Source: Armatimonadota bacterium (GTDB taxonomy: Bacteria > Armatimonadota > UBA5829 > DTJY01). From it: 64,000 nucleotides of DNA. The DNA lies in assembly GCA_025358205.1 (NCBI GenBank), contig JANYKG010000070.1, positions 13,748 through 77,747 on the forward strand. Reading direction: 5' to 3'. Shown here piece after piece: positions 1-64,000 of this stretch; positions within the stretch are counted from its first letter, which is position 1; the number at the start of each line of letters is the position of its first letter. The translations under genes were made by a program, and so were the position numbers. Under the pieces are notes generated by a model that was not told the DNA's origin, searched no databases, and was given only the letters and a program-made list of their open reading frames with translations.

Positions 1-750
1 AGCATGGCGCCCGGTGTGCCGATAAAGAATCCTAGCGTTGCGCTCAAGATCATCCCGAACAGCTTAGGGTTGAGTATCCGATCCAGCCTGGGAGCACGGC
101 AGACTGCAAAGTGTACGGCAATCGGCGCGGCCATCACCAGCATGGCATTGTACTTAGCGCCCGCCGCCAGCCCGGCGATCAGTCCCGCGTAGATGTAGTC
201 TCGCGCTCTCTGTTTTTCGGATATCCTGAGGGCAAAGACCAGCGCCAGTGTTATGAGGAAGGTTGCCGGCACGTCCACAACCATAAACTTGGAATGCATC
301 ACATGTATCGGCAGCACGGCCATCAGAAGCGCGGCTATCAACCCCACCTTGCGCCCATAGGCTTTTTTGCCCAGAACGTAGACCGCCCATACCGTCAATA
401 TGCCTAATACCACCGCGACCAGACGCCCGGCGTAGTAGAGCTTGGCGAACTCACCGACGTTGGAGAACACATCGTCGGGCGGCAGATTGATCGCCCCTGC
501 CACAGTAGCTCCCACGGTTGCGAAATTGACCAGGTAGATGAACAAAGATCCGTAGTTGTAGAACCCCGGGTTCAATTCGCCCGTAAAGAAGTTCACCCTG
601 AGCGCTGCAAACAGCACAGTGGTTTCGTCCGGGTGATAGGAGAAGTAGTGCAGAGACGTGGGCAGCCCCCAGCCGAGTCCCCAGATGCGCAGGACCGCCG
701 CCAGAATCAGGATGATTATCACCGCAGGCACGAGTAGCCGTTTATGCACT
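1..750 (-). CDS. GT-C fold glycosyltransferase (GT39/ArnT/PMT-like), N-terminal part; continues beyond window start
   Basis: Absent from ORF track because no stop lies in the window. My own minus-strand translation from GTG at 750-748 gives VHKRLLVPAVIIILILAAVLRIWGLGWGLPTSLHYFSYHPDETTV... with many TM helices and a DE-containing first loop typical of PMT/ArnT-type glycosyltransferases. Start overlaps the stop of the upstream gene. Confidence 0.55.
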
Positions 751-1308
751 GGTCACTTGCTCCTCTGAGGATTTAACGCACATGTAATGCTGGATCATAA
801 GGAATATACCCACTGCAATGACGAGATCACCGATACTGGCTACTTGCGACATGACCTTGCCGAACAGCCTGATAGGTATGATGTCGGACAGGAAAGCCAT
901 CCGCGTCTCAGATGTCAGTATCACGTGGCGGACGGCGTAATTTCTGATAGCCTCGGTCATGCCGGCTGCTTTGATTGCATATTCACTGACGGGCATTAGG
1001 CCGCCGTTTGCCGTGAGTACAAGAAAGTTCAAGAACGTTCCTATTCCGACTATGCGCATATGGCGGACGTGCAGGTTGATGGCAATGGCCCAAAGCAGTA
1101 TCACGTACTGCAGCACGTTGACAACCCTTGCGTAGCGTATCAGCGTGGGGTCGCCGCCGCGTATGATGAGCGTCAGTATCGCGCCCGCCAGCACGAAGGC
1201 GGCCAGGAACAAGTATGTTTTCCGTAAAGGCAGTTCCTCCAGCCTGGAGAGCTTGCCTCCGCGGATGAACGCGACGACGAGCGAGAGTACAAACGCCTCT
1301 ATGATCAA
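742..1308 (-). CDS. small polytopic membrane protein of unknown function (about 5 TM; possibly DUF5317-like)
   Basis: 188 aa hydrophobic ORF with no catalytic motif. Overlaps both neighbouring genes in the same operon. Confidence 0.5.
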   Translation of the reverse strand: MIIEAFVLSLVVAFIRGGKLSRLEELPLRKTYLFLAAFVLAGAILTLIIRGGDPTLIRYARVVNVLQYVILLWAIAINLHVRHMRIVGIGTFLNFLVLTANGGLMPVSEYAIKAAGMTEAIRNYAVRHVILTSETRMAFLSDIIPIRLFGKVMSQVASIGDLVIAVGIFLMIQHYMCVKSSEEQVTSA

Positions 1309-1988
1309 CTGACCGGCCTTTCTTCGCCCGCAATTTTCTTGAGCGCTTTCAGAAACGCATCCACCACCGCCGGGTCGTACTTGATGCCTGCATCAGCTCG
1401 GATGATCTTTACTGCTTCGTCCTCGCCGAGCGCGGCACGATAGGATTTCTCGTGTGTCATGGCGTCATAGGCAGTGCAGACCGCGATAATGCGAGAGCCG
1501 AGCGGTATCTGCTCGCCCTTCATTCCATCCGGATATCCGGCGCCGTTCCAGAACTCGTGATGATAACGGATAATGGGCGAGATGTCTTTGAGAAACCCTA
1601 TCTGTTCCACAATGTCTGCGCCGGTGGATGTGTGGGCCTTCACGATATCAAACTCCTCATGAGTGAGTGCGTCCGCTGTGTTCAGTATGCCGTGCGGGAC
1701 CTTCACGTTTCCCAAGTCCTGCAGAAAAGCGGCGTATTCCATCTTGCTCAACTGCTTTCGCGAGATTCGCATGATCTTTGCAGTGGCGACCACCAGTGCG
1801 GCAACGCGTCCACCGTGACCTACAGAGGTCTTATCCTTGGTTTCCACCGCTGTGGCAAGCGTGAGCAGACTTTGGCGGTATGCCTTGTGCATTTGTACAG
1901 GCAGATACGCGTAGGCATACCCGCCCGCTGCCAGCGTGGTGGCTGCGGATATCAGAAACGCCGGGCTAAGAAGTATGCTGGCGGCCAT
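1305..1988 (-). CDS. HD-GYP domain c-di-GMP phosphodiesterase (soluble)
   Basis: HD...HHEFWNGAGYPDG motif (HD plus GYP). 227 aa. Confidence 0.8.
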   Translation of the reverse strand: MAASILLSPAFLISAATTLAAGGYAYAYLPVQMHKAYRQSLLTLATAVETKDKTSVGHGGRVAALVVATAKIMRISRKQLSKMEYAAFLQDLGNVKVPHGILNTADALTHEEFDIVKAHTSTGADIVEQIGFLKDISPIIRYHHEFWNGAGYPDGMKGEQIPLGSRIIAVCTAYDAMTHEKSYRAALGEDEAVKIIRADAGIKYDPAVVDAFLKALKKIAGEERPVS

Positions 1989-3345
1989 TTTCTATTTCCT
2001 CTCTGTCCATCACCTGCATAAACGCCTTCACCACTCTTGGATCAAACTGCGTGCCCGATCCGTATCGCAGTTCGTCAATGCCCTGGCCTTTGGTTTTCGG
2101 AACGCGGTACACTCGCTGGGTCTCTTCATCGGGACCGCCCACCATGGCATCGAAGGAGTCGGCCACTGCTATGACGGCCGCCTCAATCGAGAGGTCGTTC
2201 GCGCTCAGCCCGTCAGGATATCCCTTGCCGTCCGGTCGCTCGTGATGTCCGCGCACCCACGGCACAATTCGCTCGAAGTGCTTCATCTGCGCCAGTATCT
2301 CCGCGCCTCTGGCCGGGTGCTGTCTGATGGTATTCCAGTCATCGTCGCTGAGTTTGCCGGTATTGTCCAGTATCTCCTCGCTCACGCCCACTTTCCCGAT
2401 GTCATGCAGCAGGCCGGCTTCACGGATGAACATGAGGCTCTGATACGGCAACCCCATCTGTTTGGCTATCTTGTCAGACATGCTGGCTACTCGTTCCAGG
2501 TGGCCCTTGGTATACGCGTGGTAGTGCTGCATGTATGAGCCGAGGGTGGTGACTGTTTCCATATACGCGGCCATCTGCTCTGAGTACATGTTAAGCGCCT
2601 GCCGCCCCACGATGAACGGCACTATCATCATCAGCACCCCGTAGAAACCGAACTGCTTGTACAGCATGGCGAAAAGTATGCCCGACGGGGCTGTGACAAT
2701 GAAATTGGGTGCGAACCATCTTAGGCTTTGGAAGAATGAGAGTCGCCACGGGTCGCCGCTGTTCAGCGACAGGCCGGTGGTGAAGATGATGGCATTAGCA
2801 ACCGTGGACGCGATAATGGCAATGAAAAGCGGAATGAACATGGACGCCACCGCCACGTCCGGGCTGGCTTCTATGGTGTGTCCGCCCACAAAATAGTATA
2901 CCCAGCTCGCCACGCCGATAGGGATAGTACACATGGCAGTGTTGTAGCTGGACATATCAACCAGCCAGCGGAAGTTCTGCTTGCGATGGACTATCATAAC
3001 CCCGACGATGATGCTGAGAGGGGCAACGGTAAGCGCAGCCGGACTGCCGTGGCTTAGAAAGAGGCTCATGATGGCGGGAATCGTAACTGTTACGTCAATG
3101 TTGCTGCCGGGGATAGTGACGGGAAGCAGTTCGCCGACCAGAATGATGAGGAAAAAGAGCGCCAGTTCAGGGAGGTGGGGAAGCTCCTGTCCCATATGCG
3201 CCACGGCCCATACGAAGATGGCGAGACCGACGAGAAGGGTCAGGTTCTTATAGTAGACAAAAGCTTTTGCGAGTGGTCTCAATGCTTGCGCCCTACTCTG
3301 ATCTGCGTTATGCAGTTCCTGCACAATGCAGGGCCTTTTGAGCAT
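1966..3345 (-). CDS. 7TM receptor-linked HD-GYP phosphodiesterase (7TMR-HD)
   Basis: About 300 aa N-terminal polytopic membrane region, then LHDIGK...HHERPDGKGYPDG HD-GYP domain. Confidence 0.8.
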   Translation of the reverse strand: MLKRPCIVQELHNADQSRAQALRPLAKAFVYYKNLTLLVGLAIFVWAVAHMGQELPHLPELALFFLIILVGELLPVTIPGSNIDVTVTIPAIMSLFLSHGSPAALTVAPLSIIVGVMIVHRKQNFRWLVDMSSYNTAMCTIPIGVASWVYYFVGGHTIEASPDVAVASMFIPLFIAIIASTVANAIIFTTGLSLNSGDPWRLSFFQSLRWFAPNFIVTAPSGILFAMLYKQFGFYGVLMMIVPFIVGRQALNMYSEQMAAYMETVTTLGSYMQHYHAYTKGHLERVASMSDKIAKQMGLPYQSLMFIREAGLLHDIGKVGVSEEILDNTGKLSDDDWNTIRQHPARGAEILAQMKHFERIVPWVRGHHERPDGKGYPDGLSANDLSIEAAVIAVADSFDAMVGGPDEETQRVYRVPKTKGQGIDELRYGSGTQFDPRVVKAFMQVMDREEIENGRQHTS

Positions 3346-3380
3346 TATTGACGTTCTTCGTGAATAATGCGGGCTAATGG
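3331..3380. repeat. REP-like palindromic element, copy a (GAGCATTATTgacgttcttCGTGAATAATGCGGG)
   Basis: Same GCATTATTCA...TGAATAATGC hairpin unit recurs at 10 other loci. Confidence 0.75.
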
Positions 3381-3450
3381 GCCGACGACGGCAGCAGTCA
3401 CGTCAGATCGTAGCTACGTCAGACACACCGTCTGACGGATCTATTAAGAT

Positions 3451-3536
3451 CCTAGGGCGGTGGCCAATACTTCAGGAATGCGCCGGATGTCAGTGTCAGC
3501 GACGCGAGGGCAAGCAGTACTTTTACCAAGGTCTTC
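3451..3536 (-). CDS. possible small signal-peptide-like ORF (28 aa: MKTLVKVLLALASLTLTSGAFLKYWPPP)
   Basis: ATG preceded by AAAGGTG about 9 nt upstream. Hydrophobic core plus SGA cleavage-like site. Not in ORF track (too short). Confidence 0.2.
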
Positions 3537-3659
3537 ATGTTTGTCAACACCTTTCGTAGTGAGAATGGCGCCCACATCCGCTAGTCTGTGAACGTATCTC
3601 CGCTCCGCTCAGGGTTCGACTCATGACCTTTTTATGCTGCGCGTCGTCGGCCCAAACTA

Positions 3660-4319
3660 TTATTGCTCGCAGATCATACCCAGACGCCGATTAACGGCAT
3701 CCAGAGTGGCATTCACCACCGCCTTCCAAATATCCTGCTTCACTATGGCCGATCCGGTGAGTTGTTCCTCACCTTTCGGACCTATCATGTTTACGAATAC
3801 GACTACCACCGTGTGTCCAGACAGGTTTACCGCTGCGTTCAAGTCCTCCAGCACCAGAGCCACTTCTTCGCCGGCCTTACCCTCTATGGCTTTCAGAGTG
3901 GCGGACGCGATCAGCCTGAACTGGCTGTGGCTGGAACTGTGCCCTGTCGCCTGCCCTTCGAAAGAACTGCCGTTCATCCGCAGTCTGACCAGCGCCTCGG
4001 CCTGTGAGCCGTTCAGCGCTATAAATACGTCAGAGAGCTTCAGTCTGGCTGAGTCGGTAGACTTAGATTTCTCAGTTGATTTGCCGTTCTGGGTCTGCGC
4101 TATACTGACTTTCTTGTGATCCAACTCCAGGCCGAACTGCGCCTGGAGGGCTGATTCTACGTCACGGACTAACTGCTTCGGCGAGCGGCTAGCGTCGGTA
4201 AGAACGTGGATTTCCTGAATCTCGTTGCCCTTATCCGCTACCACCCGAGCCGAGTGAACACTTGTCAGAGAACATATCACCGACTCGATTTCCGCCGGTG
4301 ACGGTTTCTGTGCGCCCAT
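3660..4319 (-). CDS. hypothetical protein (possible Asp23/Gls24-like N-terminal region), co-oriented 20 nt downstream of pheT
   Basis: 219 aa ORF with no firm family assignment. Confidence 0.45.
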   Translation of the reverse strand: MGAQKPSPAEIESVICSLTSVHSARVVADKGNEIQEIHVLTDASRSPKQLVRDVESALQAQFGLELDHKKVSIAQTQNGKSTEKSKSTDSARLKLSDVFIALNGSQAEALVRLRMNGSSFEGQATGHSSSHSQFRLIASATLKAIEGKAGEEVALVLEDLNAAVNLSGHTVVVVFVNMIGPKGEEQLTGSAIVKQDIWKAVVNATLDAVNRRLGMICEQ

Positions 4320-4338
4320 TTTGAAACACCCCCCCGAG

Positions 4339-6369
4339 TTAGGTGTCCCTGAATGTCGCTCCGAGCTTAGAAGTAAGTAGGCCCCTGGTCTGAGTCATAC
4401 GCTCATCTACTTCTTCATCGCGCAGAGTGCGCTCATGGGACCTGAATACAATATTGAACGCTATGCTCTTTTGTCCGGCCTGCAACTGCGATCCCGAATA
4501 CAGGTCGAACAGCGCGAGGGTTTCCAGAAGTTCTCCGTATCCTTCCTTTAGAATCTCCAGAACCCGCCCATAGGGCACCTCATCTGCAACCACTACTGCC
4601 AGATCGCGGGTGACCGCCGGGTATCTCGATATCGGGGAGTAAACGGGGGCGCTAGCGGATTGCTCCATTAGCTCGTTAAGGTCCAACTCGAAGGCATAGG
4701 CGCGGCTGGGCATATCCGCCTTGCGCGTCCACTCCGGGCTGACTTCCCCGATCACTCCAATTCTCGCACCGCCAGCCTCTATTACAGCGGACCTTGTCGG
4801 GTGGAGGAAATCCACCGACTGCGGTATGAATCGGACATTGCACACGTTGAGCCTTTCGAGAAGATCCTCGACAATTCCTTTGCAGAGGAAGAAATCTGCC
4901 TGGAGTGATGAGCGATCCGTATTCCATGCCCTGCCCCAGAGACTTCCGGTCATCACGGTCCCTATGCTCAGCTTCTCAACTACCTGGCTGTCCTTCTGGG
5001 GCTCAAATATATGACCGATCTCGAAAATGCCTAAATCCTTCGTGCCTCTACTTGCATTATATAACGCTACATCCAGCAAGTCAAGGATTAACTGTGACCG
5101 AAGTTTGCTTAGTTCCTCGCTCATCGGATTGGTAAGCGACACCTGGTTAGAGCCTTCCGCCGGCGCGGTCATGGAACCGGTGACCACTTCCTGTAGCCCG
5201 GAGGACATGAGTATCTCCGCGCACCTGGATGCGAAGTCCGCCTCTGCGCTGTCTCGGCCCTGCATAGCCTCTCCTGCCAACGGTTTCTCTGGTATGCGCT
5301 CGTACCCGAAGATGCGCCCGACTTCCTCAATCAGGTCTTCTTCATATTCTACGTCCGGGCGGAATGTAGGCACGGTGACTTCCAGCACACTGCCTAGCTT
5401 TACGCTCATGCCCAACCGGGTGAGCGCATCGGCGACCTCTGCACTTGTCACGTCAAAGCCCAGTGCCATGCTTGTGCGCTCAGGCCGAACGCTGATGACT
5501 GCCGGCTCTACCGGCGCAGCGCATGAGTCCACCACACCTTGGGCTATCGTGCCGCCGCCGGCCTGTTGGATGAGTTCCGCCACACGGTCCAGCGCGAGGA
5601 TGGTGCCGTTCGGATCTACCCATCTCTCAAACCTGTATGACGCCTCCGTAGACATCTGCAGTGCGCGTGCGGTTCGGCGAATGGATAGCCGGTTGAAGTG
5701 AGCCGATTCCAGCAAGACATTCACGGTCTTCGCGCTGACCTCGGATTCCGCGCCGCCCATGACCCCGGCCACGGCTACCGCGCCCTTTGTGTCGGCTATG
5801 ACCATCATATCCGGGTTCAGTTCCCGCTCTTCGCCGTCAATGGTTGCCATCTTCTCGCCTGCCTCTGCCTGTCGCACGATGATCTTGTGATCGCCCAGCA
5901 GGTCGTAGTCAAACGCATGAAGCGGCTGCCCGAGTTCCAGCAGTACGTAGTTGGTGGCATCCACCACGCTGTTGATTGGGCGCATTCCGGCCGCAATGAG
6001 GCGAGTCTGCATCCATGCGGGCGAATCCACAACCTTTGTGTTCTGCACAAGCCTTGCGGAGTAGCGCGGGCAGTTGGCGCTCTTCAGGTCTACGCTCACG
6101 AAATCGCTTGTCTTGCCGCCCGATTCGGTAATCTTGGGCTGCGGATATCTAAACGCGGTGCCAAGAAGTGCGGAAACTTCTCTGGCAACCCCCGCCATGG
6201 AGAGCAGATCGGATCTGTCCGGCGTGACATATGTGGAGAAAACCTTCTGACCCTCCACTTCCTTGATGTCCTCGACCTCCAGGCCGGCCATCGTCAGCCT
6301 GTGCGCAAGCTCTTCGGCGGACAGGTCGAAGTCACAGTATTCTCTTAACCATTCAACGGGTACCAGCAT
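4339..6369 (-). CDS. pheT: phenylalanine--tRNA ligase beta subunit (short form lacking N-terminal OB tRNA-binding domain)
   Basis: MLVPVEWLREY...TMAGLEVEDI N-terminus, B3/4, B5 and catalytic-like domains. 676 aa versus about 800 typical. Confidence 0.9.
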   Translation of the reverse strand: MLVPVEWLREYCDFDLSAEELAHRLTMAGLEVEDIKEVEGQKVFSTYVTPDRSDLLSMAGVAREVSALLGTAFRYPQPKITESGGKTSDFVSVDLKSANCPRYSARLVQNTKVVDSPAWMQTRLIAAGMRPINSVVDATNYVLLELGQPLHAFDYDLLGDHKIIVRQAEAGEKMATIDGEERELNPDMMVIADTKGAVAVAGVMGGAESEVSAKTVNVLLESAHFNRLSIRRTARALQMSTEASYRFERWVDPNGTILALDRVAELIQQAGGGTIAQGVVDSCAAPVEPAVISVRPERTSMALGFDVTSAEVADALTRLGMSVKLGSVLEVTVPTFRPDVEYEEDLIEEVGRIFGYERIPEKPLAGEAMQGRDSAEADFASRCAEILMSSGLQEVVTGSMTAPAEGSNQVSLTNPMSEELSKLRSQLILDLLDVALYNASRGTKDLGIFEIGHIFEPQKDSQVVEKLSIGTVMTGSLWGRAWNTDRSSLQADFFLCKGIVEDLLERLNVCNVRFIPQSVDFLHPTRSAVIEAGGARIGVIGEVSPEWTRKADMPSRAYAFELDLNELMEQSASAPVYSPISRYPAVTRDLAVVVADEVPYGRVLEILKEGYGELLETLALFDLYSGSQLQAGQKSIAFNIVFRSHERTLRDEEVDERMTQTRGLLTSKLGATFRDT

Positions 6370-6418
6370 AGTATCACCTCACGCTCTCACACCTGCTCCT
6401 GGAACAGGTAGGAACAAG

Positions 6419-7456
6419 TCAGAACTGTCTTAGGAATCGAAGATCGTTCTCCAGGAACAGGCGGAGGTCATCTATTCCATACTGGACCATCGCCGTTCGT
6501 TCGATGCCCATGCCGAACGCGAATCCGGTGTATTTCTCGGCATCAATGTCAAACCGTTTCAGGATGTTGGGGTGGATCATGCCTGCGCCGCCGAGTTCGA
6601 TCCATCCGCTCTGCTTGCACAGCGAACAGCCCTTGCCCTTGCAGACAAAACAGCTTATAGACCACTCCGCGCCCGGCTGCACGAATGGGAAGAAGTCCGG
6701 ACGGAACCGCACGCGTGTATCCTCGCCGAACATCTCGCGCGAGAACTGGGCGAGTGTGGATTTCAGATTGGCCATGCTTATGCCCTCGTCTATGGCAAAG
6801 CAATCAACCTGGTGGAATGTGTGGGAATGCGTGGCGTCTACGGCGTCATACCGGAAGCAGCGGCCCACGGTGCATATGCGCATGGGCGGCGCCTGGTTTT
6901 CCATCACCCGGCCCTGTAGCGCGGTGGTCTGTGTGCGCATCAGCAGATCCTTGGTCACGTAGAACGACATCTGCGCGTCCATGGCTGGGTGGTCTTCGGG
7001 GTAGTTCAGCGCGTCGAAATTGTAGCGGTAGTGCTCCAGTTCGGGGCCTTCTGCAACCTGGAACCCCATGCCGATGAAGACCTTCTTGATTCGGTCTATG
7101 GTGGCCGAAAGGATGTGTCTGCGCCCGAGGCGGACGCTTCTGCCGGGCAGCGTTACGTCCAGCGATTCGGACTGCAGCGCCTGTGCTGACTCGCCGGACT
7201 GCAGGTTCGCGGTGCGCTCATCCAGCAGAACGGTAAGATCGGCGCGCACCTTGTTCGCGAGTTGGCCGAACAGTGGGCGTTCTTCGGAGGGGAGCTTGCC
7301 GATGCTGCGCAGAAGTTCCGTGATTCGGCCCTTGCGCCCCAGATACTCCACCTCCACCGAGGAAAGGTCTGCTGATGATGCGGCGGCGGTTATCTTGCCC
7401 TCCGCCTCAATCCGCAACTGGTCCAGTGTATCCTGCAAAGTAGGTTCCATGCTCAC
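6419..7456 (-). CDS. pheS: phenylalanine--tRNA ligase alpha subunit
   Basis: Class II aaRS core with FRPDFFPFVQPGAEW... motifs. Located in the infC-rpmI-rplT-pheST arrangement. Confidence 0.9.
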   Translation of the reverse strand: MSMEPTLQDTLDQLRIEAEGKITAAASSADLSSVEVEYLGRKGRITELLRSIGKLPSEERPLFGQLANKVRADLTVLLDERTANLQSGESAQALQSESLDVTLPGRSVRLGRRHILSATIDRIKKVFIGMGFQVAEGPELEHYRYNFDALNYPEDHPAMDAQMSFYVTKDLLMRTQTTALQGRVMENQAPPMRICTVGRCFRYDAVDATHSHTFHQVDCFAIDEGISMANLKSTLAQFSREMFGEDTRVRFRPDFFPFVQPGAEWSISCFVCKGKGCSLCKQSGWIELGGAGMIHPNILKRFDIDAEKYTGFAFGMGIERTAMVQYGIDDLRLFLENDLRFLRQF

Positions 7457-7486
7457 CCCGCCTGCCTTGTGTGTTCCGGCACTAAC

Positions 7487-7518
7487 GCGGATTATTCATG
7501 CTGTTCACGAATAATGCC
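7487..7518. repeat. REP-like palindromic element, copy b (degenerate)
   Basis: GGATTATTCATGctgttCACGAATAATGCC in the rplT-pheS spacer. Confidence 0.6.
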
Positions 7519-7545
7519 AGCTTTTCTATGGTACCGGTTAAGACA

Positions 7546-7615
7546 ATAGACAGTAGACCGCGGACTGCGAACGAGAGTCTTGCTCCTCATCTGCGGTCCA
7601 GGTGCTACTGTCTAC
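7546..7615 (-). promoter_or_regulatory. long stem-loop in rplT-pheS spacer (possible attenuator or terminator)
   Basis: Perfect 10-bp arms TAGACAGTAG / CTACTGTCTA with extended inner pairing (ACCGCGG / CTGCGGT). Confidence 0.4.
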
Positions 7616-7639
7616 CGTCAAGTCTGCGCTATGCAACGA

Positions 7640-7999
7640 TCAGGCGCTCAGCGTTTCCTGCGCCTTCTTTACGAGTGCGGTGAATCCGGCAGCATCGTGA
7701 ACAGCCATGTCCGCGAGGATCTTGCGGTCAATCTCCACTCCGGCCTTGGTCAGACCTTCCATGAAGCGGCTGTACTGCATACCGTTCAGTCTGGATGCGG
7801 CGTTGATTCTGGCGATCCAGAGGCGGCGGAACTCCCGCTTGCGGTTGCGCCTGTCACGGTAAGCATACTGCAGCGCGTGCATGACGGCTTCGTTTGCTGT
7901 CTTGAACAGGTGACTTCTCGCTCCAAAGTAACCCTTGGCGCGGTCAATTATCTTTTTGTGACGCTTGTGCGTCATGATTCCACGTTTAACTCGTGGCAT
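7640..7999 (-). CDS. rplT: 50S ribosomal protein L20
   Basis: MPRVKRG...HKRHKKI... canonical bL20 sequence. Confidence 0.95.
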
Positions 8000-8067
8000 A
8001 TGGATACTCCTTTCGACCGATACCAGGCACCTTCACTGATGACTGATCACTGGTCACTAATCACTGA

Positions 8068-8265
8068 CTACCGGGTGCCCAGCATCTGGAAGACTCTGAT
8101 TCTCTCGCCGTGAGCCACTTCTGACTCCAGGCTGAGCCTGCGTCTTCGGCTGCCGGATTTCTTCATCATGAGGTGACCCTTGCGGGCGTTTCTCCGCATG
8201 ATCTTACCTGTGCCGGTGATTCTGAATCTCTTCGCGGCCGTTTTGTTCGTCCTAATCTTAGGCAT
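8068..8265 (-). CDS. rpmI: 50S ribosomal protein L35
   Basis: MPKIRTNKTAAKRFRITGTGKI... The ORF track begins 10 codons upstream at a GTG; the internal ATG matches the canonical bL35 N-terminus. Confidence 0.9.
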   Translation of the reverse strand: MPKIRTNKTAAKRFRITGTGKIMRRNARKGHLMMKKSGSRRRRLSLESEVAHGERIRVFQMLGTR

Positions 8266-8385
8266 TCCCGATCCTTTCAAGACAACACTTGCCACTCATC
8301 ATCCGACTCCGCCTCGCCGCAGCGGACTTGCGCGGATGTATGGTGGCAATGTGCGGTGATTTCGTTATCTGTTATATCAAACCTA

Positions 8386-8468
8386 GCGCTGATTATGCAT
8401 GTTCCGCATAATCAGCGGCCTTCTGAGCATTATTCCTGCTTTTCATGAATAATGCGGGCTAACGCGGT
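8386..8468. repeat. REP-like composite element, copy c (two palindromic units)
   Basis: GCTGATTATGCatgttccGCATAATCAGC followed by GAGCATTATTCctgcttttcatGAATAATGCGGG, between infC and rpmI. Confidence 0.8.
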
Positions 8469-8474
8469 TACTGA

Positions 8475-8987
<513 letters not shown>

Positions 8988-9237
8988 TCACCTCGAAAAG
9001 TCTGGCCATACAGCATCTCGGTATACGGGAAACCCCGAACCCGCGCCCACCACACGTGGCCGTATCATGGACAGGCGAAAATGCCAGAATAGTCTAACAG
9101 ATGCGCACTATTCTGTCAAGCCAAAGTGGCCCGACATTTTGGGAAGGCGGTTTTCTGGAATTGAGAACGGCGACTAAAGGAGTACGCCCTGTTCGGCAGT
9201 TTGTGTCCAGCGCCAGCCCAAGATCGCCGTCTTGCCC

Positions 9238-9939
9238 TCACTTGAGCGATCTCTTCCTGAAGACACCTTCCCACGTAAGAAACCGCCTTTCACCGTGATA
9301 ACCGTAGTGACCTCTGCGGAACTGCAGAACCTCGAAACGTCCGTCAACCAGCCGAACGATTTCGTCCAGTTTCCAGCGTGGATAGGTTTCAGCGCCAGGA
9401 TCATCTGGGCTATCGCTAGTGTCAGCCGAGCCTGTCGAGTTGATCCATATCCCACCATCCGGGAGCAGTCCGGCTATCTGTTCGACATACTGCTTTCTAC
9501 GGCCGTCTTCGAAGAACGTGTGCCAGCAGCCCTTGTCGAAAACAAGATCGTAGGTTCCAACATCGGCTGGGAGGCGCATGATATCGAGGACTCTGCACTG
9601 CATCGAGACACCCTCGTGGTCAGCCATCTCGCTACAGCGCCTTACGGCGTTCTGGGAGCAGTCGCTGGCGGTGACGTCTACGCCCATTCGTGCCAGTGCC
9701 AGTGCATTGTGGCCTAGCCCGGAGCCTACCTCAAGAACCCTCATGCCGGACGAGCAATAGCCCTGGATGAGAGACAGGAACTCCCGATTGGGTTCCAGGT
9801 CTTCCCACTGAGGCTGATTGTCACCGCGATAGATGTCGTCCCAGTTACTGATGAGCTGTCCGTGCGTAAGGTCTTCCGGCGGAAACTCCATTTGGTGCGA
9901 TCCTCCATCATGCTCATCGTCGGTACGTACTTGAGCCAT
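9238..9939 (-). CDS. class I SAM-dependent methyltransferase (TPMT/TehB-like)
   Basis: VLEVGSGLGHNALALARMGVDVTASD motif I. Start taken at the internal MAQV rather than the ORF-track upstream start that overlaps the WG-repeat gene. Confidence 0.7.
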   Translation of the reverse strand: MAQVRTDDEHDGGSHQMEFPPEDLTHGQLISNWDDIYRGDNQPQWEDLEPNREFLSLIQGYCSSGMRVLEVGSGLGHNALALARMGVDVTASDCSQNAVRRCSEMADHEGVSMQCRVLDIMRLPADVGTYDLVFDKGCWHTFFEDGRRKQYVEQIAGLLPDGGIWINSTGSADTSDSPDDPGAETYPRWKLDEIVRLVDGRFEVLQFRRGHYGYHGERRFLTWEGVFRKRSLK

Positions 9940-9992
9940 ATGCAGCGGTAGTTGAGCCGCTGGTTCGCCGCGTCGGCGGTCTGCCCGGCAGT
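9935..9992 (-). pseudogene. degenerate fragment homologous to 3' end of the GH-like paralog genes (...NQRLNYRCIW...)
   Basis: About 70% nt identity to 13521-13580. Encodes a NYRCIW peptide in-frame, immediately after the WG-repeat gene stop. Confidence 0.45.
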
Positions 9993-12040
9993 CACCGAGG
10001 TCCTCTCGCAATGAAGCCGGACTTCCCGCCGAGCGTCACCCTGTCCAGGCCGTCCGAGAAAGGCTCCGCACGGTCGTACTGCAGCGGGATGACGACCTCG
10101 CCGGTGGTGTCTACAAAGCCGTATTTGCCATCGTTCTTCACCGGGGCCAGCCCTTCGGCGAAGGATATGGCGTCCTCATATTTCGCCGGGATGACCTCGC
10201 CGCAGCCCAAGCTTATGAATCCCCACTTATCATCCCTCTTGACCGCAGCCAGGCCCTCCTTGAAGATATCCACGCGCTGGTAATGCGGGGTGATCACTTC
10301 TATTCCATCCCGGCTGATGACGCCCCACTTGTCGCCCAGCATCACCGGAGCCAGGCCGCTTGCGAAGTCAAGCGCGCTGTCATAATGAAATGGGATGCAT
10401 ACACTCCCGGGCTTATATCCCGAATCGCCGCAGTGGATAAACCCCCATTTTCCGTTGAGCTTGGCTGCGGCTCTACCCCCGGCAGATGCGCTGAGTTGTT
10501 CGTACTTCGGCGCAACGACCTGCTTGCCGGTCTTGTCAATGATCCCCCACTTGCCGCCGGTCTTTGCCGCCGCAAGCCCCATGGAGAACTGGCCGATTCC
10601 CTGGTACTTCATCGGCACGACTAGCTTCCCTGTCTTGTTCACGACGCCATACTTGCCGCCGATGGCCACCCATGCAAGCCCTTGCGAGAACTCATAGCCG
10701 ACTGAGTCGTATCTCACGGGGACGACTGTCTTGCCCGTCTTATTGATGAAGCCCCACTTCTTACCCATCCGCACCGGCGCAAGGCCGTCCTTGAAAGGCA
10801 TGACGAAGTCGTACTTCGGAGCGATCGCCACCTTGTTCTTTTTGTCTATGAATCCCCATTTCCCGTTGATCTTGGCCCCCATCAGCCCTTCCTGGCAGAA
10901 CATGATCCCATCGTACTTCAGCGGGATCACCACATCGCCCAGTTCGGGAGTCGTGTGGAGAACCTCCACCTCGGGAGCATCGGAATGATCCGTGGGAGCG
11001 ATTGCCGGTGCGCGCCCGTCCCCCTTGGCAATGTAACCCCACTTGCCGCCGCTCTTCACAGGGGCCAGATCATACATGAAGGTGCCCGCGTCTTCGTACT
11101 TCAGAGGAATGACAACGGAACCCTTCTCATCAATGTAGCCCCACTTGCCGTTAAGCTCCACCGCGGCAAGCCCTCCGGAGAAGTTGCGCGCCCTGGAATA
11201 CTTCAGAGGAATGACTTCCTTCCCCTCCTTGTTGACATAGCCCTCAGTGCCCTCGGTGTAGCTTGCCACCGCGGCCAAGCCTTCGGAGAAGTTCTCGACA
11301 AGCTGGTACTTGGGCATGACAGCCCAGTTGCCGTCCTTGCCAACAAAACCCCATTTGTCGCCGACCTCGACCGCGGCCAGACCCTCCGAGAACTTGTGCG
11401 CGTCATCGTATATCAGACGAATGACCACGTCCCCGGTCTTGTCAATGAAGCCGTACTTCTGGTCCAGATTCACGGCAGCAAGACCTTCAGCGAACGGCGT
11501 GGCGCTCGTATATTTCTGGGTGATCACCTGGTTGCCGGCTTTGTCAATGAGCGTCCAGTGCTCGTCCAGCACCCAGGCCACCCCCTCTGTGAATGGCTGC
11601 GTGTCTGTGTACTTCGCCTCGATGACCTGCCGGCCCGCCATGTCAATATAGCCCCAACCACCGAACTCACCTTCGACCTCAGCGAGTCCGTCGGAGAATG
11701 ATTTTACCGATGAGTAGGTTTCGTGGACGGCATCCTTGCCGAAATCGTCCACAAAACTTGCGATATTGCCCGTCGTCACCCCTGCCACACCTTGGGAGAA
11801 GTCACACACTTCGCCATACTTGAGGGGGATGACGACCGAGCCGGTTTTGTCTATAAACCCCCATTTTCCGTCCATCTCTACGGCGGCGTATCCATCGGAT
11901 CCACCGCAGAAATCTCTGGCGTCCTCGTACTGGGCGGGGATGACGAGTTCTCCCGTTTCATAGGCGCTGGCAGGGGTCAGCGAAAGGATCCCCGCCGCGG
12001 CGAACAGTATCAGAGAAACAACTATGGATGGTCGTTGCAT
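9992..12040 (-). CDS. secreted WG-repeat (KWGFIDKTG) beta-propeller-like protein
   Basis: Signal peptide, then about 17 tandem repeats of about 35-40 aa containing (G/D)KWG(F/Y)ID and SEGLA(A/P)V. Confidence 0.8.
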   Translation of the reverse strand: MQRPSIVVSLILFAAAGILSLTPASAYETGELVIPAQYEDARDFCGGSDGYAAVEMDGKWGFIDKTGSVVIPLKYGEVCDFSQGVAGVTTGNIASFVDDFGKDAVHETYSSVKSFSDGLAEVEGEFGGWGYIDMAGRQVIEAKYTDTQPFTEGVAWVLDEHWTLIDKAGNQVITQKYTSATPFAEGLAAVNLDQKYGFIDKTGDVVIRLIYDDAHKFSEGLAAVEVGDKWGFVGKDGNWAVMPKYQLVENFSEGLAAVASYTEGTEGYVNKEGKEVIPLKYSRARNFSGGLAAVELNGKWGYIDEKGSVVIPLKYEDAGTFMYDLAPVKSGGKWGYIAKGDGRAPAIAPTDHSDAPEVEVLHTTPELGDVVIPLKYDGIMFCQEGLMGAKINGKWGFIDKKNKVAIAPKYDFVMPFKDGLAPVRMGKKWGFINKTGKTVVPVRYDSVGYEFSQGLAWVAIGGKYGVVNKTGKLVVPMKYQGIGQFSMGLAAAKTGGKWGIIDKTGKQVVAPKYEQLSASAGGRAAAKLNGKWGFIHCGDSGYKPGSVCIPFHYDSALDFASGLAPVMLGDKWGVISRDGIEVITPHYQRVDIFKEGLAAVKRDDKWGFISLGCGEVIPAKYEDAISFAEGLAPVKNDGKYGFVDTTGEVVIPLQYDRAEPFSDGLDRVTLGGKSGFIARGPR

Positions 12041-12209
12041 GGAACACCTCCGTCAGCATGCCATGGTAATACTGCGTTGGGTCACCGTTCCGCACGTCGC
12101 CCTCGCACTCCTCCACCTTACCCTCTCACCACGGCAGAAGAGGTGCGGGAAGTGTATGAGTCGGTTCTCCTCTAATCCTTTCCGTTTGGCGTTCTTGCGA
12201 CTTGGCGGT

Positions 12210-12330
12210 TTATTTCTTCCACACGCACCGATAGTTGAATCTCCTGTTCGGGGCGCTGTCGCCATTGACGCAGAGCGAGACTGCCGCACCAGCAGAAATC
12301 GAGTATGATGGCTTCGCCTTCTGCTACCAC
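12210..12330 (-). pseudogene. fragment of GH-like gene 3' end (...VNGDSAPNRRFNYRCVWKK*), directly downstream of the YcaQ-like gene
   Basis: About 110 nt direct repeat of 13510-13640 with one 18-nt deletion. Confidence 0.6.
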
Positions 12331-12331
12331 C

Positions 12332-13528
12332 TCAACTCGTGACCACGTCCGTCGTGCCATGGAAGCGTGCAAGCCGCCCAATCCCATCATCGATCATCCG
12401 ATGAATTGCGGCATCTTCGGTCAGTATCTCCCGTGTCTTGACTATCAGCCTGTTGCGGGTACGGTCCATCTTGCAGTCGATGTATCCCAGGAAATCGGCG
12501 CCAAGCAGTGCGGATAGCTGCCACTTCATCTGCTTCTTCCGGAAATACTCGAACTGGAACGTGTAGCCGAAGTGCCACAGCAACCAATTGCGGTCGCGCA
12601 CCAGGTTGTCCATGGGAGGAAGGAGTGAGAGCACCGCCCTGTCCGGTTCCGTCTCCATGCCGGACAAACACTCCGGCAGTGTCCAGTAGTCTCCCCGCAT
12701 GCCGTCGATCGCTACTCTTCTGACCTCGCCCTTGCTCCCCAGTGCCTCAACGCAGTCTTTGATCTCGACTGACTTGAAGCCGGTGATCTGCCGAATGTGG
12801 CTGACGTTGGTGACCCCGTAGGATCTCAGTACTCTCGATATCACCCAGCATCTTGCCTCGAACTCCGGCATATCCGAGTTCGGCCACGGGCCCGGGAGAA
12901 CCTCCGTCTTCAGCGCATATTCCGGCTCTCGGAAAGTGCCCCTTCTTCTACCTGTCACTATGATCTCGCCCCTGCGGAGCATGCGGTTGAATGCGGGGAA
13001 CACCGGGTCCGTCCTCTGCCGCCTCTCCCTCCAGATATCCATGACACCCAGGGAGTCCCACAACTCGTTCCGCGTGAAGGATTGCGCTCCACTCAGCACA
13101 TCCCTCAGGCGGTCCTCAGCCTTGCACGCCTGCACGCTGTCGCGCGCGTCCTGATCTTTGATCCTGTCGGAGGCGCCCCATCGTACGATGCTCTCGGCCG
13201 CCTTGCGGTATATGGCAAACTCATCTGTTGGCACAAAGAACGTATTCCGGCGAAAGGTGAATGCCTCGACGACCGAGCGGCTCCGATAGGCTTCGCGGTC
13301 CAGATCCTCCACGGCGAAACCGGGAATGCGGTTCCACAGCACCATGTACTGGTTGAGGTGGATGACAGGGTTGGGGTCATATTGGATGCCTGCCAGTTGT
13401 GAGGCGACTTCCCGCACACCGCCCCCACGCGCGTGCAGCATCTGGCTGCGGATGATGATCCGCCTTGCCTGATCTATGGTCAGCCTCAGCGTGTTCATCA
13501 GCGCTCTACCTACTTCCGCCAGATGCAC
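12332..13528 (-). CDS. YcaQ/AlkZ-family winged-helix DNA glycosylase-like protein (DUF1006)
   Basis: Pattern similarity to E. coli YcaQ throughout, e.g. IDCKMDRTRNRL versus MDAKMHRQTGIL. 398 aa. Confidence 0.6.
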   Translation of the reverse strand: MHLAEVGRALMNTLRLTIDQARRIIIRSQMLHARGGGVREVASQLAGIQYDPNPVIHLNQYMVLWNRIPGFAVEDLDREAYRSRSVVEAFTFRRNTFFVPTDEFAIYRKAAESIVRWGASDRIKDQDARDSVQACKAEDRLRDVLSGAQSFTRNELWDSLGVMDIWRERRQRTDPVFPAFNRMLRRGEIIVTGRRRGTFREPEYALKTEVLPGPWPNSDMPEFEARCWVISRVLRSYGVTNVSHIRQITGFKSVEIKDCVEALGSKGEVRRVAIDGMRGDYWTLPECLSGMETEPDRAVLSLLPPMDNLVRDRNWLLWHFGYTFQFEYFRKKQMKWQLSALLGADFLGYIDCKMDRTRNRLIVKTREILTEDAAIHRMIDDGIGRLARFHGTTDVVTS

Positions 13529-15471
13529 CTGTAGTTGAAGCGCCGGTTCGGGGCGCTGTCGCCGTTGACGCAGAGCGAGATCGGGTCAAGCAGGTCTGAC
13601 GGATTGTCGCACCAGTGGAAATCGAATGTGATGCTGTTTCCTTCCAAGCCCAGGAGTTTGCGCGGGATTGCCACTTCCAGGGCCTTTCCGCTGTATCGGT
13701 AGTCCAGTTTCGCGACCTCGTTCCATGATTTGGCATCGGAGTCATACCGCATCAGAGTCGTGGTCTTGTCATCCACGATGCTTTTGTTGATGAGGTAGTC
13801 ATAGCCGAACCAGCCGGTCTTGGGGTCGTGGTCGGCGTCTATCAGGAGCAGCATCCAGTTCGGGGCGGTGTGCGGTGTGAGCGCATCGTTCGTCTCAGCA
13901 TAGAAGTTGACCATATCAGCATCCACAGCGACCTTGCAGGTGATGATGTCGTTGCGGCCTGAGTCGTTGGAGTAGTGCAGCCCGCCGTAGCCCTTGTAGT
14001 CGCGGTGCGCGGTATCGCCGACCGTATCCCTATACTCAACCTTCGCCTGCGCCCAGTCGCCAAAATCGCCGTCTATCTTGATCGGACTGTATCCACTTAG
14101 TTCCGGGATGGGTCTGACGCCCTTGTACTTGCGGATGTTCTCGGCCATCTGCATGTAGTAGTTGTCGGTATAACCGCCCTTCATCGGCGAGATGCAGCGG
14201 TTAAACTCAGCGTTATACTGGTCCACGAAGAAGTAAGGGTTCTTGCGGCGCATGAAATCGGCCTCTCCGTACTTGCCGGCCGTCCACTCGTTCCAGTCGT
14301 TGATGTACAGAAATTGCGGATTGCTCTTGAGCGCCTCATCCCACCGCTGCTGGAAGTAGATGCCGTAGCCCTCGGGGCGCTCGACCGTCTTGCCGAGCCA
14401 TGGCACGTAGGTCGGCACAGGCAGGTCCTGGTCGTTCAGTTCCGGCTCACCCTTTTGGCGAGTCCAGGACTTGCCGACAAGACTGGACGGATGCTGTCCG
14501 GGCGTCACGGCGGCTTCTTCCTTTTTGCCGTTGTGGGTCGAGACGAGTTCATCGGGTTTCAGTTTGCCGACGCGCGGATCGGCCATATCCAGGCCGAAGC
14601 TCCAGTTGTCTTCGGTGCCAACAAAGCGCTTACCCGCCCACTCGTAGTAACCCCACCACATTGTGCGAAGCGTGAAGAAGTCCTTCACTTCTTTTGTGTA
14701 GTCCTTGTAGTTCCGCAGCGCGTAGTCCGGATCGCGGTAGTGCGGGTTGGTCTTGTCCGTTACGGCAGCGGGGTCGTAGTGGGGGTTCGGATTCTGAGAG
14801 CCACCACCGTTTGCGTCGGCGGTCGGCGTGGCGTTGCAGAGCAGAAGTGGCTTGCCGTCCCACATGTACCATAGGTCTTTGTACTTCTCGGCCTTGTATA
14901 TCTTATCGTACAGGTCTTGCACCACGGTGATGACCGGGCCGTTGAACGCCCAGAAGCACATCTGTGGCACTTTGTTCCCTTCGGCCTTCATCTTCTCCAT
15001 AACCGGGAAGACCACGTCCCACTCGTCCCAATACCGCACGGCGTTGGTCACGTCCATCACCAGCACGTCCACGCCTGCGTCAGCGAGCATAGACATGTCT
15101 TTGCGGATGACGTATTCGTCCTTGCTCAAGAAGTAGCCGGCTTCCGGTTCGCCCCAGTGGTAGGAGCCTTCCGTCCACAGCGGATTCTTGGCGTCGAGGC
15201 GCGCGCTCGGGTCTTTCGCAAGGACCTTGGAGACATCGGCGGTGTACGGACTCTTCAGCGTGCCCAGCCCGTCGCTGTGCCAGGTGATGTAGAAGATGCC
15301 CACCACGCGGCGCTGATCGTGCTTAACAGTGCCGACGTCACGGAACCCCGGCATGGTTCTGCCGAGTGCATCGCTCCCCACCCAGGTGTCCGAGTAGATG
15401 TCCCTCTCCGCCGAATACGCCGCCCCCGAAATGAGGCCAAGACAAAGACCTAAGATGACAAATCGCCACAT
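13510..15471 (-). CDS. secreted TIM-barrel glycoside-hydrolase-like protein (GH99-like FY(I/F)(T/L)W motif), paralog 1
   Basis: Signal peptide. GIFYITWH and LADAGVDVLVMDVTN motifs. C-terminal beta-sandwich ending NRRFNYRCIWRK. Paralog of 26848..28611. Confidence 0.6.
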   Translation of the reverse strand: MWRFVILGLCLGLISGAAYSAERDIYSDTWVGSDALGRTMPGFRDVGTVKHDQRRVVGIFYITWHSDGLGTLKSPYTADVSKVLAKDPSARLDAKNPLWTEGSYHWGEPEAGYFLSKDEYVIRKDMSMLADAGVDVLVMDVTNAVRYWDEWDVVFPVMEKMKAEGNKVPQMCFWAFNGPVITVVQDLYDKIYKAEKYKDLWYMWDGKPLLLCNATPTADANGGGSQNPNPHYDPAAVTDKTNPHYRDPDYALRNYKDYTKEVKDFFTLRTMWWGYYEWAGKRFVGTEDNWSFGLDMADPRVGKLKPDELVSTHNGKKEEAAVTPGQHPSSLVGKSWTRQKGEPELNDQDLPVPTYVPWLGKTVERPEGYGIYFQQRWDEALKSNPQFLYINDWNEWTAGKYGEADFMRRKNPYFFVDQYNAEFNRCISPMKGGYTDNYYMQMAENIRKYKGVRPIPELSGYSPIKIDGDFGDWAQAKVEYRDTVGDTAHRDYKGYGGLHYSNDSGRNDIITCKVAVDADMVNFYAETNDALTPHTAPNWMLLLIDADHDPKTGWFGYDYLINKSIVDDKTTTLMRYDSDAKSWNEVAKLDYRYSGKALEVAIPRKLLGLEGNSITFDFHWCDNPSDLLDPISLCVNGDSAPNRRFNYRCIWRK

Positions 15472-15550
15472 GCCAAACTCCTCTGAGAAGTGATAGAAAG
15501 CCGTTCGTCTCCGCCACCGATTACTCCTCCTATGGATCAGGTCAGAACCT

Positions 15551-16678
15551 GTGTTGCCTATCGGTGTACCTATCCGCTACAATACCCGTGGAGGGTGGAA
15601 TGCTCGACGTAACGTGATCTGTGTTGTACTTCTGGTCTGCGGCATGGCTTCTGTCGGCTGGGGCAAGCTCACGCCGCTCTCAGGCGATGCGATGCCGGAT
15701 CCTTTCATCTCCCGCGACGCTTCGAACTGGTACATTACCGGCACCAAGCGCTATCTCCTCCAGGGCAAAAGCCTGACCCGAGACGCGCTCAAGCAAGTGG
15801 GCATGCGCCTGGATCTGGGGCCGAGAGCGCGGCAGATGTGGAGCTTCAGCCTCTACAAGCATACCGACGGCAGCTATCATGCCTACCCATCGCTTAATTA
15901 CGGCAACTGGAAGACGGAGGTCGCTCATCTGGTTCCCGCTGACGGAGAGAAGTGGACCGACGGACATCCCATCACGAGATGGCGGCTGGATAAGGTGATG
16001 GTCGGCGATTCGAAGCACGGTCGGGGCGCGTATGACGGCAAGGTGATAAGGGATATAGACGGGACGCTCTACATCATTTACGTGCAATCGGAACCCGGTG
16101 ATCGCAATAGCTGTATCTGGGCGCAGAGAATGCTGAATCCGGGCACTCTCGATCCCTCCTTCGCCCCCCGAATCCTCATCCGGCCTGAGGGTTATCCCTC
16201 AGAGGATCGGAATCCCGGCTACATTCAGCTCATGGAGGGCGCCAACTTCACCAGAATAGCCGGCAAGTGGGTCATGTGCTACTCGGTCGGAGATTTCGCG
16301 CTGGACAACTACAAGCTGGCGGTGGCTTTTTCTGACACGCTGATTCCGCCGGAGGGGAAGTACTACCGGAAGGTGCTGACACCCGATCCAAAGAATCTCT
16401 GGGGCAACCCGAGGCCGGGGAAAGAGGACAAGTACCTTCTTCAGTCACAGAAGCCGGACTGGCCGAACTACTGCCGGAAGTTGGTTGCCGGTCCCGGGGT
16501 TGGCAGCATCGTGAACGTTGATGGCAAGTACCGGCTGGTCTTCCATGGATGGATGCCTGAGACCGACAACGCCAAGCGGAAAGGCGCTCAGCGGTACATG
16601 TGGATGATTCCGCTGGAAGTAAACCTCTCCAGCAAAACGCCGATGGACCAGTGGATCAGGCCCATCCTTCCCAAGTAG
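15551..16678 (+). CDS. GH43-like five-bladed beta-propeller glycoside hydrolase
   Basis: MPDPFISRDASNWYITGT N-terminal Asp motif. YIIYV and further propeller-blade motifs. Confidence 0.6.
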   Translation: MLPIGVPIRYNTRGGWNARRNVICVVLLVCGMASVGWGKLTPLSGDAMPDPFISRDASNWYITGTKRYLLQGKSLTRDALKQVGMRLDLGPRARQMWSFSLYKHTDGSYHAYPSLNYGNWKTEVAHLVPADGEKWTDGHPITRWRLDKVMVGDSKHGRGAYDGKVIRDIDGTLYIIYVQSEPGDRNSCIWAQRMLNPGTLDPSFAPRILIRPEGYPSEDRNPGYIQLMEGANFTRIAGKWVMCYSVGDFALDNYKLAVAFSDTLIPPEGKYYRKVLTPDPKNLWGNPRPGKEDKYLLQSQKPDWPNYCRKLVAGPGVGSIVNVDGKYRLVFHGWMPETDNAKRKGAQRYMWMIPLEVNLSSKTPMDQWIRPILPK

Positions 16679-16824
16679 TGGATCGCCGGTTACCGTATGC
16701 ACGGCTGTATCCTGGTAATGCGCGGATCAAAGCACGCAGGCACGGAGCAAGAACCAGCACCATAACAAATGCGAGAACTGAGCGACGCATTTGATGAAAC
16801 TCCGATCTCAAAAGCCTTAATCAA

Positions 16825-17559
16825 CTAAGCTGTGTTCAAGGGCTTTCTTGCTTTGAAGATGATAGAACTGGGAACTCTGGCCAGCAGATCTGCAGGAGGG
16901 CTCCACTCTGTAGGCCCGTGTTTGTCATCCGGGCAAAGTTCCAGCATCCGGTCGACGGTGAAACCGCTATCAACCAGCACATTGAAGTAATCGCTAATAG
17001 TTCTGTCGACCTGAGAAAACGGAGAATCGGTTTCAACGCCCTCAACATGCAGGCCTGTGTCGAAATACGAGCGGTTGAGCGTCATAGTATTCCAGTCCAG
17101 AATCTCAAGGAATGGGTGGGTGCCACCGAAGACGAACACCCCGTCGCGTTTCAATACTCGATAGACCTCACTGAAGCATGCAGTCAGATCTTCGACATAG
17201 ATAAAAGCGTTAGATGAGAACACAATGTCCTGGCTTTCCGAGGCGATTGGTGTTAAGTCCGACATATCTTGTTGAAGCAACTCGACCTGAACTCCGTGTT
17301 CCTTCGCAAGTTCCTGTGCAAAATCGATTTCTGATTTGGCGAAGTCAACCCCGGTTACGATGGCACCTCGTCTGGCAAACGCAATGGAGCACTGCGCTCC
17401 TCCGCAGCCGATTTCGAGGACTCGCTTGCCATCAACAAGGCCGATCAACTGCACCTGGTCCTCGCTCACGTCGCCGTACAAAATGTCAATTGGGTGCTGA
17501 AGTTTGCCCTGAACAGCCCGTCCGTGACGTTCCCACCATTCTCTTGCTATTTCTCCCAA
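16825..17559 (-). CDS. class I SAM-dependent methyltransferase
   Basis: VLEIGCGGAQCSIAFARRGAIVTGVD motif I. VFVFGG post-I motif. Confidence 0.75.
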   Translation of the reverse strand: MGEIAREWWERHGRAVQGKLQHPIDILYGDVSEDQVQLIGLVDGKRVLEIGCGGAQCSIAFARRGAIVTGVDFAKSEIDFAQELAKEHGVQVELLQQDMSDLTPIASESQDIVFSSNAFIYVEDLTACFSEVYRVLKRDGVFVFGGTHPFLEILDWNTMTLNRSYFDTGLHVEGVETDSPFSQVDRTISDYFNVLVDSGFTVDRMLELCPDDKHGPTEWSPPADLLARVPSSIIFKARKPLNTA

Positions 17560-17679
17560 TGTATTCCTCCGTCGAATCGTCTACCTGAGTTTTTGGCTTC
17601 CCAGCTTAGTATAGGGTTCCCGGTTCATCGCCATCTTCTGTGCTGCGCCCGCGATGTGGTCTATCTCGCGCTTCTGCTC

Positions 17680-17710
17680 GGGTTCAGCGGCTTGGGATGA
17701 CGCTGAACCG
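17680..17710 (-). terminator. hairpin GGTTCAGCG-N11-CGCTGAACC downstream of 17848..18171 gene
   Basis: Perfect 9-bp stem followed by a second small hairpin GTTAGCaggCTAAC. No U-tract. Confidence 0.3.
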
Positions 17711-17847
17711 GAATCTGCCGTCCGAGTTCGTTAGCAGGCTAACGCACGTCCAGTCCTATCGCCCGCCATAATCAGCTATTCATCCCTAACCAACGCTCTT
17801 CCTTCTTCCACTACCTCACCTTCCAGTCCACCGAATAATGAGCGTAG

Positions 17848-18171
17848 TTAGGCACGCGCATCTTTTCGCATGTGCGCGGTGATGGCAGTGATTGCCGCAT
17901 GGCTTGTGTCATATCGCGCGGGCATATCCGCCGGTTCTTCCAGCATCAGTGCGACAAAGCTCTGAGATAGCGCATAGGAATGCACGTAGATGGGGTCGAT
18001 GCTATGGAAGGAGTCGAGAGACCATCTCAGAGGATCGGCATAGGTTGTGCCCAGGTGCTGGCTGTAGAAGTCGGCACACTGATCGGTGATCGTGGCGATC
18101 TTTTCTTCATCGGTTAGGTCGGTACGTTCAGCGGAGGCCCAGAGCGCATCCTCGGTCAGTATACTGGCCAA
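17848..18171 (-). CDS. hypothetical protein
   Basis: 107 aa ORF from a TTG start. Frame stays open upstream to about 18290 with no ATG or GTG. Confidence 0.35.
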   Translation of the reverse strand: MASILTEDALWASAERTDLTDEEKIATITDQCADFYSQHLGTTYADPLRWSLDSFHSIDPIYVHSYALSQSFVALMLEEPADMPARYDTSHAAITAITAHMRKDARA

Positions 18172-18358
18172 GATTCGGTTGTGCTCAATACGGCAGAGCC
18201 GTCGGTGTACCGTGAGCCACGCGGTGATCGTTTCATCCGGGCGTTGTGGAAAAACCCAATATCTATTTCCTGAGCGATGCAGGATAGCTAAGGGTATACT
18301 TCACTGTTTTCGTCGGATATGCGCCGGGCTACGTGACTGCAATAGGTCAGCGGCGATG

Positions 18359-18721
18359 TTAATCGCCGGTCTTGGCCCGGTTATACCCGCGGTCTCCATG
18401 GGGCTGAAGCTTGTCGAGCCACTTTTCCTCGAGCAGCCGCAGTGATTCCTGCCTGGCAAGCGTCCCCACGTCTTTGTCGTCAAGCGCTTCCAGAACTTCA
18501 AACTCAAAGGCATCTTCGCCATACTGCTTCCACTCCGCCAGGAGTTCGGCGTTCTTGTGGCTGCCCATCCGGAGCTGGAAACGCTTGCCCTCCATGGTTT
18601 TCAGGTTGGGGGTCACCGTCACCAGCGCCTTCCCGTTGACGGTGTTCTTGATCTGAAACACCCCTGCCTCGGTCTTCATCTCTTTGTACGCTTGTTTCAA
18701 CTCTTCTCTGCGATCTGCCAC
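18359..18721 (-). CDS. small GIY-YIG nuclease family protein
   Basis: GVFQIKNTVNGKALVTVTPNLKT...R...H GIY-YIG core. EWKQYGEDAFEFEVLE tail typical of the roughly 110-aa family. Confidence 0.65.
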   Translation of the reverse strand: MADRREELKQAYKEMKTEAGVFQIKNTVNGKALVTVTPNLKTMEGKRFQLRMGSHKNAELLAEWKQYGEDAFEFEVLEALDDKDVGTLARQESLRLLEEKWLDKLQPHGDRGYNRAKTGD

Positions 18722-18763
18722 GATCTCACACTACCTTTCACTTGCACCTCTACAGAATAGTTA

Positions 18764-20341
18764 TCAATCTGAAGAGTATGTATGTCTTAAGATGGCCTCC
18801 ATCGCCGGATCGTGCCTGGCGAGGAAATCGTGAAAACTGGATTCCGCAGGAATGTCCGGCATTAGGGAAGGAGTATCATCAGCGGTTATCCGGAAGAACT
18901 TTGTGGAGTAGTCCACGGTCAACCCGGAATTCGAGAGTTGGAAACGCTTGATCTGCCCGTAGCAGTTAGGTTTGCCCCCCGTCGGCTCACCGACCAGAAT
19001 CGCTCTTGCCTTGTCGCGAAGATCGTTTGCGTTCATTACGGCTGAAGAGAATGTATTGCGCCCGATTATCGCGAAGAGATGCCCTCTGCGCTTGAATCGA
19101 GGCATTCCGGCGAGAGAAGCGATCAGAGGGTCCAGAAAACTGGATCCCCCACCTCCATTGTAGCGGAGGTCTATCACCAGTCGGGCGGTTTCATGTTCGC
19201 TAAGCAGTTCCTCAGTGTCGGCCTTGAGCTGCGAAACCGGGTAGCCGGGCGCGTCCTGGCACGTGTTGTACTGCACATAGACGGTGTTTTCGGTTGGCAG
19301 GTAGTCAACCCAGTATAGGGAGTCCAGCTTTCGGAAGGCCGGAGGGGGCGGTTTCTTGGTGAAATCTACCGCCGCGACGATATTGCCGAGATTTGCCCTC
19401 GGCACGGCCGTCACGTCAATGCACAGACCTTTGCCCGCCGTGGTGACGACTCTGAACTCCGCGCGCTTTGCACTCGGAATAATCCCCAGTGCGGCAAGGA
19501 ACCGGGGGTATTTGAGCATGAACGGTATTGCCCCCTTGAGCCACGCATCGTTCTCGTGAGAGACCGCCGTCGAGATCGCTTTGCCAGCGCTCTGGATATC
19601 CATGTTACCGATTCGCACGACACGCCCTCTCAACGCCTGCCGGTATTTCTCATCCGCCGCCACAATGAAGATGCCATCCTTGAACTGGTAGAAGTTCATC
19701 GGTAACACAGTAGTCAGGAGTGGATTGCCTTTGTTGGCGATGACTGTGTGACCATCTCCAACGGAGGCGGCCACTTTCATCAGCCCCACGATGATCTGAT
19801 CATCGGTCAGCTTCGGGATCTGCCGGTCGAGATCAGCCACCTCCTTGTAGAACTCCTCTTTCGTGAGCTTGAAGAAGAGATTCGTGTGCCTTGCCGGAAG
19901 CTCCTTGGCCAGATAGGCGAGATCCTCGTGCCAGCGCTGCGAGCGGCTCTTTCCGGCCTTCTCTTTGTTCGAGGTTGTGAAAGTCAATATGTAGGGTGTT
20001 ACGGGGACGTTCGGGTCAGCAGCGCTCCATAAGCCCTGAGTGAATGGCGGGTTGATCCATATGTCGTAGGTTATGCCCGGTCTCAGCGCGACGGGCAAAT
20101 CGCAGACCAGTCCACCTTCTCTGAACACCGGTTCGCTGGTCATATTGACCTCTTCACCTGAATAATCAAGAAACGAATGGCCGTCCGTTCGGACTGGGGC
20201 GTTGAAACGCAGCAGTATTCTCTTTGTCTTCGGATCAACAGATCTCGCTCCCGTGACCGGAAAAGTGTCCGCGATCTTTACCTCGGCCTGAGCAATGATG
20301 GTGATCCCAAGCAACAGCGCAATCCACACGTATGCTTTCAT
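18764..20341 (-). CDS. secreted S41 family C-terminal processing peptidase
   Basis: Signal peptide MKAYVWIALLLGITIIAQA. RLVIDLRYNGGG and ILVGEPTGGKPNCYG S41 motifs. Start ATG overlaps the stop of the upstream NTase gene (ATGA). Confidence 0.75.
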   Translation of the reverse strand: MKAYVWIALLLGITIIAQAEVKIADTFPVTGARSVDPKTKRILLRFNAPVRTDGHSFLDYSGEEVNMTSEPVFREGGLVCDLPVALRPGITYDIWINPPFTQGLWSAADPNVPVTPYILTFTTSNKEKAGKSRSQRWHEDLAYLAKELPARHTNLFFKLTKEEFYKEVADLDRQIPKLTDDQIIVGLMKVAASVGDGHTVIANKGNPLLTTVLPMNFYQFKDGIFIVAADEKYRQALRGRVVRIGNMDIQSAGKAISTAVSHENDAWLKGAIPFMLKYPRFLAALGIIPSAKRAEFRVVTTAGKGLCIDVTAVPRANLGNIVAAVDFTKKPPPPAFRKLDSLYWVDYLPTENTVYVQYNTCQDAPGYPVSQLKADTEELLSEHETARLVIDLRYNGGGGSSFLDPLIASLAGMPRFKRRGHLFAIIGRNTFSSAVMNANDLRDKARAILVGEPTGGKPNCYGQIKRFQLSNSGLTVDYSTKFFRITADDTPSLMPDIPAESSFHDFLARHDPAMEAILRHTYSSD

Positions 20342-20931
20342 TGATTGTCTTTTCCGGGATCGGATGGCAAGGAGCCAGCTCTCTGAAGTGCGTTCTCGAA
20401 GGTATCGAGAACTGCGTGGTCTTCGATCAGTGCAGCGAACTGGCCGAGCCACTCGCGGATGTAGTCCAAATCCACGGACAGCTTCTGCCTTACCAGCACT
20501 CGCTCGATATCTTCAATATCCCTGGGGCGGCCTGCGATGCACTTGTGTATGATCAGGTCTTCGGGGCCTATCAGCCGAACTGCCTGTTGCCCATGAAGTG
20601 TCACATCCACAGCGCGGCGGATGGCTTCCTCTTCATAGCCGGGAATGCCGAGTGCGATATCCACGGGTGTTCCATCGGTACCGGAGATCAGGAGTACGCG
20701 GTTTTCCAGCGCGAAGGGGACCGCATCGCTTAGGCGCGGCTCAAACCTGCTAAGTATGGCATCGAAGAAGCTATCTTGCCTATCGAGAGGCAGGAGAATC
20801 ACCAGATCAACATCGCTGGTAGTGCGCGCCTCGCCCCAGTACTGGACGGCTATCCCTCCAATAATGGCGTATGGAATCCTCTGCTCATCCAGGAAGCTGC
20901 CGATCTCAGCCGCAGTATCCATGATGTTCAT
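20338..20931 (-). CDS. AbiEii-like nucleotidyltransferase (pol-beta fold GG...DVD)
   Basis: IIGGIAVQYWGEARTTSDVDLVI motif. Start taken at internal MNIMD, giving ATGA overlap with the upstream small ORF. Paralog of 54392..55018. Confidence 0.6.
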   Translation of the reverse strand: MNIMDTAAEIGSFLDEQRIPYAIIGGIAVQYWGEARTTSDVDLVILLPLDRQDSFFDAILSRFEPRLSDAVPFALENRVLLISGTDGTPVDIALGIPGYEEEAIRRAVDVTLHGQQAVRLIGPEDLIIHKCIAGRPRDIEDIERVLVRQKLSVDLDYIREWLGQFAALIEDHAVLDTFENALQRAGSLPSDPGKDNQ

Positions 20932-21179
20932 GCTGAGGGCCTCTTCTTGCGGGTTTGCCGATCCAACACGCGGCGCATGGCCATCAGGACATACGAAGGC
21001 TCGGCTGCGTCCCGTGGATTCCACAACTCATTCTCGGTCAGGGATAGGTAGATCGCCCAAGACTCCTCAGGCGTGCGGTTCCGCAGAGCGTGAACGCGTT
21101 CTTTCTCAATCACCTTCTGAGCTTCGCGCTGGCCCGCCAGCCAACGCTGGACGTCTGATTTGGATAGTCTCGATCCCAT
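20928..21179 (-). CDS. small protein (83 aa) upstream partner of NTase
   Basis: Overlaps NTase start by 4 nt. No family assigned. Confidence 0.45.
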   Translation of the reverse strand: MGSRLSKSDVQRWLAGQREAQKVIEKERVHALRNRTPEESWAIYLSLTENELWNPRDAAEPSYVLMAMRRVLDRQTRKKRPSA

Positions 21180-21236
21180 GTCTATCCTCCGAAAATGCCG
21201 AAAACCTTAGGCATATTATACCACATGAACCACCCG

Positions 21237-22742
21237 TCAGGCTTTTCGGCGGGGCGTCTGCATTTTGCTGCCATCGGCGTATGGGATGTTGCCCGACGCA
21301 TCGGTGGTGTAGCCCCACATGTCGAGATAATGCTGCCTCGATCCGAACTCATCGCCAATGCGTTTCAGCGCCGACTGGAGGCGGGCATCCAGCTTCTTCT
21401 CAAGCGACTCGGAATCCGGCTGCCCGATCAAGTTGTTCATCTGATGCGAGTCCTTCGCGTCGTCGAACAGCAGCGATGGACCCTTGCGGGTGCGCACATA
21501 GGTATACTGCTTGGTGCGAATGGCCCTGTACTCCGGCTCATCCTTGGCCCCGGAAAAGGGCGCGGGCAGCATGTACAGCGCTATTCGGTCCTCTTCCTTC
21601 TTCGCGCGGATCAAAGGCGCAAGGCTCTCGCCTTCTACCGACTTCGGCACAGGCACCTTCGCGAGGCCGAACAGGGTCGGCAGAATGTCCACCGTGCCGA
21701 TGGGCATCTTCACCACCCGCCCCTTACGCCCGAGTTCCGACGGATAGCGCAGCAGGAACGGCACCCGAGCGGATTCGTCCCACGGGACCTGCTTGAATGT
21801 GGGCGGGAAACCGTGTGAGCCAAGCGTCTCGCCGTGGTCGGATGTGAACACGAGTATGGTGTTCTCGGCCAGCCCGGTCTCCTCCAGCGTGGCGACCAAG
21901 TCCCCAACGCACTTATCAAGCGCGGTGCAATGGCCGTAGTATCCCTGGGCCTGCTGACGGGAAACCTGCTGCAACTTCTCAGGCACGTTGGGCGGCAACT
22001 TGATGCTATCCGGCGGATACAGCGCCTTGTATTCCGCGGGTGCGGTCTCGTGCGGGAAGTGCGGCGTCCCGTAGGAGACGAAAAGCGCGAACGGCTTGTC
22101 GGCCTTGGCGTGGTCGTGCAGATACTGCTGGGCGTCCTTGGTCTGCGCGAACGCATCGTACCCCTTCCAATACTGCTTCACGTCGGACGTGCCGGTGTAG
22201 TAATGCGAATGCGGATAGTTGTGATCGCATTCGGCGACCTTCCAGTATTGGAAGCCCTGGCGTCGCTCGGGCGGGATGTATGCGGAACGGCCGTGTCCAT
22301 CCAGGTGCCACTTGCCTATGTAGCCGGTGTCGTAGCCCGCTTGGTCGAGCATCTCCGCCATGCACACTTCACTGTCCGGCAGATATAGGTCGTTCATGAA
22401 CATGCCGGTGGTGGTCGGATATCGCCCGGTCAGCAGCGCGGCCCGGTACGGTGTGCAGACAGGGCAGACCGAGATGGCGTTGTGGAAGCTGAGGCTCTCT
22501 TCAGCCAGGCGATCCAGGTTCGGCGTCTTGACGTTTGGGTCGCCCTCGTAGCCGGTAGCCGATGCGCGCCACTGGTCCGCGAGCAGGTAGACGATATTAG
22601 GATGCTTGGGTGGCTTGGCTGGTTTGCCGGTCTGCTTGGCATTCAGCAGGCCACGCGAGCCGAGCAGCCCCAGGCCGACCAGCCCCGCGCCCTGTAGGAA
22701 TGATCGCCTGCTTATCGAGTCTTGTCCATCTTGTCTAGCCAT
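21237..22742 (-). CDS. Tat-secreted sulfatase (arylsulfatase family)
   Basis: SRRSFLQGAGLVGLG twin-arginine signal. CPVCTPYRAALLTGRY formylglycine motif (C-T-P-x-R). Sulfatase fold motifs. Confidence 0.85.
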   Translation of the reverse strand: MARQDGQDSISRRSFLQGAGLVGLGLLGSRGLLNAKQTGKPAKPPKHPNIVYLLADQWRASATGYEGDPNVKTPNLDRLAEESLSFHNAISVCPVCTPYRAALLTGRYPTTTGMFMNDLYLPDSEVCMAEMLDQAGYDTGYIGKWHLDGHGRSAYIPPERRQGFQYWKVAECDHNYPHSHYYTGTSDVKQYWKGYDAFAQTKDAQQYLHDHAKADKPFALFVSYGTPHFPHETAPAEYKALYPPDSIKLPPNVPEKLQQVSRQQAQGYYGHCTALDKCVGDLVATLEETGLAENTILVFTSDHGETLGSHGFPPTFKQVPWDESARVPFLLRYPSELGRKGRVVKMPIGTVDILPTLFGLAKVPVPKSVEGESLAPLIRAKKEEDRIALYMLPAPFSGAKDEPEYRAIRTKQYTYVRTRKGPSLLFDDAKDSHQMNNLIGQPDSESLEKKLDARLQSALKRIGDEFGSRQHYLDMWGYTTDASGNIPYADGSKMQTPRRKA

Positions 22743-22823
22743 GTCTTCTCCATCAGATCAGCCATCCACCTTCGATCACTCCGCCGAGGCGAACGAACTC
22801 CGGCGGACAAGTCAACCATTCCT

Positions 22824-24410
22824 TCATTCCCCAACAGGTGGTTTCTGCATCTGCGAGGGTTTCCCTGCTTTGAAGAGCAAGAGGAGCGGCAGAATCAGGA
22901 TGAAGAGCATTCCCACCACTATGAAGGCGTCCTCATACGCCATGACCGCCGCCTGGCCTTGCACCGTTCGGTCGAGTATGGTGACCGCCTGCTGCCTGGC
23001 TATCGGCAGCGCGAACCCCTTTGACATCAACCCTTTGACCAGCAGGTTCAACCGCTCGATGGTCGCTGCGTTGTAGACGCTTATATGCTCGATGAGAGCG
23101 GCTCGGTGGAAGTTCGTGCGGTGATCCACCAGCGTGGACAAGAAGGCAATTCCCGCGCTGCCGCCGATCTGGCGGAATACATTGAACAAGCCGGTCCCGT
23201 CCGCCATATCCTTCCCTTTCAGACTGATCAGCGTCGCCAGCGTGAGCGGAACGAACAGGAAGCCCAGCGAAGCGCCCCTTAATACCAGCGGCCAGAACAG
23301 GTGCTCCGGGCCGGTATCCATGGTGATGGTGCGCATGGCGAACGACGATATGATGAACCCGATAGCCCCTATCGCGACGAGGTTGCGCGCCGGAAACTTC
23401 GAGACCAGCTTACCAACCACCGGCATTATGATAGCGGTGGCCATGGCGCCCGGAAAGATGATCCATCCGCTCTGTTCGGCTGAGTAGTGACGCAACTGCT
23501 GAAGGAAGACAGGGATGATGAATATTCCACCGAACAGGCCGAAACCCACAACAGTCGCGACCACGGTTCCAGCGGCAAACCCTCGGTTCTTCAGCACCCG
23601 AAGATTGACCGCGGGATGTTCTATCTTCAACTCCCACATAACAAAGGCAATAAGTGCAATCACCGAGCTGATGGTCAGCCACACTATCATTGACGAACTG
23701 AACCATCCTTCGTGATTGCCCTTTTCCAGAACGGTCTGCATGGATCCCAATCCGATAGCGAGCAGACCGATCCCCACGAAGTCCATCCCGCCGTGGTGCG
23801 TTTTCCCGTTCGGCGAATCGTGGACGAACATCATCGTGAGTATGGCGGCTATGATGCCGATTGGGATATTGATGAAGAAGACCCACGGCCAGCTATAGTT
23901 GTCGGTGATCCAGCCGCCGAGCGTAGGGCCAACGGTGGGTCCCACCATCACGCCGATGCCGTACACGGCCTGCACCATACCAAGCTGATGCGGCGGGAAT
24001 ATCTGCATCATGGTAGCTTGAGCCGTTGAGAGCAGCGCCGCGCCGCCCGCGCCCTGCAGTATCCTGTAGAAAATGAGCAATGGCAGCGTGTGTGCGGTAC
24101 CGCACAGGAACGATGCGATGGTGAAAATGACGATTGACGCTGTCAGGTAACGCTTCCGCCCGAAAGTTGATGACAGCCAACCCGTCAGCGGGAGGAATAT
24201 GACATTGGCGATGATATAACCCGTCGAGACCCAGCCGATCTGCTCCAGAGTCGCGCCCAGGTTGCCCATCATCTGGGGGATGGCAACGTTGACGATGCTG
24301 GTGTCTATGACCTGCATCAGCGTCCCCAGCATGAGGGCAAGCAGGATTATCCAACGAGTTGCGCTGGAATACTCGGCATATTCTGCACGGTCGGTCGGCG
24401 CCTGTGCCAC
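22824..24410 (-). CDS. MFS transporter, DHA2 (EmrB/QacA) 14-TMS drug:H+ antiporter
   Basis: 528 aa with 14 predicted TM helices. Sits in an operon with HlyD and TetR. Confidence 0.8.
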   Translation of the reverse strand: MAQAPTDRAEYAEYSSATRWIILLALMLGTLMQVIDTSIVNVAIPQMMGNLGATLEQIGWVSTGYIIANVIFLPLTGWLSSTFGRKRYLTASIVIFTIASFLCGTAHTLPLLIFYRILQGAGGAALLSTAQATMMQIFPPHQLGMVQAVYGIGVMVGPTVGPTLGGWITDNYSWPWVFFINIPIGIIAAILTMMFVHDSPNGKTHHGGMDFVGIGLLAIGLGSMQTVLEKGNHEGWFSSSMIVWLTISSVIALIAFVMWELKIEHPAVNLRVLKNRGFAAGTVVATVVGFGLFGGIFIIPVFLQQLRHYSAEQSGWIIFPGAMATAIIMPVVGKLVSKFPARNLVAIGAIGFIISSFAMRTITMDTGPEHLFWPLVLRGASLGFLFVPLTLATLISLKGKDMADGTGLFNVFRQIGGSAGIAFLSTLVDHRTNFHRAALIEHISVYNAATIERLNLLVKGLMSKGFALPIARQQAVTILDRTVQGQAAVMAYEDAFIVVGMLFILILPLLLLFKAGKPSQMQKPPVGE

Positions 24411-24437
24411 GGTGGTTGCCTTTCCTGGTACACCAGA

Positions 24438-26057
24438 CTACTTAACTGCTATCGTGGCACGAACCGACATCCCTGCTCGCAAAAGGTCGGCATTCTTCTC
24501 CTCGGCCCCGATCAAGATTTTGACCGGTATTCGCTGCACAACCTTGGTGAAGTTGCCCGTCGCATTATCCGCCGGCAGGAGCGCAAAGGTAGCGCCGGTT
24601 GCGGCTGAGATGCTGTCTACCTTGCCGTGGAAGACCATGCCCGGAAGTGCGTCCACACTGATATCGGCGTCTCTTCCCGGTTCGATGCCGGATAGCTGTG
24701 TCTCCTTGAGATTGGCGACAACCCACTTCTCGGTGTCGGAAACAATCGCCATGAGCGGCGTGCCGGGCTGGACGAGCGCGCCGACTTCCACAGTCTTCTT
24801 GCTGATCCGTCCCGTGATGGGCGCGTAGATGCGAGTGTACGCAAGTTGAAGACGTGCGGCATCCAGTGCAGCTTTGGCCTGGTCAATCTTCGCAAGCGCC
24901 TGCGACTGGACGCTCCGGCTCACCGCCACCTGACGCGGTGCGGTGTTCGCCTGACTGAGCGCCCCGAGCGCCTGCCTGCTCTTCGCTTTGGCCTGCTGGA
25001 CGTTCTGCTGTGCCACTTTGCGCTGGGCCTCTGCCTGGCCTATGCTCTCGCGTGATGCTTCGGCCTGCTCGCGGGACGCGGACAACTGGGCTTTGGCCTG
25101 CGCGATGGCGGCGTCCGATGCCTCAAGCTGATCCTGTGCCGCACTTAGGTCGGCTTCTCTCTGAACAACAATCGCCCGCGCGTTATCAAGCTGTGCCTGT
25201 GCTGCATCTGCGGATGATGTGGCGGCTTCCAATGCCTGATCACTCACTGCTTGCTCTGCGGCTAGCTGTGAGTAGCGTTTGGCGTCCTTGGCTGCACGGT
25301 TGTAGATCGCCTGAGCAGACCGCACGCTCGCCTGTGACGCGTCAATCAGCGCCTGTGCGGCTCCAATTGCGCTTGTAGATCGCTTCTTGTTCGCAATCGC
25401 GGCATTCAGCGCGGCCTCTGCTGTGCCGATGTTGGCCTCCGCGCTGTGGGACATAGCAATCGCGCCCTTCACGTTCGCATCCGTGCGGGCCACCTCGGCA
25501 ACTGCGCTGCCGATTCCGCTCTGAGCCTGATCCATCGCTCCCGACGCCTGCTGAACCTGCGCGTTACCGGACTCAGAGGTAAGGGTCACGCTCACGCCCG
25601 CGCCTTTTGCCTGCGCGATAGCGGCCTTCAGATCAGCTTCTCTCTGAGCTACCACCACTCGATAAGTAGAGTCATCAAGTACGGCAAGAAGCTCGCCCTC
25701 TTTGATCTCCTGGTTTTCCTTGACCAGCACTTGCTGTACCGTGCCGCTGACCTGTGGCGCGATCTGCACGACATCAGCCGTGACGTATGCGTTGTCAGTG
25801 GACACGTGACTGGAAGCGAAGAGCCAGTAATGAACGCCCAACACGATCCCGACAAGCAGACCTATGCCGAGCAGCGCCATGACTTGCGGTTTCAGCCAGA
25901 CTAGTGCGGACTTCTTCGCCTTGCTTTGGTGGGATCGTGAGCCGCTGCTCTTGGCCAGCGGTTCAGGTATCTGATCAGTAGTTTTCTGAGTATCAGTCAA
26001 TTTCTTCTCCTCACGCGAATTATACACATCCCGCATAATCCGCGTCCTTCTGAGCAT
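24438..26057 (-). CDS. HlyD/EmrA-family periplasmic adaptor with extended coiled-coil
   Basis: N-terminal TM, long A/Q-rich alpha-helical hairpin, C-terminal beta-barrel (YAPITGRIS...). Alternative start MRDVYNS at 26036. Confidence 0.75.
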   Translation of the reverse strand: MLRRTRIMRDVYNSREEKKLTDTQKTTDQIPEPLAKSSGSRSHQSKAKKSALVWLKPQVMALLGIGLLVGIVLGVHYWLFASSHVSTDNAYVTADVVQIAPQVSGTVQQVLVKENQEIKEGELLAVLDDSTYRVVVAQREADLKAAIAQAKGAGVSVTLTSESGNAQVQQASGAMDQAQSGIGSAVAEVARTDANVKGAIAMSHSAEANIGTAEAALNAAIANKKRSTSAIGAAQALIDASQASVRSAQAIYNRAAKDAKRYSQLAAEQAVSDQALEAATSSADAAQAQLDNARAIVVQREADLSAAQDQLEASDAAIAQAKAQLSASREQAEASRESIGQAEAQRKVAQQNVQQAKAKSRQALGALSQANTAPRQVAVSRSVQSQALAKIDQAKAALDAARLQLAYTRIYAPITGRISKKTVEVGALVQPGTPLMAIVSDTEKWVVANLKETQLSGIEPGRDADISVDALPGMVFHGKVDSISAATGATFALLPADNATGNFTKVVQRIPVKILIGAEEKNADLLRAGMSVRATIAVK

Positions 26058-26098
26058 TATTCAGGCTTTTCATGAACAATGCGGGCTATCACGCATGC
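26030..26098. repeat. REP-like element, copy d, overlapping TetR stop and HlyD start
   Basis: CCCGCATAATCCGCG...GAGCATTATTCaggcttttcatGAACAATGCGGG. The last 10 codons of TetR and the first 7 of HlyD are read from it. Confidence 0.75.
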
Positions 26099-26709
26099 GC
26101 TGGTGTCACGCCGCAACAAACCGTTTAAGATCATATCAGCTATACCGAGGACTTTTGCCTCAATCTCGTCGCGCTGACCGAGTTCCCCTGCGCTGAGGCT
26201 GTACGGCAAAAGCGAGTTCGTCGCCAGCAGCATCAGGCGCGCGACGGCGTTCTCATCCTCGCAGTGGAATATACCCACGACACGACCCTGGGCGAGCGCG
26301 TGCGCCAACACCTGGGACTCGGCATCGTGGTAGCGGTTGCGCCTGGCATGGAAGATCGGCCTCATGGCAACGTACAGCTCATCCAGACTCTGGGCGAACT
26401 GCTGAACGCTGTCGAACCGAAACATGACCCGCGTGAGCAGAAACCTGCGTATGCGTTCGTCAGGGGGCAGATCGGAAGCGGTGATTAAGTTCAATTGTTC
26501 CAACAGCTCTTTGTTGGCGCGATCTATCCAACCGAGGGCGACTTCCTCTTTGCTGGGAAAATACAGGTAGATGGTGCCCTTGCCGATTCCGGCTTCATGG
26601 GCGATGTCATCCACCGTCATCTTCTTGTATCCGTAGTGCCCGAGCAGCCGTCCGACCGCGTCGAGTATGCTATCGCGAATATCCTTTTCCAAAGTTGCCT
26701 GCCGCATAT
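26057..26709 (-). CDS. TetR/AcrR family transcriptional regulator
   Basis: MTVDDIAHEAGIGKGTIYLYFPSKEE HTH. Start taken at MRQATLEK (ATG 26709-26707). Confidence 0.8.
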
Positions 26710-26716
26710 CTTTCCT

Positions 26717-26750
26717 GACTGGTGACCATATTTGTATTCTGGTCACCAGT
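26717..26750. promoter_or_regulatory. candidate TetR operator: perfect inverted repeat ACTGGTGACCA-N12-TGGTCACCAGT
   Basis: 11-bp perfect arms, 7 nt upstream of the TetR start codon. Confidence 0.5.
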
Positions 26751-26847
26751 ATATCAGGAAAAGAGTGTTTTTGACAACGGGTAAGCATGGATGATTGACC
26801 ACCAATGTCGCCAACCGTACTAATAGGTCTTCAATGGCATAACGAGT

Positions 26848-28611
26848 CTAGCGTTCCATGAATCGGTAGTTGAATCGCCCGTTCGGTGCGGCGTCGCCGT
26901 GTACGGTAAACTCTATCACATCGTCGTCTTTCTGCATGTTGTCCGCCCACTTGAACTGAAAACTGAGCGGCTTGCTCGTATCGGAAAAGCCCAGCATTAC
27001 GCGAGGAACGGCCATTTCCAGCTCGTTTCCATGCAGGTGATATTTGATATTAGCCTTCGGATGCCATTCCCAGCCGCCGACGCTCTCCTCCAGCAACGTG
27101 CTAGTTCCATCAGAAACCTTTCTGTTCACCACAAAGTTGTAGCCTTCCCAGCCGGTCTTCGGGTTGCAGTCCGTGTTGATGAAGAGCATCATCCAGCGCG
27201 GATCGGTGTGCGGGGTAATCGGCTCGCGGGTCTGCGCGTAGAAGTAGATGAACTCGTCATCGCGCGCCACCTTCAGAAGCGTGAAGTCATTGCGACCGGT
27301 GTTGTTGGTATACCGCCCTGAGTTGTCGTATCCGGGGTGATCCCTGTGCATAGTGTCGCCGATGTCGTCCCGATACTCCGGCTGAACGCTCTTCCACTGG
27401 TCGAAGCCTGCGCCGATGCGAATGGCCTGTTTGTGCCCGGCGGTCGGCTGGTTCCGCGCGCCCTTGAACTTGCGGATATAGTCCACCATCTGGTAGTAGT
27501 AGGCATCCGCGTGCCCACCCACCATCGGCTCGATGTCGCGGCTGTACTCCTGCGTGTACTGATCCACGAACATAACAGGCTCTTTCTCGCCCGCGAACTC
27601 CGGGAGCCTCATGGCAATCCACTCGTTCCAACCCGTGATCCAGATGAACTCAGGGTCCACCTCCAGCGCGCGCTTCCACTGCTCGGCGATATTAAGCCCA
27701 AGGTTCACAGCGCCCGGACGCTCGTCTTTCTTACCGTCATGCCAGCTTCGCCCGTAGGTATTTGGCACGCTGAACGCGGAGAGCCGTCCATCGTGGCCGT
27801 TCTGCCCAATGCCGACGACCATCTGCTCCGGCTTGTTCTTCTCATCGTAGAATACATGCTGTGGGTATATCTCCAGCCAACCCCACTGGTTCGGCCCGCT
27901 CGGCCCGGTGAAATAGCTCGGCTCCGGCTTTCGGAAGGTGAAGAAATTCTGGTACTGCGGATCAACCTTGCTCTGGTCTGCCAGTATCAGGGGCTTATTC
28001 TTCCACTGGAACCACAGGTCTTTGTACAGTCCCGGCCCGTAGAGATCGTCATGCAGCGCCTTCACTACCTTACTCGGATCCCAGAAGGGCGTGAGGAACG
28101 CGATCTGCGGGGTCTTGCCGCCGTCCTTGCGCACTTCGGAGAACACGCGGCATAGCTCCATGTAGACCTTCTTGTACGTGGCCTGATTTGTTACGTCGAA
28201 GATGATCACGTCCACACCTGCATCCGCCAGCATCTGCGCGTGCTTTCTCAGAACCCAGGCGTCGTCGCTCAGGTAGTAGCCGAAGAGCGGCTCACCCCAG
28301 TGATGGAAGTGGTTCTGCGGCCCCCACAGAGGGCTGTCCGCGTCTTTCATGGCGTCGGGGTCGCGCGCCAGTATCTTGGTGATATCGTAAGGGCCGTCCG
28401 TGCCGTGCTGGCCCATCCAGAGGAAGTAGAATATGCCTACGAATTTGTCTTTTCTCGGCGCACCGGTCTGCTCGCCGGTTCGCACGGTTCTGCCCAGCGC
28501 GTCTACCGCCGCCCATGTATCCGGCCGTGTGTCCCACTGGTCGGCGTTACCCTTGCCGGGCACGGTCGCCAGCAGCGCCAGCATCGCAACAAACGTTATT
28601 GTCCAGTTCAT
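26848..28611 (-). CDS. secreted TIM-barrel glycoside-hydrolase-like protein, paralog 2
   Basis: Signal peptide MNWTITFVAMLALLATVPGKGNA. GIFYFLWMG motif. Ends ...APNGRFNYRFMER. Confidence 0.6.
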   Translation of the reverse strand: MNWTITFVAMLALLATVPGKGNADQWDTRPDTWAAVDALGRTVRTGEQTGAPRKDKFVGIFYFLWMGQHGTDGPYDITKILARDPDAMKDADSPLWGPQNHFHHWGEPLFGYYLSDDAWVLRKHAQMLADAGVDVIIFDVTNQATYKKVYMELCRVFSEVRKDGGKTPQIAFLTPFWDPSKVVKALHDDLYGPGLYKDLWFQWKNKPLILADQSKVDPQYQNFFTFRKPEPSYFTGPSGPNQWGWLEIYPQHVFYDEKNKPEQMVVGIGQNGHDGRLSAFSVPNTYGRSWHDGKKDERPGAVNLGLNIAEQWKRALEVDPEFIWITGWNEWIAMRLPEFAGEKEPVMFVDQYTQEYSRDIEPMVGGHADAYYYQMVDYIRKFKGARNQPTAGHKQAIRIGAGFDQWKSVQPEYRDDIGDTMHRDHPGYDNSGRYTNNTGRNDFTLLKVARDDEFIYFYAQTREPITPHTDPRWMMLFINTDCNPKTGWEGYNFVVNRKVSDGTSTLLEESVGGWEWHPKANIKYHLHGNELEMAVPRVMLGFSDTSKPLSFQFKWADNMQKDDDVIEFTVHGDAAPNGRFNYRFMER

Positions 28612-28778
28612 CCCGTTTACCTCCGCAATGACCATAATAGCGCAGTAGCAACCTTTGTTCAAGTGAATTGCTTATATTGTTTCGCTGCTAGTGCGCAAGA
28701 ACCACTAAAGATGCCCATTAACGATTCCGATAATAGTTGTGAAGACTTTTCACACGATTTGCTGTAATTGGGGAACCC

Positions 28779-29831
28779 ATGTCTGAAAACCACTCCAATT
28801 CTGCCGGAGACAATGAAGCTGCCAATCTTCGGGTTGGTTATAGAATGCGTGTACACGCCTATTCTTCTGACGGCACGCTTCTCCTGAGCGCGGGTCAGGT
28901 GGTTTGCGCCGACATGCTCGAACGGCTTCAGTCGTCAGGAATCTCATTCGGATGGTGTCCGCCTGCCAAACCCGTAGACGAAGAGCCGGAGCCGTCCGCG
29001 GTTGAGAAATCAATACCCTCCTACATTCCACAGACCCACCACAAAGCCTACTCAGTGCGGAACGAGGCGCTGGAGAGCGTGCATACAGTGTTTGACCGCA
29101 TTGAATCCACCGGTGCGCTGGACCTGCCGAACGTGGAGAGTACAGTGTGCGACCTCATGGACCAGGTGGTATCCGATGGTCTTGCTGTAGCCTCGTTGAC
29201 TCAGATCAAGGACGCCGACGCTTACACCTACAGCCACTCTGTCAACGTCTGCATACTGGGAATGTACCTGGCGCTGACCACCAGCTATGAGAAGGAGATC
29301 AGGAGCATCGGCATAGGGGGATTGCTTCACGATATCGGCAAGCTGGCCGTGCCGGATGAGCTACTGAAGAGAGCCGGCCCACTGAGCGATGTGGAGCGGA
29401 AGATTGTTGAGGAGCATCCCAAACTAGGAGTGGAACTGCTGGTTCGCTCTGGGTGTAAGGATGCGATCGTCCTTTCCTGCGTGCAGGACCATCACGAGAA
29501 GCGCACTGGATTTGGCTATCCTCGGCACAAGCCTGCAAGTGAAGTCAGCCCCTATGCCAAGATGACTAGTCTGGCGGATGTGTTTGATGCGCTCACCACG
29601 GATCGTCCGTACAGAGCCGCGATGGCGCCGGAACACGCGCTGCTGCTGATGGTCACCGAGATGGGCCACCAGTTCGATCCCTGGCTGCTCAGACGGTTTG
29701 TCGAGGCTGTGGGAAGCATCGCCAAGTCAGCATTCGCGCTATCCGGTCGCACCGATATGCCGTCCGAGGAGTCCATCAAGGGACTGATACGCAAAGCGGA
29801 ACCCGTGCAAGGCATGGATTCCGCCGCGTAG
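28779..29831 (+). CDS. HD-GYP domain phosphodiesterase with N-terminal unknown domain
   Basis: LLHDIGKLAVP...HHEKRTGFGYP... Confidence 0.75.
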   Translation: MSENHSNSAGDNEAANLRVGYRMRVHAYSSDGTLLLSAGQVVCADMLERLQSSGISFGWCPPAKPVDEEPEPSAVEKSIPSYIPQTHHKAYSVRNEALESVHTVFDRIESTGALDLPNVESTVCDLMDQVVSDGLAVASLTQIKDADAYTYSHSVNVCILGMYLALTTSYEKEIRSIGIGGLLHDIGKLAVPDELLKRAGPLSDVERKIVEEHPKLGVELLVRSGCKDAIVLSCVQDHHEKRTGFGYPRHKPASEVSPYAKMTSLADVFDALTTDRPYRAAMAPEHALLLMVTEMGHQFDPWLLRRFVEAVGSIAKSAFALSGRTDMPSEESIKGLIRKAEPVQGMDSAA

Positions 29832-29838
29832 AAGCTCT

Positions 29839-31068
29839 CTACTGCCCGAGCGTGAAGACCGCACCCGAATCGAGGCCGCACGGTGCGCTCTTGGCAAGCA
29901 GCGTCACCCCGTCCTCTGCGAACACCTCAAAATGACCTCTCGGCGACTGCCCCTGCGGCACGGTAACGATCTGCCTGTCCGGCCCAAGCGCGCCTTTTCC
30001 TTCGTATCGTGTGCCGTCGTCTGCCACGAAGACCACTTTCTTCTGCAGCCACCGCGCGAAGATGCGGTTTCGGTTCAGGTCGCCGACCTCCCCCGCGCCG
30101 TAAAGGAACCCCAACACGCGGTTGCCTCTGGTCACCCAGCCCACCGCGACCATGAACTTGTCCGCCGTGCCCAGGTTTTTTGCCAACTCCTTGGATGGAT
30201 CGAATTTCAGACCGTCGTCCGAGAGGGCATACCACAGAGCGCTGCCGTTCATGTGCAGCGCCATCAGGTAGACCGGCTTGCCGCCCACGCTCAGCTTCTT
30301 CACATCGTTTACGAAAGCGTTCTGCTCCAGCGAGATGCCGTCGAACTTGAAGCTCTTACCATCTTTCGACGATGCGCGGTACACCTTGCCGAAGTCCTTG
30401 AAGTTGTCGAAGTAGAGGCGGTACATCCCGTCTTCATACATGATTACGTTCATGCCGTTGATGTCGGCGGCCTTGTATTTGTCGTAGCCGTCTATGCTGA
30501 TGATGTCGCTCATCTTCGCCGGGTAGGGCGCCTTTACGCCGTTCCACGTCACGCCGTCGGGGCTGGTGAAGGTCGCCGGTTTGTTCAGGTCGTCCTTGTC
30601 GGGGTAAACCGTACACATCAAGCGAAACATCCCGTCCGGGAGGCGTAGTGCGCTCACGTTGCAGCAGTGGATGAAATCGCCGTGCTCTATCACGGTCTGC
30701 CTCGCCCCGAAGTCCACGAAGTCTGCGGTCTCAAGGGAGTAGATGCGGTCGTTCCCGGTCGGCACTCCGTCCCACGCGCCGTAGAACACGCGCCACTTGT
30801 CGCCCAAGTCCACAATCGAGGGCGCATAGATGTTTCGGAACAGCCCCGCCTTGCGCGGCTCTATCAGCGGAGATCGAACATCCGGCACGATGTTCAGCTT
30901 GCCGGACTTCCACAGATCCGCGTCGAAATCGCCTGAGCCTACGCCGTGGAATTCCACCGTTCCAAGCTCGGCCTGTCCGTCAATCTGTGTGATCTTCAGG
31001 TCAGCGCCCATGCACATCACCCCCATTGAAAGAAAGCACACCGCCATCGCGAGTATAAGCCGCATCAT
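29839..31068 (-). CDS. secreted beta-propeller glycoside-hydrolase-like protein (GH43/GH32/GH130-like)
   Basis: Signal peptide. WRVFYGAWDG and repeated blade motifs. Confidence 0.4.
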   Translation of the reverse strand: MMRLILAMAVCFLSMGVMCMGADLKITQIDGQAELGTVEFHGVGSGDFDADLWKSGKLNIVPDVRSPLIEPRKAGLFRNIYAPSIVDLGDKWRVFYGAWDGVPTGNDRIYSLETADFVDFGARQTVIEHGDFIHCCNVSALRLPDGMFRLMCTVYPDKDDLNKPATFTSPDGVTWNGVKAPYPAKMSDIISIDGYDKYKAADINGMNVIMYEDGMYRLYFDNFKDFGKVYRASSKDGKSFKFDGISLEQNAFVNDVKKLSVGGKPVYLMALHMNGSALWYALSDDGLKFDPSKELAKNLGTADKFMVAVGWVTRGNRVLGFLYGAGEVGDLNRNRIFARWLQKKVVFVADDGTRYEGKGALGPDRQIVTVPQGQSPRGHFEVFAEDGVTLLAKSAPCGLDSGAVFTLGQ

Positions 31069-31131
31069 CACCCTCCAGCGTTGGTATGGCAACAGTATAC
31101 GACACATGTTCTACGCTGGACAACACGCACG

Positions 31132-31929
31132 TCACCCGTCCGCGATCTTCCCGACCGGAGCAAGGTAGACGACAAACTCATCGTCGCCATCTACTTGGAT
31201 AAGATTGTCAATGGTGGCTTGGTCGTAGGCGGCCACTGCGCACGTACCGGCGGAGATTGACTCGCAGGCAAGGTAGAGATTCTGGCACACGTGGCCCGCG
31301 TCCAAGGCGATGACCTTGTGGGTGTGGGTTGCCAGGCCGTAGCGCCATTCCATCCGGTAGGGTATCGCGGACCAGATGAAGACCGCTGCAGCCGACCCGC
31401 AGAACCGCTGGCCGAGTGCGGCTTCGGTCAGACGAGCGGGTAGGTTGTCCACCGAAAACTCGAAGACCAGTTGATGGGTCGTGGGCAGATACCGGTAGAT
31501 TCCGCCGTCCAGACCTTCGACGTTCAGCACGGCCAGGTACGTCTCGAACGCGTGACGGCAACCCGCCGATGGGACTATTCGGAAAACGCGTCCGCTGGGT
31601 GCAATTTCCCGAACGCCCTGGGTGGACCATAGCAGAAACGAGATTTCCTCGAGCGATAACGCCTCATCCGTGTAGTTGCGGCGGCTGACCCGGTTGCCGA
31701 TTGCCTCTTCGACACTCACCGGCGGTATGCTCCACTCGCCGGGTCGCGGGAGAGTCACCCGTCTCGCGTCCGGTCTGCACGGCTTCTCGATCGGCGGGGC
31801 TTCTATCCCCACGCTCTGGTCGGTCCGCCTGAAGTCCAGTTCCTTGCGACTAGTATCCTTCAGGAACGCCCGGGATTGCTGCATGAGTTCGTAATCTGAA
31901 GGGGACATTTCCGTCATTTGGTACACCAT
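31132..31929 (-). CDS. SagB/ThcOx-type nitroreductase-family dehydrogenase
   Basis: RRNYTDEALSLEEISFLLWSTQG...VPSAGCRHAFETY signature. Confidence 0.65.
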   Translation of the reverse strand: MVYQMTEMSPSDYELMQQSRAFLKDTSRKELDFRRTDQSVGIEAPPIEKPCRPDARRVTLPRPGEWSIPPVSVEEAIGNRVSRRNYTDEALSLEEISFLLWSTQGVREIAPSGRVFRIVPSAGCRHAFETYLAVLNVEGLDGGIYRYLPTTHQLVFEFSVDNLPARLTEAALGQRFCGSAAAVFIWSAIPYRMEWRYGLATHTHKVIALDAGHVCQNLYLACESISAGTCAVAAYDQATIDNLIQVDGDDEFVVYLAPVGKIADG

Positions 31930-32083
31930 CCTCTGTGAGTCCGTTGTGGTATGTTATCCAGTTCCAGCATGGGACTGCCGTATCCTGCTGCCAATTTGCC
32001 GAAAGAAACAAGGTGATAAGCATCCGTACGGCGAAACTCGAATTGTAGCAGAATCGATATGTTCTGGTTGGAGGGGCCGACTG

Positions 32084-34354
32084 ATGAGAAACCTTATGAT
32101 AATTCTGATTTTGATTTCGTCCATCGCGGGTGCGCAGGCAAACCTGGTTCCGAACCCGGGGTTCGAGGACGGTGTCGGCGCAAATGCGCTACCCGCAGGA
32201 GGTTGGTGGCTGTATCTGGCTGACGGAGCGCCCAACGTGTCTGTTGACGCTGCAGTCGCCCACGATGGGAAGGCCTCAGTTAAGCTGGCTGCGAAGGATA
32301 CAGCTCGTTTCACAGTCGTCAGCGCGCCGTTTGCGGTGACGCCCTATGACGAGATTCGGTTCGAGGCCTTTGTGCGCGTCGAGAATCTCAAGGGCGGGAA
32401 AGACCCCATCGGAATCGCGCTGAGCTTCCGAGATGCCTCGGGTAAGGTCTTCGACCGAAACTTCGTCTACCCGACAACGCCACTATCCGGCGCGTGGACC
32501 AGCATCAGCGGTACGGCTAATGTCCCGGCCACGGCTGTAACCGGCGAGATATTCCTGCAGTTCAACCATGCCTCGGGCGCGGCGTGGTTCGACGACGTTT
32601 CCGCCGTGGTCGCCAATCCGGTTTCCATGACGCTCGCGGAGACGGCCAAGCCTTTTGTCGGCGAGCAGACGATCACCGCGCTTCTTGCAAACAGGGCCGA
32701 CTCGCCGCTGACGGGATCGCTGAGGCTTACGCTCGGCAAGCAGGTTTCGGAGGCTCCGGTTTCAGTGGCTGCCAAGACGGAGAGCCGAGTCCCGCTGACC
32801 ATCAACATGAAGGCGGTCGGCAATCAGGACTACACGCTTGAACTGCTAAACCCGTCCGGCGTGTCGGAGCGCAAGTTCACCGGCAAATTCAACGCCGTCG
32901 CGCCGCTCATCGTCTATCCCGCGTGTCCGTGCTACCATGCAATCGGCGAGGGAGATGGCGCCACCCGACTGGACGTGCAGGTGAGTCTGCACCCGTCCAG
33001 GCTTGTCGGTGCGAGGCTGGAGATCAAGATCGCTGATTCCACTGGAAAGTTGATTGACACCGGCACGGTAGACGCTTCCAAAGGTGGAATTGTGGGGCGC
33101 GCGTTCAAGGTTCCCGTAGATTCCAAGGGCGACTTTCTCGCCACCATCAGGCTGCTGGATTCCAGCGGCAAGCAGATCAGCGACGGGCAGGCGGACATCC
33201 ATGTGCGGCCGCGAGCCGACTCACGGATCATCATGGGCGCGGACGGCTATCCGCGAGTACACGGCAAACCGCAGTTCCCCCTCGGCCTCTACAGCGCCGG
33301 ACGATTCCCTGAGATGGGCCAGGCTGGGTTCTCCTTCTCACACAACTATGGTATCACGACCGGCGAGGCGGCTGATCTCATCAACCCGAACGATATCCAT
33401 CTGAAGGAACTGCTGGATCAGAATGCTGAGGCAGGGATCACAATGATGGTCGAACTGCCGAGGAAAGCCATCGAGAAGGGCAAGTGGGAGCAGGTTCGCC
33501 GCCGAATAGAGACCTTCCGCAACCATCCCGGTCTCGGCTACTGGGGGTCGGAGGAGCGCGTTGCCCGAGGTGAGGGGCCGCTGAAGAACATCGCAGGCGT
33601 CTACCGGATAGTGAAGGAAATGGACCCGAATCACCCGTTTGTACTCGGCGACACCCGCGATGTGGTCAACAAGATACCTGTTGAACGAAGCTTCTTCTTC
33701 CCGGACAGCATGATGGATGTCGGCGTCTGGTGGTACTATCCCATACCCATGGAGCCGAACCCGGAGCAACCCGCGCCGGAGATCAAGAGCGACCTGACCT
33801 TCATCCCGCCAAACTGGCTTACCAACTACACCGGCAACAAGCCGCTCTGGATCGCCATTCAGTCTTTCAAGCAGCCGCGCATTGACGGACGATACCCCAC
33901 GAGGGCGGAGTATCGGCTGATGTGCTACCTGCCCGTGGTCTACGGCATCAAGGGGCTGGCGTTCTACACCGGTTCGGGCCAGCTCGACTACTACAAGAAG
34001 GCATCCGGGATACTGAACAACCCGGAGCAGGCCGACTGGGAGTACGTAAAGCAGTTGATACGCGAGATGCGCGACCTGGACCCTGTGCTTACTGCTCCGG
34101 TGGTGAGCGGGAAGATCACCAAGTCGCCTGCCGATTCGCCTGTGGATTTCATCGTCAAGGACCAGGGTGGCAAGCTGACGGTCATCGCGGTGAACCGAGC
34201 GAAGAAGACGATCAAGATGCGCTTTGCCGGGCCGGGAATCACGGGCAAGCAGATAGCGGTACATGGTGAGAACCGCACGTTACCCGTGACACGCAACGCC
34301 TTCACCGATGTCTTCGAGCCATACGCGGTGCATATCTACATGATCGGGGAGTAG
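32084..34354 (+). CDS. secreted CBM4/9-like carbohydrate-binding module fused to TIM-barrel glycoside hydrolase
   Basis: Signal peptide MRNLMIILILISSIAGAQA, then NLVPNPGFEDG CBM motif. Catalytic-barrel-like C-terminal two thirds. Confidence 0.55.
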   Translation: MRNLMIILILISSIAGAQANLVPNPGFEDGVGANALPAGGWWLYLADGAPNVSVDAAVAHDGKASVKLAAKDTARFTVVSAPFAVTPYDEIRFEAFVRVENLKGGKDPIGIALSFRDASGKVFDRNFVYPTTPLSGAWTSISGTANVPATAVTGEIFLQFNHASGAAWFDDVSAVVANPVSMTLAETAKPFVGEQTITALLANRADSPLTGSLRLTLGKQVSEAPVSVAAKTESRVPLTINMKAVGNQDYTLELLNPSGVSERKFTGKFNAVAPLIVYPACPCYHAIGEGDGATRLDVQVSLHPSRLVGARLEIKIADSTGKLIDTGTVDASKGGIVGRAFKVPVDSKGDFLATIRLLDSSGKQISDGQADIHVRPRADSRIIMGADGYPRVHGKPQFPLGLYSAGRFPEMGQAGFSFSHNYGITTGEAADLINPNDIHLKELLDQNAEAGITMMVELPRKAIEKGKWEQVRRRIETFRNHPGLGYWGSEERVARGEGPLKNIAGVYRIVKEMDPNHPFVLGDTRDVVNKIPVERSFFFPDSMMDVGVWWYYPIPMEPNPEQPAPEIKSDLTFIPPNWLTNYTGNKPLWIAIQSFKQPRIDGRYPTRAEYRLMCYLPVVYGIKGLAFYTGSGQLDYYKKASGILNNPEQADWEYVKQLIREMRDLDPVLTAPVVSGKITKSPADSPVDFIVKDQGGKLTVIAVNRAKKTIKMRFAGPGITGKQIAVHGENRTLPVTRNAFTDVFEPYAVHIYMIGE

Positions 34355-34415
34355 CTCAACACAAACATCCGCTCTGCGTCATCACGGCTTGCGAGGACGC
34401 AGAGCGCGTCACAAT

Positions 34416-36389
34416 TCAATGATGGGATTTCGCTATCACGTTGTAGCCGTGTTTTCCGTCCTCGAACGCTTGGCGATATCCCCCGTGACTAAGTTCTTTT
34501 TCCGCCTTTGTCACAAGTTGTTGAGCATCTCGTCGCGCCGTTGCATCGGCGAGCTTGCCGCACTGCGTTTTGAGATCTGCCAGACCCCTGGAAAGGGTCT
34601 GCTGTGGGCGAAGGCGAAGGCGCATCTGCAGCATTAGCTCTGTGGGCGTCACAACCCTCACATACGACTGAAGGTCTTCCACGCACCACTTCACCGGACT
34701 TAGACCACGCTCGACCTCTGGCTGCTTCCCGAGTGACTGGTCCACTTCCTCAGTCTCGGGCGCGCCGCCGGGTTCATGGCGCTTAAAGTATGACCATGCA
34801 TGGACCATCACCCAACTGAAGTGATCGGTGTCGGTCGGAGCGCCGTCGTGAGGCATTGCGTTGAGCATATTCGCAACCTTGCCGGGGGGACCATCCTCGG
34901 GAATCTGGCTCTTGCCCCAGATGGCGTACCGACAGGCGACAACCGGGACGTCGTCTCCACGCTTGTCTTTCACCCACACGACAGACCCCTTGCCCGCTGT
35001 GTACGGAGAGTATTGGTACATCATCATCCCAAGCAGGTCCGGGATCTCCCGGGCATAGGTATTGTATGCCTCGATGGCGCTCTTCGAATCAATGTCCTGG
35101 GTATTGGCGGATATCAGACGGATGCCTCCCATGCGCATATACTCCCCGATGCGAGATGCATGCAGGCGAAGCAGATCGGAGCCGGGCCTGCTGCTCCCGA
35201 AGAGATCGGGATAGTAATACCCTCCAGACATAAGGATAAAATCATCATTTGGTTTTGCCGTGCTGAGGAGATACTCCAGCGCGTATGGACAGACCTGCGC
35301 AAGGTCAACGTAACAGCAACTCCAGCCCATCGGGAGCTGTCCTCGATAGCGGTTTGCCCACCAGGAGTCTTCCTCGCCTCCGAGAAAGTTGGCCATCTGC
35401 CACTGGACGTTGTCCCCGTCGCTCATCATGAAGGAAGCGTAATGAACGTTATCCTCCCACCGGATGTCCCAGAGCGTCTTGCGATCCGACTGGCGCAGTT
35501 TCGCCCGTGGGATGGTCACACCGGGTTTTTCCGTGGACATGAGGGCGAGGTTCGAGAGCCAGTTAGTGCCGGTCTGGAAGTCACCCCAACGGCTGGATGG
35601 CGACGTGATCAGGCTCTCATCGCCGACTGCCCAGCCCAGCATCGGTGAGTCCGGGGTGAGCCACTCCAAAGCCTGCTCATAGAGCGGTCCGGGCTGCGAT
35701 ACGGCGAAGGCGCCCATCGCAACCGTCTCCGCCCTAGTCATCGCCGTCTTAGGTTCGAGTTCGGCAAGCACCCGTCGGTTGAACCGGTCTCGATACTTGG
35801 AAAAACACTGTTCCTCGGTCATTGTGCCAGCATCGAGTAGCATCTCCAACCCATGTGTACGCGCCTCGGCCTCCAGTTCCGTTGACACTGCAACCCCGCC
35901 CAGGAGAGCGCACATGGAGGTGGCGACGTTGACGGATGTGTCCATCGGGCCAAGCTCGTGAAAGGCGCGTTTGGAGTCATCAGCACGATAAAGGATGTAG
36001 CCTTTGACGATTCCCTGCTTCCTGTACCGGTCCACCAGAGTCCACGTCTCGAATGGACCTTGCTTCCGGGCACCGGTCTGCTTGAGCATCATGGCGAGCC
36101 ACCGCGGATATGCGGGATGGCCCTCGGTCATCCACACGGCTTCAGAACACCGTCCCTCTCGCGCCGCGTGTGAAACCAGCCCGGCCAGCGTCTGCTGCAC
36201 TACCGACATATCATTCGAGGAACAAGTATCCGTCGTTAGCACCGTCTTTGGCCTGGGAAACCTGGGCCAGAACTCATGCAGCATGGTGGAGTTCTGAGTT
36301 GAGGCCTGGGGCACAGACAGGTGCAACCTCAAGAGTGCAACCAGCAGCAACCCACCAAGAATTCCCAGGAACCTGTAACCTCTGCTCAT
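34416..36389 (-). CDS. hypothetical secreted protein (657 aa), possibly carbohydrate-active
   Basis: N-terminal signal-peptide-like segment. No confident family assignment. Confidence 0.4.
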   Translation of the reverse strand: MSRGYRFLGILGGLLLVALLRLHLSVPQASTQNSTMLHEFWPRFPRPKTVLTTDTCSSNDMSVVQQTLAGLVSHAAREGRCSEAVWMTEGHPAYPRWLAMMLKQTGARKQGPFETWTLVDRYRKQGIVKGYILYRADDSKRAFHELGPMDTSVNVATSMCALLGGVAVSTELEAEARTHGLEMLLDAGTMTEEQCFSKYRDRFNRRVLAELEPKTAMTRAETVAMGAFAVSQPGPLYEQALEWLTPDSPMLGWAVGDESLITSPSSRWGDFQTGTNWLSNLALMSTEKPGVTIPRAKLRQSDRKTLWDIRWEDNVHYASFMMSDGDNVQWQMANFLGGEEDSWWANRYRGQLPMGWSCCYVDLAQVCPYALEYLLSTAKPNDDFILMSGGYYYPDLFGSSRPGSDLLRLHASRIGEYMRMGGIRLISANTQDIDSKSAIEAYNTYAREIPDLLGMMMYQYSPYTAGKGSVVWVKDKRGDDVPVVACRYAIWGKSQIPEDGPPGKVANMLNAMPHDGAPTDTDHFSWVMVHAWSYFKRHEPGGAPETEEVDQSLGKQPEVERGLSPVKWCVEDLQSYVRVVTPTELMLQMRLRLRPQQTLSRGLADLKTQCGKLADATARRDAQQLVTKAEKELSHGGYRQAFEDGKHGYNVIAKSHH

Positions 36390-36606
36390 AATGCCTTACC
36401 CTTTGCCCTTTCGGAATTGCCTTGCAGCCATCAACGCGAAAAACGTTTAGATGATTAGCTAATTGACTAAATATTATCACATCGCGGCTGGGTTGTCAAC
36501 TTCTTTTCGCATGGCAGTATGGTTCCGGGAGCAGGCGCCCTGCGCGGGCCGCCACGAAATTCAACTTGTAACACCATAGAAGCGATGGATTCGGTTTGGA
36601 GAAAGA

Positions 36607-37575
36607 TTAGAGCAACGTTTTTACGTCAGCGAGGGTGGGGAGTGCAGAAATCGCCCCGCGTTTGGTGGTGGTGAGCGCGGCAACGGCATTGGCGAATCGG
36701 AACATCTTCGCGAATTCAAGTCTACCGATCTTGCCGATCTCTTTTGGGCCAAAGGTGCAGTCCAGCAGGCAGGAGAGCATCCCGGCCATGAAGCCGTCAC
36801 CCGCCCCGGTGGTGTCTACAACATCCACGGAGAATGCGGGAATGAAACCCGCGCCGGTTTTTGTTCCGAAGTAGCTGCCCTCCGCCCCTCGTGTGACTGC
36901 CACGAGCTTGATATTCGGGTAGGCTTTGATGAGGCGGGCAGACCCGTCAGACAGGTCCGACGTGTCGGTCAGAAACTCCAGTTCTTCCTCGCTGACCTTG
37001 ACCACGTGCGGATAGACCATGGCTGCCAGCATCTGCTCTTTCGCGTAGTCCAGGCTCGGCCAGAGCGGTTTGCGCAGGTTGGGATCGTAGGAGATCATCA
37101 GTCCGGCGTCGGACGCGCATTGTATCGCCGCCAGCGTGGCACTCTTGCTTGGTTCGGAGATAAGGGTGATGCTGCCGTAGTGGAAACACCGTGCGGACCG
37201 GATGAACGCCTCGTCAATCTCCTCAGGTTTGAGCATGATATCCGCGCTCGGGTTGCGGTAGAACATGAACTCGGGTACGCCCTGGGCGGTGAGGGAGACG
37301 AACGCGAGGCCGGTGCGGTACTCGGGATCGAATAGCATTCGGCTGGTGTCTACGCCGTTCTCGGTGAACGTGCGCTCCAGGAAGCGCCCGAACGGATCAT
37401 CGCCAACCTTGCCTACGAACGCGCCCACTTTGCCGAGCTTGGAGATCCCCGCAGCAACGTTGGCAGGCGCGCCGCCGGGGGCTTTCTTGAAAGCATCCAC
37501 GTCCATCAGGCCCACGCCTGATTCGAGCGGTATGAAGTCTATGAGGGCCTCACCGAGACAGACTACGCCGGGCAT
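36607..37575 (-). CDS. PfkB-family carbohydrate kinase (fructokinase/KDG-kinase-like)
   Basis: GGAPANVA...DTTGAGDGFMAG motifs. Start taken at MPGVVCLGEALID. Confidence 0.75.
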   Translation of the reverse strand: MPGVVCLGEALIDFIPLESGVGLMDVDAFKKAPGGAPANVAAGISKLGKVGAFVGKVGDDPFGRFLERTFTENGVDTSRMLFDPEYRTGLAFVSLTAQGVPEFMFYRNPSADIMLKPEEIDEAFIRSARCFHYGSITLISEPSKSATLAAIQCASDAGLMISYDPNLRKPLWPSLDYAKEQMLAAMVYPHVVKVSEEELEFLTDTSDLSDGSARLIKAYPNIKLVAVTRGAEGSYFGTKTGAGFIPAFSVDVVDTTGAGDGFMAGMLSCLLDCTFGPKEIGKIGRLEFAKMFRFANAVAALTTTKRGAISALPTLADVKTLL

Positions 37576-37734
37576 GGGACGATCCTCGGGGAATGGCTGA
37601 TGGTTCATGTGGGGATTTGAATCGTGCATCTTACTTGTACTCTTACTCGATATTTCCCGGAACGCCGAGTACGAGTAGGATCCACGAGTACGAAACACGA
37701 ACCCTGCATCCCATCAGCCATTCTCTCATATTTT

Positions 37735-38274
37735 CTATTGCTCCGGCTCTATGAGGCCGTAGTCACCGTCATGCCGCTTATAGATCACGCTGACATTGTC
37801 GGTATCCGTGTTGTGGAAGATGAAGAAATCGTGGTTCAGAAGCTCCATCTGCATTGCCGCTTCCTCGGCGGGCATGGGCTTCAGCGTGAACTTCTTAGTG
37901 CGCACGATCTGCGGCAAGCCCTTCTCATCAACCACTCCATCATCAGGCTGAGCAGCAATATGCTCCTTGGGTGGAGCGCCGGGGTGTACGCGACCAGCCA
38001 GCTTGCCCTTAAATCGCTTGGCTTGTGACTCCAGTTTGTCAACCACCTGGTCAATCGAAGCGTACATGTCGGAGGAATGCTCCTCGCCACGTAACGTTAT
38101 GCCGTCGCCCTCAAGGCTGATCTCCACGATGTGCATGCCACGCTGCATACTGGTGATGACCTGCGCTTGTTTCAGATTCTGAAAGTGCTTGCCGAGCTTC
38201 TCGACTTTCTTCTCGGCATACTGCTGAAGTGAATCAGTGACCGGCATGTTCTTGCCTTTGACTGTGATTTGCAT
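37735..38274 (-). CDS. hpf: ribosome hibernation promoting factor, long form
   Basis: MQITVKGKNMPVTDSLQQYAEKKVEKL S30AE domain plus C-terminal dimerization domain. Confidence 0.85.
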   Translation of the reverse strand: MQITVKGKNMPVTDSLQQYAEKKVEKLGKHFQNLKQAQVITSMQRGMHIVEISLEGDGITLRGEEHSSDMYASIDQVVDKLESQAKRFKGKLAGRVHPGAPPKEHIAAQPDDGVVDEKGLPQIVRTKKFTLKPMPAEEAAMQMELLNHDFFIFHNTDTDNVSVIYKRHDGDYGLIEPEQ

Positions 38275-38323
38275 GGGGTGAAACAACTCCTTTCGAATAG
38301 GCGGACAACTCAAAGTGTACTAG

Positions 38324-38470
38324 CCTGGATTATTCATGAAGTGAATAATCCAGGGCCTTCAGAGCATTATTCACCCTCTCGTGAATAATGCGGACTAGCG
38401 CGGATTATGCTTGTCCCGCATAATCCGCGGCCTTCGGAGCATTGTTCACGAAGTTCGTGAGCAATGCGTA
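38324..38470. repeat. REP-like composite element, copy e (four tandem palindromic units)
   Basis: CTGGATTATTCATGAAGTGAATAATCCAGG; GAGCATTATTCAccctctcGTGAATAATGCGG; CGGATTATGCttgtccCGCATAATCCG; GAGCATTGTTCACgaagttCGTGAGCAATGC. Confidence 0.85.
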
Positions 38471-38592
38471 CAGGTACATAGTACCCAGATAAGCGCAATG
38501 TTACTGCATGTAGAGTCTAACACGGCGAAGCGCCTATGTCAAACACGACCGGCTGCCATGACGCGAAAAGAAATCTGGTTGCGTAACGGACT

Positions 38593-39459
38593 TCAGGTAA
38601 CGACTCTGGGATAGATTTTCGCGCCGATGGTTACGAACACCACAACGACAACCATGAGTATGCCAAAGTCCAAACCTAATGAATATGTATTGTGCCCACC
38701 AGTCAGCATCAATCCTCTCAGCGCATCCACCTCGTAGGTCAATGGATTGAAGGATGATACTACTTGCAGCCATGGCGGCATGAGTTTCATGGGGTAAATT
38801 GCGTTACTGGCGAAAAAGAGCGGCATGGTGAGGATTTGACCTATGCCCATGAATCGCTCTCGCTTTTTGACAAGCGCGGCGATAATCATGGAAAAGACGG
38901 CAAATATGACAGCGCCAAGCACTACGGCAAAGATCACACCGAGAAGCGCGAGCGGATGATAATTCATCTTCACGCCCAGAAGCAAAGCCAGGAAGTAGAT
39001 GATGACGGCTTGCGGAAGTGCGCGCACTCCTGCGGAGAGAGCCCTGCCCAGTATCAGTGCGGCGCGCGGCGTGGGGGTAACCAGGTACTTCTGGATGATA
39101 CCCATGTCCCTTTCCCAGATCACCGCAATGCCGTAGAATATGGCGATGAACAGGACGCTTTGGGCCAGCACACCGGGCGCCATGAAGTCCACATAGCGCA
39201 GGTTGCCCGTTGGCAACACTCGGGTACGCGTGAAAACCTGACCAAAGACAACTAGCCATATAGCAGGCTGGATGGCACGCGTGAGTATGTCCGACGGATC
39301 ATGGCGTATCCGGCGTACCTCCCGTTCGGCGACGATCAGGGTCTTCCGCACAAAGCTGTATATATGCGCGAAGACACCGACCGGTCTTATGATCGGCTCA
39401 GCCGAGTCGGTGTGCAGTCCGTCTGCGTTTCCAGGTTTCGCGGTAACTTGCGCTCGCAT
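38593..39459 (-). CDS. ABC-2 type transporter permease
   Basis: Six TM helices, ABC-2 family pattern. Start uncertain (ORF track gives 39555). Confidence 0.65.
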   Translation of the reverse strand: MRAQVTAKPGNADGLHTDSAEPIIRPVGVFAHIYSFVRKTLIVAEREVRRIRHDPSDILTRAIQPAIWLVVFGQVFTRTRVLPTGNLRYVDFMAPGVLAQSVLFIAIFYGIAVIWERDMGIIQKYLVTPTPRAALILGRALSAGVRALPQAVIIYFLALLLGVKMNYHPLALLGVIFAVVLGAVIFAVFSMIIAALVKKRERFMGIGQILTMPLFFASNAIYPMKLMPPWLQVVSSFNPLTYEVDALRGLMLTGGHNTYSLGLDFGILMVVVVVFVTIGAKIYPRVVT

Positions 39460-40195
39460 CCAGTTTCCCACCAGTGTAGTGAATGAATACGTCGTCCATC
39501 GTAGCATCGTCCGTACCCACGGAAGCCTTGAGTTCATCAGGCGTCCCAGAAGCAACCACCTTGCCCGCGTCCATTATGGCTATGCGGTCGCAGAGAGACT
39601 CAGCCTCTTCCATGCTGTGGGTGGTAAGCAAAATGGTAGTACACATATCGGCTCGCATCTTTTCTATATGTTCCCACACGGCTACACGCGCACCCGGATC
39701 AAGGCCAAGGGTAGGTTCATCCAGAAAGAGCGCCTGAGGGCGGTGCATCATGGACTGTGCTATTTCCAGCCGCCGGATCATGCCGCCTGAGTAATCCGCC
39801 ACCAGCCTTTCAGCCGAGTCCGCAAGCCCCATGTACTCCAGCGCTTCCTGAATGCTCTTATCACGCCCGGCCCGCGGAATGTCGTAGAGCTTTGCGATTA
39901 TGAGAAGATTTTCGTAGCCGGTCAACTGGTCATCGGCAGAGATTGCCTGTGGTACATAGCCTATGCACCGCCGAACGTCTCCCGCATTGCGTGAAACATC
40001 AAACCCCGCCACGGTAGCTGACCCGCTTGTGATCGGCAACAGGGTGGTGAGCATCTTCAGCATCGTGGTCTTCCCTGCGCCATTTGGCCCGAGCAACCCG
40101 AAAACTTCGCCGGCTTCAATGGAAATGCTCACCTGGTCCACGGCTTTCAGCGAGCCGAAGCAGCGTGTTATGGCTTCTGTTTTCAGGACCGGCAT
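39398..40195 (-). CDS. ABC transporter ATP-binding protein
   Basis: Walker A GPNGAGKTT, signature YSGGMIRRLEIA, Walker B LFLDEPT. Confidence 0.85.
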   Translation of the reverse strand: MPVLKTEAITRCFGSLKAVDQVSISIEAGEVFGLLGPNGAGKTTMLKMLTTLLPITSGSATVAGFDVSRNAGDVRRCIGYVPQAISADDQLTGYENLLIIAKLYDIPRAGRDKSIQEALEYMGLADSAERLVADYSGGMIRRLEIAQSMMHRPQALFLDEPTLGLDPGARVAVWEHIEKMRADMCTTILLTTHSMEEAESLCDRIAIMDAGKVVASGTPDELKASVGTDDATMDDVFIHYTGGKLDASASYRETWKRRRTAHRLG

Positions 40196-40230
40196 ATCTC
40201 ACCCTACGACCCACAAGCAGCAATATGACA

Positions 40231-41415
40231 TCAGGATATCTGAATCAGCATGGCAACCGCAAAACACTCCATAGCAAGTCCTTCGCCAACCGGCCCCAGG
40301 CCCTCGGCGGTCTTGCCCTTCACGTTCACCTGCTGCGGTGCAATACCCAACACGCCTGCGATACTCTCACAGATTGCAGGCACATGGGCGGCTATCTTCG
40401 GGCGTTCTGTCACCAATGTTATGTCCAAATTAACCACCCGCCAACCTGATTCCTCCAGTATACCGGCTACTCGCTTCAGCAGTTCGGCGCTTCTTATGTC
40501 CTTGTATGCCGGATCGGTATCAGGAAAATGCCTGCCTATGTCACCTGCGCCGGCGGCCCCCAACAGTGCGTCTATGACGGCGTGAATAAGGACATCAGCG
40601 TCCGAATGGCCGAGTAGCCCAAGCTCGAATGGTATCTCTACACCGCCCAGAAAGAGCTTGCGATCAGGAACCAGGCGGTGCGAATCATAACCGTGACCGA
40701 CTCTCATTTCGGATTTCGGATTTCGGATTTCGGATTTCAAAAGGATTGCCTCCGCAAATACCAGGTCTGTCGGGGTTGTCACTTTGATGTTCTCGTATGA
40801 ACCCCACACCAGCCGCACAGATATGCCGAGCCTCTCTACCATAGACGCATCATCCGTGCCAAACCATCCGTCTGCATACGCTGATTCGAAAGCTTCTTCG
40901 ATAATTGTGCGCTTGAAGGTTTGAGGGGTCTGAACGGCATACAGCTCATCACGGTCCAGAGTTCCGGTGATGAGTAATCCATCCACGGATGATTTGATGG
41001 TGTCTACCACGGGAACCGCTGCTATGGCCGCGCCGTGGATTCTGGCAGCTTCGATGGTGGCTGTGATGATTCCCGATGTAACGAGGGGACGCGCGCCGTC
41101 ATGCACTGCCACGATGTCGCACTCGGGTGATACTCGCGCAAGGCCGTTTCGCACTGAATCCTGCCTGGTCTCACCGCCGACGACTATTGCCGCTACCTTG
41201 GTGATGCCGAGGTCACGTACAAGCGCTTCTGCGTCCGGGACACGCTCACGCTGTACCACCAGCGCTATTTCGTCAACAGCGCTGCAATTCTGAAAAGTTC
41301 TCAACGTGTGCGCCAGCATCGGCTCGCCGGCGAGAGGCACAAAAGACTTGCCGCCCTGCGCGCTAAGTCTTTTTCCTAGGCCTGAAGCCGGAATAATTGC
41401 GGACGTTCCTGTCAA
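40231..41415 (-). CDS. ispDF: bifunctional 2-C-methyl-D-erythritol 4-phosphate cytidylyltransferase / 2-C-methyl-D-erythritol 2,4-cyclodiphosphate synthase
   Basis: IspD N-terminal half ([11 protein letters not shown]). IspF C-terminal half (GHGYDSHR...HSDADV). Linker EIRNPKSE is encoded by an in-frame heptamer repeat. Confidence 0.85.
40711..40740. repeat. tandem heptamer repeat (TTTCGGA)x4 inside ispDF linker
   Basis: catTTCGGATTTCGGATTTCGGATTTCGGATTTCaa. 28 nt; read in-frame. Confidence 0.8.
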
Positions 41416-42625
41416 TCAGGTCATCCTCCTCGTCTTGTTCAGTCTTCAGGTTTGCGAAGATCATCTTCCCCGCTACCGTCTGCAGCACGCTGGTGACTAT
41501 CACATCAACGGTCTCGCCTATGCGATTCTTGCCGCCTTCCACCACGACCATGGTACCGTCGTCCAGATATGCCACACCCTGGCTTGCTTCCTTGCCTTCC
41601 TTGATTATGGAGGCGCTGAATTCTTCGCCCGGAAGCACAACCGGCTTCAGAGCGTTTGCGAGTTCATTGATGTTCAGAACCGGAACGCCCTGGAGTTCAG
41701 CAACCTTGTTCAGGTTGAAGTCGTTTGTTACTATAGCGCCGTCCAGTTCCTGTGCCAGCTTCACCAGTCGCGCATCCACTTCGTCTGAGTCGGCTGGGTC
41801 CACGGCCGAAGCTTGTGTTACCGTAAGATCGAGTTCCTTGCGCATGGCGTTCAGGATGTCCAGGCCCCTGCGTCCGCGCGCTCGCCTGAGACTGTCCGCA
41901 GAGTCCGCGATGTGCTGAAGCTCTTCCAGTACGAAGCTGGGAACGTGTATCTGACCCTCGATAAAGCCTGCCCGGCAGATATCCGCTACCCGCCCGTCAA
42001 TGATGACGTTGGTGTCTAGCAACTTGGGCTTCTGGTATGGTTTGTCTTCCTGCCCGGCGCGCGCGATGCCCGGGTAGTAGAACTTCATCTCGTCCTTCAT
42101 GCTCATCATGGCCGCCACACACAGGTAGATGATAACCACCCCGGCCACCATTACTGCAACGGGATCGCGACCAAGTCGGAACAGCGACATGACGCCGGGA
42201 ACCAACATCAGGCTGATCATAACGCCGAGCAAAATACCTATCAGTCCTGCTATCTTATCCGTCACAGAGAGCTTGACCATGCGCTCGCTGATTCGGACGA
42301 GCTGCCTGAACGTCAAAGACGCCAGAAGGAATCCGAGCAGTAGGCCCATCAGCGCCAGAGCCGTGGCGAGAAAGACGGCCTTTTGCTGGCTTTCGGAATA
42401 GAGGGTATCCCACTTGAAGAGAAAAGATTTGGAGTCGAAATCTTCCTTGGTCACGGGTCGAGAGAGATCAGCCGCGTTTCCCGTTGTGAAGACTTCTCCG
42501 TACGAGAGGTTCATGGCGGCAATCTCGTCAACCATGCGCCACTCGGCGACCGGCTTGACGATGAGCCACTCCGCGAGTAAAACCATGAGGATGGTGAAAA
42601 TGATCCAGAACGGACGGGCAGACAA
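41363..42625 (-). CDS. yacL: PIN/TRAM domain membrane protein YacL-like
   Basis: N-terminal TM helices. PIN core ([10 protein letters not shown]...). C-terminal TRAM. Conserved yacL-ispD-ispF synteny. Confidence 0.7.
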
Positions 42626-42640
42626 TATGTCTCCTCCTCT

Positions 42641-42715
42641 CCTGGATTATTCATGAATCGAATAATTCAGGGCCTTTAGAACATCATTCACGCTTATCGT
42701 GAATAATGCGAACTA
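42641..42715. repeat. REP-like element, copy f
   Basis: CCTGGATTATTCATGAATCGAATAATTCAGGgcctttagaaCATCATTCACgcttatcGTGAATAATGCG. Confidence 0.8.
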
Positions 42716-43813
42716 TCTGTCAACCTCGCCTAGGACTATGTCCAGGCTGCCGAGAACAGCGACTGTGTCGGCGATTTTCAATCCCTTAACCATCTGGCCG
42801 ACTGCTGCCAGGTTGATGAACGACGGCCCGCGCCAGTGCAGGCGGTAAGGGCTGGCGGAACCATCGCTGATAAGATAAACACCCAAGTCGCCTCTGGAAG
42901 ATTCGACTCTCGCATACGCTTCACCTGCAGGCGGTTTCAGGACTTTCGGCACCTTGGCCGTGAACTCGCCTTCGGGGAGGGCGTCCAGCGCCTGCTCCAC
43001 TATCTTCAGGCTCTCGCGTATCTCGCCGGTGCGCACCAGATACCGCCCCAGGCAGTCGCAGGTGTCTTCAGTGCAAACATTGAAGTCAAGGTCCGGGTAA
43101 ACCGAATATGGATCGTCCTTGCGCACGTCCAATGCCACACCTGAGCCGCGCAGCCCCGGTCCGCTGAGCGCATAACTGACTGCATCCTCAGCCGAAATGA
43201 CGCCTATGCCGCGTGAACGGATAAGGAATATCTGGTTGCCGGTCAGCAGTTCGTCTATTTCCTGAAGTCGCTGAGGCATCTTCTTCAGAAACGCCCGTAT
43301 CATCTGATCCAATCCTGTGGACATATCTCTAGCCACTCCGCCTGGGCGGATGTAGCTGTATGTGAGCCGAGCGCCGCAGACCGCCTCGAAGATGTCCATG
43401 ATGTCTTCGCGTTCGCGGAAGGTGTACAGGAACGGTGTAGTTGCGCCCAAATCCAGGCCGAACGCGCCGACGAAAACGAGGTGGCTGGATATACGGTTCA
43501 ACTCCATCATGATGACGCGGATGTACTCTGCGCGCGCCGGGACTTCGATGCTTGCGACCTTCTCCACCGCCATTGCGTAGACGGCGTTGCCCAGCATGGC
43601 GGAGAGGTAGTCCAGGCGGTCGGTGAGGCCAACGAACTGATGGTATGTGCGCTTCTCAGCAAGTTTCTCAATCCCGCGATGCAGGAACCCTATATCAGGC
43701 CGGGCGTCAACAACCGTCTCACCGTCAATGGTGAGAATCATGCGCAGTACACCGTGCGTACTGGGATGCTGCGGCCCCATGTTTATTTGAACTTCTTCGG
43801 TCCTAATCGCCAT
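42713..43813 (-). CDS. nuoD: NADH-quinone oxidoreductase subunit D
   Basis: INMGPQHPSTHGVLR...GFLHRGIEKL. Confidence 0.9.
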   Translation of the reverse strand: MAIRTEEVQINMGPQHPSTHGVLRMILTIDGETVVDARPDIGFLHRGIEKLAEKRTYHQFVGLTDRLDYLSAMLGNAVYAMAVEKVASIEVPARAEYIRVIMMELNRISSHLVFVGAFGLDLGATTPFLYTFREREDIMDIFEAVCGARLTYSYIRPGGVARDMSTGLDQMIRAFLKKMPQRLQEIDELLTGNQIFLIRSRGIGVISAEDAVSYALSGPGLRGSGVALDVRKDDPYSVYPDLDFNVCTEDTCDCLGRYLVRTGEIRESLKIVEQALDALPEGEFTAKVPKVLKPPAGEAYARVESSRGDLGVYLISDGSASPYRLHWRGPSFINLAAVGQMVKGLKIADTVAVLGSLDIVLGEVDR

Positions 43814-43932
43814 CCGCTCTTACTCTACCTCGAAAATCTCCTCTCCCCTTGAGGGAGAGGGTTAGGGTGAGGGGTATTCCCCTCAGGTGTTTTCATCCCA
43901 TTTTGTAGCCGTCAGGTCATGATGACTTACTC

Positions 43933-44409
43933 TTACTCTTGTTCGGACTTTTCCTCACACTCACTTACGATGCCGTAATCCTTCCTCAGCGGGAAGCCCT
44001 CAAAATCATCGTCAGTAAGTATCCGCCGCAGGTCGGGGTGCCCCTCAAATACTATCCCGAACATGTCGTAGATCTCGCACTCCTGCCAGTCCGCCGCCTT
44101 CCAGACCGAGTAGACCGACGGCAGCGACGGGGTGGATTTGTCCACACTCACTTTCAGCACCGCGTAGTGCTTCGCGGACACCGAGTACAGGTGATAGACC
44201 ACCTCGAACTCCTCAGGCCGATCAACCGCCGTTTGAGACATCAGGTAGTCCATGTTCATCTCAAGCGACTCTTTGATAAGCGCGCAGATGCCGACGATCT
44301 CGTCCGCCTTCACCCGCAGAGCAGGCATGCCGCCGGACTCGCCGGTCTCAATCACCGCGTTCGGGTACTGCGCTCTCACAAGTTCGGCTATCCTGTCGGA
44401 GGTCAGCAT
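43933..44409 (-). CDS. nuoC: NADH-quinone oxidoreductase subunit C
   Basis: 30-kDa subunit motifs. ...[20 protein letters not shown]. Confidence 0.85.
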
Positions 44410-44924
44410 TTCTCGGCTACCTCTTTCTTGTCGGCCACGCTCTCCTTGCGAATCTTTTCGTGCAGTTTCAGGCAGCCCTGAAGCAGCGCTTCCGGTCTAG
44501 GCGGGCATCCGGGGATATACACATCCACCGGAATGATCTCGTCCACGCCCTTCACCACCGCGTATGAATCATAGAACGGGCCGCCGCACGTTGCGCATGA
44601 ACCCATCGCAATCACGTACTTTGGCTCGGCCATTTGGTCGTAAAGCCGCTTGATGCGCTTGCCCATCTTGTAGGTCACCGTGCCCGCCACGATCATGAGG
44701 TCGCTCTGGCGGGGTGAGGCGCGAAACATCATGCCAAACCTGTCGAAATCGTATCTTGCGGCGCCGGTCGCCATCAGCTCAATGGCACAGCACGCCAGGC
44801 CGAAGAGCATGTACCACAGCGATGACACACGCGCCCAGTTCAGTACCGTATCTAGCCTGGTGGTGATGACGCCACCCTCAGGAAGTCGCTCCACTAGTCC
44901 CACTTCAGGACTCCTTTTCGCCAT
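44403..44924 (-). CDS. nuoB: NADH-quinone oxidoreductase subunit B
   Basis: LACCAIE...[10 protein letters not shown]...GCPPRPE FeS N2 ligands. Start taken at MAKRSPEV. Confidence 0.9.
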
Positions 44925-45262
44925 GCATATATCAGACCAACGACCAGGATGGCGATGAAGATCATCATCTCCGCAAACGCGAACACTCCTAATCCTTTGG
45001 CCTTGAAGTTCAGTAGTTCCTTCGCCCACGGAAAAATGAAGATGGCCTCCACGTCGAATATCACGAAGACCAGAGCGAAGATGTAGTAGCCGACCTTGAA
45101 CTGTCGCCATGCGTTTCCGAACGGTATCTCACCGCATTCATACGGCTCAAGTTTCACTTTGGAGGGGCGGTGCGGGCGAATGGCCCACGAAAGCAGCATC
45201 ACAAATATGGAAAATGCAACGCCGATGACGGCAAAAAGCGCAATGTATGCATAATTATCCAC
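44894..45262 (-). CDS. nuoA: NADH-quinone oxidoreductase subunit A
   Basis: PYECGE...FDVE motifs. GTG start 7 nt downstream of AGGAGG. Confidence 0.85.
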
Positions 45263-45331
45263 CCTGCTTCCTCCTACGAAAATGCGGAGCATTTGCGGTC
45301 CCATCGCGGAGAGACTGGCAGCGCCGCTGGT

Positions 45332-45381
45332 CCGCATTATTCACAAGCAACGTGAATAATGCTCACAGATGCAGGCTAACG
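45332..45381. repeat. REP-like element, copy g
   Basis: CCGCATTATTCACaagcaaCGTGAATAATGC upstream of nuoA. Confidence 0.8.
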
Positions 45382-45544
45382 TTGCGAGAAGTCTCTCCGG
45401 CGATTCCTCAAAGATCGCATCCGGTTTCCCAGACAAGTCTGAGCATCATTATAGCACAGTTCAATACAGCGCGGAAGAGCAATTCGAATGCCCATTTCGG
45501 AATGCGGATCTCGGATTGCGGATTGGCTGGAACCAGAGCCAAGC

Positions 45545-45590
45545 TTTCGTGAATCGTACTCGTTGATCCTGCTCGCCTGTCCTGAGCCTG
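45545..45590. repeat. about 45-nt repeat TTCGTGAATCGTACTCGTTGATCCTGCTCGCCTGTCCTGAGCC (second inverted copy at 48235-48290)
   Basis: Reverse-complement match with 3 mismatches to 48240-48284. Confidence 0.7.
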
Positions 45591-45677
45591 GCGAAGGGTG
45601 CTCGGCCTTTCCGGGGGAACGACCTGACAGCACGAGCAGGGCACACAAGTTTTCAGTTCGGCTTTGAGTGGAGAGAA

Positions 45678-46433
45678 CTAGAGCGCGAAGACCGACGGCG
45701 GTTTGACCTCACCCTGGATGCCGATGACCACCGACTTCAGCGGCACGTCCACGCCGGATGACTTGACGCCTTCCTCGGCTGCGTACAGCAGTCCCAGGCA
45801 GCACGGCACTTCCATGTGAACCACGGTGATGCTCTTGATGCCGCTCTGCTCGATGATGGCGTGCAGCTTCTCGATATAACGATCCACATCGTCGAACTTC
45901 GGACAGCCGATCGCCAGCGCCTTGCCCTTCAACTGATCCGGGTGGAACATGGCGTATGCGAAGGCCGTGCAGTCCGCCGCCAGCAGAAGGTCCGCCCCAT
46001 GCAGGTACGGCGCGGCGGGGTTGAGCAGGTTGAGCTTCACCGGCCACTGACGCAGCTCCGACTGCAGTTCGGGGGTATCTCCGCACGGCGTCCGTTCCGC
46101 TGCAGCGCGGAAGTCACGCATCCGCGAACCAGGACAACCGCCTCCGCCATGAGCAGGATGTGCCGGCGCTGTGGACACGTGACCGGTCGCCTTCACGTGA
46201 TCCATCGCGGCCTTTTCGTCAAACTCCTCGGCCTCGCGGTCCTCAAACGAGATCGCGTCAACCGGGCACTTGCCCAGACAATTTCCCAGCCCGTCGCAGT
46301 ATTTGTCCAACGCCAGCCTCGCCTTGCCGTCTACTATCTGAATCGCGCCCTCCGCGCAAGACGGCACGCACTGCCCGCATCCGTTGCACAAATCCTCATC
46401 TATCTTAATGATCTTCCGCATCACTTTCGCCAT
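45678..46433 (-). CDS. 4Fe-4S dicluster domain-containing protein
   Basis: CNGCGQCVPSC and CDGLGNCLGKCP cluster motifs. Cys-rich C-terminal domain. Confidence 0.6.
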   Translation of the reverse strand: MAKVMRKIIKIDEDLCNGCGQCVPSCAEGAIQIVDGKARLALDKYCDGLGNCLGKCPVDAISFEDREAEEFDEKAAMDHVKATGHVSTAPAHPAHGGGGCPGSRMRDFRAAAERTPCGDTPELQSELRQWPVKLNLLNPAAPYLHGADLLLAADCTAFAYAMFHPDQLKGKALAIGCPKFDDVDRYIEKLHAIIEQSGIKSITVVHMEVPCCLGLLYAAEEGVKSSGVDVPLKSVVIGIQGEVKPPSVFAL

Positions 46434-46510
46434 TTGGAAACCTCCTCGTGCTTTATAACGTAATTATAGCCAGATTGCACGCTGTTAACCTTGACCTAAA
46501 TCAACTCCAG

Positions 46511-46583
46511 CCTGGATTATTCGTAAAACGAATAATCCAGGGCATTCTGAGCATTATTCACTCTCTTTATGAATAATGCGGGC
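46511..46583. repeat. REP-like element, copy h
   Basis: CCTGGATTATTCGTAAAACGAATAATCCAGGgcattctGAGCATTATTCActctctttaTGAATAATGCGGG. Confidence 0.85.
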
Positions 46584-46685
46584 CTGGTATTCTTTTCTGA
46601 ACCTGCAGGGCGGCTCAGTCGTCCTTCAAATCAGCGGGTTTATGTGGTATTATCTCAATGCCCGATATCGAAATGGAAACAGGTG

Positions 46686-47723
46686 ATGGATATGCGGTTT
46701 GGACTTTGTATTTCCTCAATCATGCTGGCGCTGTGCGTGGCGGTTCCCTCGCTCGGACTGCCCGACGTGTCCGCCGAATCGCAGAGCGCGGTCGTGAAAG
46801 CGGTGAAGCTGGTCGGCCCGACGGTAGTGAACATAGACACCGTCTCGCGTCCTCAAGGCAGCATATTCGATTCGTTCTTTTTCGGCGAACCCATGCCGCA
46901 AAAAGGCCAAGGCTCCGGCTGGGTTTACGATGGACAGAACGGCTATGTGGTAACCAACGAGCACGTGATCGAAGGCGCAGATCAGATCACGGTGACGCTG
47001 CCGGACAACAAGCAGTTCCAGGGCAAGGTGATCGGCAAGGATTGGCTCTGCGATATCGCGGTGGTCAAGATAACCGGTAATGGCCTGCCGTCCGTGAAAC
47101 TTGGCGCGGACAAGACACCGGAGATAGGCTCCTGGGCAATAGCGATCGGCAACCCCTTCGGCCTACAGAATACCGTCACCGTGGGTGTGGTGAGCGCCAC
47201 CGGGCGGACCGTGGACACGTCCGACGGTCGCAAGATCGAGAACGCCATACAGACCGATGCGGCGATCAACTTCGGCAACTCCGGCGGGCCGCTCTGCGAC
47301 ATCAGCGGGAACCTGATTGGGATGAACGCGGCGGTGAAGGTGGAGGCGCAGGGCCTGGGGTTCGCCATTCCCGTCGCGACGATCCGCGAGATAGTGCCGC
47401 AACTCATAGCGAAGGGCAAGGTGATACGGCCCTGGACTGGGTTCACGCCCATTGACTTCACGGCCAAGATGGCACAGCGGCTGGGTATGGATTACGTAGA
47501 GGGTGTTATCATCAAGGTCTACAAGGGATTTGCCGCGGACGATGCCCAACTGGTGACAGGAGATGTGTTGGTGGAAGCCGCGGGCAAACCGGTGAAAACG
47601 GTCAAGGAACTGGAAGCGATAATCAAGCCGTTGAAGGTGGGAGACCGCCTGCAACTTGTGGCCGTGCATGAGGGCAAGAAGAGCAAGTTCACCGTTGTGT
47701 TAGGCGAGATGCCGGAGCAGTAG
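46686..47723 (+). CDS. htrA: HtrA/DegP-family serine protease with PDZ domain
   Basis: TNEHVI (His), D, GNSGGPL (Ser) triad motifs. C-terminal PDZ. Signal peptide from MDMRFGLCISSIMLALC. Confidence 0.85.
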   Translation: MDMRFGLCISSIMLALCVAVPSLGLPDVSAESQSAVVKAVKLVGPTVVNIDTVSRPQGSIFDSFFFGEPMPQKGQGSGWVYDGQNGYVVTNEHVIEGADQITVTLPDNKQFQGKVIGKDWLCDIAVVKITGNGLPSVKLGADKTPEIGSWAIAIGNPFGLQNTVTVGVVSATGRTVDTSDGRKIENAIQTDAAINFGNSGGPLCDISGNLIGMNAAVKVEAQGLGFAIPVATIREIVPQLIAKGKVIRPWTGFTPIDFTAKMAQRLGMDYVEGVIIKVYKGFAADDAQLVTGDVLVEAAGKPVKTVKELEAIIKPLKVGDRLQLVAVHEGKKSKFTVVLGEMPEQ

Positions 47724-47730
47724 GGCGACT

Positions 47731-48159
47731 ATGAACCATTGGATGAAGGTTGGAATAGCCGGGGTGACCGAAGGCTCCGGCGAATACGGCGAGATGCTAA
47801 CGGCGCGGGATGTGGAGATCGCGTGCGTGTGGGACTACGTACACAGCCGCGCGGACGAGTTCCACCGTCGGTTCGGCGGACGGGTAGCGGCGAACCTGGA
47901 CGAGATCGCGGACGAAGGGCTGGACGGCGTGATCCTGGACGTGAAGCCTGGTGACCTGGCTGGGTTTACGGTCATGCTCATGGCGGCGGGCATACCAGTG
48001 CTCATAGCAGATAGGAAAGGCATCCCGCCTGACGAGCACGAGCTCGTGAGCCACGCCGTGCGCGAGCATGTCGGGCTGATGATGACGGCCGGGGACAGCG
48101 GTGAAGAAACGATGGAGAAGTTCCTGCTCCTTTGCGACACCGGTTACCTGCCACAGTAG
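47731..48159 (+). CDS. hypothetical short protein resembling Gfo/Idh/MocA N-terminal NAD-binding domain only
   Basis: KVGIAGV...GIPVLIADRKGIPPDEHE. 142 aa, lacks the C-terminal domain. Confidence 0.35.
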   Translation: MNHWMKVGIAGVTEGSGEYGEMLTARDVEIACVWDYVHSRADEFHRRFGGRVAANLDEIADEGLDGVILDVKPGDLAGFTVMLMAAGIPVLIADRKGIPPDEHELVSHAVREHVGLMMTAGDSGEETMEKFLLLCDTGYLPQ

Positions 48160-48279
48160 TGAACGGAAACATACCGTGATGTTGCGCTGATGTGAGTCGT
48201 ACTCGGCTTTCATCCGCTCTGGGAAATCGAGTACCCTTCGAGGGCCTCAGGACAGGCGAGTAGGATCAACGAGTACGAT

Positions 48280-49542
48280 TCACGAAAGCGAAATGTGCGA
48301 TACCCGTGCGATGTCCTTCTTCCTTAGCAAGCCCATGGCACCCAGGTTAAGCGCAATCACCACTAGCGATATCCACAACGCCATGCGCATGCCCGTGTGA
48401 TCGGCCACCACGCCGACTGTCGGTGGGAAGATCGCGCCGCCGAGCGAACCTGCCGCTACCAGTATGCCCATCGCAGTGCCCGTCTGCCCCGGATACGCCG
48501 CACCGGAACAGCTCGCGATCGTGGGGAATATGGGGCCAAGACATGTCCCTAGAAGAAAGACGAACGCCATGCCTGAGGTCGGGCCGTGAACCAGCAGAAG
48601 CAGTGCCTGGAACAGCGCCGCGACCATCAGTCCGCACCGGATTGTGGGAACCTCGGAAATGCGCGTTGCCAACCAGCCCGCGAGGATTCTACCCAGCGTG
48701 ATGCCCGCCCAGAATACCGCCACGCTCCATGCGGCGTACGAGGGCGTCGCGCCCAGATCAGCTTTGAAGTAGACCGCCAACCAGTTCCCGGTTCCGGTCT
48801 CCGCGCCCACATAGAGCATTATCGAGGCGGCCAGCACCAGCAGAAGCCTGTCCTTCATCAGTGTGGCCATGCCGGACTCGTGGTGTCGCATCGGCGAGAG
48901 CTCCTCGCGCCCGACAATGAACGTGGACAGGGCGGCGATGCCGGCGATGACACAGACCCCCGCGCCGCCGTAGTAAGCCGCTTGCCAGTGAATGCCCATC
49001 TTCAGCAACTGACCGACCCCAAGCGGGCAGGCGATGGCCCCGAACGAGAACGCCGCCTGAGACCAGTTTGCCATGGACATTCGCCGCGCGCCGGTGTAGA
49101 GGTCGCTGACCAGCGCCATGGCTGAGCCTTCTGAGAGTCCTCCACCGAACCCCATGAGCAGTGTGGAGAGAAACGCGGTGCGGAAATCGGACGACTGCGC
49201 GAAGAGGATCATCCCGACCGCCATCGCCGCGCATCCCGGCCAGATGGCGTGCAGCTTGCCGTGCTTATCAGTGAACCGCCCAGCGCAGATCACTCCGGTG
49301 AAAAAGCTGATCATCAGCGCGCGGAACAGCCAGCCGAGCGTGGACTGAGTGGCATGGAAGAACGCTCCGACCTCATTCATGGAAGCGGACGTGACGGTGA
49401 AGGCGACCGCGTATGCGAAAAGGCTCGCGAAAGCAGCAGCCGTCGCAAGCCGGCGAAAACGGGGATTCGTCTGTTCGTTCAAACGTACATCCAATTCCAA
49501 GGGTTTCAGTTGCCGGTTTCCGGGTTCCAGGGGATCCGACAC
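48280..49542 (-). CDS. MFS transporter
   Basis: 12 TM helices; MFS pattern. Confidence 0.75.
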   Translation of the reverse strand: MSDPLEPGNRQLKPLELDVRLNEQTNPRFRRLATAAAFASLFAYAVAFTVTSASMNEVGAFFHATQSTLGWLFRALMISFFTGVICAGRFTDKHGKLHAIWPGCAAMAVGMILFAQSSDFRTAFLSTLLMGFGGGLSEGSAMALVSDLYTGARRMSMANWSQAAFSFGAIACPLGVGQLLKMGIHWQAAYYGGAGVCVIAGIAALSTFIVGREELSPMRHHESGMATLMKDRLLLVLAASIMLYVGAETGTGNWLAVYFKADLGATPSYAAWSVAVFWAGITLGRILAGWLATRISEVPTIRCGLMVAALFQALLLLVHGPTSGMAFVFLLGTCLGPIFPTIASCSGAAYPGQTGTAMGILVAAGSLGGAIFPPTVGVVADHTGMRMALWISLVVIALNLGAMGLLRKKDIARVSHISLS

Positions 49543-49716
49543 CTGAAACCCGTCACCCGAAACCGATATCTGCTCAGTCAGTGTATTATCTCGCCCACGT
49601 ACAGCCTATGCTATTCCCTGAGGATACCAGTCCGCGATCTTTGAGTCAAGGCCACTAACGCCGTCGTCCACGAGCAGGATGGCGCGTACACCGCGAAAAT
49701 ATTGCGCCAAACTACT

Positions 49717-49745
49717 TGACAAACCGGCCGCCGCGTGATAACATT
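49717..49745 (+). promoter_or_regulatory. sigma70-like promoter TTGACA-N17-TAACAT for ArsR-like regulator
   Basis: Located 30 nt upstream of start 49778. Palindromic TTAGCTAA box lies just downstream. Confidence 0.4.
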
Positions 49746-49777
49746 TAGACAATTAGCTAAACATCAAAGAGTTATTC

Positions 49778-50356
49778 ATGGACAAAATTTACAAAGCAAT
49801 CTCAGATGCAACGAGGCGAACCATCCTGAAGCTCCTCCGCGAGCGTGACATGACCGCTGGGGAGATAGCGGAACACTTCGACCTCACAAAGCCGACGCTC
49901 TCCAGGCACTTCTCGGTACTCCGTGAGGCAGGACTCATCACAGACGAAAAGAAGGGGCGAAACATCATTTATCGCCTGAACGCGGAACTTTTGGAGAACT
50001 CGCTTGTCTCACTAATGGAGGACTACGCGTTCGTGTGGACGCCGCCGATGGATGTGGAACAGGCCGCGAGAGCATTTGTGGAGTCGCTCGTCCGTGGTGA
50101 TTTCCAGAACGTTGTGCAGGACTTTGATGAGACCGTGGCAGCCATATTGACTCCCGAAAAGCTTCGCGACACGTGGAATCGTGTTATCGAATACCATGGT
50201 CCGTTCATCAAGCAGACAGATGTATGCACGGAGAAGTACTGGAAGTACACCACCGTAGTCATTGCCTGTGAGTTCGGCAACTCGAAGGTAAACATCAAGG
50301 TGACCTTCAGCAGATCGGGGCAAATCTCGGGACTGCTGATCCTGGAAGCGCAATAG
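49778..50356 (+). CDS. ArsR/SmtB (SdpR-like) HTH regulator fused to C-terminal DUF3887-like domain
   Basis: N-terminal ISDATRRTILKLL...GEIAEHFDLTKPTLSRHFSVLREAGLI HTH. C-terminal about 90 aa resemble the N-domains of the two downstream hydrolases (RGDFQNVVQDFDETV...NIKVTFSRSGQISGL). Confidence 0.7.
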   Translation: MDKIYKAISDATRRTILKLLRERDMTAGEIAEHFDLTKPTLSRHFSVLREAGLITDEKKGRNIIYRLNAELLENSLVSLMEDYAFVWTPPMDVEQAARAFVESLVRGDFQNVVQDFDETVAAILTPEKLRDTWNRVIEYHGPFIKQTDVCTEKYWKYTTVVIACEFGNSKVNIKVTFSRSGQISGLLILEAQ

Positions 50357-50357
50357 T

Positions 50358-50430
50358 CCGCATTATTCATGCTGAGCATGAATGATGCTCTGAAGGCCCT
50401 GGATTATTCATTTCATGAATAATCCAGGCT
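50358..50430. repeat. REP-like element, copy i (opposite orientation)
   Basis: CCGCATTATTCATGctgagCATGAATGATGC...CTGGATTATTCATTTCATGAATAATCCAGG. Confidence 0.85.
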
Positions 50431-50454
50431 AGGAAAGGATAAGAGGAGAACATT

Positions 50455-51762
50455 ATGAATCGTTTTGTAACGACGATGGGAAGAATAGTCCTCATGGTCG
50501 TGACGTGCGTGGCAGTGCTGGCAGCTGCATCCTGTGCCAAACCCAGCGCCACCCAAGTGGCTGAGGGGATGGTTGACTCCATGGTTAGGGGTGACTTTGC
50601 CTCCGCGACCAAGGACTTCGACGCCGCAATGCAGGCCGCCTTGCCCGCGGAGAAGTTGGGCCAAAGCTGGGCGCAGGTGACGGCGCAGATAGGGGCATTC
50701 AAGTCACGCACCGGAAGCCGTGAGGCACAGGAGGCCGGCTCTCAGACTGTACATGTGACCTGCCAGTTCGAGAAGGGGAGTTGGGACATCAAGGTCACAT
50801 TCGACAAAGACGGCAAAATCGGCGGGCTGTATGGGTCCCCTGCACAATCCGCGGAAGTGCCGTATAGGATGCCGTCATACGTTCACAAAGAGCGATTCGA
50901 GGAGTACCCTGTTTTCGTCAACAAGGGCGGCGAGTGGGAACTCCCGGGCACGCTGACTATTCCGAAGGGCAAAGGGCCATTCCCTGCCGTGGTTTTGGTT
51001 CACGGCTCCGGCGCACAGGACCGGGATGAGACCATACTTGCCAACAAGCCGTTCAAGGACATCGCATGGGGCCTGGCGTCGAGAGGGGTTGCGGTCCTGC
51101 GGTACGATAAGCGCAGTAAGGTATACACTGACCCGGCGAAGTGGGGCAAGAGCTTTACCGTCAAGGAGGAAGTGACGGACGACGCGCTGGCGGCCGTCAA
51201 ACTGCTTCGCGGCTCCACCGGGATCGATCCGAAGAGGGTCTTCGTGTTGGGCCACAGCAATGGCGCCTTGCTCTCTCCGAGGATCGGGAAGGCCGACCCC
51301 AAGATCACCGGGCTGATCATGATGGCCGGGTGCATCACCCAGCCAGTAGAGAAGTGTGTCTTGCGGCAGGCCACGTACATAGCCTCACTAAATGGGCCGA
51401 TAACCGATGACACCAAGAAGGAGATCAACAAGCAAGTGCAATCGGCCATGAAGAGCGTGCCGGATTCATACAATCAGGATCTCGATGACTATATTCGGGC
51501 GGCGCCGGAGATGGCAAAGTCGCTGAAACAGCCCATGCTCGTCATTCAGGGCGCACGGGACTACCAGGCCATCGAGGCAGACTTCAAAATCTGGAAGGCT
51601 GCGCTCTCTTCGCGAACCAATGTCACGTTCAAGCTCTACCCGGACCTGAACCACCTCTTCATGACGGGAACCGGCATGGCCACGCCCTCCGAGTACGAGA
51701 AACCCGGTACCGTGGCGCAGTCAGTGGTCAGCGACATCAGCGATTGGATCAACGGGCATTAG
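50455..51762 (+). CDS. lipoprotein: N-terminal DUF3887-like domain + alpha/beta hydrolase (GHSNG nucleophile elbow)
   Basis: Signal peptide with AASC lipobox. DUF3887-like segment GDFASATKDFDAAM...WDIKVTFDKDGKIGGL. LVHGSG, VLGHSNGA and a DLNH-type His. Confidence 0.7.
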   Translation: MNRFVTTMGRIVLMVVTCVAVLAAASCAKPSATQVAEGMVDSMVRGDFASATKDFDAAMQAALPAEKLGQSWAQVTAQIGAFKSRTGSREAQEAGSQTVHVTCQFEKGSWDIKVTFDKDGKIGGLYGSPAQSAEVPYRMPSYVHKERFEEYPVFVNKGGEWELPGTLTIPKGKGPFPAVVLVHGSGAQDRDETILANKPFKDIAWGLASRGVAVLRYDKRSKVYTDPAKWGKSFTVKEEVTDDALAAVKLLRGSTGIDPKRVFVLGHSNGALLSPRIGKADPKITGLIMMAGCITQPVEKCVLRQATYIASLNGPITDDTKKEINKQVQSAMKSVPDSYNQDLDDYIRAAPEMAKSLKQPMLVIQGARDYQAIEADFKIWKAALSSRTNVTFKLYPDLNHLFMTGTGMATPSEYEKPGTVAQSVVSDISDWINGH

Positions 51763-51771
51763 GAGCATCAT

Positions 51772-52131
51772 ATGTGGACGACATTTGTTCAGCAGGCCGG
51801 AATGCTATTCCAACAACCGCTTCTCATTGGGTTAAGTGTGCTCTGCATTGTGGGAGGGCTGCCGCTGGCAATGAATCTCATCCCACCCAATCCCATTTCC
51901 GGTGTCAAGGTTCGGAAAACCCAATCCGATAAACGCATTTGGTATCTCGTCAATTCGTATTGCGGCAAGGGATTAATTCTGACCGGGGTTATCACCATTG
52001 TCTGTGCCGTGGCGCTCCGCCTGACAGCTATGCCGCCAGCCACATGCGGAGCGATAGGCGTTCTGGTGCTCGTCGGCGGCCTTGTGCTGTGGGTCGTCGC
52101 GACCTTGATCTACCTGATCCGTGTAAAGTGA
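51772..52131 (+). CDS. SdpI/YhfL-family small membrane protein
   Basis: IPPNPISGVKVRKT motif (PNP..G.R.T) between TM helices. Confidence 0.6.
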   Translation: MWTTFVQQAGMLFQQPLLIGLSVLCIVGGLPLAMNLIPPNPISGVKVRKTQSDKRIWYLVNSYCGKGLILTGVITIVCAVALRLTAMPPATCGAIGVLVLVGGLVLWVVATLIYLIRVK

Positions 52132-52137
52132 ATTTGG

Positions 52138-52210
52138 CCCGCATTATTCACAAACAACGTGAATAATGCTCTGAAGGCCCTGGATTATTCGCTTCATGAA
52201 TAATCCAGGC
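52138..52210. repeat. REP-like element, copy j
   Basis: CCGCATTATTCACaaacaaCGTGAATAATGC...CTGGATTATTCGCTTCATGAATAATCCAGG. Confidence 0.85.
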
Positions 52211-52255
52211 TAGCTTCGGTCTGTTGCATTGAATGAGCGTGCCTGAAAGGAGAGA

Positions 52256-53680
52256 ATGATGAAGAAACACACTATCGCATGGAGACTAGTGGCTATCGGC
52301 TTGCTGGCGATCGGCCTTATGTCGCAAGGTGCCTATGCCGACCGCGCCGCTGACGGCACTGCGTTTCTGCAGTCTGTGAAGAGTGGGCAGTACGCCGAAG
52401 CTGTCTCGCATTTCGACGCAGTAATGAAACAGGCGATGTCCGCCGCGCAGTTGAAGGATACCTGGGAGATGGTCTGCCAGAAAGTGGGAGCATACGGCGG
52501 AATCACCAAACCTCAGGTCTGGAAGAAGGACGTAGGCGGTAATGTATACGATATCGTCCAGTTCCCCAGCAAGTTCGGCAGCACGTCGCTGGACATCTGG
52601 GTTGTCTACGATCTGACCGGGGAGATCGGCGGATTGTGGTTTTTGAATCCTTCGCCGGGAGGTCCACCGGCCGCCATTACGCAGGGGCTTCCGGCCAAGT
52701 CCGCCGGACCTCAATACACTGCTCCGTCATACGTTCGCAAAGAACGATTTGAGGAGTACCCCATTTTCGTCAACGAAGGTGAGGAGTGGCAACTTCCCGG
52801 AACGCTTACCATGCCTAAGGGCGAGGGGCCTTTCCCGATCCTGATCCTCGTTCATGGTTCCGGTCCGAATGACCGGGATGAGGCCATAGGTCCCAATAAA
52901 CCGTTCATGGATATCGCGTGGGGTCTGGCATCCAACGGAATAGCGGTCGTGCGATATGACAAGCGCACCAAAGTCCATTCAGCGAAGCTGGCCAAGATGG
53001 TAGACAAAATAACGGTGAAGGAAGAGACCGTTGACGATGCGCTGGCCGCAGTTTCGCTCACCCACTCTCTGCAGAGGATAGACCTGAAGCGAATCTACGT
53101 CCTCGGCCACAGCCTGGGCGGAATGCTTATACCGCGAATCGGCGCAGGAAATTCAGAGATCGCTGGTTTGATCGTGCTTGCCGGGCCGACCAGACCGTTT
53201 GAGGATATTCTCCTGGAGCAGGTCACCTACATCGCCTCACTTAAAGATACATTAACAGCGGACGACAAGGCTGAGTTGGCGAAATTGAAACAGCAGGTGG
53301 CGAACGTGAAAAGCCCAAAGCTCTCGCTCAAGACCCCAATGTCAACGCTGCCCCTCGGTACGTCTCCCGCATCGTACTGGCTTGATCTGCGGGGCTACAA
53401 ACCCGCAGAGTCGGCAAAGACGCTGAAACAGCCCATGCTCATCATGCAGGGCGGGCGCGACTATCAGGTCACCGAGGCGGACTTCAAACTCTGGAAGGAT
53501 GCGCTTTCTTCGCGGACCGACGTTACATTCAAGCTCTACCCTGACCTGAATCACCTGTTCATGACCGGAGTCGGTAAGGCCACGCCCTCCGAGTACGAGA
53601 AACCGGGCAGTGTGGAACCGGCCGTGGTAAGCGACATTGCCGATTGGATAAACGGCCAGCAGACAGTAGGTGCGAAATGA
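52256..53680 (+). CDS. secreted DUF3887-like domain + alpha/beta hydrolase, paralog
   Basis: Signal peptide. SGQYAEAVSHFDAVM...DIWVVYDLTGEIGGL domain. LVHGSG and LGHSLGG. Confidence 0.7.
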   Translation: MMKKHTIAWRLVAIGLLAIGLMSQGAYADRAADGTAFLQSVKSGQYAEAVSHFDAVMKQAMSAAQLKDTWEMVCQKVGAYGGITKPQVWKKDVGGNVYDIVQFPSKFGSTSLDIWVVYDLTGEIGGLWFLNPSPGGPPAAITQGLPAKSAGPQYTAPSYVRKERFEEYPIFVNEGEEWQLPGTLTMPKGEGPFPILILVHGSGPNDRDEAIGPNKPFMDIAWGLASNGIAVVRYDKRTKVHSAKLAKMVDKITVKEETVDDALAAVSLTHSLQRIDLKRIYVLGHSLGGMLIPRIGAGNSEIAGLIVLAGPTRPFEDILLEQVTYIASLKDTLTADDKAELAKLKQQVANVKSPKLSLKTPMSTLPLGTSPASYWLDLRGYKPAESAKTLKQPMLIMQGGRDYQVTEADFKLWKDALSSRTDVTFKLYPDLNHLFMTGVGKATPSEYEKPGSVEPAVVSDIADWINGQQTVGAK

Positions 53681-54162
53681 GCGATAAGACAAACGTTTCA
53701 TTTCGGGAGGTTCAGCGCGGTATAGGTTACTGGCTAGCGCTCGTTCTGGTCGTGGCGTTCATCGGCCCGTATGTCTGGACCCGGCACGCGCCACCACAAG
53801 GCATGCTGCTGGCGACGGCATTGCTGATCTTCTTTTTCACGTACCTTTGCAGGATGGTTACCGAGGTTCGCGATGACGGCGTATACGTGCAGTGGTGGCC
53901 CTTCGTGCCGATGTTTCGCAGGTTTCCGTTCGCTGACATCGAATCAGCAGTAGCACGAACGTACAATCCCATAGGCGAGTACGGCGGCTGGGGCATCCGC
54001 GTCCGAATCGGACCGGGCGCGAAACTGGGCGGCGCGTACAACATGAAGGGCAACCGAGGCGTGCAACTCGTCTTCAAGAACGGCGTACGTCTCCTCATCG
54101 GCTCGCAGGACGCCGAAAACCTTGAACACGCCATCCGAAGCGACATGAGCCGGTATGCTTAA
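53677..54162 (+). CDS. membrane protein with 2 TM + bacterial PH-like domain
   Basis: Start MSDKTNV overlaps the upstream stop. 2 TM, then a GGWGIRVR...GVQLVFKNG beta-rich domain. Confidence 0.45.
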   Translation: MSDKTNVSFREVQRGIGYWLALVLVVAFIGPYVWTRHAPPQGMLLATALLIFFFTYLCRMVTEVRDDGVYVQWWPFVPMFRRFPFADIESAVARTYNPIGEYGGWGIRVRIGPGAKLGGAYNMKGNRGVQLVFKNGVRLLIGSQDAENLEHAIRSDMSRYA

Positions 54163-54246
54163 ATCATTGAGAGTTTACAATTCTGTTTGGGTAGACTTGA
54201 CATGCATCCGTCTACGACCGATAATGAATACGGAGTTGCATGTGAT

Positions 54247-54414
54247 ATGAGGAGATACAAGCTGTCCGAACTGCAGACAGAACTGCGTGCGAAAGGTATC
54301 CCCGCGCTAGCGCAGAGGCTCAAGAAGGAGTCGGGATACGACGCTCGTGCGCGCAAACTGCGCCGCAACCCCGGTGAGATAAAGGCGGCCGATGATGCCC
54401 GACGGCCCGAATGA
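54247..54414 (+). CDS. small basic protein (55 aa) upstream partner of NTase
   Basis: MRRYKLSELQTELRAKGIPALAQRLKK... Overlaps the NTase start. Confidence 0.4.
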   Translation: MRRYKLSELQTELRAKGIPALAQRLKKESGYDARARKLRRNPGEIKAADDARRPE

Positions 54415-55018
54415 TAGAGTTGACCATCTGTCAGCGCTCAAATCACGCCTTCACCACATCTCACCATCACCCAGCCGTCAAGGATTATTAACTCAAGTTG
54501 CCTCGCTCATCACCGAGGCATTCATGGCGCTTGGTGTCAGCCCGCCTGTAGTGGTCGGTGGTCTCGCCGTGGAGACATACACTACCGCCGAGTATACGAC
54601 TCGGGATGTTGACTTCATCCACACTGACGACTCAGCGGTCGCAAGAGTGATGCATGCCCTCGGTTTCACAAAGCGTCCCGGACATCGTTACTATGTGCAT
54701 CCGCAGGTTGATGTCTACGTCGAGTTCCCAACCGGTCCCCTGGATGGTGACAGTACCCGCATCTCCGAGATACAGCTTGACGACGGGAGCCTCATCTTCG
54801 TGATCGGTATCGAGGACATTATCATTGACCGGTTGTCCGCTTGGCAGAACTGGGACAAACTGCGAGAGGATTCGGAAGACGCGATCCAGGCGATCACGCT
54901 GTTGGTAGCGCAAGCCGGTAGCATTGACCACGATTACCTGAAGGCGGTCGCTGCTGAACGTGGGTTGTCCGATGCGTTGTCGGAAATCCAGCAGCGAGTT
55001 AACGCCCTGCGAGGATGA
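54392..55018 (+). CDS. AbiEii-like nucleotidyltransferase, paralog of 20338..20931
   Basis: VVVGGLAVETYTTAEYTTRDVDFI NT-fold motif. Confidence 0.6.
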   Translation: MMPDGPNDRVDHLSALKSRLHHISPSPSRQGLLTQVASLITEAFMALGVSPPVVVGGLAVETYTTAEYTTRDVDFIHTDDSAVARVMHALGFTKRPGHRYYVHPQVDVYVEFPTGPLDGDSTRISEIQLDDGSLIFVIGIEDIIIDRLSAWQNWDKLREDSEDAIQAITLLVAQAGSIDHDYLKAVAAERGLSDALSEIQQRVNALRG

Positions 55019-55142
55019 TATAGTTCGGCTGTTCCAGCCGCCCCTCTCCGCTGACGGCTGAGAGCTGATGGCTAGAGGCTATCCCCGGTATAATTACCAG
55101 TTTTTCCATGAATTCTCATCTGATGAGAGTGCAGGCTATTGA

Positions 55143-55171
55143 CATTCCATACAACCAGGCGTAATCTGTGT
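55143..55171 (+). promoter_or_regulatory. sigma70-like promoter TTGACA-N17-TAATCT upstream of PEP-CTERM gene
   Basis: AT-rich 250-nt spacer. Hairpin GGCTTCgcagAAGCC lies before the GAAGGAG RBS. Confidence 0.35.
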
Positions 55172-55268
55172 TTGATGCCCATTGAGGTATTACAGGCTAG
55201 GCAAGGTATTACCCAGGGTTTTTACATTTTAATTACATGGCTTCGCAGAAGCCGAAAGAAGGAGAAGG

Positions 55269-55892
55269 ATGAAGAATGCAGCGTTGATGATCTTCGTACT
55301 GGTTCTTAGCTGCATGATCTCAGCTAAGGCATCCACATTCACGGTCAACAGCAGAGCACTGGACGGTTCAAACACGCCGCACTTCGTGACATATACTGCT
55401 TCCTGCCTGGGGATGTACGAGTTTGACGTGTCGGGTACCTACCAGTATACCCTCAGCACAAGCACCTATTGGGCAGATGCAGGGTGGGCTACGCTAGACA
55501 GCTGGGCAACAATCACACCCAAGGTTGATGGCACACCCCGCCAAGATACACCGATCGATCCCGCTTTGCCTACTCCGGCTGGTATACTGATGTTGTGGTT
55601 TAGCGATGGTAGCGAAAACTTCCACGAGTGGGGTGAATATTCGTCATCGCATACCTACTCTACGCATAGAACACTGACCGCAGGCCAGCAACTCACTTTC
55701 TGGATATCAGACTGGTATCCCTACAGTGCAACTGACTACCAACGCTCATATGGGCCGCAGTGCTATGCGGATAACTCTGGCTTCCTCACCGTTAGTGTAG
55801 CGGTTGAAGCGGTACCCGAGCCGTCATCCTTCGTTGCCCTGGGTGCGCTGGTGGTGCCACTACTAGCGCGCAGCCGGTGCAGAAAGCACTAA
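55269..55892 (+). CDS. PEP-CTERM sorting-domain secreted protein
   Basis: Signal peptide. C-terminal VPEPSSFVALGALVVPLLARSRCRKH (PEP motif, TM, basic tail). GC is lower than its surroundings. Confidence 0.75.
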   Translation: MKNAALMIFVLVLSCMISAKASTFTVNSRALDGSNTPHFVTYTASCLGMYEFDVSGTYQYTLSTSTYWADAGWATLDSWATITPKVDGTPRQDTPIDPALPTPAGILMLWFSDGSENFHEWGEYSSSHTYSTHRTLTAGQQLTFWISDWYPYSATDYQRSYGPQCYADNSGFLTVSVAVEAVPEPSSFVALGALVVPLLARSRCRKH

Positions 55893-55929
55893 CACCCTGT
55901 TCGCTACGCGCAAGAGGAGTAATTTCTCC

Positions 55930-56229
55930 GTGTGCAGGGCTATTCTAAAGAATGGAGACGCGATAAGGATGAGCAATTGGCCAGACAGCATAGTGTCATA
56001 CATTGACCTCATAGGAATACGCGCACAGGTAGACAGCGGGACTACCAGAGCCTCTAATACAATGCGGAGGATGCATCAGTGTGTGGCTGACGCGACAAGA
56101 AAAATGCAACGGCACAATTACGTTTACCTGCTAAACGATTGCGTGTTGCTCATGGCACCTGTCGATACAGGTGAGGACTACAGATTGGTGATGAGCGAGC
56201 TGAGTGATCTCAAGGGGTGTGTCAAGTAA
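55930..56229 (+). pseudogene. 5' fragment of a gene (class III nucleotidyl cyclase-like?) truncated by IS256 insertion
   Basis: Last codons (GCVK*) are read from the IS left inverted repeat. No in-frame continuation beyond the IS right end. Confidence 0.45.
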
Positions 56230-57547
56230 ACTGTGCTTCTGCCCTCACCGGTCGTGTCAGGCAACGACGTGTTTGACCCGGTCCGGGAAGAACACCGCCA
56301 GTTGCGCCAGTATCTGCCCCCAGTTGGGCACCCGCATCGTCCACTTGCGGGTCACGTCCTGCGTCACAAGATAGAGCATCTTCAGCAGCGCATCATCGGT
56401 CGGAAAGATGCTCTTTCCTTTTGTCACCTTCCGAAGCTGCCGGTGGTAGCTCTCGATCAGGTTGGTCGTGTAGATGATCTTCCTAATCTCCGGCGGGTAG
56501 GCAAAGAAGGTCGCTATCTCCGCCCAGTTCCTCCGCCAGGACTCTACGATATACGGGTACTTCTTGCCCCATTCCGCCGCAAATAGATCAAGCTCAGCTA
56601 GTGCCACTTCCTCAGACGGGGCGGTGTATACCTTCTTCAGGTCAACCGTCACCTTCTTTACGTCCTTGTAGGAGACGTACCGTATCGAGTTCCTGACCTG
56701 GTGCACGATGCACTTCTGTATCTCGGTCTTCGGGAACGCCGCCGAGATCGCTTCGCTGAACCCAGAGAGATTGTCCACACTTACGATCAGTATGTCCGCC
56801 ATCCCACGGTTCTTCATCTCTGAAAGCACCGACAGCCAGAACTTGGCCGACTCGCTCTCGCCGATGTATATGCCCAGCACATCCTTCCTGCCCTCAAGGT
56901 CGATCCCGATCACCATGTAGGCCGCTTTGCTCTTGATCTGGCCGTTGTCTCTCACCTTGTAGTGAATGGCATCCAGGAATACGAACGCGTACACCTCTTC
57001 AAGCGGCCGGCTCTGCCACTCGTGAATCAGCGGCATGATCTTATCCGTGATGTTGCTGATGAGCCCAGGCGAGACGTCTATGCCGTAGAGCTCGTGGAGG
57101 TAGTCCTGTATCTCCCTGGTGCTCACGCCTTTCGCGTAGAGGGCTATGATCTGCTCCTCGATCTTCGAGATATTCCTCTCGCGCTTCTTTACGATCAGGG
57201 GATCAAAGTCGCATTCCCGATCACGGGGGACTTCTATATCCACCTCTCCGTGGCTCGTGCGCAGTGTCTTCGTGCCGTGACCGTTCCTGCGGTTCTCCGT
57301 CTTCTTGTTCTCGGAATCGTTCTTCTCGTAGCCGAGATGGTGATCCATCTCAGCCTCAAGCATCGCCTGGATCGTCTCGCCGAAGAGATCCTTCAGCGTC
57401 TCGTGGATATCCTCGACAGTCTTGATGTTCCGTTCCCTAATCAGTTCCTTGATCTGTTCTCTGCTCAGTAGTGCCATGTTGCGCTTTCTGTCCTTTCCTT
57501 CGTAAGTATATCCTACGACCGAAGGTTAGGCAAAAGCACACTTCATT
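56217..57547 (-). mobile_element. IS256-family insertion sequence (transposase CDS 56257..57477)
   Basis: 406 aa Transposase_mut (IS256) protein. Imperfect terminal IRs GTGTGTCAAGTAAACTGTGCTTCTGCC (left) and GTGTGTAGAATGAAGTGTGCTTTTGCC (right, revcomp). Confidence 0.85.
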
Positions 57548-57638
57548 CTACACACTCTATGGCACTCTATCGGCCCGAGAAAATCCAAGAATCAGCTAGC
57601 GAAGTGAGATATTCAGAATGTCCTCAGAAGCCACAAGG

Positions 57639-58619
57639 CTACTCACTGATAGCTCTTCTCTCTGATTTCTTCTTGTTATGGTAGGCATCATGGCAGAACG
57701 TAGAACAATACTTCGCGGAACGCTTCTTCAGTTCTCCTTGTGACGATGCTTCGGCCTTTTCCCAACCTACCTCAAAATCGTTTCCGCAGTTAGGGCACGT
57801 CTTGAACTCACGCTGTCCGGTCACAGCTTGGGCGAACTGAAGCCACATAGCACCCAAGAGGTTGGTTGGGATAATGTGTAGTTCCAGACCACCGTCTGCT
57901 CGGCTGACAATACCGGCTCTTGTATTGCCCTTACGCAACTCCATCACATTCTCTGCCTTGTTGAAGGATACCGAGGTATCGTCAAGATGTTTGTTCACTA
58001 TCTGCACTAGACACGCTCTCGCAAGAGGGAGAATCTGCCTTGTGTCATAGGCAGGACGAAGATGCGAGTTTCTTAGAAGGTTCAAGTCCACAAAACAGTC
58101 TTCGTTCGCATATCCATAGTCAACGTGACAACTCAGGCGGCGAGGCTCGTCAGACGGGCCAAGACGTACTATGTCCTTGAGTTTGCTCATGTCCTTCTGC
58201 TCAACAGCACTATGAAAAGCATAGACCGCCGCCATGTGCTCTGATTCATTCCTCCAGTCGTCAAGGAGTTCTACCACTACCCTTTGTCCTGTCTGGTCAC
58301 GCATGAGCAATTCACCTTGGCGGCTCGGAAACCACGGCGGCAGTTTGTTTCCCTCAGTCAAGGTCATTGCCGCAAACCTACCAAGATTGCCATACACACG
58401 GGCAAAGGCGAAAATGGTGTTCACGTCCGGCGGAACCTGCCGACTGCCAACCTTCGCGAACTTTTTGAATAGAGTAGGTTCATCTCTCATCGGTTCATAG
58501 GTTTTCTTTGGCGAAGAATGAAACACGATTCCGCACGTTTCATTGCCCTTCACCAAACCTTTGACCAAGGCGCAATCCTCAAGCACATACTGCACGAACT
58601 CAACGGACAAGGCTACCAC
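57639..58619 (-). CDS. hypothetical protein with C-terminal zinc-ribbon (CPNCG...CSTFCHDAYH)
   Basis: 326 aa, lower GC, lies in the island. Confidence 0.45.
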   Translation of the reverse strand: MVALSVEFVQYVLEDCALVKGLVKGNETCGIVFHSSPKKTYEPMRDEPTLFKKFAKVGSRQVPPDVNTIFAFARVYGNLGRFAAMTLTEGNKLPPWFPSRQGELLMRDQTGQRVVVELLDDWRNESEHMAAVYAFHSAVEQKDMSKLKDIVRLGPSDEPRRLSCHVDYGYANEDCFVDLNLLRNSHLRPAYDTRQILPLARACLVQIVNKHLDDTSVSFNKAENVMELRKGNTRAGIVSRADGGLELHIIPTNLLGAMWLQFAQAVTGQREFKTCPNCGNDFEVGWEKAEASSQGELKKRSAKYCSTFCHDAYHNKKKSERRAISE

Positions 58620-58735
58620 CTGCTTTCACTCACTGAAAAATCTGGAAGATACACGGAATCACAACGCTAACCGTGTAGACATAGCGTAACACGAATGATA
58701 CACTTAGGGCAAGTACAAACAAACGGAGGTGCCTT

Positions 58736-58933
58736 ATGGTACAGAACAATCTCACTGTTAGTGTGCCCGAAGCTGGGCGTTTGCTTGGCATAGGTAGGAA
58801 CCTGAGCTATCGTCTTGCACAGGAGGGCAAACTGCCGATCTTGCGATGTGGTAAGAGGGTTCGCGTGTCCTTGTCCGCACTTGAACGTATGATTGACAAT
58901 TGTGGACAGCTAAGAACAGAGGCGAAGAAATGA
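58736..58933 (+). CDS. AlpA/Xis-like helix-turn-helix DNA-binding protein
   Basis: 65 aa. VPEAGRLLGIGRNLSYRLAQEGKLPILRCGKRVRV HTH_17-like. Confidence 0.6.
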   Translation: MVQNNLTVSVPEAGRLLGIGRNLSYRLAQEGKLPILRCGKRVRVSLSALERMIDNCGQLRTEAKK

Positions 58934-59466
58934 GAGCGGTAATGCAAAATAGCGGAGTCGCAGGCTTTGACGGGCGCGGCGGCTCCGCTATGGGACAGGC
59001 GAAGAGCTTCGCGAAAAACTCATCACCAGTTCATTATACCACACCAAGGCCGGGCGTCAAGCCTGAGCGGACGGGTTGGCGCGATGAAGCTCTATCCGCA
59101 AGGCATCGGCTGTATGGCTGTGATGCTCCAATGGTGGATGTTGACTTCCTGTGCTGTGAGTATGACTCCGGCATTCCCTGTGCGATCATCGAATACAAGG
59201 CTTCGCGGCCTTTCTGTATTGACCGAATGCACGCAAGTTATCGGGTACTCCGCCGCTTGTCTGATTCGGTCCGCGTACCGTTCGCGGTAGTCTTCTACAA
59301 TCCTACCGTATGGCGGTTCACGGTCTACCCTATGAATGACTATGCAGAAGCATGGTTCGAAGAAGGCGAAGAACTCTCTGAGCGTGAGTATGTCACACGG
59401 CTGTATCAGATACGCGGGCGAGAACTGCCGCATTATGTTGCGGATGCACTGGAGGTCACGCCATGA
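58930..59466 (+). CDS. hypothetical protein with PD-(D/E)XK-like motif
   Basis: VDVDF...IIEYK spacing compatible with a restriction-endonuclease-like fold. Start taken at MRAVMQ. Confidence 0.35.
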   Translation: MRAVMQNSGVAGFDGRGGSAMGQAKSFAKNSSPVHYTTPRPGVKPERTGWRDEALSARHRLYGCDAPMVDVDFLCCEYDSGIPCAIIEYKASRPFCIDRMHASYRVLRRLSDSVRVPFAVVFYNPTVWRFTVYPMNDYAEAWFEEGEELSEREYVTRLYQIRGRELPHYVADALEVTP

Positions 59467-61967
59467 AGCTTGAGGATCTCCTCCAACTTCTTGACTCACC
59501 AAAGCAGAGCGGTAAGGAGTGGGTAGCACGCTGTCCGGCTCATGATGATAGCAAGGCTTCGCTCAGTGTCACGGAGTCCGATGATGGAAGCAGAATACTC
59601 CTGAAGTGCTTCGCCGGTTGCGAAACTACCGCCATTGTGCAGGCTCTTGGTATCAAGATGCACGATCTATTCACGAAGTCGAAACCTGCCATACTGGAAC
59701 AATCGGAGAACAACCGAGTAGTTGCGGAATATGGATACACCGATGCAGGCGGCTCTTTGCTGTATCAGGTTGTGCGGTATGAACCGAAGGACTTCAGGCA
59801 GAGACAACCGGACGGGAAGGGCGGTTGGTCTTGGAACATGAAGGGCGTTAAGCGAGTCCTATACCGGCTTGTGCAAGTCAATTCGGCGATTGCGGCGGGT
59901 ATGCCTGTCTTCATTGTGGAAGGAGAGAAGGACGTTCATTCCCTGGAGTCCATCGGTCTGACTGCTACCACAAACGCAGGCGGCGCGGCGAAATGGGAAG
60001 CACGCTTCTCGGACTCACTCCAGGGCGCGGATGTTATCATACTGCCGGACAATGACGGCCCGGGCAGGAAACACGCGGAATTAGTTGCTAATGCCCTGTG
60101 CGGCATAGCGAAGAGTGTGCGAGTGTTAGAACTGCCCGGGCTATCGGAGAAGGGAGATGTATCAGACTGGTTAGCGGCAGGCGGAACAGAGGAAGACCTT
60201 CTATCGCTGGTAGAAGCGGCGTCCGAGTGGATACCGACGGCGGCAGAGCAGTGCGAGCATGCGGAGATACCGGGTAGTGCATCGGACGGATACCCGCTCA
60301 CCGATCTCGGCAATGCTGAGCGGCTGATAGCGTGTCATGGTAAAGACCTGCGTTACCATGTGGAAGCGGGCGTATGGCTTGTTTGGAACGGCAAGCAGTG
60401 GGTATCGGACTGCACAGGGCAGGTAGACTTACTCGCACGCGGCGTAGTACGCGGCATGTATGATCTGCTGAAGGAGTGCCGGACAACGGCGGAGAGTGAA
60501 GCTCTCTTCCGGCATATCAGAAGCTCTGAATCCAAGAGCAAGCTTGACGCTATGGTGACGCTTGCAACGAAGTGCGAAGGCATACCCGTGCAGAGTTGCG
60601 ATCTGGACTCAGACAACTGGCTTCTGAACTGCGAGAACGGCACGGTAGACCTTCGGACGGAAAAGCTCAGACCTCACAGGCCGGAAGACCTGCTCACCAA
60701 GCTCTCACCAGTGGTATACGATACGGCGGCGAAGTGTGAGCGGTGGGAACGGTTCCTGCGCGAAGTCTTTCCGGGCGGTGAAGAGAACCATGAATCAGCG
60801 GATGAAGAGCTTGCCGGCTTTGTACGGCGTATGTGTGGATACCTGCTCACGGGCGATACGGGAGAGCAGTGCTTCTTCCTGCTCACGGGCAAAGGCTCCA
60901 ATGGGAAAAGCGTGCTTGTGAATACGCTTATTCACATACTTGGTGACTATGCCAAAGGCACGCCGGTTACAACGTTCCTGGAGAAGCGCGGAGAGAATAG
61001 CTCAGACCTGGCTTCACTTGTTGGAGCGCGGATTGTCACGGCGTCCGAAAGTGAAGGTACGACTTCCTTCAATGAGTCCCTTCTGAAACAGCTTACCGGG
61101 CAGGACGGCATAACGGCGCGGCACTTGTACCAGAACTACTTCACGTTCAAGCCTACGTTTCGGGTGATATTCGCAACGAACGAGGTTCCGCGTATCAAGT
61201 CTCAGAACTACGCCATTAAGCGGAGAGTCAAGCTCTTACCGTTTCGGACGAAGTTCTACTATCCGCACGAACAGAAGTTCCCTGTGCGTGACGAAAGGCT
61301 TACCGACACGCTGAAGGCAGAGGCTTCCGGCATACTGGCTTGGTGTATTCGCGGGTGCGGCGAATGGCAGAAGGAAGGGCTTGGTATGCCCGATGTGATA
61401 CAGGCAGAGGTGGATTCGCTCTTTGAGAATATGGATGTTCTGCTAGACTTCATCGAAGAGGAGTGTGAGATTCATCCACGGTACAGAGTTGAAACCGGCG
61501 AACTGTGGAAGGCGTATCAGGCATGGTGTGAAGCATCCAAGACCAAGCCTGTATTCAAGCGTGCTTCTGACTTCTCACGGAACTTGACCGGCAGGGACAA
61601 TATCGAGAATACTCGCGGCGGTAAGGGTATCCGGTATATCACCGGAATCGGCTTACTTGGCGGTGAATCACGCTCAAAGGTGACGCCGGGTGACGCCAAA
61701 ACGGCTTTTTCGGGAACTCTCCCATATGAGCATAATCCAAAACACTTTCCAGAAAACGCGAATTCGCGTCACCCGGCGTCACCCTACGAGGAAAACGGCG
61801 AAGAAGATAGCGGCGTAGTGGATGACTCAAAGCCGAAATATGACCCGGTAAAGGGTGAATGTTCACACTGTGGAAAGACCTGCAACTTCAAGGCAGGCGG
61901 TGAGTATGCCTGTCCTACATGCATCACGCGGTATACTCCAAGCACGGAAGGAAATGGTAGAATATGA
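59463..61967 (+). CDS. P4-type primase-helicase (Zn-ribbon + TOPRIM primase + D5_N + SF3 helicase)
   Basis: CPAHDD...LKCFAGC zinc ribbon. TOPRIM VFIVEGEKD...ILPDNDGPG. Walker A LTGKGSNGKS. 834 aa. Confidence 0.8.
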   Translation: MKLEDLLQLLDSPKQSGKEWVARCPAHDDSKASLSVTESDDGSRILLKCFAGCETTAIVQALGIKMHDLFTKSKPAILEQSENNRVVAEYGYTDAGGSLLYQVVRYEPKDFRQRQPDGKGGWSWNMKGVKRVLYRLVQVNSAIAAGMPVFIVEGEKDVHSLESIGLTATTNAGGAAKWEARFSDSLQGADVIILPDNDGPGRKHAELVANALCGIAKSVRVLELPGLSEKGDVSDWLAAGGTEEDLLSLVEAASEWIPTAAEQCEHAEIPGSASDGYPLTDLGNAERLIACHGKDLRYHVEAGVWLVWNGKQWVSDCTGQVDLLARGVVRGMYDLLKECRTTAESEALFRHIRSSESKSKLDAMVTLATKCEGIPVQSCDLDSDNWLLNCENGTVDLRTEKLRPHRPEDLLTKLSPVVYDTAAKCERWERFLREVFPGGEENHESADEELAGFVRRMCGYLLTGDTGEQCFFLLTGKGSNGKSVLVNTLIHILGDYAKGTPVTTFLEKRGENSSDLASLVGARIVTASESEGTTSFNESLLKQLTGQDGITARHLYQNYFTFKPTFRVIFATNEVPRIKSQNYAIKRRVKLLPFRTKFYYPHEQKFPVRDERLTDTLKAEASGILAWCIRGCGEWQKEGLGMPDVIQAEVDSLFENMDVLLDFIEEECEIHPRYRVETGELWKAYQAWCEASKTKPVFKRASDFSRNLTGRDNIENTRGGKGIRYITGIGLLGGESRSKVTPGDAKTAFSGTLPYEHNPKHFPENANSRHPASPYEENGEEDSGVVDDSKPKYDPVKGECSHCGKTCNFKAGGEYACPTCITRYTPSTEGNGRI

Positions 61968-62449
61968 CAGAGAAGCACGAAAAACGATATGCCCGGGCAA
62001 TCATCGGACTACTAGAGAAGCCTACCGTGTCAGAGGCGGCGCGGTATGCAGAGGTATCGGAAACAACGCTTTACCGATGGATGAATGATACGGGCTTCCA
62101 GATGCTCTACAGAGCGGCAAGGCGTGACATTGTGAAGCAAGCTGTGGCACGGCTCCAGCGGGCTTGTTCCCGTGCGGTGGATACCTTGCAGGACGTTATG
62201 GAAGACAGCGAGTCTTCTGCATCGGCCCGGGTGACGGCGGCGAAGACGGTGATGGAAATGGCATTCAAAGCGGTAGAGCTTGAAGACCTGGAAGAGCGGG
62301 TAACTGCGCTGGAAGGATTGGGTGATCTTGCGGCCCGGGTGGACGTGCAGGACGTTCCCGAGTTGTCACACTACACAACAGAAGAGCTTTCACAGATAAG
62401 GGCTATACATGAGACAGCAGACGCTCGAAGGGATTCGGCGAGAGGATGA
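61964..62449 (+). CDS. HTH-domain protein of mobile element (terminase-small/regulator-like)
   Basis: EAARYAEVSETTLYRWM HTH. Overlaps the primase stop. Confidence 0.45.
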   Translation: MTEKHEKRYARAIIGLLEKPTVSEAARYAEVSETTLYRWMNDTGFQMLYRAARRDIVKQAVARLQRACSRAVDTLQDVMEDSESSASARVTAAKTVMEMAFKAVELEDLEERVTALEGLGDLAARVDVQDVPELSHYTTEELSQIRAIHETADARRDSARG

Positions 62450-62675
62450 AGAGGCTATGACAATGAAGCTAAGGCGAAGGGTAGAAGAACTGGAGAGACA
62501 GGCGTCGGTAAAGCCTTGCGACCGTGGTATCCACCTGCACGAGGGATGGAAGAATCCGCGTACTGACTGCCGGATATGCAAAGCCATGAGTGAAGAAGAA
62601 TACGCGGCCTATCTGGAGCATGGTGACGGGCGTATGGTTATTGAGATTGTGGAACAAGTTGCACGTGCTGATTAG
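62409..62675 (+). CDS. small hypothetical protein
   Basis: 88 aa. Possible Cys pair (CDRG...CRIC). Confidence 0.3.
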   Translation: MRQQTLEGIRREDEEAMTMKLRRRVEELERQASVKPCDRGIHLHEGWKNPRTDCRICKAMSEEEYAAYLEHGDGRMVIEIVEQVARAD

Positions 62676-62702
62676 CCTGCCGAATCTGCATGATTGAAGG
62701 GC

Positions 62703-62731
62703 TTGACTACCTCACAGGGTTCGGCTATAAT
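62703..62731 (+). promoter_or_regulatory. consensus sigma70 promoter TTGACT-N17-TATAAT upstream of tRNA cluster
   Basis: Perfect -10, near-perfect -35, 17-nt spacer, about 135 nt before tRNA-Leu. Confidence 0.5.
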
Positions 62732-62868
62732 GTGCAAGACAGGACGACACAAGATAGTACGAACCAAGTGCGGTAAGGTGTGAAAACAGAACCTTACTTG
62801 GTATGAGCGAACAAGGGAAAAAGCCGAAAATCGTGCTCAGAAGTGTGGAAAACCTGTTGCCGAAACGC

Positions 62869-62955
62869 GGGGATGTGGCGGAATGGCAGACGCGCTTGGT
62901 TGAGGGCCAAGTGAGCTTAACGCTCGTAAGAGTTCAAATCTCTTCATCCCCACCA
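62869..62955 (+). tRNA. tRNA-Leu (anticodon GAG), type II with long variable arm, CCA encoded
   Basis: Acceptor GGGGATG/CATCCCC. Anticodon stem CTTGG/CCAAG, loop TTGAGGG. T-loop TTCAAAT. Confidence 0.85.
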
Positions 62956-63000
62956 GCTTCCACAATTCGGATTTCGGATTGCGGAATTCGGAGTTTGTTT
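62951..63000. repeat. heptamer-periodic repeat AATTCGGA/TTTCGGA/TTGCGGA/ATTCGGA between tRNA-Leu and tRNA-Val
   Basis: Same NNNCGGA 7-nt periodicity as at 40711, 45492 and 63081. Confidence 0.7.
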
Positions 63001-63002
63001 GT

Positions 63003-63077
63003 CGGGCGATTGGCTCAGCGGGAGAGCACTGCCTTCACACGGCAGGGGTCACTGGTTCGAATCCAGTATCGCCCACC
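63003..63077 (+). tRNA. tRNA-Val (anticodon CAC)
   Basis: Acceptor GGGCGAT/ATCGCCC. Anticodon loop TTCACAC. T-loop TTCGAAT. Confidence 0.85.
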
Positions 63078-63129
63078 ATTTCCAATTCGGAATGCGGAGT
63101 TCGGATTGCGGAATGCAGAGTGGTTTCTT

Positions 63130-63204
63130 GCGGGAGTAGTTCAGCGGTAGAGCACCTGCTTCCCAAGCAGGTTGTCGCGGGTTCGAATCCCGTCTCCCGC
63201 TCCA
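63130..63204 (+). tRNA. tRNA-Gly (anticodon CCC)
   Basis: Acceptor GCGGGAG/CTCCCGC. Anticodon stem CCTGC/GCAGG, loop TTCCCAA. Confidence 0.85.
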
Positions 63205-63228
63205 TTTTTGGTTCGGGCAGAAGTTGGT

Positions 63229-63256
63229 CCGCATTATTCACTTCATGAATAATCGA
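63229..63256. repeat. REP-like element, copy k (single palindromic unit) between tRNA-Gly and tRNA-Cys
   Basis: CCGCATTATTCACTTCATGAATAATCG. Confidence 0.7.
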
Positions 63257-63266
63257 GATTAGTCGG

Positions 63267-63341
63267 GGCGTGATACCCAAGTGGTAAGGGGGAGGTCTGC
63301 AAAACCTTTATTCAGCGGTTCGAATCCGCTTCACGCCTCCA
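63267..63341 (+). tRNA. tRNA-Cys (anticodon GCA)
   Basis: Acceptor GGCGTGA/TCACGCC. Anticodon stem GAGGT/ACCTT, loop CTGCAAA. Confidence 0.8.
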
Positions 63342-63344
63342 ATT

Positions 63345-63605
63345 TCAAATGATGAGTGATGAGTGATACGTGACGGGATCTCATGACGAGTGATGAGTGA
63401 CACGTGACCCGGATTTCGTTGATCTTACTCTTACTCGTGCTCGTGCATCTTACTCGTACTCCTACTGAAAAGCCGTGTGACGGAGTAAGGGGCAGATGGT
63501 TCCAGGTTTTCGGTTGCAGGTTCCGGGTTTCCCATCAACCATGAACCATCCGACCATCTCCTTCCCATGTGACCATCCGACCATTCTCTTCCCCCGACCA
63601 TCTCC
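63345..63605. repeat. low-complexity heptamer-periodic repeats (GATGAGT..., CTTACTC..., GACCATC...)
   Basis: GATGAGTGATGAGTGATACGTGAC...; CTTACTCTTACTCGTGCTCGTGCATCTTACTCGTACTCC; GACCATCCGACCATCTCCTTCCCATGTGACCATCCGACCATTCTCTTCC. Confidence 0.7.
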
Positions 63606-64000
63606 CTAAATCTCCTTCTCCTTCCATCGGCTCCGCTTAAACACCACCAACATCGCCAGCCCGCCAAGCAGACTCGATGAGGACATGGCAGCCCACGCAC
63701 CCCAGGACTGCAGTCCCAGGTGGATCGCCAGATAGTAGGTGAGGGGGATGCGCACGATCCACATGATGAAGATCGTGATCGCGGTCGGCAGGCGGGTTTC
63801 GCCGGCCCCCTGAAGCGCGCCGGTCAGCACCATGGACATCGCGAGGAACGGCTCGGTGATCCCGTTCAGCAGCAGGTAGGCGGCGGCGAGCGGTAGAACA
63901 TGCGGGTCCTGTGTGAACATCCCGGCAAGTGGTCTTGCGAAGACTATGAACACAACGCCGACAGCACCCATCACTATCATGCCCAGGTAGGTTGCAGCCC
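63606..64000 (-). CDS. MATE-family efflux transporter, C-terminal part (gene continues past window end)
   Basis: Hydrophobic TM helices with MATE-like pattern. The upstream start lies outside the window. Confidence 0.55.
   Translation of the reverse strand, partial: AATYLGMIVMGAVGVVFIVFARPLAGMFTQDPHVLPLAAAYLLLNGITEPFLAMSMVLTGALQGAGETRLPTAITIFIMWIVRIPLTYYLAIHLGLQSWGAWAAMSSSSLLGGLAMLVVFKRSRWKEKEI

Follow-up and report, generated by a model that had tools for sequence, protein, structure and literature searches.

The Correia elements of Neisseria (CREE/NEMIS) are an abundant orphan family of MITEs with inverted-repeat ends and no identified transposase. The REP elements of Enterobacteria and Pseudomonas generate no target duplication; a REPIN is a pair of inverted REPs folding into a single long hairpin, and these systems include a RAYT gene with REPs on either side. 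MITEPsy1 of Pseudomonas syringae, an IS5-family-derived MITE of 100 nt, has no twin hairpin and carries 18-nt ends matching a known insertion sequence, ISPsy2; its 4-nt insertion target, CTAG or YTAA, is duplicated in the process (PMC3189936), and IS5 itself duplicates CTAG (PMC10379815). Finally, the PATEs of Haloquadratum, which derive from IS200/IS605 elements, are transposase-free and strain-variable; they can measure as little as 52 bp and are in essence a pair of palindromes close to the ends. By definition they have neither terminal inverted repeats nor target duplication, and their palindromes match resident IS605-type transposons (PMC3119063).

The 64-kb stretch of DNA analysed here, which we call the window, contains 12 copies, at 11 sites, of a non-coding twin-hairpin element of ~72 bp that holds no ORF. 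These copies belong to a family that is real, dispersed and recently mobile and that looks like a MITE, unusual in its twin-hairpin build but otherwise ordinary in kind.

Architecture of the twin-hairpin elements

A sequence-only reading of the window had listed 11 palindromic loci as one related, intergenic family present in both orientations. All 11 are recovered. Hairpins are seen at every listed site (11/11) by direct reading, and a profile HMM built from 35 copies, run over the 64 kb together with half-profiles for hairpins A and B, returns exactly these loci and nothing further. The quoted hairpin motifs find 17–18 matches at two or fewer mismatches, against ~1.0–1.4 expected from dinucleotide shuffles (0 of 100 shuffles score as high). 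Moreover, the copies align with one another, at a density of about one per 5.8 kb (Table 1).

The hairpins described by that reading are genuine, but the repeating unit is a doublet of 71–72 bp, running from hairpin A through a 9-nt linker to hairpin B, rather than a free-standing hairpin. The motif given as GAGCATTATTCA likewise exists, although its boundary takes in two linker bases, and the CGGATTATGC variant is hairpin A in a different sequence version, its two arms having changed in concert. At 3331, the reported hairpin is the centre of a full copy whose A hairpin had been missed, and the ‘four units’ at 38324 are two doublets that have one CTAG in common. The sites at 7487, 45332 and 63229 stand, with their unit types corrected: the first and last are hybrid solo hairpins, the second is an internal-deletion copy, and all three are thus deletion or hybrid derivatives (31–45 bp). 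The hairpin at 63229 looks like the product of a deletion between two ATTATTCA arms.

The ends of the element are imperfect 13-bp terminal inverted repeats, CC(C/T)G(C/G)(A/T)TTATTC(A/G), and the outer arms of A and B are identical at 10–11 of 13 positions. Because each terminal repeat pairs with an adjacent inner inverted copy, the element reads as hairpins A + B. One family end, CCCGCATTATTCATGAACG, also bounds a 234-bp element with CTAG/CTAG flanks found in an IMG/VR scan (L130), and therefore acts as a transposon terminus independently of the local hairpin. The two hairpins evolve differently. Hairpin A, which has a 5-nt loop, is variable in sequence; compensatory changes, at 9 of 13 pairs, preserve its stem, and the outer arm drifts from that of B. 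Hairpin B, GCATTATTCA-N8-9-TGAATAATGC, is conserved across phyla in sequence and not in structure alone. Single hairpins measure 31–38 nt and are bordered by YTAG, and so resemble a REP in being an imperfect palindrome with an adjacent tetranucleotide. The family as a whole has the properties of a MITE: short, non-coding and multi-copy, with terminal inverted repeats and insertion polymorphism between close relatives.

The elements had been placed ‘always between genes’, which nearly holds. The exceptions are flanking TAG triplets that serve as the stop codons of nuoD and an ArsR-like gene, and a TetR-family ORF that ends inside the element at 26014–26085, reading 29 nt into it. Pfam supports the names given to infC, rplT, pheS, pheT and nuoA-D; rpmI is supported by gene call.

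Table 1 Copies of the twin-hairpin element in the window
Position	Strand	Element	Flanking 4-mers (left, right)	Context and remarks
3302..3373	+	Full 72-bp doublet; A in diverged CTGCGTTATGCA/TGCACAATGCAG form; B at 3342-3371	CTGA (3298-3301), CTAA (3374-3377)	Between HD-domain gene and LeuA_dimer-like gene, both - strand; full-profile E=2.9e-18
7486..7520	-	Solo hybrid hairpin, 35 bp; B-like arm + loop, A-variant arm	CTAA, CTTT	rplT-pheS spacer; absent from L098
8387..8458	+	Full 72-bp doublet; A variant GCTGATTATGC/GCATAATCAGC	CTAG (8383-8386), CTAA (8459-8462)	infC-rpmI spacer; absent from L098
26014..26085	+	72-bp doublet; left arm of A degenerate	CTCA, CTAT	Between TetR-family gene and HlyD-like gene
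38324..38394	+	71-bp doublet, best-conserved of the WIN type	CTAG (38320-38323), CTAG (38395-38398; common to next copy)	Upstream of hpf-like gene; -35.5 kcal/mol, z -6.7
38399..38470	+	Second doublet; A variant CGCGGATTATGC/GCATAATCCGCG; B diverged (GCATTGTTCA/TGAGCAATGC)		Abuts the preceding copy via the common CTAG
42641..42712	+	72-bp doublet	CTCT, CTAT	CTA at 42713-42715 is the TAG stop of nuoD (- strand)
45331..45375	-	45-bp deletion derivative; intact B + outer tip of A (GCAGG)	CTGG, CTAA	Upstream of nuoA
46511..46582	+	72-bp doublet	CCAG, CCTG	Divergent spacer between Fer4 gene (-) and HtrA-like protease gene (+)
50357..50428	-	72-bp doublet	ATAG (50353-50356), CTAG (50429-50432)	TAG at 50354-50356 is the stop of ArsR-like gene; 27 nt upstream of next ATG; -38.4 kcal/mol, z -7.1
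52138..52209	-	72-bp doublet	TTGG, CTAG	Between SdpI-like gene and hydrolase gene
63228..63258	-	Hybrid solo hairpin, 31 bp; B outer arm + A loop + A right arm	TTGG, TTAG	Between tRNA-Gly and tRNA-Cys

Recent movement and RNA structure

A related locus (L098) that is ~95% identical to the window lacks two of the window copies and carries one extra copy, giving three presence/absence differences within 1.3 kb. Because copies differ between such close relatives, the elements have moved recently, and the suggestion of a ‘lineage-specific mobile repeat’ is borne out in that the family is both lineage-associated and mobile. At site 8386, the filled allele is 76 bp longer than the empty one, exactly 72 + 4, and removal of the 72-bp element and one 4-mer yields a gap-free alignment with L098. 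The same operation at the rplT-stop site leaves one 1-nt gap; there, CCAG...TCAG in the filled allele corresponds to one TCAG in the empty allele.

Folded as RNA, each doublet forms two strong hairpins (-26 to -38 kcal/mol, z -4.9 to -7.1). Such structures could have been retained mainly for a host function at the RNA level, as protectors of mRNA 3' ends, as RNase III or other processing sites in operons, or as translational insulators, with mobility a mere route of arrival. Most copies do lie in co-directional strings of genes, right after stop codons, and element bodies are more conserved than their flanks. Eight of the nine window elements in co-directional contexts are oriented alike relative to transcription, the copy at 45331..45375 alone being reversed, and the count becomes nine of ten when L098 is included; gene direction is confounded with GC skew. 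We nevertheless judge a primary RNA function to be quite improbable. Relatives that are ~95% identical have gained and lost copies at one and the same conserved operon, which makes individual copies dispensable. In a related Armatimonadota family the orientation bias is far less marked (10 vs 5, on crude gene calls), and palindromes in any case give the same hairpin either way round. G-U-compatible mismatches favor the transcribed strand in the window copies by 12 to 5, an asymmetry that is not significant. Moreover, the conservation of hairpin B in sequence across phyla points to recognition by a protein.

Two functional suggestions of the sequence-only reading fare no better. A terminator role finds no backing: no copy has a T-run, the stems being followed by GGCTAG or the linker, and a terminator scan of 37–54 kb called no element. 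Nor does the copy at 8386 appear to replace or affect an L20-dependent structure, as had been hinted. L098 keeps the same infC-rpmI-rplT operon without this copy, which is therefore dispensable there, and at the Rfam gathering threshold only tRNAs were returned, with no match to an L20 leader.

Matched flanks and the enzyme that may have produced them

Doublet families homologous to that of the window are spread over at least 21 contigs of an Armatimonadota MAG and are also present in JGI metagenome contigs, a dispersal that argues against local duplication. In the Armatimonadota family, the left and right 4-mers are identical in 27 of 35 copies (permutation mean 13.0; none of 20,000 permutations reaches 27), and in the JGI family they are identical in 8 of 16 (permutation mean 3.25, p=0.003); neither family has a copy with the inverted flank combination. 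Even rare flanks match copy by copy (ATAG/ATAG, CTAT/CTAT, CTTA/CTTA and, twice, CTAA/CTAA), and flank type is mixed inside each internal subfamily. The observed set, CTAG, TTAG, CTAA, ATAG, CTAT and CTTA, agrees with duplication of a 4-bp CTAG/YTAR target. Flanks in the window itself have decayed, with only one of seven full copies retaining an identical pair, so the evidence for duplication comes from the sister families and from the two filled/empty comparisons, whose flanks are imperfect. Read together, the matched flanks and the 76-bp allele difference carry the signature expected when a 4-bp YTAR target is duplicated on insertion. A duplication of TA only, as by IS630/mariner-like elements, was rejected; the base that precedes TA on the left varies together with the one that precedes it on the right, and the right-hand TA is nearly always followed by G. 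Against a duplication, direct and inverted flanks are equally frequent among solo B hairpins elsewhere (3 vs 3).

Hairpin B with YTAR flanks is common to Armatimonadota, Nitrospira and Bacteroidota/Bacteroidales MAGs and to several unclassified MAGs. The window proteins are singletons at 90% identity, and the sole synteny between the window and the Armatimonadota MAG is a four-gene block at 30–46% identity. Streptomyces matches from a genome scan represent one orthologous operator-like site rather than the twin-hairpin family, a metagenome-scan match (L107) was attributed to chance, and a literature search with sequence strings returned only primer noise.

We consider it probable that the elements are non-autonomous MITEs moved by an IS5-type or similarly behaving DDE transposase, and we infer that the window copies arrived as the sister-family copies did, before their flanks decayed. 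A transposase encoded elsewhere in the genome would bind the outer arms of the element and insert it at a rare YTAR tetranucleotide, duplicating 4 bp; its gene would be bounded, in the proposed autonomous partner, by YTAR-CCCGCATTATTC...GAATAATGCGGG-YTAR. CTAG, TTAG and CTAA are 3–5-fold under-represented in the window, and in 22 of 59 copies a flanking 4-mer doubles as the stop of an ORF that is 80 aa or longer. YTAR is often a gene's TAG or TAA stop codon with its preceding base, and because insertion there retains the stop, the cost to the host is low, which would account for the strictly intergenic, gene-end positions. Each insertion would also create two new YTAR sites at its borders, and later copies could therefore land beside an old one. 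Tandem copies with exactly one common 4-mer are found in the window (38395–38398) and at two other loci (L090 and L117), and stacking on border sites would account for them; it may also account for the origin of the doublet, as two solo hairpins fused.

Several observations sit less easily with a DDE transposase. At 72 bp, and at 31–38 bp for the solo hairpins, the elements are very short for a DDE synaptic complex, and the orientation bias is not predicted by DDE insertion. Compensatory pairing in hairpin A, together with the drift of its outer arm, would be predicted by structure-dependent recognition of a single strand, not by plain binding of double-stranded ends. Finally, neither the window nor the 133 fetched related loci yielded an autonomous element bounded by the family ends. 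Searches for such a partner took several forms. A lone-arm scan, a BLAST of the doublet against plasmids and two IMG/VR pattern scans gave no autonomous IS candidate, the last yielding the 234-bp derivative; a scan for 0.7–3-kb inverted-repeat pairs carrying family ends found none, and phmmer with E. coli IS5 InsH had no match in the fetched loci. The only transposase gene in the window (56257-57477) is of the IS256 family, and we rejected it as a partner; its ends (GGGGTGTGTCAAG...) are unrelated to the family. IS256-family elements duplicate 8–9 bp.

An alternative source of mobility is an HUH tyrosine transposase, either RAYT or an IS200/IS605 TnpA, which would move REP/REPIN- or PATE-type elements as single-stranded DNA. 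The two hairpins would then be left-end and right-end recognition structures, with the left YTAG as the target or cleavage tetranucleotide and the right YTAG as the element's own cleavage site. Two stable sub-terminal hairpins in so tiny an element recall those PATEs, 52 bp long and ‘terminal-only’, that descend from IS605-type transposons (PMC3119063). A tetranucleotide is conserved at the foot of each hairpin, the compensatory maintenance of hairpin A suits structure-specific recognition, the orientation bias, confounded as it is with GC skew, would fit lagging-strand targeting, and no DDE partner came to light in the window or fetched loci. HUH mechanisms, however, produce no target duplication. 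Their left 4-mer comes from the target and their right 4-mer from the element, and copy-by-copy co-variation is not expected, whereas identical flanks are frequent in both sister families, including the three matched pairs ATAG/ATAG, CTAT/CTAT and CTTA/CTTA within one subfamily, and at 8386 the filled allele has 4 bp more than the element itself would add. The outer arms are also mutually inverted repeats, as the ends of IS200/IS605 elements need not be. By HUH...Y motif regex and phmmer over six-frame ORFs (queries: an E. coli RAYT sequence and the L059 protein), no RAYT or Y1 transposase was found in the window or beside any copy in the 133 fetched loci. The one scoring candidate, a Y1_Tnp in L059, is flanked by a different, unrelated repeat, and neither hairpin A nor hairpin B was seen in an IS605-type element. 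We therefore regard an HUH enzyme as unlikely, and of the earlier description ‘REP/MITE-like’ the REP/RAYT half falls away.

Matched 4-mers on both sides could also arise if a site-specific recombinase or other non-DDE enzyme (IS110-like, serine or tyrosine recombinase) crossed over within a 4-bp YTAR core, with no staggered-cut duplication. Flank type partly tracks internal subfamily (CTAG mostly with AGG, TTAG mostly with GGG), as if an excised junction carried the core onward; orientation relative to the asymmetric TTAG is fixed in the Armatimonadota family (20 TTAG vs 0 CTAA); and three IMG/VR contigs (L125, L131 and L132) have a junction-like end-to-end arrangement, AATAATGCGGGGGTTAGCCCGCATTATTCA. 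By contrast, the rare flanks CTAT, CTTA and ATAG are variable targets, more like the loose preference of a transposase than a recombination core. No such recombinase is seen near any copy, and the known precedent for a 4-bp CTAG/YTAA pattern is DDE (IS5 and MITEPsy1), making recombination a very unlikely explanation. Reasoning on the sequence also led us to reject Xer/dif sites, the arm orientation being the reverse of dif, and integron attC sites, many copies having GCTAG and not GTTRRRY.

More speculatively, hairpin B and its YTAR flanks might constitute a portable recognition module for an uncharacterised family of transposases or recombinases that reads folded ends, cruciform or single-stranded, and leaves matched 4-bp flanks. 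We think this doubtful. If true, few known transposable units would be as small as the 31–38-bp solos and 72-bp doublets, and the mechanism would be neither that of a classical DDE MITE nor that of REP/RAYT.

Implications and comparison with described systems

The family accounts for several features of genomes from this uncultured lineage: short-read assemblies that break every few kilobases, with same-strain contigs ending at the repeats; gene callers that run ORFs into spacers; and intergenic differences between near-identical strains. It is also a clean example of a transposon aimed at a tetranucleotide that the genome otherwise avoids. The target survives mainly as stop codons, and insertions are therefore steered to harmless gene ends, with copies stacking on the duplicated target. 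More generally, the combination of REP-like twin hairpins with a MITE-like duplication means that a ‘palindromic intergenic repeat’ does not by itself imply a RAYT system, and should the cognate enzyme turn out to be unusual, an element this small would be of mechanistic interest.

Correia elements resemble the window family in having a short, A/T-containing duplicated target (TA), in being co-transcribed with their neighbors and in folding into RNA hairpins, but they are 100–155 bp long, with 26-bp ends, a 2-bp duplication and a single long hairpin. The likeness to REP/BIME/REPIN repeats is one of form: imperfect palindromes of 30–40 nt, single or clustered, intergenic, dense and lineage-specific. 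In both, a conserved tetranucleotide adjoins the stem, and the RNA forms strong hairpins that could protect mRNA 3' ends. Unlike those repeats, the window family has two hairpins of different sequence, no RAYT found and, in its sister families, matched direct 4-mer flanks. Like PATEs, the elements are tiny and transposase-free, contain two palindromes and differ between strains; unlike PATEs, they have terminal inverted repeats and a duplication signature. With MITEPsy1, which is mobilised in trans, and other IS5-derived MITEs, the family has in common small size, lack of coding capacity, terminal inverted repeats and copies polymorphic between strains. It differs from MITEPsy1 in its 72-bp length, in ends that begin CC..., each with an inner inverted copy beside it, and in a parent insertion sequence that was not found in the window or fetched loci.

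Copies and anatomy of the doublet

The hairpins reported at 11 sites by the sequence-only reading are seen at each coordinate on direct reading, and that list is complete, as a profile HMM trained on 35 members drawn from the window family and related families, together with separately built half-profiles, recovers exactly these loci and no others in the window. With up to two mismatches, TGAATAATCCAGG and TGAATAATGCGGG have 17 and 18 matches in the window, compared with ~1.0 and ~1.4 in shuffled sequence, counts reached in none of 100 shuffles. All copies align to one another and comprise nine full doublets and three derivatives. The locus at 38324, described earlier as four units, does contain four hairpins, but these are built as two doublets joined by a single CTAG (38395-38398). 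At a 90% identity threshold, the proteins encoded in the window are singletons.

Doublet copies and neighboring features in the window
Feature	Position	Strand	Remark
Full doublet core	3302-3373		
Full doublet core	8387-8458		
Full doublet core	26014-26085		
Full doublet core	38324-38394		
Full doublet core	38399-38470		
Full doublet core	42641-42712		
Full doublet core	46511-46582		
Full doublet core	50357-50428		
Full doublet core	52138-52209		
Derivative	45331-45375		inside of hairpin A missing
Derivative	7486-7520		hybrid solo hairpin
Derivative	63228-63258		hybrid solo hairpin; resembles deletion between shared ATTATTCA arms
rplT	7640-7999		
infC	8475-8987		
WG-repeat gene	9992-12040	-	682 aa
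nuoA-D	42713-45337		
Second repeat family	45543-45604	+	62 bp
Second repeat family	48228-48289	-	62 bp
Lower-GC block	54000-63400		GC 0.525-0.55
IS256/Mutator-family transposase	56257-57477		IS ends near 56214 and 57558
D5_N/DUF5906 primase-helicase-like gene	59463-61967		
Small HTH protein	61964-62449		
tRNA-Leu/Val/Gly/Cys cluster	62869-63341		

The repeating unit is the doublet, 71-72 bp in length. Hairpin A has a left arm CC-TGGATTATTCA, a 5-nt loop and a right arm TGAATAATCCA-GG; a 9-nt linker (GCCTTCWGA) leads to hairpin B, which consists of GCATTATTCA, a loop of 8-9 nt and then TGAATAATGC-GGR. The outer arm of A, inverted, imperfectly matches that of B (at 10-11 of 13 positions), giving the doublet terminal inverted repeats in addition to its two local hairpins, and YTAG-like 4-mers border most element ends. 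As single-stranded RNA, doublets fold into two adjacent hairpins (-26 to -38 kcal/mol, z -4.9 to -7.1). The suggestion that they act as terminators is not borne out, as no T-run follows any copy and a terminator scan of 37-54 kb called none.

Gene context and recent movement

Pfam and the gene call of a related contig confirm infC, rpmI, rplT, pheS, pheT, nuoA-D and hpf. Copies are essentially intergenic and close to gene ends, although they do not always lie between genes, as had been stated, since some overlap stop codons or an ORF. At 42641 and 50357, a 4-mer bordering the element includes the TAG stop of nuoD and of an ArsR-like gene, respectively, and a TetR-family ORF overlaps the copy at 26014 by 29 nt. 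Within co-directional gene strings of the window, mRNA order is B then A in 8 of 9 cases, the deletion copy at 45331 being the sole exception; as gene direction changes at the same place as GC skew, near 46 kb, transcription cannot be told apart from replication in the window. Directly upstream of a methyltransferase gene and of the infC operon lies a gene whose product is made up of 17 beta-propeller-type repeats containing WG (Pfam WG_beta_rep, E=7.5e-178).

Comparison with L098, a ~95% identical JGI contig spanning infC-rpmI-rplT-pheS, indicates that the elements moved recently. Neither the 8387 doublet nor the 7486 solo hairpin is present in L098, which carries a 72-bp doublet, missing from the window, directly 3' of the rplT stop, giving three gains or losses within 1.3 kb of a conserved operon. 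Removal of the 72-bp element and one 4-mer at site 8387 yields a gap-free alignment to L098 (76 of 84 positions identical); the same operation at the rplT site leaves one 1-nt gap, with a single TCAG in the empty allele and CCAG...TCAG in the filled allele. The position of the copy at 8386 had hinted at a link to L20-dependent regulation, but Rfam finds no L20 leader and the infC-rpmI spacer of L098 is without the element, marking this copy as an insertion into the spacer and not the L20 regulatory structure. An RNA-level function for the host may exist as an extra layer, but as the primary role it is unlikely: close relatives do without single copies, and the G-U asymmetry (12 vs 5) is not significant. 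Substitutions between the window and L098 (8370-8475, 7620-7650) cluster within ~12 nt of insertion junctions in near-identical surroundings, and may represent excision footprints or local mutagenesis.

Short-read contigs of the same strain match the window at 100% identity and end mostly at repeats, either doublets or a second repeat family at 45543. The two inverted copies of the latter (~90% identical, first 28 nt identical) bracket a Fer4 gene, the doublet at 46511, an HtrA-like protease gene and a 142-aa ORF, and contig breaks at 45547 suggest further copies elsewhere in the genome. The lower-GC block, which contains the IS256/Mutator-family IS, the primase-helicase-like gene and the small HTH protein and adjoins the tRNA cluster, is probably an integrated mobile element.

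Related families in other genomes

An exact-pattern scan for hairpin B, using one genome per species, found at least 29 blocks on at least 21 contigs of the Armatimonadota MAG JBBRAE01; the matches listed also placed several copies in three unclassified MAGs and, with YTAR flanks, single copies in MAGs of Nitrospira and Bacteroidota/Bacteroidales. The Armatimonadota copies form the same doublet with another hairpin A (GCTTTATTCG/CGAATAAAGC), and a third family, from a metagenome scan, has CTGCATTATGCG/CGCATAATGCAG in this position. Across 35 copies, hairpin B is almost invariant, whereas pairing in hairpin A is kept by two-sided changes at 9 of 13 pairs, with 90% of cells paired compared with 29-40% for slid partners. 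These features, and cross-detection of the families in nhmmer consensus searches, argue for an old family dispersed over lineages, which refutes local duplication as far as the data reach, these covering 64 kb of the window's own genome.

In locus L006 (JBBRAE010000002, 2126-2927), a HicA/HicB-like toxin-antitoxin pair lies between two inverted doublets, with which it could form a composite mobile unit. Streptomyces loci L004, L012, L016 and L020 and about 20 others share a palindrome of 28 bp, GCATTATTCATCRYRTGATGAATAATGC, which is conserved and whose 10-nt arms are those of hairpin B. It occupies one orthologous position, flanked by a TTGACG box on one side and an apparent ABC-transporter ATPase start on the other, and we rejected it as a family member, as it is probably an unrelated repressor operator matching by chance.

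Target-site duplication and mode of transposition

In the Armatimonadota family (the JBBRAE01 doublets), 27 of 35 copies have the same 4-mer, in direct orientation, on their left and right (permutation mean 13.0; 27 reached in 0 of 20,000 permutations), and doublets from JGI metagenome contigs have identical direct flanks in 8 of 16 (mean 3.25, p=0.003). Neither family contains a copy with an inverted combination, such as TTAG with CTAA. Even rare 4-mers are paired copy by copy (ATAG/ATAG, CTAT/CTAT, CTTA/CTTA and, twice, CTAA/CTAA). Inheritance from a master copy is unlikely, as both internal subfamilies mix TTAG-, CTAG- and other-flanked copies, always matched. Such matched flanks are what a 4-bp target-site duplication leaves at a YTAR-like target. 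Duplication of TA only was rejected, because the bases preceding the left and right TA co-vary; the base following the right TA is nearly always G. Window flanks have decayed, with one exact match in seven and most agreeing at 2-3 of 4 positions.

We consider it probable that the doublet family is a MITE moved in trans by a transposase making a 4-bp YTAR duplication. Insertion by a recombinase acting on a 4-bp core seems improbable. Single-strand mobility of the REP/RAYT or IS200/IS605-derivative (PATE) type would suit the twin sub-terminal hairpins, the tiny element size, the compensatory changes in hairpin A and the orientation bias, and PATEs as short as 52 bp exist according to PMC3119063. 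Nevertheless, we regard it as unlikely, because these mechanisms make no duplication, leaving the copy-by-copy flank co-variation unaccounted for, and no Y1 transposase lies near any copy in the window or the fetched related loci. Of the initial label 'REP/MITE-like', only the MITE half is thus retained. In the AT-rich genome CAZCHS010000150, hairpin B is fused to other modules (for example, GGAAACGTATCGGCGCGAAGCGG-hairpin B); an IS200-like Y1 transposase there (L059, 4760-5760; Pfam Y1_Tnp 9.7e-8) has another ~130-bp repeat on both sides.

CTAG (47 observed vs 241 expected), TTAG (58 vs 187) and CTAA (53 vs 186) occur in the window 3-5 fold less often than expected from base composition. TTAA is also depleted (43 vs 144), and a noticeable share of the remaining CTAGs are element flanks. 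In 22 of 59 copies across families, an ORF of at least 80 aa takes its stop codon from a flank 4-mer. A MITE targeting NTAG/CTAA would find its sites mostly at stop codons, where insertion would duplicate the stop at little cost to the host. Each insertion would also leave two fresh targets at the element borders, which could give rise to tandem copies with one common 4-mer, as in the window, L090 and L117. An autonomous parent, if any, would read YTAR-CC(C/T)GCATTATTC...ORF, 0.8-2.5 kb...GAATAATGC(G/A)GG-YTAR; the window's sole transposase, the IS256-family gene, has ends unrelated to the doublets.

L130 (802-1043, IMG/VR contig 3300015264_000082) holds a longer, non-autonomous relative of 234 bp, with the same terminus as the family, CCCGCATTATTCATGAACG, CTAG on both sides and an internal inverted repeat that matches perfectly over 38 nt. 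As CCCGCATTATTCATGAACG bounds this element, the outer arm serves as the end of a transposon with no need for a partner beside it. The doublet may have originated when two solo hairpin elements fused at a common target. In three IMG/VR loci (L125 303, L131 3173, L132 5824), AATAATGCGGGGGTTAGCCCGCATTATTCA joins a right-end-like arm to a left end across one TTAG, resembling a tandem pair or circle junction. The MITE model does not account for the window's orientation bias, the Armatimonadota family's fixed TTAG polarity (never CTAA), solo B hairpins with equal direct and inverted flank counts, or the clustered substitutions near insertion junctions.

Overall, the doublet family is real, completely listed, correctly located, mobile and dispersed; its 72-bp build from twin hairpins is unusual, and its YTAR targeting is biased towards stop codons. 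Its enzyme may be a DDE transposase of the IS5 type or one with similar behavior; a 4-bp YTAR duplication pattern is documented for IS5 in PMC10379815, and the family would be of greater interest if the enzyme were other than an ordinary IS5-type DDE transposase.

Follow-up and report, generated by a model that had tools for sequence, protein, structure and literature searches.

A DUF3887 domain common to a predicted SdpR-family repressor and the exported esterases encoded beside it in an Armatimonadota bacterium

Why would a cytoplasmic repressor carry the same domain as the exported enzymes encoded beside it, and to what might it respond? The question is raised by a locus in 64,000 nt of DNA from an uncultured Armatimonadota bacterium (contig JANYKG010000070.1; this whole stretch is called here the window), where a regulator (R), two hydrolases (E1 and E2), an SdpI-family protein (S) and a further membrane protein (D) are encoded, as the initial annotation had it, by five co-oriented open reading frames of the + strand at 49778-54162, all of them present. 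The genes and the repeated elements are:

49778..50356, + strand, R: SdpR-family ArsR-type repressor with C-terminal DUF3887, 192 aa
50358..50432, + strand, REP-like element copy 1: R/E1 gap; 75 nt, two strong hairpins, no T-tract
50455..51762, + strand, E1: predicted lipoprotein, DUF3887 and EstD-like alpha/beta hydrolase, 435 aa
51772..52131, + strand, S: SdpI-family protein with three transmembrane segments (TMS), 119 aa
52139..52213, + strand, REP-like element copy 2: S/E2 gap; 75 nt, 87% identical to copy 1
52256..53680, + strand, E2: secreted, signal peptide, DUF3887 and EstD-like hydrolase, 474 aa
53677..54162, + strand, D: DUF6141 membrane protein, 2 TMS, 161 aa
38324-38365, 42641-42682 and 46511-46552, all - strand: further REP-like copies in the window

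E1 and S are separated by 9 nt, and D starts inside the stop codon of E2 (an ATGA overlap). The start of D is most likely the ATG at 53677, in agreement with the called gene P0432; it replaces a start at 53644. This spacing, together with a single operator (see below), suggests that the genes are co-transcribed. REP-like hairpins had been placed at every junction, and they are found at two of the four only. The element at 50358-50432 folds as RNA with -40.9 kcal/mol (z -6.6), and the 75-nt element has no match in Rfam; with copies scattered over the window, it is no peculiarity of the operon. The presence of two strong hairpin elements inside the operon was counted against a model with a single operon under an autorepressor.

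The SdpR- and SdpI-like identities first proposed for R and S hold at the level of profiles. R scores 109.9 bits against the NCBIfam SdpR model NF033789 (residues 4-80, cut-off 100) and matches Pfam HTH_5 with E 1.7e-16. It is not a single-domain protein: short SdpR proteins have 91-112 aa, whereas in R the winged-helix part (about residues 1-85) is followed by a DUF3887 part (residues 97-186). Neither a signal peptide nor a TMS is predicted in R, which places it in the cytoplasm. The AF2 model of R (pLDDT 92) contains a complete ArsR fold, helix alpha5 included, with DUF3887 after it, so that in the model the ArsR domain retains its own dimerisation helix; the structures that match it best are those of SrnR (7P6F) and further ArsR proteins. 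The winged-helix fold is common to R and the metal-sensing ArsR/SmtB proteins (SmtB, CzrA, CadC, etc.), but the metal sites of the latter (alpha3N Cys or alpha5 His/Asp/Glu) are missing in R. On reading of the sequence, the HTH part of R (residues 1-90) contains no cysteine, the only two being in DUF3887, and neither the alpha5 His/Asp/Glu pattern nor the alpha3N Cys motif is present; the sensory input of R is therefore not a known kind of metal site. As for the proposal that the SdpR/SdpI pair is fused here, there is indeed a fusion, and it joins SdpR to DUF3887 and not to SdpI.

The C-terminal domain of R had been considered homologous to the N-terminal domains of both hydrolases, and profile search and alignment agree on this. 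All three segments score above the gathering threshold of DUF3887 (PF13026; cut-off 31.8 bits): residues 97-186 in R (E 2.1e-14, 54.4 bits), 36-125 in E1 (E 2.4e-20, 73.4 bits) and 37-127 in E2 (E 6.3e-12, 46.4 bits). They align with 28-37% identity and 16 invariant columns. In the model of R, the C-terminal domain consists of helices followed by a four-stranded sheet and, in keeping with the NTF2-like fold that was expected, matches PDB 4HYZ (TMt 0.67 over 113 columns). R, E1 and E2 have in common the Pfam family, and the model of R has the fold, of the NTF2-like domain for which Eberhardt et al. (2013, PMC3924330) suggested small-molecule binding. The N-terminal DUF3887 of E1 and E2 corresponds to the third architecture category of that survey, the C-terminal hydrolase fusions. 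DUF3887 is there consistently extracytoplasmic, and no HTH fusion is listed; the outside location fits E1, E2 and the stand-alone DUF3887 copies of related loci, but not the cytoplasmic R. Another cytoplasmic DNA-binding DUF3887 fusion is mentioned for the RelI-like proteins of actinomycetes (PMC13284704). DUF3887 is also found on signal transducers, as their outside domain: the 150 nearest representatives include five SdpI fusions, three BlaR1-M56 and two Ser/Thr kinases. The DUF3887 of R is no closer to those of the neighbouring esterases than to other DUF3887 domains; at 28-37% identity, a shared ligand is therefore not implied by sequence. In the library searched, no publication with this architecture was found, and the combination had been thought to be undescribed.

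Full-length alignment gives 49% identity between E1 and E2, each of which has an alpha/beta hydrolase domain after DUF3887, with a GHSNG motif in E1 and GHSLG in E2. The N-terminus of E1 ends in VLAAASC, which fits a relaxed lipobox pattern, and the signal peptide of E2 ends in AYA; the picture of two paralogous exported hydrolases with GHSxG, one of them with a lipobox, is thus confirmed. EstD of Thermotoga maritima, reportedly described by Levisson and colleagues in 2007, has in common with E1 and E2 an N-terminal DUF3887, an alpha/beta hydrolase domain with GxSxG, and an export signal. Against the EstD model NF041096 (421 positions), E1 scores 386.3 bits over positions 4-419 and E2 411.6 bits over positions 12-420; both fall short of the equivalog cut-off (600) and are thus family relatives of EstD, not its orthologues or equivalogs. 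We know of no reported link between EstD and an SdpR-type regulator.

S is the third gene, between the two hydrolase genes (E1-S-E2), as annotated. It matches Pfam SdpI (PF13630) over residues 37-114 (E 9.3e-12, 45.4 bits, threshold 28.2), has three predicted TMS and consists of the PF13630 half only: the DUF1648 half, assigned to toxin binding and immunity, is absent from S in the profile search, and the canonical six TMS are not reached. It corresponds to the three-TMS SdpI class (PMC2910880) and to TrpP (PMC11995493). A basic loop, PPNPISGVKVRKTQSDKR, between TMS1 and TMS2 is predicted to be cytoplasmic. The last protein, D, had been described as a bPH membrane protein. It is a membrane protein, with two TMS and a C-terminal beta-rich domain, and its sole profile match is DUF6141 (29.7 bits, cut-off 27); no bPH family matches it at E <= 0.1. 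The single-sequence model of D is poor (pLDDT 58), with two long helices, strands and a terminal helix predicted, and has no significant fold match (all E > 0.1). Repeated weak matches of this model to GRK2 chains, which contain a PH domain, give no more than a hint of a PH-like fold.

Upstream of R, the TTGACA-N17-TAACAT promoter of the initial annotation is present, with its hexamers, corrected in position, at 49716-49721 and 49739-49744 (10/12 matches), and a palindrome follows it directly; both have counterparts elsewhere in the window:

49716..49744, + strand: operon promoter, sigma-70-type, TTGACA, 17 nt, TAACAT, with TG before the -10
49745..49768, + strand: candidate SdpR operator, 24-bp palindrome TTAGACAATTAGCTAAACATCAAA, consensus TTAGAnnnTTAG/CTAAnnnTCTAA, abutting the -10
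36447..36500, - strand: second promoter and operator copy, TTGACA, 17 nt, TAATAT, then TTAGTCAATTAGCTAATCATCTAA
34416..36389, - strand: GxGYxYP-family putative glycoside hydrolase, 657 aa (PF14323, E 1.8e-40)

Across 11 loci of the fusion family, TTGACA and the -10 align, whereas the DNA further upstream does not. Each fusion locus has the palindrome once, upstream of R, and in 37 SdpR-only loci, drawn from many phyla, the motif likewise stands just upstream of the SdpR gene (0.01 matches are expected in shuffled window sequence). The second copy of promoter and operator is roughly 85% identical to the R promoter over about 60 nt. The GxGYxYP protein, with a hydrophobic, signal-peptide-like N-terminus, starts 57 nt downstream of this second operator and is, from the sequence, a predicted additional member of the R regulon.

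The family of R::DUF3887 proteins is narrow, with about 50 clusters, mostly in Armatimonadota. Alignment of 43 full-length sequences shows the SdpR::DUF3887 fusion retained at identities as low as 58%; W133, G141, K145, C164, F166, G181 and G185 are invariant in DUF3887, and the linker LMEDYxFVWTPP is conserved along with the two-domain architecture. At 16 of 16 loci, an exported DUF3887 protein and/or an EstD-type hydrolase is encoded next after R, 9-150 nt away. A gene for SdpI (S) is present in only three of the 11 informative loci found through R, and DUF6141 and a second esterase are rarer than SdpI. The genes are co-conserved in relatives (loci are given L numbers): the exact five-gene order, R-E-S-E-DUF6141, recurs in L102, where the D orthologue holds the same position, R-E-S occurs in L101, and the order in L093 and L100 is R-(DUF)-E-S-E-S. 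The invariant core is R with an exported DUF3887 protein and/or EstD-type esterase, and SdpI is the accessory of one subclade. Neither a failure of the domains to align nor a lack of co-conservation, either of which would have told against the initial annotation, is seen.

Related Armatimonadota have the inverse design (L090-L092), in which a short SdpR is followed by an SdpI with six TMS, then another TMS and DUF3887. The seventh TMS is predicted to put DUF3887 outside the cytoplasm, opposite SdpR. These operons have in common with the window the phylum, the three families and the operator motif, and between the HTH of R and the short SdpR of an SdpI::DUF3887 operon the identity is 66%; they carry DUF3887 on the membrane protein, whereas in the window it is on the cytoplasmic repressor. 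In one such case (L090), a DUF3887-hydrolase gene lies directly downstream of SdpI::DUF3887. Such fusions beside short SdpR genes within the phylum lend independent support to the initial suggestion that one small molecule might be sensed on either side of the membrane. In many SdpR-only loci, SdpI is directly downstream of SdpR. The arrangement of Bacillus subtilis, an ArsR-type autorepressor upstream of an SdpI-family gene (Ellermeier et al. 2006, via PMC2910880 and PMC11995493), is found here as well, with several differences: R has an additional DUF3887 of 100 aa, S has three TMS instead of six and lacks the toxin-binding DUF1648 half, R and S are separated by an esterase gene, S is missing in most relatives, and no SdpC-like toxin gene is evident in the operon.

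We consider, with a probability of about 0.5, that the exported esterases belong to an autoregulated operon, in which R is a ligand-responsive autorepressor with an acquired cytoplasmic DUF3887. R, presumably as a dimer, would bind the 24-bp palindrome abutting the -10 and switch off its own promoter; in this genome it would also silence the second, near-identical promoter before the GxGYxYP protein. A small molecule related to the substrate or product of the esterases would bind the DUF3887 of R and take R off the DNA. With release by a ligand on its own DUF3887, R would be a one-component sensor. Where S is present, in one subclade, this three-TMS SdpI half may tether R to the membrane and so contribute, or preserve, a second input. 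Against a ligand stands the fact that Bacillus SdpR is controlled by sequestration and not by a ligand. Further, the sequence surrounding the 4HYZ cavity is poorly conserved, and no ligand is known for any DUF3887, a structure having been solved since 2013 (PMC3924330).

Instead, DUF3887 could be a protein-docking module for SdpI-type proteins or other DUF3887s, with R purely sequestered at the membrane and the E-S pairs forming a relay from outside to inside. The covalent fusion of DUF3887 to SdpI in related bacteria speaks for this, as do the three-TMS SdpI genes, which follow each esterase gene by 9-16 nt in the window, L008, L100, L101 and L102 (two E-S pairs in L100, and the E-S order twice in L093 too). 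Among the contexts sampled, moreover, this three-TMS family is seen only in R::DUF3887 operons (all three sampled relatives of S), and S is the very half of SdpI assigned to SdpR binding in Bacillus (PMC2910880, PMC11995493). We nevertheless hold docking to be unlikely: eight of the 11 loci found through R have no nearby SdpI gene, the DUF3887 fused to SdpI lies across the membrane from SdpR, and small-molecule binding is usual for NTF2-like folds.

It is rather improbable that the operon serves in defence, as Bacillus sdpRI does, a role compatible with either sensing mechanism. The esterases would then inactivate a membrane-active ester, lactone or depsipeptide of competitors, with S for immunity or sensing and R as the switch. 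The one SdpI that has been characterised acts in toxin immunity and signalling (PMC2910880, PMC11995493). Phycisphaerales, Sphingomonadales and others have recurrent operons that combine SdpR with small membrane protein(s) and a secreted hydrolase of the EstD type, and these hydrolases have weak matches to macrolide esterase and lactonase models. However, no small-toxin-like product is found among the five of the operon, and the second operator precedes a putative glycoside hydrolase. In L102, a SASA-family acetylesterase and a GH141-like protein come next beyond the operon, which points to the breakdown of esterified glycans instead.

The least probable reading makes R an ordinary SdpR-type autorepressor with another input, and its DUF3887 a passive appendage that serves oligomerisation or stability alone: stand-alone DUF3887 lipoprotein genes directly after R (L001, L009, L012, L100) make a simple fusion of sdpR with such a gene plausible, and the ArsR domain has not lost the helix by which it dimerises, but the two-domain protein and its linker are kept in about 50 clusters with invariant positions throughout DUF3887, R has no signal-peptide remnant, and DUF3887 appears to have a sensory part in other transducers.

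Bacterial genomes often encode SdpR/SdpI pairs, and only the cannibalism system of Bacillus is characterised (PMC11995493). Tentatively, and with the odds against so broad a view, DUF3887 could be the missing signal-input module of the non-Bacillus systems, moved between an exported enzyme, an SdpI::DUF3887 transducer and an SdpR::DUF3887 repressor. On this view, evolution would have cut a transmembrane relay of three components short to a one-component sensor, with repressor and enzyme recognising one and the same esterified compound across the membrane. What is new here is a repressor that has a DUF3887 domain in common with the exported esterases it appears to control. The locus offers a testable lead on the input of DUF3887 and of the SdpR/SdpI gene pairs, which are widespread. 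With DUF3887 on an enzyme, a membrane partner or a repressor, there would be three soluble or tractable proteins expected to share one ligand; with the defined 24-bp operator as a read-out, the function of DUF3887 and of non-Bacillus SdpRI-like systems can be tested directly. Besides, the locus illustrates cleanly how a sensor domain switches cellular compartment in evolution.

The operon consists of five genes on the plus strand (49778-54162), in the following order:

49778-50356 (+), R, an SdpR-family ArsR-type repressor with a C-terminal DUF3887 domain; 192 aa, NCBIfam SdpR at 109.9 bits vs. a cut-off of 100
50455-51762 (+), E1, an exported DUF3887 + alpha/beta-hydrolase, EstD-like; near-full-length alignment to the NCBIfam EstD model, score below the equivalog cut-off
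51772-52131 (+), S, an SdpI-family protein with three transmembrane segments (TMS); Pfam SdpI match
52256-53680 (+), E2, a second esterase of the E1 kind; near-full-length EstD alignment, score below the equivalog cut-off
start ATG 53677 (+), D, a membrane protein with a Pfam DUF6141 match; identical to the called gene and overlapping the stop of E2

R matches Pfam HTH_5 and, at residues 97-186, Pfam DUF3887 (E 2.1e-14), and has no hydrophobic segment. E1 and E2 are 49% identical. The initial annotation assigned one shared domain to the regulator and both hydrolases. This is correct, since the gene and domain calls hold (with Pfam matches) and the three DUF3887 segments can be aligned, with 16 invariant columns. 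Its description of D as a bPH protein is not supported (no profile match, a poor structure model, and no significant fold match). Hairpins had also been described between all the genes. A 75-nt double hairpin does occur at two of the four junctions, but the other two lack it (a 9-nt gap for E1/S, a 4-nt overlap for E2/D), and the REP-like element is dispersed in the window:

38324-38365 (-), 42641-42682 (-), and 46511-46552 (-), REP-like 75-nt element, two strong hairpins
50358-50432 (+) and 52139-52213 (+), REP-like 75-nt element, two strong hairpins

Partial matches lie near 7486, 8444, and 63244. The element folds at -40.9 kcal/mol (z -6.6) and lacks both a T-tract and an Rfam match. It is missing at the corresponding junctions of relatives (such as loci L004, L101, and L102) and thus looks like a recent insertion. 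Intrinsic terminators are no more numerous than in shuffled sequence and are absent from the gene junctions. At E <= 0.1, an Rfam scan of 49000-54600 gave no match, so neither the leader nor the hairpin elements contain a riboswitch or another known RNA. As a possible ligand importer we considered the divergent MFS transporter (48280-49542), which is left out of the module because it is not kept beside R in other loci. Downstream, a 207-aa ORF (55269-55892, +) begins with a signal peptide and ends in ...VPEPSSFVALGALVVPLLARSRCRKH, a tail that, from its sequence, looks like a PEP-CTERM sorting signal. A 406-aa ORF (56257-57477, -) encodes a putative IS256-family transposase.

R was modeled with AlphaFold2 from 43 family members (mean pLDDT 92). 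In the model, the N-terminal part has all elements of an ArsR-type winged helix, the C-terminal dimerization helix among them, with SrnR (7P6F) as the top structural match. The C-terminal part superposes on 4HYZ, the sole solved DUF3887 structure, with TMt 0.67 over 113 columns. Metal-sensing ArsR proteins have Cys/His motifs, whereas the HTH of R, read by eye, has none of them.

The 192-aa architecture is present in ∼50 clusters (90% identity clustering), all at least 58% identical to R. A frameshift or an assembly artifact behind the fusion is ruled out by these clusters, which come from many samples. Among 185,579 species-representative genomes, a full-length match occurs in only six loci, on five distinct contigs since L004 and L013 are the same one; by label, four loci are Armatimonadota/Armatimonadetes, one is unclassified, and one is Brocadiia. 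Of 1.84 billion representatives, 1136 matched the DUF3887 segment of R; among the best 150 of these, only the fusion family itself bears an HTH, and in that sample the fusion is rare. Scanning metagenomes with this one segment yielded only seven loci, since a single-protein query reaches no further than close relatives. Where source annotations of the fusion exist, they read ArsR- or SdpR-family regulator. One fusion-bearing MAG (L014 and L005-L006) is labeled Candidatus Brocadiia, all other named ones being Armatimonadota; the label could reflect mis-binning or horizontal transfer. In a neighbor-joining tree, the clade of R DUF3887 domains adjoins the SdpI-fused ones, but column bootstraps do not support this. 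The mean identities of the R domains to other types (SdpI-fused 0.336, E1 type 0.334, E2 type 0.304) fail to separate the groups, and we make no claim on the origin of the domain.

In all 16 loci whose sequence continues past R, the gene that follows it codes for an exported DUF3887 protein and/or an EstD-type hydrolase, and a stand-alone DUF3887 lipoprotein gene sometimes intervenes. R and the esterase form the invariant core. Of the 11 loci long enough to tell, three carry an SdpI gene (the window, L008, and L093). The three-TMS SdpI family is small (42 clusters), and the three further contexts sampled are all operons with the R::DUF3887 fusion. With E for an esterase and DUF for a stand-alone DUF3887 gene, these read R-DUF-E-S-E-S (L100), R-E-S (L101), and R-E-S-E-DUF6141 (L102), the last being the order of the window. 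The conservation of the genes in relatives, expected from the initial annotation, is therefore borne out: the five-gene module is real and co-conserved within a subclade. In L094 (342-1418), on a short contig, a hydrolase without detectable DUF3887 directly follows R. In L102 (8482-12339), a SASA-family (sialate O-acetylesterase-like) gene and a beta-helix GH141-like gene come after the operon and suggest a carbohydrate-ester context.

Upstream of R, in 11 aligned loci, only TTGACA, the -10, and an adjoining 24-bp palindrome are conserved. The consensus of the palindrome is TTAGAnnnTTAG|CTAAnnnTCTAA, with exactly one copy per fusion locus. The palindrome TTAGATnnTTAGCTAAnnATCTAA also directly precedes SdpR-family genes in 37 other loci of many phyla (Proteobacteria, Planctomycetota, Acidobacteriota, Gemmatimonadota, and others). 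In these (within L016-L089), it lies ∼2-26 nt 5′ of the SdpR start (e.g., 7975-7998 in both L044 and L067). By sequence it looks like a family-wide candidate SdpR operator that R has kept. A second copy occurs 13 kb from the operon, 57 nt upstream of another gene:

36447-36500 (-), second promoter and operator copy, ∼60 nt, roughly 85% identity to the R promoter
34416-36389 (-), GxGYxYP-family putative glycoside hydrolase, 657 aa, signal-peptide-like N-terminus

The GxGYxYP gene is a predicted additional member of the R regulon. This gene, together with the SASA and GH141-like genes of L102, gives a thin hint that esterified glycans might be the substrate field of the operon.

The inverse design also exists. 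Proteins with DUF1648, SdpI, and DUF3887 occur among the closest DUF3887 domains (best 150 of 1136 matches). In these SdpI::DUF3887 fusions, six SdpI TMS are followed by a seventh ahead of DUF3887; this, with the published topology (PMC2910880) and the positive-inside rule, places DUF3887, by prediction, outside the cytoplasm. A short SdpR gene is directly upstream in three of three loci (HTH 66% identical to that of R in one case), and in L090 a DUF3887-hydrolase gene also follows. Both fusions with a source name are labeled Armatimonadota. Within one phylum, therefore, one domain is attached either to the membrane partner, as in these operons, or to the repressor, as in the window; in both designs it is also on the enzyme. 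Four single proteins of 244-282 aa (P0095, P0105, P0107, and P0109) combine an ArsR/SdpR HTH with an SdpI domain and appear to be repressors fused straight to their own membrane partner. Outside the phylum, nine loci (L061, L062, L066, L070, L074, L076, L077, L083, and L089; e.g., L062 8001-11128) have SdpR, then one or two small multi-TMS proteins with weak SdpI similarity (below Pfam significance), then a secreted hydrolase. They come from Phycisphaerales, a Planctomycetota MAG, a Sphingomonadales MAG, and unclassified MAGs. In the two examined, the hydrolase (∼560-580 aa; 561-576 aa) has an EstD-type catalytic domain and a different, uncharacterized N-terminal region of ∼250 aa.

We infer that R would bind the palindrome beside the -10 and repress both the operon it belongs to and the GxGYxYP gene, with the added DUF3887 as signal-input domain. 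The latter role is suggested because this NTF2-like domain was proposed by its describers to bind small molecules (PMC3924330) and because it serves as an outside sensor on other signal transducers (best 150 of 1136 matches). In the simplest reading, R would act as a one-component sensor whose ligand is related to that of the esterase DUF3887 domains. In operons with S, this protein, equivalent to the half of SdpI that binds SdpR, may contribute sequestration at the membrane as well. The domain architecture, the predicted locations, the conservation, and the recurring operator-like motif are what the sequences show; DNA binding, ligand binding, and contact between R and S are inferred from them. 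To this whole mechanism, R as autorepressor with a DUF3887 input, we give a probability of about 0.5. It is rather unlikely that DUF3887 is a docking module and that control is by sequestration alone. A physiological role in defense rather than nutrition, compatible with either sensing mechanism, is somewhat less likely still. That DUF3887 is a passive add-on from fusion with a neighboring lipoprotein gene is improbable.

In the DUF3887 survey (Eberhardt et al. 2013; PMC3924330), the domain is consistently outside the cytoplasm, with no HTH fusion among the architectures. A 2026 paper (PMC13284704) mentions DUF3887 fused to RelI-like DNA-binding proteins in actinomycetes, and there is therefore one precedent for a cytoplasmic DUF3887. 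Full-text literature searches returned nothing that combines SdpR or SdpI with DUF3887. The novelty lies in the new sensor domain on an SdpR-type regulator, within a recurrent, undescribed association of SdpR, SdpI, and esterase. The finding is not categorically new; with it, two poorly understood families become open to experiment.

Follow-up and report, generated by a model that had tools for sequence, protein, structure and literature searches.

Phage P4 integrates into a tRNA-Leu gene, and its iteron origin (ori/crr sites) is bound by its replicase. The satellite families that de Sousa et al. 2023 surveyed (PMC10085698) belong mainly to Proteobacteria and Firmicutes, with P4-like elements nearly restricted to Enterobacterales, and the definition of PICIs (including SaPIs and Gram-negative PICIs) followed here is taken from that work. 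Minimalist satellites of Vibrionaceae, the PICMI, are portrayed (PMC10803314) as very small, with reduced gene content and no capsid-remodelling genes.

The window, that is, the whole stretch of DNA that was analysed, is 64,000 nt of an Armatimonadota contig (GenBank:JANYKG010000070.1), and a lower-GC block in it (54187–62868) ends at a tRNA cluster. We consider it probable that the right part of this block (57558–62868) is an integrase-less remnant of an integrative, self-replicating element of about 7 kb, which targeted tRNA-Leu(GAG) and lost its left end via an IS256-family insertion sequence.

Composition and genes of the low-GC block

The GC content of the block was 0.533, as compared with 0.571 ± 0.008 for same-size windows in 1–54186 (minimum, 0.553); this fall of about 3.8 points is modest, yet beyond the background range. 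The tetranucleotide distance to background, calculated in 4-kb windows, was 18.5–24.4 from 54 kb onward versus 9.5–14.6 elsewhere, and low GC together with the deviant signature continued unbroken from about 54.2 kb up to the tRNA. Thus, composition was not uniform, and the low-GC island seen by eye in the preliminary description is real; it also abuts, as had been said, a cluster of tRNA-Leu(GAG), tRNA-Val, tRNA-Gly and tRNA-Cys (62869–63341). The genes named in that description were mostly present, with three identities weaker than claimed. The features are as follows.

54197–54225, + strand: promoter-like site TTGACA-17-GATAAT, 11 of 12 consensus matches, at the left edge of the low-GC block
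54247–54414, + strand: small ORF, 55 aa in public assemblies (L092 and L093 gene calls), overlapping the start of the nucleotidyltransferase (NTase) gene
54392–55018, + strand: NTase-fold protein of 208 aa, DUF6036-like (Pfam DUF6036, sub-threshold, and phrog_13263)
55269–55892, + strand: predicted secreted protein of 207 aa with a PEP-CTERM-type C-terminal sorting tail (Pfam PEP-CTERM, 0.0086, sub-threshold)
55930–56229, + strand: truncated ORF, its final five codons and stop inside the IS end
56215–57557, − strand: IS256-family insertion sequence of 1343 bp, transposase at 56257–57477 (−)
57639–58619, − strand: 326-aa protein, DUF6076-related, with a C-terminal treble-clef-type zinc finger; large uncharacterised family
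58620–58735, no strand: divergent control region that separates the 326-aa gene from the rightward operon
58736–58933, + strand: HTH_17/excisionase-family DNA-binding protein (AlpA/Xis-like), whose gene heads the rightward operon
58900–59466, + strand: 188-aa protein (p188; 178 aa in public gene calls), phrog_16357 at 3e-22
59463–61967, + strand: primase-helicase with CHC2 zinc ribbon, Toprim, D5_N, SF3 P-loop and Pox_D5
61679–61783, no strand: candidate replication origin in the primase 3′ end
61964–62449, + strand: 161-aa HTH and coiled-coil protein, TerS-like, resembling small terminase subunits
62409–62675, + strand: 88-aa ORF (p88), with which the genes of the element end; L009 has a small ORF of 43% identity in the corresponding place
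62703–62731, + strand: outward-facing promoter close to consensus (TTGACT-17-TATAAT), 137 nt upstream of tRNA-Leu
62758–62803, no strand: inverted motif CGAACCAAG...CTTACTTGG, between promoter and tRNA
62869–62955, + strand: tRNA-Leu(GAG), followed by tRNA-Val, tRNA-Gly and tRNA-Cys to 63341

The IS copy splits the block into a left part (54187–56214) and a right part of 5.3 kb (57558–62868). In the right part, all domains first assigned to the P4-type primase-helicase (zinc ribbon, TOPRIM, D5_N and SF3 Walker A) were matched, with values of 7e-35 for D5_N, 3e-13 for DUF5906/SF3 P-loop and 1.6e-76 for TIGR01613 (‘primase, P4 family’). Its P-loop reads GKGSNGKS, with G476, G478, N480, G481 and K482 invariant, and the protein has a C-terminal extension with a second zinc ribbon at its end. 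The 3′ end of the gene contains an iteron array (61679–61783) made up of GGTGACGCC-G-GGTGACGCC, an A/T-richer spacer and two inverted copies, which we regard as a candidate replication origin. This architecture was kept at the primase 3′ end in five elements, i.e. the window and the relatives L009, L010, L013 and L004; the iteron sequence of L009 was identical to that of the window, and those of L010, L013 and L004 each differed from it.

The HTH_17 protein matched Pfam HTH_17 (4.6e-9), TIGR01764 (34.2 bits, above the cut-off of 28.8), phrog_66 and phrog_12527, in agreement with its description as an AlpA-like excisionase, and homologues 42–56% identical occupied the same position in L004, L009, L010, L054 and L094. 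For p188, homologues of 50–60% identity were found in L009, L010 and L094, and the residues P77, D80, E98 and K100 of a P-x2-D...E-x-K motif were invariant across four homologues. This motif, the sole basis for calling p188 PD-(D/E)XK-like, is conserved, but p188 gave no match in Pfam and no sequence match in the PDB; its single-sequence model (pLDDT 45) was unusable, and p188 is an unproven, putative nuclease.

The 161-aa protein matched phrog_2538 (7e-7) and four other TerS PHROGs (range, 7e-7 to 6e-3), and its homologues in L009, L010, L013 and L054 were 57–74% identical. The members of L013 and L054 scored about 26 bits on Sf6_terminase (cut-off 27) and that of L068 exceeded the Terminase_5 and HTH_Tnp_1_2 cut-offs, while the window protein itself reached no Pfam terminase model. 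Profile matches to the PDB were weak (2ao9 ‘phage protein’, 1e-4; Sf6 gp1, 0.05–0.07). The TerS-like assignment is weak and comes mostly from the HTH region.

The 326-aa protein had been listed as zinc-ribbon cargo; in relatives, it is instead a conserved backbone gene between the integrase and HTH_17. Homologues were found in this slot in L094 (53% identical), L014, L069 and L096, and the family comprises at least 1595 representative clusters. Among 57 members, DUF6076 was matched in 14 and an extra HTH was present in 18. The AF2 model was of good confidence (pLDDT 86) and gave no fold match, the best Foldseek E-values being 0.27 (PDB) and 5e-3 to an unnamed protein (BFVD), and PADLOC returned nothing meaningful for it as a defence system. 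Similarity to the slot genes of L004, L009, L010 and L011 was also looked for and none was seen, indicating that the slot is variable among the closest primase relatives. The 326-aa protein may be a regulator of the element. The control region between it and HTH_17 contains a weak promoter-like site (58676–58704, +) and shows DNA similarity to the equivalent region of L094. With its size, a confident model lacking a fold match and a fixed place in the module, the family is a reasonable target in the search for a new type of element regulator.

Intact relatives and the right end

The right part of the block corresponds to the backbone of a family of 7–11 kb elements present in MAGs of Armatimonadota and others. 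The order in intact relatives is 1) a tRNA copy (attL) and a tyrosine integrase (about 320 aa), 2) a divergent zinc-finger protein, HTH_17 and p188, 3) the primase-helicase with its 3′ iteron origin, the TerS-like gene and at least one small ORF, and 4) an outward promoter with arm-type repeats and then a second full tRNA (attR). In L009 (7.2 kb, primase 60% identical), the genes are the integrase, 76 aa, 364 aa (−), HTH_17, 182 aa, primase, TerS-like and small ORFs, and L010, L004 and L013/L054 have the same order. L094 carries tRNA-Leu(GAG), the integrase, a 164-aa ORF and the homologue of the 326-aa protein, the last being divergent from HTH_17 (56%) and p188 (60%). In all relatives examined, the tRNA copy and integrase were immediately left of the regulator-slot gene or at most about 2 kb from it. 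No capsid, portal, large-terminase or lysis genes were matched in the window (Pfam, PHROGs and NCBIfam) or in L009. The preliminary description had proposed a satellite-like or integrative element with replication genes, and a horizontally acquired, integrative, replicative element is supported.

It was also noticed that L094, with which the window shares the p326/HTH_17/p188 module, encodes a DnaB helicase as well as a tape-measure protein and is possibly a prophage; a tape-measure-like gene is also present in L013.

Two identical copies of tRNA-Leu(GAG), forming an 88-nt direct repeat, surround the related element of L013. Full-length tRNA direct repeats also flank L054 (tRNA-Asn, 77 nt), L004 (tRNA-Ser, 102 nt) and L068 (tRNA-Gly, 86 nt), and the L009 contig has tRNA-Pro at its start and the first 30 nt of the same tRNA at its end. 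The right end of relatives flanked in this way is always 5′ of a tRNA, as in the window, where only one tRNA-Leu copy was found. We interpret this tRNA-Leu(GAG) (62869–62955) as the right-hand, full-length copy (attR). The location of the element 5′ of tRNA-Leu, previously taken as an anomaly, is explained by retention of the segment from the zinc-finger gene through the right-hand tRNA-Leu(GAG), since close relatives are flanked by two full tRNA copies.

Promoters equivalent to that at 62703–62731 were located 115–190 nt upstream of the right-hand tRNA copies of L004, L009, L010, L013 and L054, whereas the native left-hand (attL) promoters end 10–16 nt from the tRNA; the region upstream of the window tRNA-Leu appears to be of the element (attR) type. 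No other recognisable promoter was found for the tRNA-Leu-Val-Gly-Cys cluster, and the outward promoter may now drive all four tRNAs. The inverted motif CGAACCAAG...CTTACTTGG is kept in L013 and L054, with a related motif at both ends of L004, and possibly represents arm-type sites for the integrase or Xis. An Rfam E-value scan covering the promoter-tRNA leader gave the four tRNAs and no other known RNA.

In an intact relative, the integrase would catalyse recombination between the tRNA copy carried by the element and that of the chromosome, the primase-helicase would fire the iteron origin upon induction, and the TerS-like protein would steer the packaging machinery of a helper phage to the element, as in PICI-type satellites.

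The IS256-family copy and the left side

The ends of the IS were set by the 100% identical copies L006, L007 and L008. Its transposase belongs to the IS256/Mutator family (Transposase_mut, 5.5e-121, Pfam), and the copy shares with this family the Mutator-type DDE transposase, a length of about 1.3 kb and imperfect terminal inverted repeats. The target duplication of 8–9 bp typical of the family was found at the identical copy in L006 (a perfect 8-bp duplication, GCTGATCG) and was absent from the window copy, which is flanked by ATCTCAAG and TATGGCAC. This indicates a secondary rearrangement rather than simple insertion.

The IS occupies the place where the integrase and left tRNA copy sit in relatives; in six of these (L004, L009, L010, L013, L054 and L094), the integrase adjoins or is near the gene that abuts the IS here. 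A profile scan of the island ORFs detected no recombinase, and tblastn with nine integrases from relatives detected no integrase remnant in the island, so that the integrase is absent, as first noted. A search further left for att-like repeats of the tRNA 3′ ends was likewise negative: elsewhere in the window there was no tRNA-Leu fragment and no partial repeat reaching 12 nt, and the repeats seen were short intergenic ones unrelated to att. The IS has no duplication and lies directly against a truncated ORF, and we therefore ascribe the loss to IS-associated deletion or other rearrangement, which would have removed both the integrase and the left tRNA copy. IS-mediated loss, already suggested in the preliminary description, remains the best explanation. 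Alternatively, attL and the integrase could have been moved elsewhere rather than deleted.

The deletion is inferred, not observed, since no IS-free version of the locus and no empty site were found among relatives. The primase alone gave no match in genome contigs, the MatE flank used as query gave two distant matches only and no empty site, and when the PEP-CTERM and HTH_17 proteins were looked up by exact match, every contig obtained either ended in the IS or duplicated the window. In metagenome contigs, neither a 36-nt pattern from the IS-proximal flank nor the tRNA-Leu/tRNA-Val junction pattern was matched. The 81-nt stretch from the IS to the 326-aa gene, compared with L094 in search of the deletion endpoint, showed no homology. 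One Logan contig breaks about 3 nt before tRNA-Leu, and such a break would be consistent with tRNA-Leu occurring in a second context within the sample.

To the left of the IS, the DUF6141 gene ends at 54162 and the promoter-like site (54197–54225) is upstream of a small-ORF/NTase cassette. The small ORF, which would be 75 aa if TTG at 54187 were the start, matched no family in Pfam, PHROGs, NCBIfam or PADLOC and is possibly a partner of the NTase. The latter had been called AbiEii-like, a label not upheld: it matched phrog_13263 (4.9e-9), Pfam DUF6036 below the cut-off (9.8e-5; 22.7 bits versus 23.6) and DUF2204 also sub-threshold, with no AbiEii match in Pfam and no defence-system match in PADLOC. 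For the PEP-CTERM protein, the motif VPEPSSFVALGALVVPLLARSRCRK, the tail VPEP...hydrophobic...RSRCRK and a hydrophobic N-terminus are visible by inspection, but the Pfam score (16.6 bits; cut-off 20.7) is sub-threshold, leaving the identification tentative. It looks like a host-type protein. PEP-CTERM proteins depend on the host exosortase, and this one would therefore be atypical as element cargo. The last five codons and stop of the truncated ORF are within the IS end, and therefore its original 3′ part is missing; it matched no family in Pfam, PHROGs or NCBIfam.

About 170 related loci contained no homologue of the NTase cassette, of the PEP-CTERM protein or of the truncated ORF, which speaks against the earlier view of the PEP-CTERM gene as cargo, and of the NTase genes as part, of the element. 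The left segment (54187–56214) is probably a separate islet and not part of the same element; it could be an accessory islet or flexible chromosomal DNA brought beside the remnant by the same event. It has the low GC and deviant tetranucleotide signature of the remnant, and the two may share ancestry.

In the window, then, the attL tRNA copy and integrase would have been replaced by the IS256-family copy and the remnant would no longer be able to excise, whereas the regulator, replication module, origin, TerS-like gene and attR end seem intact.

Alternative readings and comparison with known systems

Since low GC and deviant tetranucleotides extend without a break from about 54.2 kb as far as the tRNA, and the NTase has a match in a phage family (phrog_13263), the whole of 54187–62868 could be one element, with the NTase cassette, PEP-CTERM protein and truncated ORF as cargo, the IS merely inserted and the integrase lost elsewhere. 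We find this quite unlikely: the tRNA copy and integrase of all relatives examined are directly left of the regulator-slot gene or within about 2 kb of it, the left-hand proteins lack homologues in the related loci, the IS without target-site duplication is not a simple insertion, and a protein needing the host exosortase is unusual cargo. It is also very unlikely that the primase module is what remains of a full temperate prophage whose morphogenesis genes were deleted, leaving those for lysogeny and replication. The closest p326, HTH_17 and p188 homologues do occur in L094, where their neighbours include a DnaB helicase and a tape-measure protein, the primase family is also found in IMG/VR contigs of 30–50 kb and in the phage-like region L003, and L013 has the tape-measure-like gene. 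However, the right end is intact and of attR type, with promoter, arm motif and tRNA straight after the TerS-like gene and p88, and a deletion of morphogenesis genes would need exact restoration of that junction; moreover, in the closest primase/TerS relatives, perfect direct repeats enclose complete elements of 7.2–10.8 kb that lack genes for capsid, portal and large terminase.

Whether packaging is involved at all bears on a further reading, in which the members of the family, whether integrative replicons of plasmid type or mobilisable islands, are unconnected with phage packaging and the ‘TerS-like’ protein is only an HTH transcription factor. The TerS signals are indeed weak and HTH-centred, TetR regulators are among the best PDB matches with similar E-values, and there is neither a capsid-interference gene nor a known helper. 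Nevertheless, the protein matches five TerS PHROG families, two homologues are near the Sf6_terminase threshold and one is above the Terminase_5 cut-off, the gene follows the replication module as terS does in PICIs (PMC10085698), and the ORFs scanned included no relaxase, oriT or conjugation gene. We regard this reading as unlikely, albeit one to be kept in mind, and return to the remnant of an integrative, self-replicating element as the preferred one.

In a broader and doubtful proposal, which we make only tentatively, the intact relatives would form an undescribed minimal phage-satellite family (7–11 kb) of Armatimonadota and neighbouring phyla, with a promoter-equipped tRNA attP, an origin in the primase gene, TerS-like packaging and DUF6076-like treble-clef control; the window copy would be grounded, its outward promoter co-opted as the sole promoter of the four-tRNA operon. 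For annotation, the locus offers an example of an IS stranding a small integrative element, and an integrase-less island 5′ of a tRNA need not be anomalous, the right-hand copy looking like an ordinary tRNA gene because such elements duplicate the whole tRNA. For satellite biology, the relatives are candidate PICI-type elements from phyla that, going by the survey in PMC10085698, had no described ones. The remnant itself, from a phylum that has been little studied, is a rather ordinary case of a stranded mobile element, and current concepts are unchanged by it.

At the conceptual level, the element resembles the PICMI (PMC10803314) in small size, in reduced gene content and in having no capsid-remodelling genes. 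Resemblance to PICIs extends to small size, a terminal integrase (in relatives), a slot for a divergently transcribed regulator next to an AlpA-type HTH, a primase/replicase adjoined by a candidate iteron origin, a putative TerS-like gene after the replication module and the lack of capsid, portal, large-terminase and lysis genes among the window ORFs and in L009. Of the modules that define PICIs, the integrase is missing from the window and present in L004, L009, L010, L013, L054 and L094; regulation by an AlpA, MerR or Stl homologue is represented by the HTH_17 protein (HTH_17 and TIGR01764), and the primase-replicase by D5_N, DUF5906 and TIGR01613 together with the candidate iteron origin. 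No capsid-morphogenesis gene was found, there being no head, capsid or scaffold match in Pfam, PHROGs or NCBIfam. The element differs from PICIs in the regulator slot of the window, whose DUF6076-like zinc-finger protein is not related to Stl, MerR or cI, in an attP that includes an entire tRNA gene together with its promoter, in the weak TerS assignment, and in its hosts, which are uncultured Armatimonadota-type MAGs; neither a helper phage nor induction is known. The element is probably phage-dependent and may be a PICI-type satellite.

With P4, the element shares the alpha-type primase-helicase (TIGR01613), an AlpA-family HTH, the tRNA-Leu target and a candidate iteron origin. Homologues of Psu, Delta, Sid and epsilon were not detected (Pfam, PHROGs and NCBIfam), only the AlpA-like and alpha-like genes; the gene order is unlike that of P4, and the TerS-like gene is absent from P4. 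The earlier term ‘P4-like’ therefore suits the primase but not the rest, and the layout is nearer to that of a PICI-type satellite.

Composition and content of the low-GC block

The GC content of the block at 54187-62868 was 0.533, compared with 0.571 ± 0.008 (minimum 0.553) for segments of equal size elsewhere in the window, and the tetranucleotide distance to background was 18.5-24.4 in all 4-kb windows from 54 kb on, outside the range of 9.5-14.6 found elsewhere. These values confirmed the drop in composition claimed in the preliminary description, whose overall interpretation, an integrase-less P4-like island affected by an IS256 copy, was partly supported. Since the region of 49.8-54.2 kb was compositionally normal, the left edge of the block was placed at about 54.17-54.20 kb. 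The main features are as follows.

49778-54162, compositionally normal cluster: ArsR-type HTH fused to DUF3887, two paralogous DUF3887 alpha/beta-hydrolases, SdpI-like membrane protein, DUF6141 protein
54197-54225, promoter-like site in the left segment (54187-56214)
56215-57557, IS256-family copy, 1343 bp
56257-57477 (-), IS256-family transposase (Transposase_mut, 5.5e-121)
57639-58619 (-), 326-aa protein
58736-58933, HTH_17/excisionase-family protein (HTH_17, 4.6e-9; TIGR01764, over its cut-off)
59463-61967, primase-helicase (CHC2 zinc ribbon, Toprim, D5_N 7e-35, DUF5906 3e-13, Pox_D5, TIGR01613 1.6e-76)
62869-63341, genes for tRNA-Leu(GAG), tRNA-Val, tRNA-Gly and tRNA-Cys

Family matches thus bore out the primase-helicase, the excisionase-like HTH protein, the IS256 copy and the tRNA cluster named earlier. 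The AbiEii-like NTase was not upheld, as it gave only a sub-threshold match to DUF6036; the PEP-CTERM protein had a visible tail but a sub-threshold family match, and the PD-(D/E)XK-like label of the 188-aa protein corresponded to no more than a conserved motif.

In addition to the promoter-like site, the left segment contained a small ORF whose sequence overlaps the NTase gene, along with the PEP-CTERM protein and a truncated ORF. Because no homologues of these features were found in about 170 related loci, and because the architecture of the family leaves no room for such genes between the tRNA and the integrase, the left segment is treated as a putative islet of low GC in its own right, or as flexible DNA of the chromosome that may have been joined by the IS event to the remnant lying right of the IS (57558-62868). 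A single larger island spanning the whole block would explain the composition that the two parts share, and is given a low probability.

Gene order and tRNA boundaries in related elements

The contexts of relatives were gathered via exact-protein look-ups, and GTDB genomes and IMG/VR were also scanned with a primase alignment. The window primase had thousands of homologues, the best named ones being from Armatimonadota MAGs. The closest arrangement was seen in L009, a 7.2-kb contig (primase 60% identical) starting with an integrase gene (319 aa), followed by genes for 76 aa, 364 aa (-), HTH_17, 182 aa (50% identical to the window 188-aa protein), the primase, a TerS-like protein (74%) and small ORFs, one of them 43% identical to the window 88-aa ORF. 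The order was the same in L010 (primase 59%), in which the first gene was a C-terminal fragment of an integrase, and in L004, L013 and L054 (primase 44-55%), all with an integrase. In L094, tRNA-Leu(GAG) was followed by an integrase gene (322 aa), a 164-aa gene and homologues of the 326-aa protein (53%), HTH_17 (56%) and the 188-aa protein (60%), with the first of these and HTH_17 transcribed divergently, just as they are in the window. The integrases of L004, L009, L013, L054 and L094 were mutually 43-68% identical, and in the window the IS occupied the exact place expected for the integrase, or for the integrase and a small ORF.

In tblastn comparisons, the tyrosine integrases of the family weakly matched (E 0.015-0.06, over their C-terminal half) a 265-aa ORF that lies far from the island, at 31132-31929 (-), and is possibly a Xer-type recombinase. 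The 10.8-kb element of L013 encoded at 14387-16180 a 597-aa protein strongly matching tape-measure families (TMP_3, 4e-30; phrog_12798, 1.8e-47), which is unusual cargo for so small an element; a tape-measure gene was also seen in L094 (4091-6550). No capsid, portal or large terminase was found among the L013 ORFs scanned. A second element of different organization (L002; primase 54% identical) was present in the sample SRR23617163, with upstream genes of 238, 405 and 320 aa giving no family matches.

In close relatives, the element was bounded by two full-length tRNA copies, whereas more distant ones (Planctomycetota, Acidobacteriota and others) showed the classical pattern, in which 44-56 nt from the 3′ half of the tRNA are repeated.

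Bounding tRNA copies of related elements
L013: tRNA-Leu(GAG), perfect direct repeat of 88 nt, element of 10.8 kb
L054: tRNA-Asn, perfect direct repeat of 77 nt, element of 9.9 kb
L004: tRNA-Ser, perfect direct repeat of 102 nt, element of 8.5 kb
L068: tRNA-Gly, perfect direct repeat of 86 nt, element of 6.9 kb
L012: tRNA-Lys, two copies
L009: tRNA-Pro, contig (7.2 kb) opening with the tRNA and closing with its first 30 nt

The integrase adjoined the left copy (attL) and the right end of the element abutted the 5′ end of the right copy (attR). The window is therefore in the attR configuration, and the position 5′ of tRNA-Leu, regarded earlier as an oddity, is not anomalous. The att-like tRNA repeats to be sought further left were not encountered, there being no second copy or fragment of tRNA-Leu elsewhere in the window.

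A TTGACA-17/18-TAnnnT promoter preceded the right-hand tRNA copy by 115-190 nt in L004, L009, L010, L013 and L054 and was followed by repeated motifs (CGAACCAAG/CTTGGTT in L013 and L054; L004 had a related motif at each of its ends), while the native promoters of the left-hand copies ended 10-16 nt from the tRNA. Similarly, the window had TTGACT-17-TATAAT at 62703-62731, 137 nt upstream of tRNA-Leu, and then a CGAACCAAG...CTTACTTGG motif; no promoter-like site was found directly upstream of tRNA-Leu. This upstream region supports the attR reading, and the predicted outward promoter would now be the only recognizable one for the tRNA-Leu-Val-Gly-Cys cluster, a role that would place the right end of the remnant under selection.

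The spacers of the tRNA genes contained runs of heptamer-like repeats (ATTCGGA/TTGCGGA) at 62960-62995 and 63085-63115, with similar copies in two other intergenic regions (40708-40734 and 45496-45522). A 22-nt sequence in the tRNA-Gly/tRNA-Cys spacer (63233-63254) had copies of 91-100% identity in several intergenic regions, at 38328-38349 (-), 50403-50424, 52184-52205 and 42645-42666 (-), and could represent a dispersed motif, regulatory or REP-like.

The IS256-family copy and the missing left end

The ends of the IS were set by 100% identical copies in three public contigs. At another site (L006/L007), the IS was flanked by a perfect 8-bp duplication, GCTGATCG, whereas only 1 of 8 positions matched between its flanks in the window, ATCTCAAG and TATGGCAC. 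Moreover, an ORF at 55930-56229 enters the IS, which provides its last codons and stop. The combination of an IS without duplication, a truncated gene on one side and the expected place of the integrase on the other bears the hallmark of an IS-associated deletion, and on these three grounds we infer that the integrase was lost in this way, as had been proposed. Recombination between two IS copies is an alternative to such a deletion. It is also conceivable that attL and the integrase were moved by translocation or inversion, since no ancestral state was observed: the public contigs with the neighbouring genes all ended in the IS or duplicated the window, and two metagenome pattern scans gave no match. 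A public Logan contig from SRR23617163 (L001), carrying the primase module and corresponding to 57530-62895, included 28 nt of the IS at one end and the first 27 nt of tRNA-Leu at the other, which, reckoned with 31-mers, puts a branch in that sample some 3 nt ahead of the tRNA. A second tRNA-Leu context, for example the missing attL copy, could account for the branch, or it could simply reflect a related organism.

Functional modules and comparison with known satellites

The 326-aa protein had no match in Pfam, PHROG, NCBIfam, PADLOC or PDB sequences, although its family comprises at least 1595 representative clusters, without curated annotation, and shows conserved motifs in the N-terminal part and a zinc finger in the C-terminal part (LLGAMWLQFA...CxxC...FE...CSxxC). 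Among 57 members, 14 touched DUF6076, 18 carried an additional HTH and several touched treble-clef models. In every case (L094, L014, L069 and L096; in the window likewise, minus the integrase), the gene has the integrase on one side and a divergent HTH_17 on the other, a position fixed in elements from several phyla. The AlphaFold (AF2) model of the 326-aa protein was confident (pLDDT 86, pTM 0.86); its best structural hits, in PDB (E 0.27) and BFVD (E 5e-3, an unnamed protein), were not significant. Its position and domains make the protein a putative DNA-binding regulator of the element, analogous to cI or Stl, and this uncharacterized family without a known fold match is an interesting by-product. 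In L068, from an Atrimonadaceae genome, the gene in this slot of the element flanked by tRNA-Gly (7505-8509 (-)) ended in a zf-CGNR zinc finger (8.4e-5), which suggests that different zinc-finger regulators may fill this position.

The primase-helicase is intact, and its 3′ end (61679-61783) contained GGTGACGCC-G-GGTGACGCC, then an A/T-richer spacer and, beyond it, two copies in inverted orientation. Such paired direct and inverted iterons of 9-10 nt were present at or just past the primase 3′ end in the window and four relatives: L009 (5607-5712, iteron identical to that of the window), L010 (4741-4844, AATGACGAC), L013 (12241-12352, TGACGG, three copies) and L004 (12185-12290, CGTGTCGCT). 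Conserved architecture with diverging iteron sequence is also known for P4 ori/crr and SaPI ori, and this is the expected look of a replicase-specific origin, making the site a candidate origin.

The 161-aa protein matched five small-terminase PHROGs (best 7e-7). Its homologues in L013 and L054 scored about 26 bits on Sf6_terminase (cut-off 27), and that of L068 exceeded the cut-offs of Terminase_5 and HTH_Tnp_1_2; a six-homologue profile matched in PDB the 'phage protein' 2ao9 (1e-4), Sf6 gp1 (0.05-0.07) and also TetR regulators. These matches are consistent with a small terminase but not conclusive.

The remnant is a decayed tRNA-targeting primase-helicase element. Gene order and tRNA direct repeats in relatives are the observed part of its mechanism. 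In intact relatives, the integrase would recombine the tRNA copy of the element with the chromosomal tRNA to give two complete genes, the left retaining the host promoter and the right using that of the element; HTH_17 and the zinc-finger protein would form a switch, the primase-helicase would fire its own origin, and the TerS-like protein would redirect the terminase of a helper phage. The element in the window is stranded and might still replicate in situ if induced.

A prophage stump and a non-phage integrative replicon are the rivals to a satellite; comparison of the remnant ORFs with family models revealed no capsid, portal, large-terminase, tail or lysis genes. Membership in the P4-like satellites fails because Psu, Delta, Sid and epsilon were not found. 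According to de Sousa et al. (PMC10085698), PICIs contain an integrase, a regulator (AlpA, MerR or Stl), a primase-replicase, a capsid-morphogenesis gene and a small terminase, and no other structural genes. The window has the regulator and primase and no other structural genes, whereas it lacks the integrase and a capsid-morphogenesis gene, and its small-terminase matches are weak. By analogy, the element would work like a PICI-type satellite, although its membership is not verified. If the TerS assignment is accepted, L009 and similar relatives would possess four of the five components, and they may represent an undescribed satellite family in Armatimonadota-type genomes, also an interesting by-product.
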